Assembly: GCA_036985875.1 (NCBI GenBank)
Contig: BTQM01000003.1
Coordinates: 1 to 34,806, forward strand
Source of the DNA: Patescibacteria group bacterium
GTDB taxonomy: Bacteria > Patescibacteriota > Minisyncoccia > Phycocordibacterales > UBA1539
Reading direction: 5' to 3'
Length of the DNA: 34,806 bases
The notes beneath the pieces are model-generated. The model worked only from the letters and a program-made list of their open reading frames with translations, was not told the DNA's origin and made no database searches. The stretch's first letter is position 1; the number at the start of each line of letters is the position of its first letter. Of this stretch, positions 1 through 34,806 are shown one piece after another. The position numbers and the translations under genes are program-made.

Positions 1-953
1 TGTGGAACGCCTACGCCGGTTACTATTCTTGTCGTGCATGCCGCTCCCGGCCCGATGCCCACCTTAAGGCCGTCCGCGCCCGCTTTGATGAGGTCGCGCG
101 CTGCTTCGGGCGTTGCTATGTTTCCTGCGACAATTTCAATATTTTTTCCGAACACGGACCTGAGGCGCTTTATCGTTTTGATCGCCCTTACGTTATGTCC
201 ATGTGCTATGTCAACGACGATACAATCAGCTCCCGCCGCAAGGAGTTTCTCCGTCCGCTCCAGTGTATCTTCTTTCACCCCCACCGCTGCTCCCACAAGA
301 AGGTGGCCTTTTTTATCTTTTGCCGCGTTGGGATTATTGATGCGTTTCACAATGTCATGGAGAGTGATCAGCCCAGTGAGCGTGCCGTCTTTCGCGACAA
401 GCGGCAGCTTCTCAACGCGATGTTTATGGAGCATCTCCTGCGCCTTTTGGAGCGTTACGCCGTGAGCTGCTGTAATGACCTTTTTTGTCATTACTTCAGA
501 AACCTTCTTGCTGTCATCCTTTTTAAAAAGAAGATCGCGTGCTGTTAGGATCCCGACCAGAATATGCTTTTTCTTTCTCTCTTTTGTTACAAGAACGCTG
601 GAAACTCCCTCTTCGCTAGAGAGAGTTCGTGCGCGCCCTACCGTGTCGTCGGGGCATACCATGATAGGGTCCTCTATGATAACATTTTCCGCGCGCTTCA
701 CTTTTCGCACCTCTTCCACCTGCCTGTCAATGGAGAGAAATCGATGGATAATTCCTATCCCACCGGATCGTGCCATCACACGCGCCATCTGCGCTTCGGT
801 GACTGTATCCATGTTGGCGCTCACGAGCGGAATGTTGAGCGTAATGTGTTTTGAAAGCTTTGTTTTCGTGTGTACGTCTTTACGGGAGAATATCCGAGAT
901 TTTTTCGGAACAAGGAGTACATCGTCAAACGTAATGCCTTCGCGGAGTGTCAT
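1..953 (-). CDS. guaB: IMP dehydrogenase / GMP reductase family protein with CBS domains (3' end outside window)
   Basis: Not in the ORF track; my translation starts [16 protein letters not shown] at 953 and reaches [21 protein letters not shown] (catalytic Cys loop) at the window edge. Confidence 0.9.
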
Positions 954-1021
954 ACGTTGACCAAGTATATCATTCTCTCAAACGCGGTGTCAACGAATGA
1001 GGAATAAACCACTAAATACCA

Positions 1022-1056
1022 CCAAACTATTAAACACCAAGTGTCTAATAGTTTGG
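1022..1056. repeat. Imperfect palindrome, 16-bp arms
   Basis: CCAAACTATTAAACAC-CAA-GTGTCTAATAGTTTGG, one mismatch, in the divergent intergenic region. Confidence 0.75.
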
Positions 1057-1109
1057 AAGGGACGTCGCCCCCATTTTATTTTCAGGGTATCATCATATAT
1101 AATAGAATT

Positions 1110-1553
1110 ATGAACCAGCGCGCCAAAAGCATTATCGTGTTCTCCGCCGCAGCATTTCTGCTCAATTTCCTTTGGGAGTCATGGCATGCGATCTATCTAT
1201 ACAAAGACTTCGGATCTGCCGCCTTTGATGTAAAAGAATATATTTCTCTTATCGGATACGTTTCTATTGTGGACATGCTCATTCTTCTTGGCATTGCCGC
1301 CCTCGGCGCGTTTTTGTGGAAACAATTCTTTTGGTTCAAGAAAATGAGCGCCGTAAAATATTGGTATGTAGTGCTCTCGGCCGCAGCTATAGCAGTGGCA
1401 ATAGAGATAAAAGGAGTGTATGTATTTCACCAATGGGCATACAGTGAGCTCATGCCTACGATTTTTGGCATAGGACTCTCCCCCCTGCTTCAACTTGCTG
1501 TTACAGGCCTCCTCGGCCTGTGGCTAGTACGCAATATATGTTTGCATGAGTAG
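1110..1553 (+). CDS. Hypothetical membrane protein (~4 TM)
   Basis: ORF 1041..1553; ATG at 1110 preferred over the GTG inside the palindrome; four hydrophobic segments, NFLWE and GLSPLLQ motifs. Confidence 0.75.
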   Translation: MNQRAKSIIVFSAAAFLLNFLWESWHAIYLYKDFGSAAFDVKEYISLIGYVSIVDMLILLGIAALGAFLWKQFFWFKKMSAVKYWYVVLSAAAIAVAIEIKGVYVFHQWAYSELMPTIFGIGLSPLLQLAVTGLLGLWLVRNICLHE

Positions 1554-1567
1554 GATACAGGTTCTTT

Positions 1568-1864
1568 CTACTCCTCTTCAGTTGAGGTTGCTGTTGTTAC
1601 AGTTTCCGAAGCCGGAGGTGTCAAGTTCAGTTTCTTGTCTATCACCGCGAAATTCTCAAGATCAAGCTTGAGCAGTTTTTCCTCCAATTGTTTTGTGTCT
1701 ACGAAAGAGCGGTTGACCTCATGGGAAAGGAAGCTCACGCCCTTTATGCCCAACAAGAGGATCGCCCCTATAAAGACAAATGAGATAAAAGGATAAAGTA
1801 GCGATCGCATGGATACTTTTTTGATACCTCCTATTTTTGTTAAAATTGTTTCTTTCCAGTTCAT
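1568..1864 (-). CDS. Small bitopic membrane protein in the PilP position of the pilMN-O operon
   Basis: ATG at 1864 (MNWKETIL), one TM, Thr-rich tail; co-oriented downstream of the PilO-like gene. Confidence 0.6.
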   Translation of the reverse strand: MNWKETILTKIGGIKKVSMRSLLYPFISFVFIGAILLLGIKGVSFLSHEVNRSFVDTKQLEEKLLKLDLENFAVIDKKLNLTPPASETVTTATSTEEE

Positions 1865-2007
1865 AATTTTATAAGCGAGGCATGTCTGCATATCTGCCCG
1901 CGCGCAACCCGCAGGCAAACGTAGGGTGAGGGAAGTGAAACATCCGCACTTCCAGAGTCCTAGAGCTAGTATATGTATAATACCACGATGCCCTGCATCG
2001 TAAATGG

Positions 2008-2031
2008 ATTATCGAGGTGATCCTCGATAAT
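2008..2031. repeat. Perfect hairpin/palindrome
   Basis: ATTATCGAGG-TGAT-CCTCGATAAT. Confidence 0.7.
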
Positions 2032-2062
2032 ATCTAGGAGCTTGCCTCTGAGTTCCTTTATA

Positions 2063-2602
2063 TTAACGAGCATAGAATTTCGCCGTAAGTGCAATGGAAG
2101 AAGATTCTTCCCACGAGCCCGAAGAAGGAGTCTGCACACTTAAAGACATTACCGCGGAAAAGTAGGGCAGGGCTTCGAGCGCTTGCAGGTATTCCAGAAA
2201 ATCTGATATGCTGGCTTCCACGTTTATGTTGTATGCGATCTCGTAAACATCTTCCACTGCAGGGACGGGACCGCTAAACCTGACCGATTGGCTAACAGGT
2301 TGTTCTTGCCCCAACCGCTCCAAAGCCTGCACGAATCCCAATATATTATCTACCGGAGGAAGAGCGTTGAGTATCATGTCCTCCCCTTTTCCCACCTGCG
2401 CAAACTCTCCTTGAAGGCGCGCAGTGGTCTCACTCCCTTTCTTTAATATGAAAGAGAGAGCTTCTTTTTCTACGAGCGAGTCGGAGATATTTGATATTTG
2501 ACCGGAAGAGAACACCACCACTGCCGCCCCCAAAATGATGACCAGAGTGGCCTTCAGAAGATGTCTGCCGATGATGAAGATAAGTTCTTTTTTGCTGAAC
2601 AT
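2063..2602 (-). CDS. pilO: PilO-like type IV pilus alignment protein
   Basis: N-terminal TM, coiled segment, LP..D.I..F...LE and FL.YL.ALE.LPYF pattern, follows pilMN. Confidence 0.7.
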   Translation of the reverse strand: MFSKKELIFIIGRHLLKATLVIILGAAVVVFSSGQISNISDSLVEKEALSFILKKGSETTARLQGEFAQVGKGEDMILNALPPVDNILGFVQALERLGQEQPVSQSVRFSGPVPAVEDVYEIAYNINVEASISDFLEYLQALEALPYFSAVMSLSVQTPSSGSWEESSSIALTAKFYAR

Positions 2603-2611
2603 GGATTTGTC

Positions 2612-2696
2612 GTGTAACGTGTAATCTATAACTTATAATGTAAAACTTGGAACGCAATTTTGTAATACAGTTGTTACATTGTTATGAGTTATCGGT
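2612..2696. repeat. Heptamer inverted array element (copy 1)
   Basis: GTGTAAC GTGTAAT CTATAAC TTATAAT GTAAAAC TTGGAAC ... GTTACATT GTTATGA GTTATCG between pilMN and pilO. Confidence 0.8.
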
Positions 2697-4106
2697 TTAT
2701 TCATAAAGCGCTCCGGGGTTTTTTAATGAAAAGGAAATATTGAATGGGATGTCCTCTCCCAACTCCAAGTTGGTCAAGGGAAGATCGATGTCGGCAAGCA
2801 GCGGGGAGTTTTCCAAAGATCTTTTATAGGCATTTAATGTTTCGCGGTCTGATGCTATGCCAGTTATGTTCATTCGCGCCTCCGGCGACGGAAGAGAAAG
2901 AGAAGAGATTGCGATTCCCACGGTCGCCTCTTTTCTCAATTCTAGGACCACGCCCTGCCAGCGGGGAAGGGTTTGAGCCAATACGACGCCTTTTCTTATA
3001 AGCTCGTTAAATTTCGCCGCTCTTTTTTTCAAATCGGATGACTCTGTAGGGATGGAAACGGCAGACAGGGACTCAAGTTCTCCCAATGATCGCTCTTGCA
3101 GCGACACCATGAAAAGCCATGTTCCCACAAAGATTATTACTATAAAAAACACTAGGGCTACGGCAAGATTACTCCAAAACTCGCTGAATGCGATCGCCCT
3201 CTGGTGCTCGTATGCCTCTTCCGTGCCCACCGGCATAAGACTTATTATGTCATCTTCAGAGCGGGGAAGAAGTCCCCTTGCCGCCGCGCCGAGTGCAATG
3301 ATCCATTTGGAAGGGTGGCGCGTGACAGAGCTATGGTGAGAAAATACCTCCACCGCCTGGAGCTTCTCGAACTCCTTGGTTTGAGGCAGGACCCCTTTTT
3401 CCACTTCGTAGAATTTAAGTATTTTACTGATTTCCCGCGGCAGGCGCTTGTCGGAAACGTATTTTTGCGGCAAAAAGCGCATGAACGCAAGCGACCTTCC
3501 TTCTGCGACGGAAAGTGTTGTACCGGAGGTGGTGGAGTGCTGTACGAGAGTGCGACCCCCCTCGGGGATCTCTGCTACACGGAGAAAGCTCAAGGAATGG
3601 AATTCCACCGCTACTGTTTTTATGTTTACCTGACGCATGGCTTCCAGATATGCGTTTATCACCTCTTTCGGGGCGGCCGCGAGCGCAATCTCATTTTTCT
3701 CTTCCGCGGACATCTTTTCCCAGTCAAGGTATACGGTGTCCGGGTCTATGGGCAATTGAAATCCAACCGTTAGCTGCATGGTCTCTTCCAGTTTCTTGTC
3801 TCCGAGCGTCTTTGGAAAGGAGTAGGTGTGGAAGTAGATGGTATCCGAGGGGAGCGAGATTATGATGTATCGCAGAGCGCCAGTTTTCGCTAAAAGCTCT
3901 TTTAGCGAGATTACCAGCTTTGTAATGTCTTTAACACGTCCTTCTTGTATGACACCGGCGGGCAGGGAAATTTCTTCAAGCGCTTTTATTTTGACGGAGA
4001 AGTTTTTTTTGTCTTCCAACTTCAAAAAAGCAAGTCGTACATGCGTTTCGCTGATCTCCAGCCCGCCAATGGGCTCATCTTTGGTAAAAAGACTTAACAG
4101 ATTCAT
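2697..4106 (-). CDS. pilM: PilM-PilN fusion protein
   Basis: N-terminal GLEISETHVRL, LPAGVIQEGRV and YLDW PilM-like motifs; then ISLMP (PilN INLLP-like), TM and PilN-like domain (ITGIASDR..L..Y...LE.SP). Confidence 0.8.
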   Translation of the reverse strand: MNLLSLFTKDEPIGGLEISETHVRLAFLKLEDKKNFSVKIKALEEISLPAGVIQEGRVKDITKLVISLKELLAKTGALRYIIISLPSDTIYFHTYSFPKTLGDKKLEETMQLTVGFQLPIDPDTVYLDWEKMSAEEKNEIALAAAPKEVINAYLEAMRQVNIKTVAVEFHSLSFLRVAEIPEGGRTLVQHSTTSGTTLSVAEGRSLAFMRFLPQKYVSDKRLPREISKILKFYEVEKGVLPQTKEFEKLQAVEVFSHHSSVTRHPSKWIIALGAAARGLLPRSEDDIISLMPVGTEEAYEHQRAIAFSEFWSNLAVALVFFIVIIFVGTWLFMVSLQERSLGELESLSAVSIPTESSDLKKRAAKFNELIRKGVVLAQTLPRWQGVVLELRKEATVGIAISSLSLPSPEARMNITGIASDRETLNAYKRSLENSPLLADIDLPLTNLELGEDIPFNISFSLKNPGALYE

Positions 4107-4146
4107 TGTCCTTATTATATTACAGTTATAGCATATTGAAAAACCT

Positions 4147-4186
4147 CCCCAGTATCACAAATCTTGCAGATTTGTGATACCCCAGT
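4147..4186. repeat. Perfect 13-bp hairpin bracketed by CCCCAGT direct repeats
   Basis: GTATCACAAATCT-TGC-AGATTTGTGATAC at 4152-4180; CCCCAGT at 4147 and 4180. Confidence 0.7.
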
Positions 4187-4356
4187 CGGAAAGTAAATTT
4201 TCAACGGGGCATGGTTGGGCGAATATGCAGACAGGTCGCCAATAAAAGCAGTTCACCTCGCACTAATTCCTCGGCTTGGCAATCTGAAAAAATCCACCTC
4301 GTTTCGTTTTTCAGATCGCTCTCGCTCTACGTCGTTAATAACGTATAATAAACAAC

Positions 4357-6777
4357 ATGAGGTTGCGTGGGAAATTCACGTTGTTCATATTGATCCTTTT
4401 CACGACGATTATTGTCGTGCCTATTTATTTTTTCAATCAAGAGAAACAGCAATCCATCGATAATATCTTTGAGGCAGAAATGGAAGAAGTGAATTTTTTC
4501 AGCGAGAACATAGAACACCAACTTTCCCTTTATGCTGCCGATATTATCGTAATAGAAAACTTGCCGCCCGTTCAGGGGATCGTGAGGGCGCGCGAGGCGC
4601 CTGACAATATTGATCCTCTTGACGGCACCCCTTTGGAGCTTTGGAAACGCCGCCTTGAGCAGATCTTTGAAGGGTATTCCCTCTCCCGCTCGTTTTATCT
4701 CCAGATCCGGTATTTGGACGAGAAAGGGAAAGAGCTCGTGCGCGTTAATTCTACGCCGGAAGGGCCTTATATCGTGCCTCCGGAGGAACTTCAGGACAAA
4801 TCAGCACGCGGTTATTTCCGGGAAGCACTCAATATTCCACGAGGGCAAACCTATATTTCAGAATTGGATTTGAATATTGAACATGGTGAAATAGAAATTC
4901 CTTTTAAGCCGGTGATACGTTTTGCGAGGGTGGTGTATGGCGCGGAAGGCGAGGCGCGCGGAATGGTAATAATCAATGTTGCCGCAGACAATGTTTTTGG
5001 GTTCATCGAGACCCTTTCTCTTGGAGACGAGGAGGAGGATTTGTTTTTAATAGACCAAGACGGATATTTCCTGGTGTATCCGTCTAAACCGGAACTGGAG
5101 TTCAGCAGATTCGGCACCGAAGAAAGATCCCAACATTACCTTGAGCACCGAGAGCACATTTTAGCGGAGACCTTAACATCCCACCGGATTTCGGCGCATG
5201 ACCATACGGGCGAGAAAATTTTTGTCCATCGGGTTATTCGTTATAACCCCACTCGTCCCGAGCGCTTTTTTATTCTCGTTGAAGAGCTGGAGACGCGTGC
5301 GTTTCTGGCGCCGACTCAAAATCGTTTTCGGCAAAATCTTCTCTTCTTGCTTGCTATATTCACCGGCGCATTTTTTGCGTTCTATTTTGTTTCTATGACT
5401 CCACTGAGGGCAAGGATTTTGCGGAATCTGAAAGTAATAGAAAGAATCAAGAAGGGAGATTTTGAGGTGCGGATAAATGCAAAAGGAAGCGATGAGGTGG
5501 AAGAAATGGCGCGTGGCATTGATGAAATGGCGGAGAAACTTGAAGATTCGCAGCGTGAATTAACGGGGGCGAATCTTGTTCTTGACGCTCAATTAAAAGA
5601 GGCGGTTGAGAGAGGCAATATCCTTGAAGAAACGGGAGAAGCGATGCTGAACATTCTTGAAGACGCTCGCCTGTTTGAAAAGGATCTCAAAGAGGAGCGT
5701 GATCTGGTGGGGGCGATCATCTCTTCAATGGCGGAAGGTCTTTTGCTGGTTGATACAGGATACAGGATCATGCTCATGAACCCCGTGGCACAGCGGCTTT
5801 TGGGCGTTGGGGAGAAAAAGATAATTGGCAAGGACGTGTGGAGCGCGATCCAGATTTTCAAGGGTGACAAGAAGCTCTCACCGGAGGATTTGCCTATCGC
5901 CAAAATATTCGCGGAAGGTAAACCGGTAAAAATCGGTCTGGAAGAAAACATCTTTTTTGAAACTCCCTCGGGAAAAAGATTTCCAGCGGAGGTGCTTATG
6001 GCTCCGCTGTTGCGAAGAGGTGTTACTGCGATGGTGGTGATATTTCGCGATATCACCGAAAGTAAGGCGTTGGATGAATCAAAATCAAGTTTTATCTCAA
6101 CCGCCTCTCATCAGCTCCGTACCCCACTGGGTGTTATACGCTGGTACTCGGAGATGCTCTCAGATGAAGATGTCGGCCACTTGAACAAGAACCAGAAAGA
6201 TTTTGCTGAAAGAATACATCGTGCAACGATCCGAATGATCGAAACTATCAAACTCCTCCTGATGATGGCTAGAATGGAGAGCGGGGTAGAGGGGGAAGTA
6301 AAAAAAGAAACAGATGTCGCGAAGTTTACAAAGGAGATACTTGCGGGGCTTGAAGTGGAGGCATCCAAAAAATCTTTAACAATGAATTTTCACGCTGCAT
6401 CCGATCTGCCCAAGGCGGACATAGATAATTCTATGCTAGATCAGGCGATAACAAATCTCGTATCAAATTCCATTCATTATACTGACATCGGCGGCGTGAT
6501 CAACATTGATATATCCGTGTCCGATCCCGCGACACTTTTATTCAAGGTGGAAGATAACGGGATCGGTATTCCTCTCAATGCTCGCGAGAAACTGTTCCAA
6601 AAGTTTTTCCGGGCGGAGAATGCCGCTATAAAAATCCCGGATGGTTCGGGGTTGGGGCTTGCGGTGGTAAAATCCTTGGTTCTACATTGGGGAGGAAAGG
6701 TGTGGTTTGAGTCAAAAGAGAAGGAGGGAACCACATTCTATTTCACTATACCAATTGCACGCATTAACCGCGACTAA
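4357..6777 (+). CDS. Sensor histidine kinase (TM-Cache-like-TM-HAMP-PAS-HisKA-HATPase)
   Basis: Two TMs flanking ~290-aa extracellular domain, HAMP (DEVEEMA), PAS (SMAEGLLLVD...MNPVA), H-box SHQLRTPL, N-box NLVSNS, DNGIGI, GSGLGL. Confidence 0.93.
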   Translation: MRLRGKFTLFILILFTTIIVVPIYFFNQEKQQSIDNIFEAEMEEVNFFSENIEHQLSLYAADIIVIENLPPVQGIVRAREAPDNIDPLDGTPLELWKRRLEQIFEGYSLSRSFYLQIRYLDEKGKELVRVNSTPEGPYIVPPEELQDKSARGYFREALNIPRGQTYISELDLNIEHGEIEIPFKPVIRFARVVYGAEGEARGMVIINVAADNVFGFIETLSLGDEEEDLFLIDQDGYFLVYPSKPELEFSRFGTEERSQHYLEHREHILAETLTSHRISAHDHTGEKIFVHRVIRYNPTRPERFFILVEELETRAFLAPTQNRFRQNLLFLLAIFTGAFFAFYFVSMTPLRARILRNLKVIERIKKGDFEVRINAKGSDEVEEMARGIDEMAEKLEDSQRELTGANLVLDAQLKEAVERGNILEETGEAMLNILEDARLFEKDLKEERDLVGAIISSMAEGLLLVDTGYRIMLMNPVAQRLLGVGEKKIIGKDVWSAIQIFKGDKKLSPEDLPIAKIFAEGKPVKIGLEENIFFETPSGKRFPAEVLMAPLLRRGVTAMVVIFRDITESKALDESKSSFISTASHQLRTPLGVIRWYSEMLSDEDVGHLNKNQKDFAERIHRATIRMIETIKLLLMMARMESGVEGEVKKETDVAKFTKEILAGLEVEASKKSLTMNFHAASDLPKADIDNSMLDQAITNLVSNSIHYTDIGGVINIDISVSDPATLLFKVEDNGIGIPLNAREKLFQKFFRAENAAIKIPDGSGLGLAVVKSLVLHWGGKVWFESKEKEGTTFYFTIPIARINRD

Positions 6778-6825
6778 ATTACTGGTGTGTTGCGCACCAT
6801 GCCCCCATAAGGGTAGAATCTAAAT

Positions 6826-7224
6826 ATGAGTAAAGTTGCCAAAAAAGTACTTATCGTTGAAGACGATGAGAGCATCTCTCGCATCTACGATATTAAACTG
6901 AAAAAAGAGGGCGTGGAGACGCTCATTGTTGCCGATGGGGAAGTAGTGCTTGAAAAACTCCCAGAGTTCAAGCCCGACCTTATTCTGCTTGACCTCATGC
7001 TTCCCAAAAGAGATGGCTTTTGGGTTCTTGAACACATAAGAAAAAGTCCCGACTTTAAAGAGACGCCGGTGGTGGTGCTCTCCAACTTGGGGCAGGAGAG
7101 CGACAAAGAAAAGGCGGAAGCATTGGGTGTGGAAGATTATCTAGTGAAAGCCAATATTTCTATTCGCGAGGCGACAAGGAGGATAATGGGATATTTGAAT
7201 CATTCGGCTGCCAGCGGTAAATAG
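6826..7224 (+). CDS. Single-domain response regulator (receiver only)
   Basis: VLIVEDD, LILLDLMLP, VVVLSN, DYLVK; no output domain. Confidence 0.93.
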   Translation: MSKVAKKVLIVEDDESISRIYDIKLKKEGVETLIVADGEVVLEKLPEFKPDLILLDLMLPKRDGFWVLEHIRKSPDFKETPVVVLSNLGQESDKEKAEALGVEDYLVKANISIREATRRIMGYLNHSAASGK

Positions 7225-7247
7225 CGGGCAAGTCTGGACTTGCCCGC
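7224..7247 (+). terminator. GC-rich hairpin directly after receiver gene
   Basis: GCGGGCAAGTC-TG-GACTTGCCCGC; no U-tract, so function uncertain. Confidence 0.45.
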
Positions 7248-7256
7248 CGCGGGAAC

Positions 7257-7265
7257 TTATCCACA
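7257..7265 (+). promoter_or_regulatory. Consensus DnaA box upstream of major pilin
   Basis: TTATCCACA exact match. Confidence 0.55.
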
Positions 7266-7293
7266 GGCGGTCTCTGTCAAATAAAGTCGTGGT

Positions 7294-7302
7294 TGATATA
7301 AT
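7294..7302 (+). promoter_or_regulatory. Extended -10 element for pilin 1
   Basis: TGATATAAT (TGnTATAAT) 64 nt before the ATG. Confidence 0.55.
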
Positions 7303-7365
7303 AGGTTACGGTGGGAGGGTTTTATTGTTTGTTGGCTTGCTAAAAAATTTAAAATTTTAAAAACT

Positions 7366-8073
7366 ATGTTCATAGGACAAAACAAGAAAAAAGGATTCAC
7401 ATTACTAGAGCTTTTGATCGTTATCTCTATCATCGCCATTTTGGCGGTAATAGTCATTTTGGTATTAAATCCAGGCGAGACGCTCAAAAAAGCTCGGGAT
7501 GTGCAGAGAATGTCGGACATGGCGACTATGAAAACTGCTATCGCGCTTATTTTGACCTCAAGTACAACGCCGTATCTTTCAAGTGGAAACTATGACTGTT
7601 TGACGACAGGCACCAGTACAGCGAAGATCTGGTACAGTTCTGAGGTTGCTTCCCCGACATGTACTGCTGATTTACCGGAGGGTGCGGATGCGGATGGAAC
7701 ATATGCGACGACGGGCGCCGGTTGGTGTAGTGCGGGAGGTACTTCGGGCGCAAGTGATACTGACGGAACGGGATGGATACCGATCAAACTATCATGGCTT
7801 CCTGGCGGCTCGCCACTCTCCAATTTGCCACTTGATCCGATAAATGACATCATTGACAGTATTCCGAGCAGTACCGATAAAGTATATCGTTATACATGCC
7901 AGACGACCGCTGGCTCAGGTAAGCCAAGCACTGTATTTGAGATCAATACAATTTTAGAAAGTGAAGCGTTTACTGTCACTGATAATAAAATGACCAAGGA
8001 CGGGGGCGACAACGACAACTATTACGAAGTAGGTACCAATCTGAAACTTTTACCTACGGATACACAGTTTTAA
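7366..8073 (+). CDS. Type IV major pilin candidate 1
   Basis: Class III signal KKG|FTLLELLIVISIIAILA, then ARDVQRMSD helix. Confidence 0.92.
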   Translation: MFIGQNKKKGFTLLELLIVISIIAILAVIVILVLNPGETLKKARDVQRMSDMATMKTAIALILTSSTTPYLSSGNYDCLTTGTSTAKIWYSSEVASPTCTADLPEGADADGTYATTGAGWCSAGGTSGASDTDGTGWIPIKLSWLPGGSPLSNLPLDPINDIIDSIPSSTDKVYRYTCQTTAGSGKPSTVFEINTILESEAFTVTDNKMTKDGGDNDNYYEVGTNLKLLPTDTQF

Positions 8074-8078
8074 ACATC

Positions 8079-8182
8079 GTGTAACTCACACCTTGTAACG
8101 CGTAACCCGAAACTTGCAACACAAAATCCGCCGTAGGCGGATTTTGTGTTGCAAGTTATGAGGTATTGGTTATATGGTATAA
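8079..8182. repeat. Heptamer inverted array element (copy 2) with perfect 22-bp stem
   Basis: GTGTAAC TCACACC TTGTAAC GCGTAAC CCGAAAC TTGCAAC; stem 8111-8132/8136-8157; GTTGCAA GTTATGA GGTATTG GTTATAT GGTATAA. Confidence 0.85.
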
Positions 8183-8196
8183 TATCAACTGTGTTT

Positions 8197-8868
8197 ATGG
8201 TGGAAACTAACGAGAAAAAAGGATTCACACTACTAGAGCTTTTGATCGTGATCTCTATCATCGCCATTTTGGCGGTCATCATCATTTTGATATTAAATCC
8301 CGCTGAAACCTTGAGAAAAGCTCGGGACGTGCAAAGGATGTCTGACATGGCGACTATGAAAATCGCTATCGGGATCATCGTGACGGCGAGCTCAACACCA
8401 TGGCTTAGCGGTACGTCGGGAAACTCACTCTGTTATGGCGGAAGCGGCACGGACTCCATTTGGTACAGTCTTTCAAGTACCGATGGCGTCATTATAGACA
8501 CAACACTAGATGGTGGAACCGGCAGTATTCCTAACTCTGTGCAAGTTACCTCTACAAATCTCAATTTAACCGATGGAAACGGCTGGATACCGGTCAATTT
8601 CGGGTGGCTTCCGGGAAGGTCTCCCATCTCCAACCTTCCTGTTGATCCGATAAACACGATCGGTACTTTGAGTTCCGTGGACAACTACGATCTCGTGTAT
8701 CGCTACGTCTGCAACAGCACAGATACGACATTTGAGATCGATGCGGTATTAGAAAGTATTTCGTTTACATCTAACGACAACAAGATGGCAACTGATGGAG
8801 GAGATAATAGTAATTATTATGAAGTGGGTACGGCGTTGGACATACTGGGAACAGGCGTAAATTTCTAA
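8197..8868 (+). CDS. Type IV major pilin candidate 2 (paralog of pilin 1)
   Basis: ATG at 8197 (MVETNEKKG|FTLLE); N-terminus nearly identical to pilin 1. Confidence 0.92.
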   Translation: MVETNEKKGFTLLELLIVISIIAILAVIIILILNPAETLRKARDVQRMSDMATMKIAIGIIVTASSTPWLSGTSGNSLCYGGSGTDSIWYSLSSTDGVIIDTTLDGGTGSIPNSVQVTSTNLNLTDGNGWIPVNFGWLPGRSPISNLPVDPINTIGTLSSVDNYDLVYRYVCNSTDTTFEIDAVLESISFTSNDNKMATDGGDNSNYYEVGTALDILGTGVNF

Positions 8869-8897
8869 GGCGTATTGAATTTTTTTACGATGACAAT

Positions 8898-9491
8898 ATG
8901 AATTTCTTTCTCAATGTTGTCTTGCCGTGGTTGCCGGTGGTATTTTTTGCCGGTATTTTTTTGTATGTGGCCGTCCGCTACCTCTGGTATCCTAGGCGCA
9001 TCAGATATGTGCCGCTTATTGCCGGTGTCGTATCTTTCCGTATTTTTTACGCTATCTTTCTTTCTGGTACCCAATACTATGTGTGGCTACAGAATGAATT
9101 TACGAAACTTCTCCTGCCTCCGTATCAGCCGATCTCGTACTTCCTGTTCTATTCGTGGGGAAGGTTTTGGTTGAATGCAATGATAATACTTGGTGTGTCG
9201 CTTGTGTTCTGGCTTTTCCTGCGTTCGCTTGCGGTGTGGAAGAAAGATTCTTTTCGGAAGAGTGAGGCGGGACTGGGGCTCCTTATGGCGCTTATTGTTG
9301 GATGGCCTCATGTGGTCATATTCGTGCCCCTCTCTTTTGTTCTTGCGGCTATTATCTCTCTTGCCCGCCTTATCTTTTTTGGAAAAAGCTCCGTCACACT
9401 TGGTACCTCGTTTCTTCTTGCGGCGCTCATTCTTTTTGTGTGGGGAGACGGACTCATAGAATTGTTCAATCTGGGGGTTTTGAGGATATAA
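8898..9491 (+). CDS. Polytopic membrane protein resembling the prepilin peptidase (A24) membrane domain, degenerate
   Basis: 5-6 TMs; SEAGLGLLMALIVGW and VTLGTSFLLAA echo GDxKL...LGW and IPFGPFL; sits between pilins and pilB. Confidence 0.5.
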   Translation: MNFFLNVVLPWLPVVFFAGIFLYVAVRYLWYPRRIRYVPLIAGVVSFRIFYAIFLSGTQYYVWLQNEFTKLLLPPYQPISYFLFYSWGRFWLNAMIILGVSLVFWLFLRSLAVWKKDSFRKSEAGLGLLMALIVGWPHVVIFVPLSFVLAAIISLARLIFFGKSSVTLGTSFLLAALILFVWGDGLIELFNLGVLRI

Positions 9492-9492
9492 T

Positions 9493-9566
9493 CCACAACT
9501 TATAACGTAGAGCTTCGCCCCCGGCGAAGCTCTCTCGGGTTACACGTTACAAGTTATAAGTTATAA
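9493..9566. repeat. Heptamer inverted array element (copy 3)
   Basis: CCACAAC TTATAAC, hairpin AGAGCTTCGCC-CCC-GGCGAAGCTCT, GTTACAC GTTACAA GTTATAA GTTATAA, then pilB ATG. Confidence 0.85.
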
Positions 9567-9567
9567 T

Positions 9568-11286
9568 ATGCTTATGCATATAACTTCCGAAAGATTTCAA
9601 AAGATATTGCTTGATTCTGACATGGTGGATGAGCAAACATTCGCTGATGTACAAAAAGAGGCGCAGCGCTTGAGCCAAACGGTGGAGGACGTTTTGGTGG
9701 GGAGGAAAATAATCACCGAGAAATATTTGGCGGAACTTTTGGGGCCGTACTTTGATGTGCCGTTCGTAGACTTGGGGCATGAGAAAGTTCCTCACGACAC
9801 ACTAGAGCTTGTTTCCGAATCTTACGCTAAGTCTCATCGACTCGTGGTGTTCAAATGGGACGAGAGGAAGAGGATCGCGCATGTAGCGATGTATGACCCC
9901 TTAGACATGGAGACGATAGAGTTTCTGCGTGCCAAGCTCCGCGCATGGGTGGAGCCGTATCTTACGACCGATACAAGTCTCCGATTCGTTCTGCGGCAAT
10001 ACAAGCGCGAGATCGGAAAAGAGTTTAGTGAAATTATTTCAGAGAACGTTAAGAAATCCCTGACGCTTACAGGAGAACCGAACCTTGCAAAAGTTGCCGC
10101 GGCAGTGCCCATCATCACCATTCTGGACAGTATTTTTGAGCACGCAGCCGCTCTAAACGCCTCCGACATTCATTTTGAGCCGATGGAAAAAGAAGTTTTG
10201 ATCAGATACCGAATTGACGGGATATTGCACGAGATGCTTTCTCTCCCGAAAGCTATCGCCCCTATTTTGGTGGCGCGGATAAAAATCCTTGCCAATCTTC
10301 AGATAGACGAGCATCGCATCCCACAAGATGGCCGCTTTAGGTTTGAACTGCCCGATGGCGGCAAGATTGACGTTCGAGTCAACGTTATGCCGGTATTCCA
10401 CGGAGAGAAGGTGGAGGCGCGGCTTTTGAAAAGCGCCGCCCGCCCGCTTTCTTTAAGAGAACTGGGTCTCTCAAAAGACAGCGTCAAGATCATGATGTCG
10501 GAGATCAAAAAGCCGCACGGTATGATATTGGCCACGGGCCCCACGGGGCATGGAAAAACCACGACGCTCTATGCCATATTGCATATATTGAATCGTCCGG
10601 AGGTAAACATCACCACCATCGAAGATCCCATTGAATATCAAATTTCCCGCATTAATCAAACGCAAGTGAATGTGAAAGCGGGTATCACTTTTGCAAACGG
10701 ATTGAGGTCACTCTTGAGGCAGAACCCCGATATAATGATGATCGGGGAAATAAGAGACGCGGAAACGGTAGACATTGCGATCCATTCGGCCTTGACGGGG
10801 CACCTAGTGCTCTCGTCGCTCCACACCAATGATGCTCCCTCTGCCTTGCCGCGGCTTTTGGATATGGGAGCTCCCGCTTTCCTGCTTTCTTCCACGGTCA
10901 ATGTTGTGATCGCCCAGCGCCTTGTCCGCCGCATTTGCAACGCCTGCATTGAGTCGTATCGGATATCTCCAGAGATACAGCGGCTCATTAAAGCGCAGAT
11001 AAAGCTTGTTGGTGATGAACATATCAAAACGATTCCCACTACGCTTTTCAGAGGAAAGGGCTGTAAGATTTGTGGAGAGAGTGGTTTTTCCGGACAGATA
11101 GGCATTTTTGAGATATTGGAAGTGACGGACAAGATCAAGACGCTTGTTTTACGCCAGGCCACCGCTGGTGAGATCAGGAAAGTGGCTGTGGGCGAGGGGA
11201 TGCATACAATGTTTGAAGATGGTTTGCAAAAAGTGCAGCAAGGCATTACCACCATTGAAGAAGTCCTGCGGGTGGTAAGGGAGTGA
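9568..11286 (+). CDS. pilB: Type IV pilus assembly ATPase PilB/GspE
   Basis: ASDIHFEP, PQDGRF, Walker A GPTGHGKTT, TIEDPIEY, LRQNPDIMMIGEIRD, TGHLVLSSLHTN, tetra-Cys RICNAC/GCKIC. Confidence 0.96.
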   Translation: MLMHITSERFQKILLDSDMVDEQTFADVQKEAQRLSQTVEDVLVGRKIITEKYLAELLGPYFDVPFVDLGHEKVPHDTLELVSESYAKSHRLVVFKWDERKRIAHVAMYDPLDMETIEFLRAKLRAWVEPYLTTDTSLRFVLRQYKREIGKEFSEIISENVKKSLTLTGEPNLAKVAAAVPIITILDSIFEHAAALNASDIHFEPMEKEVLIRYRIDGILHEMLSLPKAIAPILVARIKILANLQIDEHRIPQDGRFRFELPDGGKIDVRVNVMPVFHGEKVEARLLKSAARPLSLRELGLSKDSVKIMMSEIKKPHGMILATGPTGHGKTTTLYAILHILNRPEVNITTIEDPIEYQISRINQTQVNVKAGITFANGLRSLLRQNPDIMMIGEIRDAETVDIAIHSALTGHLVLSSLHTNDAPSALPRLLDMGAPAFLLSSTVNVVIAQRLVRRICNACIESYRISPEIQRLIKAQIKLVGDEHIKTIPTTLFRGKGCKICGESGFSGQIGIFEILEVTDKIKTLVLRQATAGEIRKVAVGEGMHTMFEDGLQKVQQGITTIEEVLRVVRE

Positions 11287-11288
11287 TC

Positions 11289-11360
11289 TTGTAACATACA
11301 GGTTGCAGAGGGTTATATATTATAAAGATTGAGTTACAAGTTATTGGTTATATGTTATTT
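11289..11360. repeat. Heptamer array element (copy 4, degenerate)
   Basis: TTGTAAC just after the pilB stop; GTTACAA GTTATTG GTTATAT GTTATTT overlapping the pilC start. Confidence 0.7.
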
Positions 11361-12560
11361 ATCTACGAAGCGACAGACAAGGATGGCGCTCTAGTCAGAG
11401 GGGAGCACCATGCCCGAAATAAAAGAGAAGTAGTGGAGCGTCTAAAGAAACAGGGATTCATCCCCGTTTCCGTGAAAGAAAAAGGGAAGCTGTATATTCA
11501 GAAGATAGGAGGAATTGGGGGGCGTGTCACGGCAATGGATAGAATAGCGCTTGTGCGCAATCTCGCGACAACTATCAAGGCGGGGGTTAGCATATTGGAG
11601 GCGGTGGAAATTTTGATCGCCGATACGCCCAAGGGGATCATGAGAAAAATTCTTGTAAGTGCCAGGGCGGGTTTGCAGAACGGACAGCCGCTCTCTTCGG
11701 TGTTTGAGGCGTACAAGAAGCATTTTCCACCCGTTTTTGTGGGTATGGTGCGTGCGGGCGAGGCGTCCGGGCAGTTGAGCAGGGTCTTGGATGAGTTGGC
11801 GCGCCACCTCGCGAAGGAGTACAATCTGGTCCGCAAGATGCGCTCGGCGCTAGCGTATCCGGTGATCTTGCTAGTGGGCTCAACTGCCGTTGTGGTGCTT
11901 CTTCTGGTATTCATACTGCCGCGTTTGGCAAAGACATTTGCGTCCGCAGGTACGGAACTTCCGGGTCTGACCGTTTTTTTGATAGGGGTTGGGAACGTGT
12001 TGAGCTACAGTCTCCTTCTTGATCTTTTTGTATTGGGAGTGGTCGTTTGGTTTTTTGTCTATGCCCGCAGAATGCCGTGGGGCAGCGCGCTTGTGAATGC
12101 GATAATGTTTCACTTGCCCATTGCTCGGGACTTGGTTAAAAAAATAGCTCTTGTGCGGTTTTCACGCACCTTCGGGAATATTATTGGAAGCGGCATCCCG
12201 ATTCTTGAGGCGTTGGAGCTCTCGGCTGAAGCGGTGGGGAATAATTATTACAAAACCGCTCTCCTGAAAACAAAAGAGGAAGTCAAGAACGGTGTTTCTT
12301 TTTCTGAAGCATTGCGAAAATATCCTCACCTCTTCCCGCGCATGTTTGTGAGTATGGTTGCCGTGGGGGAGAAAACGGGAACGCTTGAGAATATCTTTAA
12401 AAACTTCGCTGATTTTTATGAGGAGGGAGTGGACGCCACCTTGAAGGACTTGACAACGTTTTTGGAACCGCTCCTTTTGGCTTTAATGGGAGTGGTAATC
12501 GGTGTTATTGCCATTTCTGTTCTATTGCCGATTTATCAGCTAGTCGGAAGCCTTGTTTAA
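11352..12560 (+). CDS. pilC: Type IV pilus platform protein PilC/GspF
   Basis: GEASGQL, SALAYP, VGEKTGTLE, LEPLL...LLPIY. Confidence 0.96.
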   Translation: MLFIYEATDKDGALVRGEHHARNKREVVERLKKQGFIPVSVKEKGKLYIQKIGGIGGRVTAMDRIALVRNLATTIKAGVSILEAVEILIADTPKGIMRKILVSARAGLQNGQPLSSVFEAYKKHFPPVFVGMVRAGEASGQLSRVLDELARHLAKEYNLVRKMRSALAYPVILLVGSTAVVVLLLVFILPRLAKTFASAGTELPGLTVFLIGVGNVLSYSLLLDLFVLGVVVWFFVYARRMPWGSALVNAIMFHLPIARDLVKKIALVRFSRTFGNIIGSGIPILEALELSAEAVGNNYYKTALLKTKEEVKNGVSFSEALRKYPHLFPRMFVSMVAVGEKTGTLENIFKNFADFYEEGVDATLKDLTTFLEPLLLALMGVVIGVIAISVLLPIYQLVGSLV

Positions 12561-12574
12561 ATAAGTATCGCGTG

Positions 12575-12660
12575 GTTTGTCTTTTGCGGCAAAAGGCAAA
12601 CAAGAGAGTGCTCTACGCGTACCCGCCATAAGTAATTATGTTATCAGTTATAAGTTATAA
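12575..12660. repeat. Hairpin plus right-arm heptamers (copy 5)
   Basis: GTTTGTCTTTTGC-G-GCAAAAGGCAAAC; GTTATCA GTTATAA GTTATAA encoding the leader MLSVISYK. Confidence 0.7.
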
Positions 12661-13099
12661 GCGGGGCATTACTTTTTTGGAGATTCTTCTTGTGGTAGCG
12701 ATACTTTCCATCCTAGTTTCCATAGGAAGTGCTTCTTATCGGAATTACATAAAGAGCGTTGAACTTGACGGCGTGACGAAGGGCATTATTTTTGATCTTC
12801 GGCAAGCGCGCGCCAAAGCGATGAGCGGCGAAGAGAGGAGTCGTTGGGGGGTGCATCTTGTCAATGGCACCGATGACTATTACGAGTTGTTTCTCACGGA
12901 AAGCGATTACGCGAGCGCCACGGTGACGGCGACGACGTTTCTTTCCGGCGGGATAGCGTTTTCCACGCCCGGCGAGGGAGTCACAAAAGATGTCGTTTTT
13001 TTCAAGATAAGCGGCACCACTACGTCTGAGACTGTGGGGCTAACGTTTGAAGGGGAGACGAGAACGATTACCGTAACAAGCGAAGGCGTGGTGTATTAG
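12638..13099 (+). CDS. Minor pilin, FimU/GspH-like
   Basis: KRG|ITFLEILLVVAIL; DLRQARAKAM. Confidence 0.88.
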   Translation: MLSVISYKRGITFLEILLVVAILSILVSIGSASYRNYIKSVELDGVTKGIIFDLRQARAKAMSGEERSRWGVHLVNGTDDYYELFLTESDYASATVTATTFLSGGIAFSTPGEGVTKDVVFFKISGTTTSETVGLTFEGETRTITVTSEGVVY

Positions 13100-13101
13100 G
13101 A

Positions 13102-13216
13102 ATCTTGTAACATAGAACTTGTAACTTATGATACACAACCGACAACCAACAAAATTTATTTGCCGCGAGCCTGCCAATAGTCAGGCAGGTTATACGTTAC
13201 AAGCTACACGTTATAA
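13102..13216. repeat. Heptamer inverted array element (copy 6)
   Basis: TTGTAAC ATAGAAC TTGTAAC TTATGAT ACACAAC CGACAAC ... CCTGCC-AATAGTCA-GGCAGG ... GTTATAC GTTACAA GCTACAC GTTATAA. Confidence 0.88.
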
Positions 13217-13850
13217 GAGAAGCAGGGGTCAAATACTAGTTGAGACTTTGCTGGCAATCTTTATCGCGGCGCTTGTTGTGCCGCTTGTGGCGCAAATGTT
13301 GTTTACAGGCCTTGAAGGAAGCCGCATTGTCGGACAGCGTGATGGTGCATCGGAGCTTGGGCGGGAAGTGTTTGAAGCGGTAAAGAGCACCGCTTTTGAG
13401 AGATGGCTTGATGTGTACCGGCCGCCGGATGGCACCGGCGATCCTGTTACAAGCAAAGGCGTTTCCAATCACTACTACCCCTCCTTGCAAAACGGTAAAT
13501 GGACGATACTTTCGGGGGACGAGACGGTTGTGGTAGGCGACATTTCCTACACGCGCTACTTCACCATTGACAACGTAAGCCGCGATCCTGCGACTCGCGA
13601 CATTGAGTCTTCTTACACGCTCGCGAACGACGACCCGTCCACGCAAAAGATCACAGTGACGGTAAGCCGGGGGAATAACGAATCCCTCTCGTGGAGCGAA
13701 TACCTCCTGCGGTGGAGAAACAAGATTTGTTATCAGACCGACTGGAGCGGAACCGGCTCCGGCACCACCATCTGCCCCACCACTTTATATGAGAGCGAAA
13801 CCGACACAGATTTTTCCGTCTCCGGCAGTCTAAAAATCACTCCGCTTTAA
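13128..13850 (+). CDS. Minor pilin, PilV/GspI-like, with 34-aa repeat-encoded leader
   Basis: SRG|QILVETLLAIFIAA; YTRYFTI..V.RD and KITVTVS motifs. Confidence 0.85.
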   Translation: MIHNRQPTKFICREPANSQAGYTLQATRYKRSRGQILVETLLAIFIAALVVPLVAQMLFTGLEGSRIVGQRDGASELGREVFEAVKSTAFERWLDVYRPPDGTGDPVTSKGVSNHYYPSLQNGKWTILSGDETVVVGDISYTRYFTIDNVSRDPATRDIESSYTLANDDPSTQKITVTVSRGNNESLSWSEYLLRWRNKICYQTDWSGTGSGTTICPTTLYESETDTDFSVSGSLKITPL

Positions 13851-13995
13851 TTTGCTTTTTATCTTCAACACCCTTTGTTAAAGGATGTTGAACCCGTACA
13901 ATAATACATGAGGAGACAATATGCTAAAGCCTAAATAACCGCTACTTTCAGTACAAAGTGATCCTGAAAAACGATGATTAATTTATCTGAAAAAG

Positions 13996-16900
13996 ATGCC
14001 TAAATATCTACACAAAATATTTATATTTATAATTATCTCAGCCTGGGTATTTAGTGGATACCCTCAGATTTTTAATTTTCCGCCGGAAATTAAGGTGGCC
14101 GCAGCCGCAAGCACATTTAGAACTACCACCTATGAACTTGAAGGTACGGAATTTTCCGGAACCACTTACACCCTCACACTTAACAACAATCTTGCAGCCA
14201 ACTACTTTGCGATGATTGCCGGCGCAAACAGTCAAACAGCTTCTCGCGGGCCTGACGATGATGGTGTGCGCGTTACGGACGATCCTTTTGGTACGGGTTC
14301 ATTCCCCGGTTTGGTGAGCGCAAATCAGATCGAACTTACACGCTCTTCATCTGTCAATAATTGGATAGGATCGGTTACCATCGTTGAATGTTTGGGGGAT
14401 TGCACCACTTCCGGATTTGAATTAAGGGAGGTGAGGGAGGTGGTTTTTTCAGATGGAACAGCAAATACATTACAGACGGTAACTGACACCCTCGCGCAAG
14501 CTCACACATCCCAGACCGTTCCTTTTGGCGGTTTTTTCGGCGGAGGCATGCAGACAACCGGCACAGGATTAAGCAATAATGAGTATGCGGTTACGTTAGG
14601 CGTCCGTATTTACAAAAGTGGGGCTAACCAGATCACGCTTGAGCGTTATGGCGCTCAATCCAGAATCCCCCGAGCGGGTACCATAACCGTATATATTGTT
14701 GAATGGGGGAGTGGGTGGACCGTGCAGAATGTCAATGTAACGGGAACCAATTCAGGAAATGGAATTAACGCAACCGGAGAGTACAATACCGCTTCTATCA
14801 CATCGGTGACGAGAGCCAATACGTGGGTTTGGGCTGCCGGTCATGCAAGAGATGACGGTATCGGAGATGGCGCTTTTGGTCAGGTTGCCACACTTGGCGA
14901 CGGTGTTAGTCAAAATATTAACGAAACTTCCGTTGCGGTGGGAGCTGAAGGCGGACAGATAAGTCCGGGACGGGATTTTCAGGTTTATGTGATGAGTCAT
15001 CCCAGTTTGGCGGTGGATTACCGGTTTAAAGCAGACGGAAATACGGGAAGTTCTTCGGGGTATCAGGAATTAACGTTTGCCGTTGATAGCGCCAATGGTT
15101 CAGAGACTTATGACAACACATCAGGCACCGTTCGTTATACTGAAGGTTACCGAATCCCAATTATCTACACCTCTTCGGCCGGAGGTGGTCAGGCGTATTC
15201 TAGGCCGGTTTGGTCGCCTCGCATAAATGCAGACACGACTCTTCTTTATTGGCGGGCGTACGCGGGACAGCCATTCGCCGCTTGGGCGCAGATAGCTGAC
15301 TTCGCGAATATTACCTTTACCGCCGACGATGTCACCGTCAGCACCAGCGGCACCCAGACTGCCAGTCTAGATATCCCCAGCACGAACCAGTATGTGGGGG
15401 GCACTTTTGCGATCACAGAAAACACAAGTTCCAGAAATGTCACCGGCATCACCATTACGGAGAACGGCACGGTGAACGCTTCAACAAATCTTGACAACAT
15501 TAAACTGCAGTACGATCTTGATACTACAGCGCCCTACGACTGCGCCTCAGAGTCGTGGGCGTCCGGCGATAGCCAATTTGGCGCGACCGATACCGACGGG
15601 TTCAGCGCCGCCAATGGAACATCAGCTTTTACCGGCACGGCAGCGATCTCCACCACCCAGACGATGTGCGTCTATGCGGTGCTGGATGTTCTCTCCGGAG
15701 CCGCCAACAATGAAACGGTTGAGATTGAGATCAGTAATCCTTCAACAGAGGTAACCGTAAGCGCGGGTGCGGTGGGACCGGGTACGGCCGTTGCGCTTTC
15801 CGGGACAACTAATTTAAGTACTAATATCTCCCCTAACACCACACAGTCGTTTCAAGACGGAGTTTCACCCACCGGCAGCTATGCCGGAACAAGAGATACT
15901 TATATTCATGACAATCTGCCCACCACGAACAACGGCTCTGCGACCGAGATCCTCGTTGATGGTAGTGCGTTGGAGCAGTACGGAACCCTTCTCAAGTGGG
16001 ATATCACCGACATTCCCGCGGGGCAGATAGTTCAATCAGCCGTCATTACGCTCACCAGCTTTAATGCTACGAGTGACACCTACTCAGTATATGAAATGCT
16101 GCGCAATTGGGTGGAATCTGAAGCCACGTGGGAGATATATGCCACCGGCAGCAGTTGGCAAACAAACGGCGGAACGGGTGCGCTTGATAGCGGAACTACG
16201 GTCTTTGGCACGATCACCGGAGGAACCGGAGAGAGAACCATCACCTTGAACGCATCCGGAGTGGCTTTGGTTCAGGGATGGGTGAATAATCCGAGCTCTA
16301 ATTACGGGTTCTTTATTGAGAATTATCTTGCGACTGACGGCGCGGATTTTCGCTCCAGAGAATATGCCACCGCATCCTCGCGGCCTAAGCTTACCGTAAC
16401 GTACGGTTCTTCCAGTATCGTTGAGAGCAGAGTTTCCCAGTCAAGCGATGACGCCGAAGAGCAGAATCCTCCGAGCGGCAGTATGTATCTGACGAGTAGC
16501 GATCTTGAATTGATATCGGATGGGTCCACTGATCAGGAAGTCGGCATGCGGTTCCAGAATATAGTCGTACCCCAGGGAGCGATCATTACGAACGCCTATG
16601 TTCAGTTTACCGTTGACGAACTTGATTCGGGTACAACCAACCTTACCATTTACGGTGAGGATATTGATGTGGCGCCAACGTTCACGACAACCGCCGGCAA
16701 CATTACGAACAGGACGAAGACGAGCGCTTCGGTTGCGTGGAACAGTGTGCCGGCATGGACGACGGTTGGCGATGCGGGCACTGACCAACGGACGCCGGAT
16801 ATTACTTCCATTATTCAAGAAATCGTCAACAGGGTGGGGTGGGCAAGCGGCAATTCTCTCGTCGTTATCATTGACGGTACCGGAGAGAGAACCGCGGAAT

Positions 16901-19473
16901 CATACGATGGGGTGCCGACATCCGCACCACTTTTGCGTATAGAGTATGCCGATATCCCCGACGATGTCACCGTCAGCACCAGCGGCACCCAGACTGCCAG
17001 TCTAGATATCCCCAGCACGAACCAGTATGTGGGGGGCACTTTTGCGATCACAGAAAACACAAGTTCCAGAAATGTCACCGGCATCACCATTACGGAGAAC
17101 GGCACGGTGAACGCTTCAACAAATCTTGACAACATTAAACTGCAGTACGATCTTGATACTACAGCGCCCTACGACTGCGCCTCAGAGTCGTGGGCGTCCG
17201 GCGATAGCCAATTTGGCGCGACCGATACCGACGGGTTCAGCGCCGCCAATGGAACATCAGCTTTTACCGGCACGGCAGCGATCTCCACCACCCAGACGAT
17301 GTGCGTCTATGCGGTGCTGGATGTTCTCTCCGGAGCCGCCAACAATGAAACGGTTGAGATTGAGATCAGTAATCCTTCAACAGAGGTAACCGTAAGCGCG
17401 GGTGCGGTGGGACCGGGTACGGCCGTTGCGCTTTCCGGGACAACTAATTTAAGTACTAATATCTCCCCTAACACCACACAGTCGTTTCAAGACGGAGTTT
17501 CACCCACCGGCAGCTATGCCGGAACAAGAGATACTTATATTCATGACAATCTGCCCACCACGAACAACGGCTCTGCGACCGAGATCCTCGTTGATGGTAG
17601 TGCGTTGGAGCAGTACGGAACCCTTCTCAAGTGGGATATCACCGACATTCCCGCGGGGCAGATAGTTCAATCAGCCGTCATTACGCTCACCAGCTTTAAT
17701 GCTACGAGTGACACCTACTCAGTATATGAAATGCTGCGCAATTGGGTGGAATCTGAAGCCACGTGGGAGATATATGCCACCGGCAGCAGTTGGCAAACAA
17801 ACGGCGGAACGGGTGCGCTTGATAGCGGAACTACGGTCTTTGGCACGATCACCGGAGGAACCGGAGAGAGAACCATCACCTTGAACGCATCCGGAGTGGC
17901 TTTGGTTCAGGGATGGGTGAATAATCCGAGCTCTAATTACGGGTTCTTTATTGAGAATTATCTTGCGACTGACGGCGCGGATTTTCGCTCCAGAGAATAT
18001 GCCACCGCATCCTCGCGGCCTAAGCTTACCGTAACGTACGGTTCTTCCAGTATCGTTGAGAGCAGAGTTTCCCAGTCAAGCGATGACGCCGAAGAGCAGA
18101 ATCCTCCGAGCGGCAGTATGTATCTGACGAGTAGCGATCTTGAATTGATATCGGATGGGTCCACTGATCAGGAAGTCGGCATGCGGTTCCAGAATATAGT
18201 CGTACCCCAGGGAGCGATCATTACGAACGCCTATGTTCAGTTTACCGTTGACGAACTTGATTCGGGTACAACCAACCTTACCATTTACGGTGAGGATATT
18301 GATGTGGCGCCAACGTTCACGACAACCGCCGGCAACATTACGAACAGGACGAAGACGAGCGCTTCGGTTGCGTGGAACAGTGTGCCGGCATGGACGACGG
18401 TTGGCGATGCGGGCACTGACCAACGGACGCCGGATATTACTTCCATTATTCAAGAAATCGTCAACAGGGTGGGGTGGGCAAGCGGCAATTCTCTCGTCGT
18501 TATCATTGACGGTACCGGAGAGAGAACCGCGGAATCATACGATGGGGTGCCGACATCCGCACCACTTTTGCGTATAGAGTACATCAACCCGGGTCTGACC
18601 CAGATCCATTACCGTTGGCGCAATGATGACGGCAATGAGGCAAGCGCCACCTGGGCCGCCCTTGAAGATACTGCTTCTGCCACGATCAATAACACCTTGG
18701 TTAGACTCCGGTTTGAGGTTTCCAATGAAGGGTCAGCTAATTCGACTTCCACCGCTTACCGACTGGAGGTTTCAGGCCCTGATCCCTCCTCCTGCGCTGC
18801 TGCCTCCTATGTGCGGGTGGACTCAAGCAGCGACTGGGATATGGCCACCTCAACCTATTTTGCGGATGGGGATCCCACCACCAATGTCTCGGGCGGACTG
18901 ACGGATGAGAATACCACTTTCCTCGCCGGTGAAATGAAAGAGGCCAATGACATCACTTCAGGCATCGTTTTGACTACCACTGAATTTATCGAGATCGAGT
19001 ATGCGTTCAAGTCAACACCAAGCGCCACGAGTGGTGCCCTCTACTGCTTCCGGCTGACCAATGCCGGCACAGCCATCGATATCTATTCCGCCTACGCCAG
19101 AACCACCTTGGGTGGGTATAAGGCCGTCGGGACGCTCGTCTCCGTGGTGTTGGATACCGGCGTTTCAGATGGCGCGGCTTATAATTCCATTTTGTGGAAG
19201 GGCATAATGCCGGCCGGCACAAAGGTGCGGCTGCAGTTGGCTACTTCCAATAGTTCTTCCGGGCCATGGAGTTACATTAGCGGACCAACCTGCTCGTCGG
19301 GCGATTATTATGAGCCGTTGCCCGACCAGCCGGATGAGATCGGTTGCTTCACTTCTCATAATAACAAGCGGTATTTTAAGTATAGGGTAGAGTTGTGCTC
19401 GTCAACTGACTGTATAACTCCCGGTGGTAACACCCCGATCGTCCAAGACGTCGTCGTGAGTTGGTCACCGTGA
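13996..19473 (+). CDS. Large secreted beta-rich adhesin-like protein (DNRLRE/carbohydrate-binding-like modules), possible PilY1 functional analogue
   Basis: 1825-aa ORF, N-terminal signal peptide, Thr/Ser/Gly-rich; DTYI...LLKWD...W.E.EATW...RPKLTVTY and SSDDAEE...GMRF...APLLRIEY modules; inside the minor pilin operon. Confidence 0.8.
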   Translation: MPKYLHKIFIFIIISAWVFSGYPQIFNFPPEIKVAAAASTFRTTTYELEGTEFSGTTYTLTLNNNLAANYFAMIAGANSQTASRGPDDDGVRVTDDPFGTGSFPGLVSANQIELTRSSSVNNWIGSVTIVECLGDCTTSGFELREVREVVFSDGTANTLQTVTDTLAQAHTSQTVPFGGFFGGGMQTTGTGLSNNEYAVTLGVRIYKSGANQITLERYGAQSRIPRAGTITVYIVEWGSGWTVQNVNVTGTNSGNGINATGEYNTASITSVTRANTWVWAAGHARDDGIGDGAFGQVATLGDGVSQNINETSVAVGAEGGQISPGRDFQVYVMSHPSLAVDYRFKADGNTGSSSGYQELTFAVDSANGSETYDNTSGTVRYTEGYRIPIIYTSSAGGGQAYSRPVWSPRINADTTLLYWRAYAGQPFAAWAQIADFANITFTADDVTVSTSGTQTASLDIPSTNQYVGGTFAITENTSSRNVTGITITENGTVNASTNLDNIKLQYDLDTTAPYDCASESWASGDSQFGATDTDGFSAANGTSAFTGTAAISTTQTMCVYAVLDVLSGAANNETVEIEISNPSTEVTVSAGAVGPGTAVALSGTTNLSTNISPNTTQSFQDGVSPTGSYAGTRDTYIHDNLPTTNNGSATEILVDGSALEQYGTLLKWDITDIPAGQIVQSAVITLTSFNATSDTYSVYEMLRNWVESEATWEIYATGSSWQTNGGTGALDSGTTVFGTITGGTGERTITLNASGVALVQGWVNNPSSNYGFFIENYLATDGADFRSREYATASSRPKLTVTYGSSSIVESRVSQSSDDAEEQNPPSGSMYLTSSDLELISDGSTDQEVGMRFQNIVVPQGAIITNAYVQFTVDELDSGTTNLTIYGEDIDVAPTFTTTAGNITNRTKTSASVAWNSVPAWTTVGDAGTDQRTPDITSIIQEIVNRVGWASGNSLVVIIDGTGERTAESYDGVPTSAPLLRIEYADIPDDVTVSTSGTQTASLDIPSTNQYVGGTFAITENTSSRNVTGITITENGTVNASTNLDNIKLQYDLDTTAPYDCASESWASGDSQFGATDTDGFSAANGTSAFTGTAAISTTQTMCVYAVLDVLSGAANNETVEIEISNPSTEVTVSAGAVGPGTAVALSGTTNLSTNISPNTTQSFQDGVSPTGSYAGTRDTYIHDNLPTTNNGSATEILVDGSALEQYGTLLKWDITDIPAGQIVQSAVITLTSFNATSDTYSVYEMLRNWVESEATWEIYATGSSWQTNGGTGALDSGTTVFGTITGGTGERTITLNASGVALVQGWVNNPSSNYGFFIENYLATDGADFRSREYATASSRPKLTVTYGSSSIVESRVSQSSDDAEEQNPPSGSMYLTSSDLELISDGSTDQEVGMRFQNIVVPQGAIITNAYVQFTVDELDSGTTNLTIYGEDIDVAPTFTTTAGNITNRTKTSASVAWNSVPAWTTVGDAGTDQRTPDITSIIQEIVNRVGWASGNSLVVIIDGTGERTAESYDGVPTSAPLLRIEYINPGLTQIHYRWRNDDGNEASATWAALEDTASATINNTLVRLRFEVSNEGSANSTSTAYRLEVSGPDPSSCAAASYVRVDSSSDWDMATSTYFADGDPTTNVSGGLTDENTTFLAGEMKEANDITSGIVLTTTEFIEIEYAFKSTPSATSGALYCFRLTNAGTAIDIYSAYARTTLGGYKAVGTLVSVVLDTGVSDGAAYNSILWKGIMPAGTKVRLQLATSNSSSGPWSYISGPTCSSGDYYEPLPDQPDEIGCFTSHNNKRYFKYRVELCSSTDCITPGGNTPIVQDVVVSWSP
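15323..18581 (+). repeat. Intragenic tandem duplication: 15323-16946 and 16958-18581 (1624 bp each, period 1635 bp = 545 aa)
   Basis: Identical protein text and identical alternative-frame ORFs offset by exactly 1635. Confidence 0.95.
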
Positions 19474-19474
19474 G

Positions 19475-19639
19475 ATCTTGTAACGTAGAACTCGTAACTT
19501 GAAACGTATAACTTATAACCTGTAACTTGTAACTTATGATACACAACCGACAACCAACAAAATTTATTTGCCACAAGCCTGCCGATAGGCAGGTAGGTTA
19601 TATGTTACGAGTTACGAGTTATAAGATTGGGCGTTACAA
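19475..19639. repeat. Heptamer inverted array element (copy 7, longest)
   Basis: 11 left units TTGTAAC GTAGAAC TCGTAAC TTGAAAC GTATAAC TTATAAC CTGTAAC TTGTAAC TTATGAT ACACAAC CGACAAC; CCTGCC-GATA-GGCAGG; GTTATAT GTTACGA GTTACGA GTTATAA ... GTTACAA. Confidence 0.9.
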
Positions 19640-20132
19640 GCGGGGTGTTGGCCTCCTTGAGCTTCTGCTTTATATTGCTATTCTGGCGATCATCATGGTG
19701 GCGATCGCAAATGTGTTTATCCTGCTCTCCCGCGGGCAGGGGCAGGTGGAGTCGCGTACAGAGATGCATTCCCAACTTCGTTTTTCGCTTGCAAAGATGA
19801 CGCATGATCTGAAAGCGGCCTCTGCGGTGACCTCTCCGGCTTCAACATCCACTGCCACCTCCACGCTTACCATGACAATCGGCGCTGATACCGTAACATA
19901 CGATCTGTCCGCCGGTATTTTGCAACGTACACTCAATACAGGTACTCCGGCGCAGGTCACCACGGATACAATTACCGTGGCAACGTCCACTTTCACAAGG
20001 ATCGAAAATACCAACTCTACTTTAGGAAAAACGCTCGTGGGGATTCAGATAGAAATAAGCGCCGACTATAACAGTATGAGTCCGGGTAGCCAATATTCTG
20101 CGAGCAAGAAAACGACCGTCTTGTTGAGATAA
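19536..20132 (+). CDS. Minor pilin, PilW/GspJ-like (alternative start 19602)
   Basis: KRG|VGLLELLLYIAILAII; LAKMTHDLKAA. Confidence 0.86.
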   Translation: MIHNRQPTKFICHKPADRQVGYMLRVTSYKIGRYKRGVGLLELLLYIAILAIIMVAIANVFILLSRGQGQVESRTEMHSQLRFSLAKMTHDLKAASAVTSPASTSTATSTLTMTIGADTVTYDLSAGILQRTLNTGTPAQVTTDTITVATSTFTRIENTNSTLGKTLVGIQIEISADYNSMSPGSQYSASKKTTVLLR

Positions 20133-20134
20133 TA

Positions 20135-20626
20135 ATGAGCATGAACACATCATCTAAAAAACAAAACAGGATACCTCTCATCACCCGTGGTGTCGCCTCG
20201 CTTCTTGCGGTGGTTACACTTGCGCTTTTTGTGTTGGTTGTGGGTTTCAGTATCACCACGTTGAGTGTAAGCGAAAGTCTTGTTTCCATTGGTACCTCGC
20301 AATCTGGAAAAGCGTTTATGTACGCGGAGGACGCCGTGGCGGACGCGCTCCTGCGGATCGCCAGAAAAAATGACTATGTCTGCGACAGTCCCTCACTTCC
20401 TACGGGGTGCTACCCCATTGACTTTGTTTCCGGTGGCTGTGCGAACAACGAAGGGTGTGCGCGGGTGACAGTCTCTTCGGGCGTTGGGTCAAGCGGAAAC
20501 CCGAAAGTCATTGAAGTGGAAGGGCGCGTGAAAGACAATATAAGGAAAATAAAAGTGACTGTGGAATACGGTAGTGCGCTCTACGGCGAGATCGCCACGA
20601 GCACGTGGCAGGAGATCGGGGAGTAG
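20135..20626 (+). CDS. Minor pilin, PilX/GspK-like
   Basis: RG|VASLL without Glu5 (typical of PilX/GspK); KAFMYAE..V.DALLRI; C-terminal WQE. Confidence 0.83.
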   Translation: MSMNTSSKKQNRIPLITRGVASLLAVVTLALFVLVVGFSITTLSVSESLVSIGTSQSGKAFMYAEDAVADALLRIARKNDYVCDSPSLPTGCYPIDFVSGGCANNEGCARVTVSSGVGSSGNPKVIEVEGRVKDNIRKIKVTVEYGSALYGEIATSTWQEIGE

Positions 20627-20716
20627 CTTTTCCAGGGTAATTGGCGAGTTTTTGGTATAGTGGGGAAACGAGCATTGTTTGTTCTGTTACTTTATTATTA
20701 TTTCAATGAAATCATC

Positions 20717-22048
20717 ATGAAAGATATTGAGCTGAAATATAAGGAAACATCTCTCGTGAGCCTACAGGCGCTCGCGGATGCTGCCGAAACGCTTTCTCCT
20801 TATATTGCGCGTCTGCGCGAGGTGTCGGAAAGTGAAGAATATGACACGCCGGAGGCGTTCATCAATCTCCCTTTTGACCGAGATATTGTCGGCGTGGTCA
20901 AGGAAGCTGCGGGAAAAGCGGGAGGTAAGGAACTGTCATACATTATTGTTGTCGGTATCGGCGGCTCTAACTTGGGGACGCTCGCTGTCTATGATGCTCT
21001 GCGTGGGAAACTTGACGCGTTTAGAAGCACTCCGATGCCTAAGATAATTTTTGCCGATACGAACGACCCTGATCTGCTTGCCGACATCCAAAGCATCTTG
21101 GGGGAGCACATCAACTCTCCCGAGCAGATCCTCGTGAACATTATCAGCAAATCGGGAACTACCACGGAAACCATCGCTAATTTCGAGGTTCTCTACGGCA
21201 CTCTCAAGGAGCGTTTCGGAGAGGAGAGTGCAAAGAAGCGCGTAGTTGTTACCACCGATCGTGGTTCCAAACTCTGGAGTGAGGCACAGAGGGAGGGCTT
21301 CGCCCTTTTGGAAATACCGCAACAGGTGGGCGGAAGATATTCTGTATTCTCCGCGGTGGGACTTTTCCCACTTTCGTTGGCGGGTATGGATATTGACGCG
21401 CTGTTGGAAGGCGCTCGCGTGATGCGCGACAAGTGCCTCTCGGAGGGTGTGGAGGAAAACCCCGCGCTTCTCTCTGCCGCGCTGATACACCTCCACTATA
21501 AGGCGGGGATATCCATTCATAACAGTTTCTTTTTTAATTCACAGCTTGAGTCACTGGGCAAGTGGTATCGGCAGCTTTTAGGAGAGAGTATCGGGAAAAA
21601 GCACAATGCGAAAGGAGAAGAGGTACGCGTTGGGATCACCCCTATTGTTTCCATGGGACCCGCCGATCTTCATTCTATGGCGCAGCTCTATCTCGGCGGG
21701 CCGAAAGACAAGTTCACCACGTTCATGTATACGCCGGAGAGCGAGCGGAGCGTGCGCGTGCCCGAGGATACGGCGTTTCCCGCTTTGGCAGAGAGTGTTG
21801 CGGGGAAATCCTTGACGGAGATCATGAGAGCTATTTTTAGCGGCACAAAGGAGGCGTATCGCAAGGGAGCCTTCCCTTTCATGGAAGTAGTTCTTCCGGA
21901 CATTTCGGAGGGGAGCTTGGGGCAGTATCTCCAGTTCAAGATGATGGAGATGATGTTTTTGGCACGCCTCTTGGGTGTGAATGCGTTTGACCAGCCCGCC
22001 GTAGAGGATTACAAGTCAGAAACACGGCGCATATTGAACGGCTCATAG
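20717..22048 (+). CDS. pgi: Glucose-6-phosphate isomerase
   Basis: GIGGSNLG, ISKSGTTTET, VGGRYSVFS, QLLGESIGK, DLHS, NAFDQPAVEDYK; ATG at 20717. Confidence 0.96.
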   Translation: MKDIELKYKETSLVSLQALADAAETLSPYIARLREVSESEEYDTPEAFINLPFDRDIVGVVKEAAGKAGGKELSYIIVVGIGGSNLGTLAVYDALRGKLDAFRSTPMPKIIFADTNDPDLLADIQSILGEHINSPEQILVNIISKSGTTTETIANFEVLYGTLKERFGEESAKKRVVVTTDRGSKLWSEAQREGFALLEIPQQVGGRYSVFSAVGLFPLSLAGMDIDALLEGARVMRDKCLSEGVEENPALLSAALIHLHYKAGISIHNSFFFNSQLESLGKWYRQLLGESIGKKHNAKGEEVRVGITPIVSMGPADLHSMAQLYLGGPKDKFTTFMYTPESERSVRVPEDTAFPALAESVAGKSLTEIMRAIFSGTKEAYRKGAFPFMEVVLPDISEGSLGQYLQFKMMEMMFLARLLGVNAFDQPAVEDYKSETRRILNGS

Positions 22049-22075
22049 CTAGCTTACCGGGGTGTTGCGGGGTCG

Positions 22076-22084
22076 TGTGGATAA
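22076..22084 (-). promoter_or_regulatory. Consensus DnaA box
   Basis: TGTGGATAA exact reverse complement, upstream of the second signalling module. Confidence 0.5.
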
Positions 22085-22148
22085 GTGAGAAGCCACAAGC
22101 TCCTATTTTTCTGTTAGAATGGTAATGTTGTCCTATAATCCTTTTCCA

Positions 22149-22514
22149 ATGTTTAAAATATCCATCATTATAAGTTTGCTGTTGCCGAGCGTCTCATTTG
22201 CGCAGGACGCGTATTCGGGGGCGACGCTTATTTTGAGCTCCTATTCTTTCATAAGCGCTATTGCGGTGGGTATTCTGACGAGCATCATGGTGCTTATTAA
22301 TGCGAGAAAAATGAAAGGGGGAATTTTTGGAAGCGTGCTGTATTATATAGGGGTGGGAATGCTTTTTGTTATAGGAGGATTTGCCGCCTCCTTTCTTTCC
22401 TTGGAGTTCCCTGTGTATGTCACGAACATGTTGCGTGACATACTCTTTATCGCCGGGTATGTAATAATGGCAATTGGAGCAGGTAAACTTTTTCACATTA
22501 CCAGAGGGAATTAA
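22149..22514 (+). CDS. Small hypothetical membrane protein (signal-like N-terminus plus ~3 TM)
   Basis: Hydrophobic ORF, KMKGGIFG loop, first gene of the kinase operon. Confidence 0.75.
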   Translation: MFKISIIISLLLPSVSFAQDAYSGATLILSSYSFISAIAVGILTSIMVLINARKMKGGIFGSVLYYIGVGMLFVIGGFAASFLSLEFPVYVTNMLRDILFIAGYVIMAIGAGKLFHITRGN

Positions 22515-22520
22515 ATAACT

Positions 22521-22790
22521 ATGGGAGAACAAGAACAATACAAAGCGCTCATTGCGGAGATCGTCGCCAAACAAACCGTGATATTGGGTCCCAAGATCGC
22601 TATTTTGAAGGCGCGCAATGTTGAGGGTCTTGTCGTCTCAGATGATGGTAGCGTAATCGAAGTAAAGGGAAATCCAGATAAGGTACTCCAGCAATTGATC
22701 GACCAGTACGTTGAACTATCCGGACAAATAGTGAAAAATGCGCTCGGTACGATATTCGCGAAATATCCGGCGATAAAGCAGACCGAGTAG
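22521..22790 (+). CDS. Small soluble hypothetical protein of the kinase operon
   Basis: 89-aa ORF tightly spaced between the membrane protein and the kinase. Confidence 0.78.
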   Translation: MGEQEQYKALIAEIVAKQTVILGPKIAILKARNVEGLVVSDDGSVIEVKGNPDKVLQQLIDQYVELSGQIVKNALGTIFAKYPAIKQTE

Positions 22791-22838
22791 TTTACTGCTA
22801 GAACTTGCTCCTGCCAAAACCTCATTTTTTGAAATGAA

Positions 22839-24578
22839 ATGCAAACTATTGTAGTTATTGTTGTTATATCCGCCTCGTTGCTTATTGCAGGTTTTTCTTA
22901 TTTGCGTGCAAAGTCTCTCGGCAAGGAGGCAAGGAAGAAAGAAGAGCAGGTGAGACATCGGATGTATGAGCTTGCGATCTTGAAAGAGATCAGCGACCGT
23001 ATCGGTTATTCTTTGAACGTAGAGAAGATAGTTGATATTATTACCGCTTCCCTAGAGCAGTTCATCCCCCATAGCGCGGCATCTTATATGCTTCTGGGGC
23101 CCGGAAAGATCTTATTCAAAGTGAATCTAAGGAAACCTGTTTCTCCGCTCTTTATTGATGAGGTGCGAGGCAGGATGCTGGACTCGCTCTCCGCGCTCTT
23201 GGAGAAAGATCTTTCCAGAGTGAGTGTTGAAGCCACAGTGGTGGGTGTTTTGACCGACGAGGAAGCGGCGGAATCAGTGAATTCTTTTTTTAACATACCC
23301 CTTGTGATCGGTGGAAATGTTGTTGGCGTACTCACGGTGGCGGATAGTGCAGAGGGGCTCTACAAAGAAGAGGAGATGACGCTCCTCTACAAGATCGTCG
23401 GACAGGCCTCCCGGGCGGTAACCCGTTTGGAGGAGGTGGTGAAGACGGAACAGAGGAAACTTTCCGCGATGGTGGAGAGCATGGCAGACGGGGTGGTAAT
23501 GATCGATAAGGATTATCGAGTGTTGGTTGCGAATCCGTCCGCGAAACGCATCGTGGGTTTTCTGGCGGAAGAAAAGCCGACAATCTTTGATTTCATTGAT
23601 GCTTTGACAGGAGTGTTTGACATAAAAGGAAAACTCGAAGAAGCGTTAAAGACCGGCAACACTCTTGCGATGGACAATGTGGCAGTTGGTGAACGTGTTT
23701 TTCATATTTTGATCTCACCAGTAAGTGGGCACGGGACGAAAAAAACGGAGTTATTTGGCGGAGTGGTAATCTTTCACGATATTACGTATGAAAAAGAGCT
23801 TGAGCAGATGAAAGAGGACTTTATTTCCATGATGGTTCACGAGCTTCGCTCTCCTTTGGACGGCATTAAAAAAATGAGCGAGTTTATGGGAGTGGATCCT
23901 GCGATAAGGGAAGATGAAAAGAGATATAGGGAATATATCAAGCTGATACACGAAGGTTCTTCAGAAATACTTGAGTTGGTAAACGATCTTCTTTACGTTG
24001 CGAAAATAGAATCCGGTAAGTTCGACGTTGATGTGGAACTTGCGGACATAAAGGATATCATCAAGCAGAGAATACGGTTTTTTGAAACTACAGCCAAAGA
24101 TGCTAGAATAGAATTAACCTCGCTTTTTGACAAAAACGCAAAGAGTGAGATACGCATTGACCCGCTTCGAATATCTCAAGCACTCAACAATCTCATCTCA
24201 AACGCGCTCAAATTTACGAAGCCGGGCGGAAGCGTAGTTGTGCAGGTGCTTGCGCACAAGCAGGGGCAGTCTATAGAGAGCGAGGCACAGAAGGTGGGAA
24301 TCAAGTGGTTTCTGAAAGACAAAGAAGAGAAATTGAAAAATTATCCGGACGCCCTTTTCATTGCGGTAACTGATACAGGTGAAGGAATATCAAAGAGCAA
24401 TATGGGGAAATTATTTAATAAGTTCAAGCAATTTGAATCCGTCGTGCGAAGCGGAAGACGCGGGACGGGGCTAGGCCTTGTCATCGCGAAAGGAATTATT
24501 AAAGCACATGGCGGTATTATAGGTGTGGATTCGGAGGAGGGGACAGGAAGCACGTTTTATTTTATACTTAAATCGTAG
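22839..24578 (+). CDS. Histidine kinase (TM-GAF-PAS-HisKA-HATPase)
   Basis: GAF (IPLVIGGNVVGVLTV), PAS (SMADGVVMID...ANPSA), HELRSPL, NLISNALKFT, DTGEGI, GTGLGL. Confidence 0.94.
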   Translation: MQTIVVIVVISASLLIAGFSYLRAKSLGKEARKKEEQVRHRMYELAILKEISDRIGYSLNVEKIVDIITASLEQFIPHSAASYMLLGPGKILFKVNLRKPVSPLFIDEVRGRMLDSLSALLEKDLSRVSVEATVVGVLTDEEAAESVNSFFNIPLVIGGNVVGVLTVADSAEGLYKEEEMTLLYKIVGQASRAVTRLEEVVKTEQRKLSAMVESMADGVVMIDKDYRVLVANPSAKRIVGFLAEEKPTIFDFIDALTGVFDIKGKLEEALKTGNTLAMDNVAVGERVFHILISPVSGHGTKKTELFGGVVIFHDITYEKELEQMKEDFISMMVHELRSPLDGIKKMSEFMGVDPAIREDEKRYREYIKLIHEGSSEILELVNDLLYVAKIESGKFDVDVELADIKDIIKQRIRFFETTAKDARIELTSLFDKNAKSEIRIDPLRISQALNNLISNALKFTKPGGSVVVQVLAHKQGQSIESEAQKVGIKWFLKDKEEKLKNYPDALFIAVTDTGEGISKSNMGKLFNKFKQFESVVRSGRRGTGLGLVIAKGIIKAHGGIIGVDSEEGTGSTFYFILKS

Positions 24579-24650
24579 CCCCTGTTTCTTTATTGGCGCA
24601 AACAAGAATGTAAAATAAATTTTAATAAATCTTAAAGTTGAGAAAATACC

Positions 24651-25061
24651 ATGAATAAAAAACCAGACGTCTCCAAGGCGGCAAAAAAAATTCTCATCAT
24701 AGATGATGACAAGATCTTTTCAAAAGTTCTCAAGGATGCCATGAAGGTGCACAAGGATGGGAAATATACGACCGTACATGCGGTTGATGGTGAAGAGGGA
24801 CTCAGGAAGGCAAAAGAAGAAAAGCCGGATCTGATAGTGCTGGATGTAGTTATGCCCAATGTCGGGGGTCTTGAATTTCTCAAGAATATGAAATCGGATA
24901 AAGACATCCCGAAGATCCCCGTACTTGTCACCTCTCAATATTCAGATATGGAGAAGATAAGCGCGGCTACAGAATTGGGCATCAAGGGATATCTCGTGAA
25001 AGCGGACCATACTCTGGACGAGATCATCAAGAAGATAGAGGATGTGTTGGAGGGGGAATAG
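24651..25061 (+). CDS. Single-domain response regulator (receiver only)
   Basis: ILIIDDD, LIVLDVVMP, GYLVK. Confidence 0.93.
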   Translation: MNKKPDVSKAAKKILIIDDDKIFSKVLKDAMKVHKDGKYTTVHAVDGEEGLRKAKEEKPDLIVLDVVMPNVGGLEFLKNMKSDKDIPKIPVLVTSQYSDMEKISAATELGIKGYLVKADHTLDEIIKKIEDVLEGE

Positions 25062-25081
25062 GGCATAACTCAAGTTAGCCA

Positions 25082-25113
25082 TTAGGGTTTAGCCACTAGT
25101 GGCTAAACTCTAA
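25082..25113. repeat. Near-perfect 32-bp palindrome
   Basis: TTAGGGTTTAGCCACTAGTGGCTAAACTCTAA. Confidence 0.8.
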
Positions 25114-25122
25114 ATTATCGCC

Positions 25123-25638
25123 ATGGAACAGAGAAAGGACAAAAAGGAATTAAAGGATGAGCGGCAAGCTAGAAGGCAGCTTTTCAAAAAAATAAAAACA
25201 ATGCTCATTTGGGTACTTGTTTTGGGTGTGCTCGGCGTGGGGATATTTTGGCTTGTGACGCTTCCCAAAGTGCCGCAATCGGCGACCGTTTCGCAGCGCG
25301 GTATCCACTGGCACCCTTCTCTTTCCATCTCCATTAAAGGGGAGGAGGTTGCTATTCCCGGTGGGATCGGTTTGGGGGCGGTGCACTCGCCGATGCATAC
25401 GCATGATCCTGGCGGCATTATCCACCTTGAGTACAGCGGCATTGTCAGGGAAAATGACATCATGATAAAGAACTTCTTTGACACATGGGGAAAAGATTTC
25501 AGTAGAGATATGATTTTGGGAAATAGAGCTGAAGAGGGCGGGACGATAAGAATGTTTGTGGGAGGTGAAGAGAACATGGAATTTGAGAAATACATGATGC
25601 AGGATGGCGATGTGATAGAGATTTTGTACGAGGAGTAA
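25123..25638 (+). CDS. Membrane-anchored His-motif protein of unknown function
   Basis: One TM, HWH and HSPMHTHD.GGIIHLE motifs, C-terminal DGDVIEILY. Confidence 0.8.
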   Translation: MEQRKDKKELKDERQARRQLFKKIKTMLIWVLVLGVLGVGIFWLVTLPKVPQSATVSQRGIHWHPSLSISIKGEEVAIPGGIGLGAVHSPMHTHDPGGIIHLEYSGIVRENDIMIKNFFDTWGKDFSRDMILGNRAEEGGTIRMFVGGEENMEFEKYMMQDGDVIEILYEE

Positions 25639-25675
25639 AGATCGCTCGGACTATTCTTTTTTCAAACGTGCTCGC

Positions 25676-25832
25676 GGTGAAAGGAAATTACAGTCGGTTC
25701 GTCACAAAAAATCTATAACTCGCCCCAAGGGCTCAAACAGATAAATTTTCACCCACAGGGCACAGGTCTATTCACCTCCTTAATTTCTCTTTCACCTACC
25801 GCCTGCCTGTGCGTGTACGCACGCAGACAGGC
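25676..25832. other. Nested stem-loop non-coding element (structured RNA or MITE/REP-like)
   Basis: GGTGAAAGGAAATTA pairs imperfectly with TAATTTCTCTTTCACC; inner AACTCGCCCCAAGGGCTCAAACA; trailing GCCTGCCTGTGCGTG...CACGCAGACAGGC. Confidence 0.5.
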
Positions 25833-26017
25833 AATGCTGGCAAAAAGAGAGAGGGGCTCGCTTAGTCGGAGGAGAACAGTCAGATTTTCCTATTCGTCCC
25901 CTAGGTCCACCCTAGGGGAACTTTGCTCTACTAAAATAGTTGAGTGTTTCTGTTTTTTCCCAGAAAAACTCCCGCAATAGTTGTAGGGGCTTGAATATGC
26001 GCAATAAGCCGAAATCA

Positions 26018-26045
26018 TTGACAATTATTACAATAGATGTATAAT
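26018..26045 (+). promoter_or_regulatory. Sigma70 consensus promoter
   Basis: TTGACA-16 nt-TATAAT. Confidence 0.7.
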
Positions 26046-26178
26046 GCAGTGTAGACGATCGGGGAATATCCCGTTGTTAGTTTTTGAACTTTGAAATAGG
26101 AAAAGAGGTGGCTGTAAAAAGTTAGTTCATTTTTCTTGTAAATTTTTTCTTTTACCGAGAGACTATCGGAGGTGTATT

Positions 26179-27312
26179 ATGACAGCTATGACAGATGTAG
26201 AAAAGAAAATCTTGAAAGCTCTTGAGGATGACAAAGATCTCGCCGTCGACAAAAAGCCTACTGGCATGGGGAAAGCAATGGCAATCGCTGCTGTTAAAAG
26301 CAATGTGGAAAATGCCAGCGCACCCCAAGTCCTTCCCGACCTTCCCGATGAGGCGCCTTCGCTCTCTTCGGAAGAGCTGGAAGAAGCGGCGCAGAAAGCT
26401 CAAGAGACGAAATCCTGGGCAGAGAAGGCGGGAGAACGTCTTCTTGACTTGAAGAAGGAGCAAAGGCGAATCCATGCTGTTGAGGGATGGGACCTTGTTC
26501 GTAAGCTCGCTGAGCGAGATGCGCTTCTTTCAGAAAGGATAAAGGAGATCGAGGAAGCGGGCGACGAGAATCTCTCCAGACATGTGGAGTACTCTGAGTT
26601 CCTAAACTTTATTCGCGAAGTGGAGACTCCTGAGCAGATAAAGAAGGTACTGCGCCGGCTCTTGGACGAGTCTGTAAATGAAGATGGCGTAACGCGCGTG
26701 AGGGATATCCACAAGGAAGAGGCACATCGCTTGAAATCTGCGAATAAGGGTCGTCTTCCCAGGGGGTATTTCTATGTGGAAGGGCAGTGTTATGCCTTCT
26801 ACAGTCCTTCCGAAGGACAGGAGAAGTCTTCAGGACAGAAAGCTCTGGAGGCGGAATTCACGAAGGCGCTTCGACGGGTTTCTCTGCAGAAAAAGCGGAA
26901 AATTCGTAAGAAGACGGAAGAGCTTCGCGCTCTGACGGACGTTAGTGATGACCTGGACGGGATGATCGACAAGGATGATCCGCAAGAAGGCCTCTATCGC
27001 ATTTTCAAGGAGCCGGTCAAGGAAGGCAAAAGGGTGATTCGCCACGGAGGCGTGGGAATCGTACGCCTTGTTCTCAAGGAAAGAGGCGACAGATCCTTTG
27101 CCATCATTGAGGCCGTTGATGGAACCGGGTGCTTTCATTTTCTTTCCGGTCAGGAAGGGAAATTGTGGGCTTCGGTACCAAACGCGATCTTTGGCAAGGT
27201 GCCTGAAAACCTTCCCAGCGATGTGTGCGAGAATGTGCTTAGATTTACACGAGCACTGAACAAGCACCTCTTTCCGATCTGGAAAGCGCAGAAGGAAAGC
27301 AAGGAGGAATAA
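26179..27312 (+). CDS. Hypothetical charged/coiled-coil protein
   Basis: 377-aa ORF with GGAGGTG RBS, own promoter and terminator; no family recognised. Confidence 0.8.
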   Translation: MTAMTDVEKKILKALEDDKDLAVDKKPTGMGKAMAIAAVKSNVENASAPQVLPDLPDEAPSLSSEELEEAAQKAQETKSWAEKAGERLLDLKKEQRRIHAVEGWDLVRKLAERDALLSERIKEIEEAGDENLSRHVEYSEFLNFIREVETPEQIKKVLRRLLDESVNEDGVTRVRDIHKEEAHRLKSANKGRLPRGYFYVEGQCYAFYSPSEGQEKSSGQKALEAEFTKALRRVSLQKKRKIRKKTEELRALTDVSDDLDGMIDKDDPQEGLYRIFKEPVKEGKRVIRHGGVGIVRLVLKERGDRSFAIIEAVDGTGCFHFLSGQEGKLWASVPNAIFGKVPENLPSDVCENVLRFTRALNKHLFPIWKAQKESKEE

Positions 27313-27330
27313 AAGCTCCTTTTAAGCTTG

Positions 27331-27370
27331 AGCCCCGAAATCGTTACGACGATTTCGGGGCTTCTTTTAT
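27331..27370 (+). terminator. Rho-independent terminator
   Basis: AGCCCCGAAATCGT-TACG-ACGATTTCGGGGCT followed by TCTTTTAT. Confidence 0.85.
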
Positions 27371-27539
27371 GTCGCCGTATCTCGGATAGAGTATACTTGC
27401 GGAAGTTGATCCAGTTGAGAGATCGCGAATGATTGCGATGCTCCTACTTCTGATAGGATTGACTTTTTTTCATAAAGATATAGCATGAGTATGTTAGATA
27501 ACGCGCCTCGAAGGGCGGTTTTTAGTAATAGCAAGAAGG

Positions 27540-27716
27540 ATGAAATTCATACAGTATCTCAAAGACACAAGGGGTGAGTTAAAACATGTAAGCTGGCCTA
27601 CGAGGAGTCAGACGATTCATTTTACAGTTGTTATAATCGTAGCGTCCCTGCTCACGGCGTTTTTCTTGGGTATTTTTGACACCATCTTCTCTGCTCTTTT
27701 GAGTGATCTCCTATAA
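27540..27716 (+). CDS. secE: Preprotein translocase subunit SecE
   Basis: Below ORF-track cutoff; MKFIQYLKDTRGELKHVSWPTRSQTIHFTVVII...GIFD, directly upstream of nusG. Confidence 0.93.
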   Translation: MKFIQYLKDTRGELKHVSWPTRSQTIHFTVVIIVASLLTAFFLGIFDTIFSALLSDLL

Positions 27717-27770
27717 TCCGGTATTGATCTACTTGTTCGCGCAACGGCGCTTGTGGGCGAATGAATGCGA

Positions 27771-27819
27771 ATCTCGTTAGAAATCGCGAAAACTTGCAAC
27801 GTTCTATTTCTAACGGGAT
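27771..27819. repeat. Inverted repeat between secE and nusG
   Basis: ATCTCGTTAGAAAT ... ATTTCTAACGGGAT (14-bp arms, one G-U pair, 21-nt loop). Confidence 0.7.
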
Positions 27820-27850
27820 AAATGATACGAATGTTAGCATCGTAATAATC

Positions 27851-28396
27851 ATGGCAAAACAAGAATTAAAGCAGGAAAGAAATTGGTATGCTATCCACAC
27901 ATATGTGGGGTATGAAAATGCAGTGATGCGCAACTTGAAACAGCGCATAGAGTCTCTTGGCATGGAGGACAAGATATTTAGCGTTGTTGTCCCCACGGAA
28001 AAGAAAATAAAGATAAAAGGAGGGGAGAGAGCTGAGGTTGAAGAGAAAATATATCCAGGCTATGTGCTAGTGGAGATGATCGTTACCGATGATTCGTGGT
28101 ACGTGGTGCGCAACACCCCGAGAGTGACCGGCTTTGTCGGCGCGGGTGTGAATCCAGTTCCCTTGAACGAAAAAGAGGTGGAGTCGTTCTTTAAAGTGAT
28201 GCAAAGCGATGCGGTGAAGCACAAGATCGATTTTCAGATGGGAGATGCGGTGACAATCATCGACGGACCATTCAAAGAGCTTGAAGGGAAAATAAATGAA
28301 GTTGACGAGGAGAGAGGAAAGATAAAAGTACTTGTTTCCATGTTTGGGAGAGAAACGCCGGTTGAGCTTGATTTTCTGCAGGTGAAGAAAATTTAG
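27851..28396 (+). CDS. nusG: Transcription termination/antitermination factor NusG
   Basis: [49 protein letters not shown]; ATG at 27851. Confidence 0.97.
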
Positions 28397-28486
28397 GGCG
28401 ATAGTAATATACGAATGCATGTGAATATATTTTCCTTTAACGGAATCATTATTTTCAAAAATTCACTGCGTTTATTAAGAAAATAT

Positions 28487-28906
28487 ATGAAAAAAGTAAC
28501 GAAAAAAATAAAATTGCAGATTCCGGCAGGAAAAGCAAATCCCGCGCCTCCTTTGGGTCCCGCACTGGGACAGGCGGGGGTGAATATCGGCGAGTTCGTG
28601 ACAAAGTTCAATGATGCGACGAAGGAAATGGGGGGAGATATTATCCCCGTTGTACTTTCGGTATTTGAGGACAGAAGCTTCGACTTTATTTTAAAAACTA
28701 CACCCGCCTCGCGCCTTTTGATCAAGGCGGCGGGTATCGCGAAGGGTTCTGGCAAGAATGTGGTGAGTAAAGCGGGGAGCGTCACGAAAGCGCAGGTACG
28801 CGAGATCGCTGAGCAGAAAATGCCGGATTTGAACGCCGCCGATATCGAAGGAGCAATGAAAATTATTGAAGGCACCGCCCGCTCAATGGGCATTGAGGTG
28901 AAGTAA
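28487..28906 (+). CDS. rplK: 50S ribosomal protein L11
   Basis: [21 protein letters not shown]...GTARSMG; ATG at 28487. Confidence 0.98.
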
Positions 28907-28950
28907 ATAAAGGATCTTTGACGCAGAGAGCATGGGGGATCCTTTATCTA

Positions 28951-28978
28951 CTTCTATTCCAGTATATTGGAATAGAAG
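28951..28978. promoter_or_regulatory. Palindrome copy A (candidate operator/cassette end)
   Basis: CTTCTATTCCAGTATATTGGAATAGAAG. Confidence 0.75.
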
Positions 28979-29040
28979 GGGCTTTTTAATAATACATAAA
29001 TTGTTGACCACACAACTCGGTCTGGTCGGACTAGTGTATT

Positions 29041-29070
29041 TTATATGTTCCAGTATACTGGAATATATAA
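29041..29070. promoter_or_regulatory. Palindrome copy B
   Basis: TTATATGTTCCAGTATACTGGAATATATAA. Confidence 0.75.
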
Positions 29071-29106
29071 CCACTTTGTTAATAATTATAAAGCAATACA
29101 ACAATC

Positions 29107-29508
29107 ATGCCTCATATTTCATCTAAGCAAGTCAATGGTCAGATTTTAGAAAAAATTTACAAACTTCTTTTTTCTGCGATTACTGACAGAAACATTTCCA
29201 AAAAACAACAACACTCCGCTTTTGGCGAACTATTTACGCCAACCGAAAAAATTATGCTTGGCAAGCGGCTTGTGGCAATTTCATTACTATCGCAGGGGAT
29301 GAGTCCATATAAAACAGGGAAGACGTTGCAATTAAGCCCAACTACAACTACGAAACTCCAGGTTAAACTTGAGGGTGGAAAATTTTCAAATGTAAAAAAG
29401 CTTTGCAGCGTGTTGCGTAAAGGACCATTACAGCATTATATAGAGAATCTTATTAAACCATTACCACGTTACGGTACAAGCCCAGCAAGGCTTTTCAAAG
29501 AAAAATAA
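29107..29508 (+). CDS. TrpR-like (YerC/YecD family) HTH protein
   Basis: [26 protein letters not shown]...LQLSPTT matches the TrpR/YerC pattern. Confidence 0.8.
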
Positions 29509-29510
29509 CC

Positions 29511-29542
29511 GTACACTATTCCAGTATACTGGAATAGTGTAC
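29511..29542. promoter_or_regulatory. Palindrome copy C (perfect 32 bp)
   Basis: GTACACTATTCCAGTATACTGGAATAGTGTAC, starts 3 nt after the stop. Confidence 0.8.
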
Positions 29543-29570
29543 AAAACCTCGGAAGAGGTTTTGTTTTTTC
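29541..29570 (+). terminator. Rho-independent terminator
   Basis: ACAAAACCTC-GGAA-GAGGTTTTGT followed by T-tract. Confidence 0.7.
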
Positions 29571-29632
29571 TGTGTTTTGTGATACAACTTAGGCGGGTTT
29601 TTTTATTTTCAACTTTTTCTTTGGAGGTGTTT

Positions 29633-30202
29633 ATGGGCGTGAAGTCCGATAGGTGGATCCGCCGTATGGCGCGAGATTGTGGGATAATTGAACCTTTTGA
29701 ACCCTATCAGGTAAACCGGACTCCCGACGGGAAAAAGGTCATTTCGTACGGTACTTCAAGTTACGGGTATGACATGCGTTGCACCGATGAGTTCAAGATC
29801 TTTACCAACATCAACCGTGCTGTCGTGGATCCCAAAAACTTCAATCAGGAGAGCCTCGTGGATTTCAAGGGGGAAGTGTGCATTATTCCACCCAATTCGT
29901 TCGCATTGGCGCGCTCTCTTGAATACTTTCGCATTCCGCGGGAAGTACTCACGATCTGTTTGGGGAAATCTACATACGCCCGCTGCGGCATCGTGGTCAA
30001 CGTCACACCCCTTGAACCGGAGTGGGAAGGACACGTCACGTTGGAGTTCTCAAACACGACGCCTCTTCCGGCGAAAATTTATGCGCATGAGGGTGTCGCG
30101 CAAGTAGTATTTCTCTCCGCGGACGAAGTGTGCCACACGTCATATAAGGACAGGAACGGTAAATATCAAGGACAAACAGGAGTTACTCCGCCGAAAGTAT
30201 AG
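29633..30202 (+). CDS. dcd: dCTP deaminase
   Basis: [43 protein letters not shown]; GGAGGTG RBS before ATG 29633. Confidence 0.96.
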
Positions 30203-30309
30203 CGTAACATGGTCCAAGCTGTGTCCCATCGAAACCGGGACGCAGCTTTTCTTTTGCATACATCTGTGATAAAAATAAAGCAGAAAGTCGTTTTAAGAGG
30301 AGAAAAAAT

Positions 30310-30975
30310 ATGCCACGAGGCAAATTTATCGCTATTGAGGGGGGAGAAGGATCCGGAAAGACAAAAAACATTGAGTACCTAAAAAAGGCACTTGGTGGCG
30401 AGGGCATTGTCTTTACCAGAGAGCCGGGTGGCACTCTGGTCGCGGAGAAAATTCGCGAACTCCTTTTTTCAAAAGATCCGAATGAAGAAATGGAGGTGGA
30501 AACAGAACTCTTGCTTTTCTTTGCGGCGCGTATCCAACATATTAAAAAACTTATCATTCCAGCTCTGGAGTCCGGCAAGCATGTTATTTGCGACAGGTTC
30601 AACTTTTCCACCTACGCATATCAGGTGGTTGCGCGAGGAAGACGAGACCTTGAAGATACATTTCATGTCTTGGACGCGTTCGCTCGTGGGGGAATTATAA
30701 AGAACAGGAAATGGATACACACCATTGAACCGAACCTTTATATCTTTCTTGATGTGAGTCCGCGCGTTGGACTTGCGCGCGTTGCTTCCAGAGGAGAGGA
30801 AACAACCCGTTTTGACGAGGAGAGTTTGGATTTTCATAAACGCGTGGCAGAGGGATTGCGCCGCGCGGCATGCGGCAAACCCAATGCGGTCGTTGTTGAT
30901 GCCGAAGCGGAATTTGATGAAGTTGCAAGGAATGTGCTTGCGCACATAAAATGCACGCTTAATATTGAAAAGTGA
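30310..30975 (+). CDS. tmk: Thymidylate kinase
   Basis: FIAIEGGEGSGKT, TREPGGT, LLFFAAR, CDRF..ST.AYQ. Confidence 0.96.
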   Translation: MPRGKFIAIEGGEGSGKTKNIEYLKKALGGEGIVFTREPGGTLVAEKIRELLFSKDPNEEMEVETELLLFFAARIQHIKKLIIPALESGKHVICDRFNFSTYAYQVVARGRRDLEDTFHVLDAFARGGIIKNRKWIHTIEPNLYIFLDVSPRVGLARVASRGEETTRFDEESLDFHKRVAEGLRRAACGKPNAVVVDAEAEFDEVARNVLAHIKCTLNIEK

Positions 30976-31159
30976 ATGTGTATCAGACCCCAAGCCTTTT
31001 GACTTGGGGCTTTTATTATGTCTGAGCTGAGAGCGGAATAAAAACGGTAATGAGCAAGGCGAATGGAGATTTTCATTCCGTCCGAGCGACGGCATAATAT
31101 AGACTGTCCGGGACTCTGTGGTCTATATGTGCAACATACGCTGTGTTATCATAATCTTT

Positions 31160-32755
31160 ATGATAAAAGATATTCTCACAGAGAGAATAAAAAAAGCTGC
31201 GGCGTCTCTCAGTAGGAAGGTTGATACGGGTAAAATTGATGTTTCCCATTCTGAGCGTTTCGGTGATTACGCGACCAACGCTGCAATGGTTGTCGCCTCT
31301 TCGCTGGATGAGGACCCCCGCGAGCTTGCGGAAAAGATAAAAGAAATGCTTTTGACCTCTTCCGAGCGCGGACGATATATCAAGTCCATAGAGATCGCGG
31401 GGCCCGGATTCATCAATATCATGCTTACTGACGAAGCGATCCTCAGCAAGGTTGGTGTTTTGGACAATACGCTGGATCTCGGACTTGATCTTCTGGGCGG
31501 ACAGAAGGTTAATATTGAGTTCATTTCTGCAAACCCTACGGGCGAACTCCACATCGGGCATGGCAGGGGTGCATTTTATGGCGATATTCTTTCCAGCGTG
31601 TTTTCTTATGCCGGTGCGGACGTGGTGCGTGAGTTCTATATCAACGATTCGCGCGAGAGCAATCAGATAAAGGAGCTTGGCAAGACGGTACTGGGGGAGG
31701 GAGAGCAGTACAAAACAGTGCGACTTGAAAAAATAATCGCCGAGATGAGCTTCAAGAAGGAGGATGGCACGCACAGTGAAGCATTAACAGAGGCGGGTTT
31801 TGAGCTTGCGGAAAAAGTGGGGGAGTACAATAAGGACTTTATTGAGAGTAAGCTCGGCATCAAATTTGACAGGTGGTATTCGGAAGACGAGAACATTCGC
31901 GCGAGCGGCGCTGCGGAGAAGATATTGGACGAACTTAAGGCAAAAGACTTGGTGTACGAGGAAGATGGAGCGTGGTGGCTCAAAACATCAGAGTACGGCG
32001 ATGATGAAGATAGGGTGGTGGTGCGCTCCGACAAAACGGCAACGTACTTTCTCTCAGACATTGCTTACCATATGGACAAGTTTTGCCGAGGATACGACAG
32101 TGTGATTGATGTATGGGGCGCGGACCATCACGGGCATGTGAAGCGCATGATGGCTGTGAAAAAAATGCTTGGCTGGGAAGGGGATTTCCAAATTTTCATC
32201 ACACAGATGGTATCGCTCAAAGAAGGAGGGAAGGCAGCAAAGATGTCCAAGCGCGCGGGCAACGTGGTGCTTCTTGAAGACTTGGTGGACGATTTTGGAC
32301 TTGACGTGGTGCGGTGGTTTTTCGCGGAAAAGTCGCTAGGAACGCACATGGAATTTGACGCGGAACTTGCCAAGCAACAGTCGCAGAAAAACCCAGTTTA
32401 CTATGTCCAATATGCGCACGCGCGTATTTGTTCAATCTTAGAAAAAGCGAGAGAGCTTGAAGCGGACAATAGCTCCACCTCCGGCATCATAAAAGAAGAG
32501 CGGGGCAGGGCGCTTGCGATGAAGGTCACCATGTTTTCGGAAGTGGTGGAAGGTGTCACGAGAGATCATCAAGTTCACAAACTCACTACATATGCGTACG
32601 AGCTCGCAAGCGAGTTCAACCAGTTTTATCGTGACGTGCGCGTGATCAAAGACGACACATATAATAGGGGAGCACTTGAGCTTGCGAAGCTCGCAAAAAG
32701 AACGCTCGCGAAAACCCTCTCCCTACTCGGCATTTCCGCACCGGAGAAGATGTAG
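31160..32755 (+). CDS. argS: Arginine--tRNA ligase
   Basis: FGDYATN, GPGFIN, SANPTGELHIGHGRG, WGADHHG, KMSKRAG, YVQYAHAR, APEKM; ATG at 31160. Confidence 0.97.
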   Translation: MIKDILTERIKKAAASLSRKVDTGKIDVSHSERFGDYATNAAMVVASSLDEDPRELAEKIKEMLLTSSERGRYIKSIEIAGPGFINIMLTDEAILSKVGVLDNTLDLGLDLLGGQKVNIEFISANPTGELHIGHGRGAFYGDILSSVFSYAGADVVREFYINDSRESNQIKELGKTVLGEGEQYKTVRLEKIIAEMSFKKEDGTHSEALTEAGFELAEKVGEYNKDFIESKLGIKFDRWYSEDENIRASGAAEKILDELKAKDLVYEEDGAWWLKTSEYGDDEDRVVVRSDKTATYFLSDIAYHMDKFCRGYDSVIDVWGADHHGHVKRMMAVKKMLGWEGDFQIFITQMVSLKEGGKAAKMSKRAGNVVLLEDLVDDFGLDVVRWFFAEKSLGTHMEFDAELAKQQSQKNPVYYVQYAHARICSILEKARELEADNSSTSGIIKEERGRALAMKVTMFSEVVEGVTRDHQVHKLTTYAYELASEFNQFYRDVRVIKDDTYNRGALELAKLAKRTLAKTLSLLGISAPEKM

Positions 32756-32784
32756 GTGAAGTGGGCTATGAAATGATATATAAA

Positions 32785-32809
32785 AAATAGCGGCATGGAG
32801 CCGCTATTT
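32785..32809. terminator. Probable bidirectional terminator between convergent genes
   Basis: AAATAGCGGC-ATGGA-GCCGCTATTT with A/T flanks. Confidence 0.7.
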
Positions 32810-32818
32810 CAAAACCAA

Positions 32819-33319
32819 TCACTTTAACAGAACAAAGAATACTTGTTCTTCGCCGGGATGACAGGCTGATATAAACATTTCAGCAGAATCTTTGTTTTTA
32901 TCTTGCTTAAGCCATGCTTCTGCAAACGCGTCAGCAAAAGATTCATTTCGTTCTACTATCCTATCAATAAGATCTTCTTCTTCATGCACTGCAGGAAGAC
33001 CTTGTGCGTGCATGCGCAATGAATCAAGATTTTCCCCATCCGGAAGAGGGTGAAATGTATGACCAATCTCATGTCCTAGTGTGAACGCGTGCTCGTCGTA
33101 ATTTGCTGCTCGTGTGTCCAGATACATAACCAGTTCACAACCACCCTCTTTTATTCTTGCCAGTCCACCACATACAAGAAGCGGTTGAAAAATAATCTTT
33201 TGTATGTTCTGTCTTTTGAATTGATCCAGCAGGGGGACACCGTTTAATATACCAAGACATTCATTCACGAATGGTTGGAAATTATCAACCTCGTATAATT
33301 TCTGCGCAACAGTATTCAT
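32819..33319 (-). CDS. ImmA/IrrE-like zinc metallopeptidase
   Basis: FTLGHEIGH and downstream ESFADAFA; ATG at 33319 has a GAGGT RBS (ORF extends to 33364). Confidence 0.65.
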   Translation of the reverse strand: MNTVAQKLYEVDNFQPFVNECLGILNGVPLLDQFKRQNIQKIIFQPLLVCGGLARIKEGGCELVMYLDTRAANYDEHAFTLGHEIGHTFHPLPDGENLDSLRMHAQGLPAVHEEEDLIDRIVERNESFADAFAEAWLKQDKNKDSAEMFISACHPGEEQVFFVLLK

Positions 33320-33385
33320 GAAGACCTCATCGTGCTCAGTGTCGTCTGCCCTAAAAAATAGCATGTTGTGTTACTGTGTCAAGCA

Positions 33386-33418
33386 ATAAAATACGGACAT
33401 CCGATGTCCGTATTTTAT
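33386..33418. promoter_or_regulatory. Perfect palindrome (16-bp arms) between divergent genes
   Basis: ATAAAATACGGACATC-C-GATGTCCGTATTTTAT, adjacent to a minus-strand TTGACA (33377-33382). Confidence 0.7.
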
Positions 33419-33546
33419 ATTCCCACCGGAAAAGATGCAGGGGTTCCTCGCGGTTGTTGGGGGCAAAATCTTTTGACACATAAGTAATTTTGTGCGTAAA
33501 TACAATCAGAAAGAATCGTTGACACAAAAAATAAGGAGATAACAAC

Positions 33547-34428
33547 GTGACTAGCAAGCTAGGAATCACCATTGATGATTTCATGCAGATCCTCCCGAGA
33601 ATCTGCGACAAAGAAACAACTCAAGAACCCCATGGATGGTCTCCTGAGAATCCTTTATGGGGGCATTGTGCGGTGGTGTCTATTGTTGCCCAAAACCTGT
33701 TTGGCGGCACCATCCTGAGGGCATCGCTCAAGCCGTATCCCAAGTTTTCTGGGGCAGCCTCTCATTACTGGAACCTTCTTGAATCAGGTGAGGAGAAAGA
33801 TTTTACTGCTGTGCAGTTTGGTAATGACTACCCGGAAGGTATGGAAGGCGAGGAAAGAACCCGTTCTTATATTCTTTCGCATTCTGAAACTGTAGAGCGC
33901 TACAAACTTCTTGCGTTTCGCCTTGCGAAAGCCGTTACGCAGAACCCACTTTTTGAGAATGACATTTACCGACTTTGTTTTATGAAGGCCCTTGAATCAG
34001 AATGTCGAAAGATGTGGTTTGGATGCGCTATTACACACGAAGATAACACTCTTGCGGTGACAGCCAACAAGTCCATTGAACCCCTGAAGCATATCTGTGA
34101 ACCGACTTGTGTCAGATCCCAGATGCAACCTCAAGGCGAAGCTGCTCTTGGAGCATGCGTCCACGCAGAGGAATGGGCCTTGTGGGAAATGACGAAACGT
34201 TTCTTCCCCACTTCTGAATGCGATTTGTGGATCGCCGGAGTAAACACGAATGGGATGCCCTGGTTCAAAGAGGAGGCAGTGTATACATGTCTTCATTGCG
34301 CACCTCGGATGTTTCTTGCAAACTTCAGAACCATACACGTGCCCGTCGGGAATCGGTGGGAAGGTATGAGTCCCGAGGAAGCAGTACGAACTGCGTCTGA
34401 ATATGCCTTGAAACAAAAAAGCGCATAA
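33547..34428 (+). CDS. Fusion: YunG-like N-terminal domain plus dCMP/cytidine deaminase-like zinc domain
   Basis: WSPENPLWGHCAVVS...FGG...HYWN, then CVHAEE...TCLHC; AAGGAG RBS before GTG. Confidence 0.72.
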   Translation: MTSKLGITIDDFMQILPRICDKETTQEPHGWSPENPLWGHCAVVSIVAQNLFGGTILRASLKPYPKFSGAASHYWNLLESGEEKDFTAVQFGNDYPEGMEGEERTRSYILSHSETVERYKLLAFRLAKAVTQNPLFENDIYRLCFMKALESECRKMWFGCAITHEDNTLAVTANKSIEPLKHICEPTCVRSQMQPQGEAALGACVHAEEWALWEMTKRFFPTSECDLWIAGVNTNGMPWFKEEAVYTCLHCAPRMFLANFRTIHVPVGNRWEGMSPEEAVRTASEYALKQKSA

Positions 34429-34442
34429 TCAAACGAAAGCTC

Positions 34443-34474
34443 AGCCGCTCTGAAATACGAGCGGCTTTTTTATT
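34443..34474 (+). terminator. Rho-independent terminator
   Basis: AGCCGCTC-8 nt-GAGCGGCT followed by TTTTTATT. Confidence 0.8.
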
Positions 34475-34620
34475 GGCTCCTCGGCTCGGTATATCCGCGC
34501 CGGATAGGATGTAGATCCATCAGACCTTCTGTGGGTCTCGGGACTCGATAACTCCACATCAAGGATCGTCCTTGGTATGGGGCAGGAGTTTTTTTGGTAT
34601 AATGGGTGGCAATGGCGAGG

Positions 34621-34806
34621 ATGAAACCGAAAAAAGAAATAAAACGATGTAGGTGGTCGGAAGGGAGCGATACGCTCATGGCGGAGTATCACGACAAGGA
34701 ATGGGGTGTTCCCGTGCATGATGACCGCCATTTGTTCGAGGTGCTCATCTTAGATGGCGCACAGGCGGGGCTTTCGTGGAGAACAATCTTGAACAAGCGC
34801 GAAAAT
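34621..34806 (+). CDS. tag: DNA-3-methyladenine glycosylase I (partial, runs off window)
   Basis: My translation: MKPKKEIKRCRWSEGSDTLMAEYHDKEWGVPVHDDRHLFEVLILDGAQAGLSWRTILNKREN. Confidence 0.93.
   Translation, partial: MKPKKEIKRCRWSEGSDTLMAEYHDKEWGVPVHDDRHLFEVLILDGAQAGLSWRTILNKREN

Follow-up and report, generated by a model that had tools for sequence, protein, structure and literature searches.

Heptanucleotides are the commonest class of long repeat in many prokaryote genomes, and a slippage origin has been proposed for them (Mrázek 2007, as summarised in the text of PMC4679880). Direct repeats of the heptamer TAACTGA are described, in the text of MacGregor 2015 (PMC4679880), from intergenic regions of marine Beggiatoaceae, Cyanobacteria and Bacteroidetes; in the genome treated there, 169 TAACTGA sets are direct and only one is inverted ('indirect'). 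In Nostoc, according to the account given in a preprint (bioRxiv 10.1101/2022.06.06.494920), heptamer arrays lie near promoters and start codons, and their deletion changed reporter output. Our literature search found no published GTTAYAR unit, the heptad described below, and no such arrays in Patescibacteria; it covered the text of PMC4679880, whose supplementary tables may list other heptamers.

The window, a stretch of 34,806 nucleotides from a Patescibacteria genome (contig BTQM01000003.1), carries seven heptad elements in its type IV pilus locus, and their arrays are local members of a genome-wide family of palindromic spacers lying between all kinds of genes. In the general layout, a hairpin separates (nnnnAAC)n on the left from (GTTnnnn)n on the right. 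The unit, GTTAYAR, is degenerate (PWM tandem scan, 55 units), with A at position 4 in 42/55, C (31) or T (23) at position 5 and A at position 6 in 41/55; the sequence-only reading, which took AAC/GTT alone to be conserved, was wrong on this point. In the genome-wide scan for period-7 AAC/GTT that it had proposed, exact period-7 runs of at least three units number 17 for AAC and 20 for GTT in the 699-kb genome, versus 1-5 AAC runs and 0-7 GTT runs at other periods (4-6 and 8-13). The PWM tandem scan puts tandem arrays far above chance: it returns 38 arrays genome-wide at a score of at least 18, versus 0 in reversed sequence, and 47 at a score of at least 15, versus 8; other periods, other triplets and reversed sequence served as controls for the array counts.

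All 12 complete elements are ordered from an AAC-array to a GTT-array, the opposite order being found in none, and arm length is 3-11 units, in 7-nt phase. In the sense of the neighbouring gene, YTRTAAC units follow a stop codon and GTTAYAR units precede a start codon or a promoter. The units within an array are not identical to each other, and no phase relation across the hairpin was found between the two arms, which are independent tracts. Covariation of the arms, which had been put forward as a check, is absent in this genome, where an element's own arms pair no better than foreign ones (p = 0.44). Arm asymmetry by direction is likewise absent here (32/40 vs 27/31, p = 0.86), and consensus units at outer versus inner positions (17 vs 11 of 34) reveal no decisive TIR-like outer conservation. 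Nearly all arrays are intergenic; the coding regions of fmt and ligA also contain arrays, and the length of fmt is unchanged despite the array within its coding sequence. By our own count from the listing, about 15 GTT-type arms contain a start codon or end at most 14 nt from one, and only 74 of 618 ORFs are preceded by a Shine-Dalgarno-like 4-mer.

In the pilus locus (array coordinates on the + strand), element 1 comprises an AAC-type array of six units at 2612..2653 (score 37.8), a weak central stem at 2661..2678 (-3.8 kcal/mol) and a GTT-type array of three exact units at 2681..2697, which adjoins the stop of PilM/N, a gene on the - strand. Its flanking genes are on the - strand, in whose sense 2612..2653 is a GTT-type arm, located 10 nt upstream of the start of a 179-aa ORF. 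Element 2 begins 6 nt past the stop of pilin ORF 7366-8073 with a post-stop AAC-type array of six units (8079..8120, score 41.5), followed by a perfect 12-bp hairpin with an A-tract and a T-tract (8121..8147; -17.0 kcal/mol, z -6.6), predicted to resemble a bidirectional terminator, and by a pre-start GTT-type array of five units with TATAAT at its end (8148..8182); the likely pilin start, judged from the N_methyl motif, is about 14 nt downstream of this right array. In element 3, a weak post-stop AAC-type array of three units (9486..9506, score 17.1) and a GC-rich hairpin (9509..9533; -19.1 kcal/mol, z -4.5) precede a pre-start GTT-type array of four units that abuts the PilB start (9539..9566, score 40.1) and is also readable as GTTACA-N17-TATAAT. 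A promoter reading of the right arm was rejected: only 9539-9567 scores 10/12 in the scan, and on our own reading the arms of a second genome, G041 (see below), lack a usefully spaced -10-like hexamer.

Arrays are real at all seven sites that had been described, but two of these, 11289 and 12575, have no real left array. At the first (element 4), a single CTTGTAAC unit at 11288..11295, 1 nt past the PilB stop, sits within a local stem (11284-11315), and a pre-start GTT-type array of four units (11333..11360, score 29.3) has the PilC start codon (11352) within it. At the second (element 5), there is only a strong hairpin past the PilC stop (12565..12622; -24.1 kcal/mol for 12561-12640) and a right arm, a GTT-type array of three units (12640..12660, score 25.1) that falls within the prepilin leader peptide encoded by ORF 12638-13099. 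Element 6 consists of a post-stop AAC-type array of six units (13105..13146, score 29.0), a centre at 13147..13188 with a short hairpin at 13169-13186, and a GTT-type array of four units (13189..13216, score 32.9) inside the 5′ end of ORF 13128-13850. Element 7 starts 5 nt past the stop of a 1825-aa ORF with a post-stop AAC-type array of 11 units (19478..19554, score 75.1); its centre (19555..19596) holds a hairpin at 19577-19594 (-13.9 kcal/mol, z -3.6), and its GTT-type array (19597..19639, score 35.8) runs through four units to 19624; a further GTTACAAG lies apart from these at 19633. This right array contains an ATG (19602) that opens a prepilin-like leader. The arrays distort start calls, several annotated pilin leader peptides here being partly array sequence.

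The placement of the arms was correctly described: the left arm starts 5-10 nt past a stop and the right arm reaches or enters the next start. The statement that central hairpins differ between copies needs one exception, since the elements at 13102 and 19475 share a near-identical core, the same at almost every aligned column; the other centres are mostly mutually unrelated. The left arm at 19475 is exactly 35 nt, or five heptads, longer than that at 13102, a change of unit number in 7-nt steps, and the divergent pilin-like proteins encoded downstream of the two are only 41% identical over 92 aa. A search of the window against Rfam gave no family at gathering score, and 19 further loci gave only rRNA and tRNA matches; we know of no attC model in Rfam.

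Outside the window the family is widespread. Of the 47 arrays scoring at least 15, 35 lie on 17 other contigs, at about 20-26 further loci. Most elements flank housekeeping genes: the neighbours include tuf/fusA, RNR, nusA, the CCA enzyme gene, ileS/recO and tatD, as well as gyrA, ftsK, ruvC, mreC/PBP2, a tRNA, T4SS-like genes and a 23S rRNA leader. The claim that housekeeping genes are free of arrays therefore holds within the window, where no array scoring at least 15 lies in the housekeeping part beyond 19624, but fails genome-wide. The pilus locus is strongly enriched, with an element at 7/13 junctions versus 20/713 elsewhere (Fisher p = 6e-8; OR 40). A dedicated pilus cis-system is nonetheless rejected, because members of the family also flank housekeeping, rRNA, tRNA and T4SS-like genes here and lie within the ribosomal-protein operons of G041. 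Some elements are upstream of promoters, of a tRNA or of 23S rRNA, and gene contexts may be divergent (contigs C11, C36 and C28) or convergent (C21). A role of the arms as a 23S processing stem was also rejected, as the 23S flanks pair via other sequences and the array is further upstream.

Allowing at most one mismatch, the pattern is matched 99 times in G041 (control pattern 5), 35 times in G042 (2) and 18 times in G043 (0), all three Patescibacteria, and at least 10 matches occur in 8 of the 401 sampled genomes of the phylum. In that sample, each of the four genomes from family f61 scored. The distribution is patchy: one of 40 same-order relatives has the pattern, and so do several unrelated families of the phylum. 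Relatives carry other heptads, including matches to the control pattern in the phylum sample, and in one of them (G026) there is a separate heptad family, whose arms are conserved. A metagenome scan with PilB for close relatives gave only 36-46% identity (80 loci kept). No universal polarity relative to genes was found in other phyla: for GTT-oriented arrays the downstream gene shares the strand of the array in 25 cases and opposes it in 10, and the upstream gene is split 18 vs 16, the rest of the 80 loci examined being ambiguous. The inverted order in other phyla is mostly GTT then AAC (17/80); AAC then GTT was seen at two of the 80 loci, both from Patescibacteria.

In G041, 16 elements within 40 kb lie between cistrons of the S12-S7-EF-G, S10 and spc ribosomal-protein operons. 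The start codon lies 3-6 nt past the last heptad in 22/23 elements, and position 5 of the arms differs by place, with C 75/T 15 before starts versus C 36/T 61 after stops (p = 7e-11), an asymmetry that tracks gene direction irrespective of the orientation of the centre. The 23 copies are near-identical over about 75 nt, non-heptad centre included. Antisense RNA folds better than sense in 22/23 of them (-27.5 vs -20.8 kcal/mol), as it does for the consensus (-19.6 kcal/mol antisense, -11.2 kcal/mol sense), whose antisense hairpin comprises 22 pairs, with GTTTTG after it in most alignment rows.

In the present genome, 9 of 12 element centres fold with a z of -3.6 or lower, and on our own reading only 3 of 8 tandem-context elements give the better fold on the sense strand. 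These strong hairpins, some with A- and T-tracts as at 8121-8147, are terminator-like; no canonical U-tract was found 3′ of the hairpins, and a scan for a hairpin plus T-run flags no element as a terminator. No Rho RNA-binding domain was found in this genome (estimated 93.8% complete), which encodes RNase III. Its one CSD protein is closest to the CspE/CspA antiterminator models, with scores below their cut-offs. Its sole tyrosine recombinase fits best the XerD, XerC and XerA models, and no integron integrase was found in the genome (TIGR02249, 121.3 bits against a cut-off of 265; NF011946, 72 against 435).

Our preferred reading, to which we give a probability of roughly 0.45, is that the elements belong with the intergenic heptanucleotide repeats already known, as a Patescibacteria variant whose arrays form a palindrome with a terminator-like hairpin at its centre, and that they act in cis where genes meet. 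The arrays share with such repeats a tandem structure of at least three copies above chance, an intergenic and pre-start bias, and copy-number steps of 7 nt. To the observed anatomy, distribution, polarity, lack of pilus specificity and change of unit number, this reading adds a mechanism, every functional step of which we infer. The element would be co-transcribed with its neighbouring genes, and its GC hairpin could delimit or stabilise transcripts, no Rho having been found in this genome. Pairing of the arms may lengthen the stem, which would therefore carry the upstream stop and the downstream start at its base. That start has no Shine-Dalgarno sequence. The stem could couple or gate downstream translation, and the arm stem would offer a double-stranded target to RNase III. 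The 7-nt period most likely reflects slippage-type gain and loss of whole units rather than a structural need. The earlier suggestion of mRNA stems is thus retained in part: the geometry fits, but the arms do not covary here. The stronger antisense folds of G041 argue against selection for a stable sense-strand stem, and at elements upstream of promoters, a tRNA or 23S rRNA, translation cannot be the purpose. That the G041 copies are near-identical is as compatible with copy-and-paste spread as with function.

Such spread is the core of a possible, if doubtful, alternative, in which the element is a selfish or neutral dispersed repeat, a REP/MITE-like palindrome multiplied by copy-and-paste or gene conversion, with slippage in its arms, and tolerated by the host rather than used. 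The patchy distribution and the near-identical G041 copies are consistent with it, as are the core shared by 13102 and 19475 next to such dissimilar proteins, the different gene sets involved (pilus genes here, operons for ribosomal proteins in G041), the invasion of the fmt coding sequence and the separate family of G026. MITE traits are mixed, with near-identical copies in G041, one core-sharing pair here and outer units that are no better kept. However, no transposase is linked to the elements and no target-site duplication was recognised; the sole Y1_Tnp (RAYT-like) ORF of the genome, on contig C40, is flanked by a different palindrome and not by heptad arrays, and a RAYT/REP link was rejected on this ground. 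The centres in this genome are also mostly unrelated to one another, and the gene-direction asymmetry of G041, together with its fixed start spacing, suggests constraint.

It is unlikely, in our view, that the arrays are binding sites for a protein that reads one heptad per subunit and coats the arms, as RNA or DNA, thereby controlling the hairpin, termination or initiation. Heptad sites are known for the ω protein family of plasmid pSM19035, an RHH-type repressor, and such a repressor, a cold-shock-domain protein or S1 would be the candidates. A GTT triplet at fixed 7-nt spacing with a degenerate remainder would suit this arrangement, as would arms that are independent of each other in phase and show no arm-to-arm covariation, and the CSD protein described above is at hand; S1, Csp or CsrA are proposed for the TAACTGA repeats in the text of MacGregor 2015 (PMC4679880). 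Yet no cognate protein was identified or linked by position, 7 bp is not the helical repeat of duplex DNA, and relatives carry other heptads, so that each lineage would need a different reader.

A bolder extension, which we regard as quite unlikely, is that in several Patescibacteria lineages a mobile 'stop-start cassette' has replaced Shine-Dalgarno operon punctuation. The heptad-armed palindrome would supply the upstream TAA stop and set the downstream ATG 3-6 nt past the last heptad, its direction-biased arms would pass sense and terminate antisense transcription without Rho, and a conserved single-strand-binding factor, or the ribosome itself, would read the heptads. Taken separately, one-way antisense termination is improbable; on this reading antisense RNA would form a long G·U hairpin followed by a short U-run, while sense RNA, with A·C mismatches, would be read through, protecting operons in a Rho-less cell. 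The stronger antisense folds of G041, its 22-pair consensus hairpin and the GTTTTG that follows argue for it, as does the apparent lack of Rho in the present genome, the one searched for it, but the U-run is short and the arm asymmetry is absent from the present genome.

A phase-variation switch, in which slippage of the arrays would alter promoter or leader length and toggle pilin expression, is very improbable: although surface-protein genes do have 7-nt repeats upstream, a pair of copies differs by 35 nt and some arrays enter prepilin leaders, slippage would be inefficient with non-identical units, most elements flank housekeeping genes, and no length variants, indels or joints at arrays were found in the contigs of one DNA run, a weak result since contigs drop rare variants. 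Finally, attC-like single-strand recombination sites for the exchange of pilus cassettes, an option raised by the sequence-only reading from AAC...GTT ends adjoining stop codons in an imperfect palindrome and compatible with the core shared upstream of divergent pilin-like genes, are largely refuted by a sole tyrosine recombinase, in a genome estimated 93.8% complete, that is Xer-like, by arms that are arrays of 3-11 units, by divergent and convergent contexts, and by a placement beside rRNA and tRNA genes and within ribosomal-protein operons; Rfam, in which we know of no attC model, gave no match either.

Patescibacteria have tiny genomes in which gene expression is largely unstudied, and here a direction-aware repeat is found between stop and start codons, in a pilus locus in one genome and in ribosomal-protein operons elsewhere. 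Given rare Shine-Dalgarno sequences and no Rho found here, the element would offer an easily testable handle on transcript termination and translation start. In practice, such arrays break short-read assemblies, may pass for attC sites or CRISPR-like arrays, and distort start-codon calls.

Among other small repeats, REP/BIME, ERIC and the Correia elements of Neisseria are imperfect intergenic palindromes of 50-150 bp that are co-transcribed and disperse by copy-and-paste, and their hairpins affect termination, mRNA stability or RNase III processing. Going by these general descriptions, the present elements resemble them as small intergenic imperfect palindromes with hairpins; we know of no heptad-periodic arms in any of the three, and no link to a RAYT or transposase was found for the heptad elements here. 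An attC site has one R/L box pair and needs IntI. The likeness to it is an imperfect palindrome that starts past a stop codon and carries ...AAC in its left half and GTT... in its right; the differences are arrays of 3-11 units, no IntI, and no co-oriented promoterless cassette-array context. LSSR and cyanobacterial heptamers, as their published accounts have it, are mostly perfect and direct, with many motifs per genome (PMC4679880; bioRxiv 10.1101/2022.06.06.494920), whereas one dominant motif family with a fixed polarity around hairpins is found here. The likeness is broader with the TAACTGA repeats as set out in the text of PMC4679880: both are intergenic sets of tandem 7-nt units, in 2-6 or more copies per set, placed mostly a few nucleotides upstream of starts without a Shine-Dalgarno sequence; both flank unrelated genes, ribosomal-protein genes included, are phylogenetically patchy and occasionally enter ORFs; and for both a translational role has been proposed. 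What sets the present family apart from those described there (PMC4679880) is its heptad, GTTAYAR, its phylum, and the arrangement of degenerate units in inverted arrays around a hairpin.

The genome to which the window belongs comprises 699 kb in 55 contigs with 46.8% G+C, and the window is the whole of contig C3. Exact period-7 runs of at least three units occur in this genome 17 times for AAC and 20 times for GTT, where periods of 4-6 and 8-13 nt yield only 0-7 such runs, and a tandem PWM scan returns 38 arrays at a score of at least 18 and none in the reversed sequence. The heptad pattern is non-random and constitutes a real repeat family, whose unit consensus, GTTAYAR, was derived from 55 units in runs of at least four, the commonest being GTTACAA (13 times) and GTTATAA (8 times). 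The AAC/GTT pattern described by the sequence-only reading is present at all seven of the sites it reported (2612, 8079, 9493, 11289, 12575, 13102 and 19475). The full two-armed architecture holds at five of them and is incomplete at 11289, where the left side is one CTTGTAAC unit only, and at 12575, which has a hairpin and right arm and no left arm.

All 12 complete elements of the genome are ordered AAC-array, centre, GTT-array, and none is reversed. The arm beside a gene's 3′ end reads YTRTAAC and the arm beside a gene's 5′ end reads GTTAYAR, both in the gene's own sense, a polarity that is constant in tandem, divergent and convergent contexts because of the symmetry of the element. The gap between arms has no fixed phase modulo 7, and the arms are independent tracts. 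Nine of the 12 centres hold a strong hairpin (z of -3.6 or lower), and several follow the order A-run, CCGCC, loop, GGCGG, T-run. Covariation between the arms, which the sequence-only reading proposed as a check, did not emerge: over 12 elements, an arm pairs no better with its own partner than with a foreign one (-5.40 and -5.35 kcal/mol per heptad; p = 0.44 by permutation).

The type IV pilus locus, confirmed by Pfam at window positions 2063-20626, encodes PilM/N, a histidine kinase, a receiver-only response regulator, N-methyl pilins, PilB, PilC and a protein of 1825 aa. The proposal that the elements are dedicated to this locus and absent from housekeeping genes fails, since 35 of the 47 arrays scoring at least 15 are spread over 17 contigs other than C3, which holds 12. 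Their neighbours there include fusA/tuf, ribonucleotide reductase, nusA, the CCA-adding enzyme, ileS/recO, tatD, gyrA, ftsK, ruvC/yebC, mreC/PBP2 and yidC/jag, as well as T4SS-like genes (VirB4/TraG, PrgI and a coupling protein). What survives of the pilus link is enrichment without specificity: elements occupy 7 of the 13 junctions in the locus and 20 of the 713 outside it (odds ratio 40, p = 6e-8). A tRNA is preceded by an array at a distance of 12 nt, and the 23S rRNA by one at 76 nt; a role as 23S processing stems is ruled out, as other sequences form those stems, with sequence located about 10-60 nt upstream pairing with the beginning of the 23S-5S spacer. The 23S match itself (C18 8506-11943, L008) spans 3438 nt on a 2925-position model, so that insertions or introns account for about 500 nt of it.

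Two further features of the window may be recorded here. The response regulators at 6826-7224 (132 aa) and 24651-25061 (136 aa), each beside a histidine kinase, are receiver-only and lack a DNA-binding domain. The 1825-aa ORF (13996-19473), 3′ of the pilin genes, has an internal direct repeat whose copies are offset by 1635 nt, with 77% identity over 14800-16400 and with ORFs and hairpin matches duplicated at that spacing. Contigs of one DNA run give doubled depth over 16958-18581 and zero cover over about 15342-16675, and this gene may be a collapsed or mis-joined assembly.

By hand count, about 15 GTT-type arms contain a start codon or end within 14 nt of one, and the start of PilC and the leaders of two prepilins consist of array sequence. 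Other arms lie directly upstream of σ70-like -35/-10 pairs (tuf, nusA and a site on C28). In a survey of 616-618 ORFs of at least 100 aa with crudely called start codons, only 74 of 618 have an SD-like 4-mer ahead of the start, and TATAAT peaks at -13/-12 relative to the start; together these suggest that many mRNAs may be leaderless, or translation SD-less, genome-wide. In the two pilin-like ORFs that overlap the stretches 13128-13216 and 19536-19624, an ATG inside the common element core is usable as a start in both, and the latter has an extra ATG at 19602 within the right arm, aligned to ACG in the other copy; the true starts, and hence leader lengths, are ambiguous. The 9-mer TTATCCACA, which we take to be the DnaA-box consensus, occurs 29 times in the genome versus about 5 expected (e.g., window 7257 and 22076, C9 3162, C11 18778, C18 7135, C36 1771). 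Intergenic copies number at least 20 and frequently stand 25-45 nt ahead of a -10-like hexamer, and six copies adjoin heptad arrays; the 9-mer may be a site, associated with promoters, for DnaA or another factor.

The three-unit pattern, with at most one mismatch allowed, was looked for in 40 relatives, 3 from the same family and 37 from the same order. One of them, G026, gave a single match, compared with 14 in the window's genome; the control pattern gave 0. G026 (same order; L035, L039, L249-L260) has its own heptad family of A4T/ATTTT units with well-conserved inverted arms, and these arrays flank pilB too, also inverted. It also carries CCTANNG and CTAYAAC arrays, and every variable triplet at one fixed position of the CCTANNG array is a stop codon. 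Matches (control in parentheses) number 99 (5), 35 (2) and 18 (0) in the Patescibacteria genomes G041, G042 and G043, to which loci of the species-representative scan described below had led. In a 401-genome sample of the window's phylum, which includes G041 and G042 (identical counts and coordinates), 38 genomes have at least one match and 8 at least ten; from the presence of these two, the window probably belongs to Patescibacteria. Other genomes of the sample, such as G184, G142, G061, G089, G173 and G416, match the reversed control (RAYATTG units) instead, with 9-28 matches but not one to GTTAYAR, so the phylum contains further heptad families. When species-representative genomes were scanned, more than 120 loci with the pattern turned up in many phyla; of 80 examined, 17 have GTT-then-AAC order and 2 AAC-then-GTT, both Patescibacteria, and no consistent orientation to flanking ORFs was found at the loci of that scan in other phyla.

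G041 contig C7 holds 16 elements in 40 kb, each built of about 4 + 4 heptads with a short CAAG/CTTG stem between them. They separate cistrons within the S12-S7-EF-G, S10 and spc operons and also occupy further housekeeping junctions. When 23 elements from four regions of G041 are oriented by gene direction, the start codon follows the last heptad by 3-6 nt in 22, and the conserved 5′ end includes the upstream TAA stop in most alignment rows. Our preferred reading, tentative at a probability of roughly 45%, is a cis-acting transcript boundary element: the central hairpin and extendable arms would bracket the upstream stop and the downstream start on the transcript, and the element would act in cis as a boundary between genes.

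Of the two main rivals to this reading, the first, that the arrays are a selfish repeat, seems unlikely. The cores of elements 13102 and 19475 are identical at almost every aligned column while the downstream proteins are 41% identical over 92 residues only, so copying or conversion of the element has taken place independently of the flanking genes; one left arm is longer than the other by exactly 35 nt (five heptads), and arrays therefore change by whole units. Arrays also enter coding sequence: five near-perfect units encode 13 residues of fmt (C1 37992-38026), replacing a variable segment/helix with length unchanged versus five orthologues, and the linker of ligA contains four units (C35 4053-4080). 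The genome's one Y1 transposase, a RAYT-like ORF (C40 roughly 470-1110, within about 380-1200; L241), has its own palindrome of about 25 nt on both sides, unrelated to the heptads, with which it may form a REP/RAYT pair. The second, an array bound by a protein, is less probable still; the tracts are independent, and the genome encodes one cold-shock-domain protein.

The most interesting of the minor readings, a one-way antisense terminator, we regard as quite improbable. In G041, the arms before starts belong to the GTTACAA type (75 C and 15 T at position 5) and those after stops to the complement of the GTTATAA type (36 C and 61 T; p = 7e-11), a bias independent, by inspection, of centre orientation. 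Because of this direction-linked bias, the sense RNA has the weaker fold in 22 of 23 elements (-20.8 vs -27.5 kcal/mol for the antisense; consensus folds -11.2 for sense and -19.6 for antisense). In each consensus fold only two pairs are changed on both sides, and covariation is uninformative because the copies are too alike. In the window's genome, position 5 does not differ between pre-start and post-stop arms (C/T 32/40 vs 27/31, p = 0.86), and by our reading of the folds, stability favours the sense strand in only 3 of 8 tandem-context elements. A hairpin-plus-T-run scan flagged none of the element hairpins, no Rho RNA-binding domain was found in the genome, and one RNase III is encoded. 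The attC-like recombination sites entertained by the sequence-only reading have almost no likelihood, the sole tyrosine recombinase being Xer-like and below integron-integrase cut-offs.

Our literature search found no description of this arrangement of heptad arrays, nor of such a family in this phylum. Intergenic heptanucleotide repeats near start codons are described in earlier work (PMC4679880; bioRxiv 10.1101/2022.06.06.494920), and Mrázek 2007, as cited in PMC4679880, is also counted among prior reports of heptanucleotide repeats. The heptad repeats of the window's genome are a family of this known general kind.

Follow-up and report, generated by a model that had tools for sequence, protein, structure and literature searches.

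A type IV pilus operon with a large, probably exported protein

Among structures that might let Patescibacteria recognise their hosts, type IV pili are the foremost candidate. The window analysed here, a 34,806-nt stretch from a Patescibacteria group bacterium (GCA_036985875.1 BTQM01000003.1:1-34806), contains a Patescibacteria-type type IV pilus operon, and the genes described below lie on its plus strand. The stretch 7366..12560 carries two major-pilin-like genes (7366-8073 and 8146-8868), a membrane protein gene (8898-9491), pilB (9568-11286) and pilC (11352-12560). Four core minor pilin genes, named by gene order, lie further downstream in the positions FimT/PilH (12638..13099), PilV/PilI (13128..13850, 240 aa), PilW/PilJ (19536..20132) and PilX/PilK (20135..20626). 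The PilV-like product gave a weak Pfam N_methyl match (E 0.0099); the PilX-like gene, which is without a Pfam hit, was assigned by gene order and likeness to relatives. PilB, PilC and pilins with class III signals in the order FimT-PilV-PilW-PilX (Pfam T2SSE, T2SSF and N_methyl) indicate a type IVa operon, and the same minor pilin order was found in G056 and other genomes. PilV-like relatives are mostly about 210 aa long with short leaders; the leader in the window has 33 residues.

Between the PilV-like and PilW-like genes lies a gene for a 1825-aa protein (13996..19473), a candidate tip adhesin with a Sec-type hydrophobic N-terminus as read by eye. The protein is a patchwork of extracellular domains that are shuffled widely; Disaggr_repeat matched with a whole-protein E of 2.7e-9, and CBM96 matched weakly. 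It contains an exact in-frame tandem duplication of 1624 bp, at 15323..16946 (residues 443-984) and 16958..18581 (residues 988-1529), which is collapsed to one contig in sequencing run X1 (depth 27.1 vs 13.7-14 alongside). No solved relatives of residues 36-988 were found by sequence, and an ESM Atlas search returned only clusters without names, with recognition (2284) below the mark. The protein showed neither a PilC/PilY1 Pfam match nor a C-terminal beta-propeller.

Two further pilC genes in the genome leave room for this pilus to be dispensable. Saccharibacteria carry several pilus systems per genome (T4P-1 and T4P-2), one of them dispensable, according to PMC11623550, in the main text of which the term recombination is absent. 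As in that report, core minor pilins PilV/W/X occur together with large accessory domains of the kind proposed there as host-binding tips; in Saccharibacteria the proposed adhesin role falls to a pilin, PilX2, which carries a C-terminal propeller, whereas here the candidate is a separate protein.

An exact 49-bp direct repeat within a longer repeat

Comparison by blastn confirmed the exact direct repeat that had been noticed earlier: the plus-strand 49-mers at 13116..13164 and 19524..19572 are identical, are spaced by 6408 nt and extend by 0 nt on either side, and they are the only two full copies of this core in the 699,441-nt assembly. The earlier description was incomplete in that it left out the surrounding hairpin arms, a second possible start of the PilW-like gene and a gapless 115-bp repeat (13104-13218 and 19512-19626; 88% identity, 14 mismatches) in which the core is embedded. 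The core contains none of the mismatches and the adjoining 54 nt contain 10; a mismatch-free run of that length has P = 0.0027 if the 14 mismatches are scattered evenly, indicating that the resemblance between the copies is significantly stronger in the core than in the flanks. The core is also better conserved than the hairpin arms. A perfect core in a diverged repeat is also expected from repeated recombination at the site, an observation that goes against the explanation favoured below.

Both elements open with the same sequence, ATCTTGTAACRTAGAACT (at 13102 and 19475), as had been stated, and its genome-wide matches are these two. The shorter ATCTTGTAAC occurs three times in the assembly, each time directly after a stop codon at an operon junction, the third being the pilB-pilC junction (11286), a pattern that fits spread along the operon. 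The claim that each 49-mer contains a start codon held for the PilV-like gene, where the core ATG is the sole ATG, GTG or TTG 5′ of the cleavage site, but less firmly for the PilW-like gene: its start may fall outside the repeat, because a second in-frame ATG lies at 19602, outside the core. The two pilins are otherwise unrelated (mature pilins compare at E 2.9), and a crossover in the core would keep the PilW-like gene in frame (6408 = 3 × 2136, with the ATG at the same place in both copies), both in agreement with the earlier note.

The repeat is far above chance, yet ordinary for this genome, ranking 23rd of 23 among interior repeat pairs (at least 145 bits, below 700 nt). Eight interior same-contig direct pairs of at least 80 bits exist in the genome and served as controls. 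One of them (129 bp, 88%, with a 67-bp exact core) lies around tRNA-Ile and small genes, and others surround genes that we take, by eye, to be metK and EF-G. A 24-nt part of the core had no exact match in metagenome_contigs. Among 324 leader pairs from 96 loci, the window's pair is the best (145 bits vs 66 for the runner-up). Its exceptional standing among pilin leaders, and the exact fit of its span to the pilin and the predicted partner, also speak against the favoured explanation.

The repeat pair belongs to a dispersed hairpin family

Each repeat copy forms a hairpin whose arms are built of 7-nt units; between the copies, the length of the left arm changes by 35 nt, or five whole units. 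Copy 1 (13101..13218, plus strand) encodes most of the 33-residue prepilin leader and consists of a left arm of TTGTAAC-type 7-mers, a 37-nt A/C-rich loop with the ATG, a GCCTGCC..GGCAGG palindrome and a right arm of GTTACAA-type 7-mers; its predicted folding energy is -30.4 kcal/mol (z -4.8), and none of 200 shuffles was equally stable. Copy 2 (19475..19626, plus strand), which encodes the PilW-like leader from ATG 19536 or ATG 19602, has the longer left arm and folds at -46.4 kcal/mol (z -6.7). Sister hairpins were found between the two major-pilin-like genes (8071..8197, z -8.7) and 5′ of pilB (9486..9567, z -4.9). A degenerate sister element between pilB and pilC (11286..11360) opens with ATCTTGTAACATA as in copy 1 and folds no better than shuffles (z +0.3), and a half element, a 7-mer array, lies in the leader of the FimT/PilH-position pilin (12628-12661). 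Heptamer elements thus stand at most junctions of the operon, and four of the five operon elements folded have the dyad symmetry and stable folding of hairpins (z -4.8 to -8.7).

Arrays of at least three 7-mers number 34 in the genome and 2, 0 and 2 in three order-3 Markov genomes, the counting pattern being derived from the window's own arrays and some of the 34 counting a single element twice, by both of its arms or both of its strands. Nearly all of the 24 array sites inspected are intergenic or at gene starts. These results demonstrate that both repeats are sister copies of a hairpin family dispersed at gene junctions across the genome.

An enzyme mobilising the hairpins was not identified in the assembly. 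Considered as a RAYT-type enzyme, the single Y1 transposase (on contig C40) is flanked by palindromes that differ from the heptamer hairpins. A four-helix-bundle gene (PF05635), considered as a possible source of the heptamer arms, was not found in the assembly. Promoter and terminator scans remained at chance levels. REP/BIME elements are dispersed intergenic palindromes, with many short hairpins and near-identical sister copies that are incidental substrates of rearrangement. The present family likewise comprises many short intergenic hairpins but, unlike REP/BIME, has 7-nt periodic arms. It also resembles the TAACTGA heptamer repeats that are intergenic in Beggiatoaceae, Cyanobacteria and Bacteroidetes, as described by MacGregor 2015 (PMC4679880): the 7-nt units are similar (here TAACTTG/TAACTTA on one strand) and occur several per set, mostly intergenic and beside start codons, with length changes in steps of 7 nt. 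Of the TAACTGA sets (same source), 169 are direct and one is inverted; here, inverted arrays form the two arms that flank a palindrome, and part of their sequence is translated into prepilin leaders.

A predicted jelly-roll split between the pilin and the large protein

The last 118 residues of the giant protein (19117..19470, plus strand) form a docking domain that is kept just upstream of the PilW-like gene in relatives and models as a beta-sandwich (pLDDT 96.5). Comparison with fused relatives and the predicted interface indicated that this domain is the larger part of a split jelly-roll, the N-terminal part of which is the C-terminal tail of the PilV-like pilin (residues 194-240; 13707..13847, plus strand). 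Among 117 distinct complete pilin ORFs, 11, all from relatives, run on from the tail of about 45 residues into the docking domain, and in 47 loci, the window included, a separate downstream gene encodes that domain. No docking domain was seen in the locus of the other 59, where the sequence downstream is shorter than 9.5 kb in 47 and longer in 12; this counts against the favoured explanation. The split pilins with a tail match (n = 43) end 0-3 residues past that match, and 43 of the 47 separate docking-domain genes begin with a hydrophobic stretch by a simple count, consistent with a Sec-type signal as in PilC/PilY1 tip adhesins, which likewise lack a prepilin peptide and are encoded with minor pilins. 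In each of the seven genomes of this operon type whose locus was extracted from the PilW or docking-domain side (G056, G074, G241, G385, G309, G345 and G358), the gene upstream of the PilW-like one encodes a docking domain and is not fimT. Fusion and fission of the jelly-roll halves are demonstrated at the sequence level.

Binding of the two halves is predicted. The pilin and docking domain scored 0.76 in three complex prediction runs (best of three controls, 0.00), on a scale where 116 of 157 solved complexes, but only 2 of 215 mismatched pairs, attain the mark. This calibration holds only roughly with custom alignments, and split-gene halves tend to pass through likeness to the whole domain. 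The predicted interface joins pilin residues 194-240 to docking domain residues 1-15 and 106-118 (contact agreement at least 87%, partner pLDDT at least 89). Comparison of the completed domain with known folds, with a discoidin or galactose-binding-like jelly-roll in view, gave no Z of 8 or more; the best match was a phage tail protein (9nwi; Z 7.9, rmsd 2.1, 95 aligned residues), discoidin-type structures reached Z 5.5-6.7, and the best Foldseek E was 0.054. A short fused relative was predicted poorly (pLDDT 49 from four sequences) and was left out.

Judged from sequence comparison and modelling, the pilin and the giant protein look like one functional tip module, in which the jelly-roll halves probably plug together and hang the giant protein on the pilus tip; we infer adhesion by the giant protein. 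The docking mode may be seen as a variant of PilY1 strand-addition docking. PilC/PilY1 docks on PilK-family minor pilins by C-terminal beta-strand addition, as described by Ellison et al. 2026 (PMC13533445), where the term Patescibacteria does not occur in the main text. Both systems would hold a Sec-exported large non-pilin with variable N-terminal cargo on a minor pilin by beta completion, and both occur in cis (fused) and trans (split) forms (PMC13533445). In PilC/PilY1, the last ~10 residues of an adhesin that ends in a beta-propeller complete the sheet of the PilK/PilX pilin (PMC13533445); here, in contrast, the ~45-residue tail of the PilV/PilI-position pilin would complete the 118-residue jelly-roll with which the cargo protein ends. 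The split jelly-roll thus suggests a concrete, testable route by which an exported protein (220 to 1945 residues) could be held on the tip without a PilY1-type propeller, with cargo domains freely exchanged between pilin tail and docking domain, and it points to the likely host-binding gene in such operons. A literature search judged on titles and abstract openings, with subscription journals mostly outside it, gave no description of a split jelly-roll at Patescibacteria pilus tips, of heptamer or palindromic repeats in Patescibacteria or of repeat-mediated adhesin exchange of this kind.

Gene content between the two pilins in relatives

The earlier note had proposed that the repeats border a swappable tip-adhesin module for host switching, to be checked by looking in relatives for different genes between the same repeats. 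The tip module and the variation of its content found support in the fusions, the complex prediction and the comparison of relatives; a swap defined or driven by the repeats did not. Relative loci were obtained by an alignment search of genome_contigs, a single-protein locus search there having given none. All 28 loci (25 + 3; 27 of 144 rows reached the PilW-like gene, and the window and the truncation artefact L161 were dropped) keep the gene order and lack the repeat, their two leader regions sharing only 7-12 nt; the 25 include some duplicates or near-duplicates, and all are distant relatives. The span between the PilV-like and PilW-like genes is 1,988-10,389 nt in relatives and its content differs strongly. 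Conservation falls exactly on both ends of the 6408-bp interval, with the variation inside it, an outcome of the kind that the earlier note had named as refuting its proposal.

The closest relatives of the pilin are about 50% identical, and no close strain was found. Three genomes of the same family (85-98% complete) gave no close operon match (pilC 30-34%; docking domain and PilW-like gene each in none of the three). Pairwise identities of the pilin track those of the flanking genes (Spearman 0.73-0.81) as well as those of the docking domain (0.70; 19-25 loci). FastTree hinted at a grouping of the window's pilin separate from that of its flanks, which the more careful tree did not recover (AU p 0.25 for the pilin and 0.063 for the docking domain).

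Shufflons and related systems of tip variation (the R64 PilV shufflon with Rci; Piv inversion in Moraxella) have a linked recombinase, inverted sites and alternative segments. The present locus is like shufflons in having repeated sites near pilus tip protein genes; its sites are direct, and neither a linked recombinase nor alternative segments were found. No recombinase family was found among the 29 main ORFs of the 108 listed in the window. The assembly (93.8% complete) has RecA and one tyrosine recombinase, the latter on another contig; no resolvase, IS110/Piv-type enzyme or spare cassette was found in it. The pilin and the docking domain each gave a single hit there, apart from a match of the PilW-like gene to the pilin leader. 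Deletion of the interval would remove one of the four core minor pilins and would therefore be a loss, not a swap. The coverage step expected at the borders did not appear, depth being 14.1 inside the interval and 12.8 outside, as per-contig values of the single run X1, which alone of three listed runs contains the window, with 0.97 of its words, is possibly the assembly source and, as contigs, cannot show rare junctions. No rearranged joint was present among the X1 contigs listed, which break at the repeat and drop rare variants. A swappable cassette is thus not supported, and as a cassette the repeat is of little importance, being explained by a family common in the genome; the split jelly-roll is the more important outcome.

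Origin of the repeat pair

Overall, the data are best explained by sister copies of a dispersed hairpin combined with modularity at the protein level through the split jelly-roll, a reading that we consider likely. Most likely, one repeat copy was templated on the neighbouring copy along the operon; the arms would then have gained or lost whole 7-mers, and later non-crossover (conversion-like) exchange or local constraint may have left the perfect 49-bp core. The repeats serve as the 5′ ends and cleavable leaders of the two minor pilin genes. They may offer a chance substrate to RecA-type deletion or duplication, as may other repeat pairs of the genome, and would not be programmed cassette borders. 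One jelly-roll is divided over two proteins: the PilV-position pilin supplies a part with its tail, a separately secreted protein supplies the rest with its C-terminus, and variable cargo domains lie between the halves. By fold complementation the halves would come together again and keep the cargo on the pilus tip.

That the repeats are instead functional recombination sites, at which the pilin and giant protein genes are cut out, amplified or re-integrated as one unit by RecA or by an unlinked recombinase, with a change of the tip, appears unlikely, and the same applies to hairpins in the two leaders having been recruited as recombination handles by which pilin and cargo are lost, duplicated or replaced jointly in an ultrasmall symbiont without a dedicated recombinase. 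The exact bracketing of pilin and predicted partner, the frame-preserving crossover, the core more alike than its flanks, the first place among the leader pairs, the presence of RecA and a tyrosine recombinase and a pilus made possibly dispensable by two other pilC genes would all fit such sites. Against them stand the relative loci, which lack the repeat and vary internally, the single pilin and docking domain, the failure to find a resolvase or IS110/Piv-type enzyme in the 93.8% complete assembly, a per-contig depth without a drop in the interval and pilin identities that follow the flanks as well as the docking domain.

Selection could also have kept the core identical as a shared translation-start or regulatory element matching the expression of the two pilins, with no recombination now. 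The core is mostly unpaired hairpin loop, contains the ATG and is better conserved than the arms, and a translational role was proposed for TAACTGA heptamers just upstream of start codons (MacGregor 2015, PMC4679880). However, the core occurs nowhere else in the assembly, nor its 24-nt part in metagenome_contigs, relatives run the same operon without it, the PilW-like gene has an ATG outside it and the promoter and terminator scans stayed at chance, making this explanation rather improbable. An assembly artefact, one sequence having been pasted in two places, is very improbable: X1 contigs do break at both copies, but from either side they reach 30 nt into each copy, as a real two-copy repeat gives in a 31-mer graph, the flanks show 14 mismatches and a length difference of five 7-mers, and both reading frames are open.

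The 49-bp repeat as the core of a hairpin element

The exact 49-bp direct repeat reported in the earlier note was recovered (13116-13164 and 19524-19572), and a full-length match to it was found nowhere else in the assembly (G000; 699,441 nt, 55 contigs, 93.8% complete). The result showed that the 49-mers lie at the core of a longer, gapless repeat (115 bp, 88% identity), in which all 14 mismatches fall outside the core and 10 lie within the 54 nt to its right; under an even scatter of mismatches, an uninterrupted 49-nt match would have P = 0.0027. In both copies (copy 1, 13101-13218; copy 2, 19475-19626), TTGTAAC-type units make up the left arm and GTTACAA-type units the right arm; between the arms lie an A/C-rich stretch containing an ATG and then a GCCTGCC..GGCAGG palindrome. 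Their register is 7 nt, the left arm of copy 2 exceeds that of copy 1 by five units, and folding gives a long hairpin for each (z -4.8 for copy 1 and -6.7 for copy 2). A start codon had been placed inside each core; both cores do contain an ATG, but for the PilW-like gene a further in-frame ATG lies beyond the core, at 19602.

Sister elements were present in the same operon at 8071, 9486, 11286 and 12628. Using a search pattern derived from the arms of the two copies, 34 arrays of at least three units were found in the assembly (some being two arms or strands of one element), compared to 2, 0 and 2 in three Markov controls. Nearly all of the 24 sites viewed were intergenic or at gene starts, many with a palindrome flanked by two arms. 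Three instances of the opening ATCTTGTAAC are present in the assembly (11286, 13102 and 19475), each right after a stop codon of the pilus operon, and its restriction to these three junctions points to copying between neighbouring elements.

A literature search, judged by titles and the opening lines of abstracts, found no description of heptamer or hairpin repeats of this kind in Patescibacteria. The closest published description found was that of the TAACTGA heptamer repeats of Beggiatoaceae; these are nearly all direct, whereas the units in G000 form hairpin arms (PMC4679880). Other dispersed palindromes are abundant in the genome. At 25635-25873 lies a dispersed repeat of another kind (170-240 nt), which holds a CCTGCCTGTGCGTGTACGCACGCAGACAGG palindrome and has copies on contigs C5, C10, C37 and C12. 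On contig C40, a Y1-family transposase gene (469-1110 of the excised locus L223) carries a short GGACACTCGGTGTCC-type palindrome on both flanks; this is a REP-associated arrangement, although the palindrome and the heptamer hairpins have unrelated sequences. Near an end of contig C14, at positions 116 and 905, there is a second long repeat, direct and exact (532 bp).

A probable jelly-roll domain split between pilin and giant protein

The 6408-bp interval marked off by the two cores holds the PilV-like pilin gene (13128-13850) and a giant gene of 1825 aa (13996-19473), which separates the PilV-like gene from the PilW-like one. The giant protein ends in a conserved docking domain of 118 residues (19117-19470). 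Among 120 genomes from the order, 26 were found to have this domain, mostly at the end of prepilins of ~600 aa. In two loci (L110 and L124), a single pilin of 304-310 aa runs from head to tail to docking domain without a break, and longer fused forms have different cargo inserted exactly at the joint between tail and docking domain. Among 117 distinct complete pilin ORFs, 11 were fused, 47 (including that of the window) had the domain encoded by a gene of its own further downstream, and for 59 none was seen in the locus, 47 of these loci having <9.5 kb downstream and 12 more. Split pilins end 0-3 residues past the tail, and their partner genes (220-1945 aa) have a hydrophobic stretch at the start in 43 of 47 cases. 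At the protein level, the bracketed genes look like one module. No published description of such a split jelly-roll pilin/cargo pair was found (literature search judged by titles and the opening lines of abstracts).

The docking domain was modelled as a beta-sandwich (pLDDT 96.5). Its structural matches were middling (best Z 7.9), and discoidin-type chains align to it from about their residue 50 on, consistent with a domain that lacks its first ~45 residues. Complex prediction of pilin residues 58-240 with the docking domain scored 0.76 in three runs, while the best of three controls scored 0.00; of solved complexes, 116 of 157 attain the mark for this score, and of mismatched pairs, 2 of 215. 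Contacts agreed by at least 87%, with partner pLDDT of at least 89, and the predicted interface joins the pilin tail (residues 194-240) to the first and last strands of the docking domain. Since the complex was folded from alignments of our own making and halves of split genes tend to pass by likeness, the prediction supports, rather than establishes, binding of the tail to the docking domain.

The predicted docking resembles the strand addition by which PilC/PilY1 docks. The pair in G000 differs in having no propeller, in the position of the pilin and in that the pilin donates to the domain of its cargo (PMC13533445). The pair is not a member of PilC/PilY1. Residues 1-990 of the giant protein gave 467 protein matches, and among the 119 listed the best local alignment, self aside, covers at most 44%, so that the cargo reads as a mosaic in sequence comparison. 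Position, build and weak Disaggr_repeat and CBM96 matches make the giant protein a candidate adhesin. Saccharibacteria are reported to have two pilus systems, one of them dispensable, with a large minor pilin as the proposed adhesin (PMC11623550). The split jelly-roll probably serves to attach variable cargo to the tip of the pilus, and the lasting interest lies there.

The giant gene also contains an exact in-frame tandem duplication of 1624 bp (15323-16946 and 16958-18581), the block comprising three domains. In the public sequencing run X1, which contains the stretch and is possibly its source, the collapsed contig of this duplication has a depth of 27.1, 1.96x that of its neighbours, consistent with two real copies. 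The duplication is a much larger substrate for recombination or length variation than the 49-bp repeat.

Sister hairpins or a swappable cassette

The earlier note had read the repeat as the border of a swappable tip-adhesin cassette. Among 144 loci with the pilin, 27 extend to the PilW-like gene; setting aside the window itself and L161, which is truncated, leaves 25, some of them duplicates or near-duplicates. The order pilin, variable stretch, docking domain and PilW-like gene was kept in 25/25, over spans from pilin to PilW-like gene of 1,988-10,389 nt. In 7/7 genomes of this operon type that were cut out from the downstream side, it is a docking-domain gene that precedes the PilW-like gene (fimT in 0/7), with one extra large gene between the two in G241. 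No repeat was found between the two leader regions of relatives, which have 7-12 nt in common in the 25 loci and 7-11 nt in 3 more. The slot content does vary, as proposed; its borders, however, fall within the 6408-bp interval and not at the repeats, and no repeat accompanies the variation. All these relatives are distant (pilin ~50% identity or less) and the comparison is blind to differences between close strains.

A programmed, repeat-bounded swap of pilin and giant gene is not supported and appears very unlikely. A scan of the 29 main ORFs of the window turned up no recombinase. Other contigs encode RecA, one tyrosine recombinase and one Y1 transposase, but neither a resolvase or IS110/Piv-type gene nor a second pilin or docking domain as a spare was found in the assembly. 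X1 contig depths were 12.3, 12.8 and 13.6 outside the interval and 14.0, 13.7 and 16.8 inside (length-weighted, 12.8 vs 14.1), depth being one figure per contig. With no drop inside, no large deleted subpopulation is apparent, although a circle in the same cell would leave depth unchanged and contigs break at the repeat and omit rare forms. With 400 nt at contig ends excluded, the pair comes last (23rd of 23) among repeat pairs of at least 145 bits and <700 nt, and belongs to a set of 8 direct pairs on the same contig with at least 80 bits. A comparable direct pair (contig C29, 3590-3718 and 7627-7746; 129 bp, 88%, 67-bp exact core) brackets 4 kb including tRNA-Ile, and two further ones bracket genes recognised by eye as metK and EF-G. 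Against such an ordinary-repeat reading, the pair is exceptional among pilin leaders, at 145 bits vs 66 for the runner-up (324 pairs, 96 loci). Overall, we consider it likely that the two repeats are sister copies of one dispersed hairpin that came to match recently, and that they flank genes joined by split-domain docking.

Operon and genome setting

The window corresponds to contig C3 of the assembly. Its type IV pilus operon (7366-20626) contains two major-pilin-like genes, a membrane protein, PilB, PilC and minor pilins at the FimT, PilV, PilW and PilX positions, named by gene order. Named relatives of the pilin were mostly from Parcubacteria and other Patescibacteria. The 0.70-Mb genome has three pilC genes (contigs C3, C11 and C14), two of them beyond this operon. 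No close match to the operon was found in three same-family genomes searched, and an operon in another family matches at 52-65% identity (PilC, PilB), which on sequence comparison suggests patchy gain or loss.

The two tandem major-pilin-like genes (7366-8868) share 82-85% identity over their 5' 176-198 nt and are separated by the strongest hairpin element. Each side of the operon has a sensor kinase accompanied by a single-domain response regulator (4357-7224 and 22839-25061), and in genome G056 a response regulator is also directly upstream of the pilin gene. A minor X1 contig of 118 nt differs at 13 places over the 3'-terminal part of the PilX-position gene (20554-20611) and has a depth of 4.4 vs ~8 for the rest, stemming either from a patch of a second allele or from a relative present in the sample. 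A 133-aa Trp-repressor-like gene (29107-29508) has perfect or near-perfect palindromes on both sides (28954-28975, 29045-29066 and 29511-29542), which are possibly its operators.
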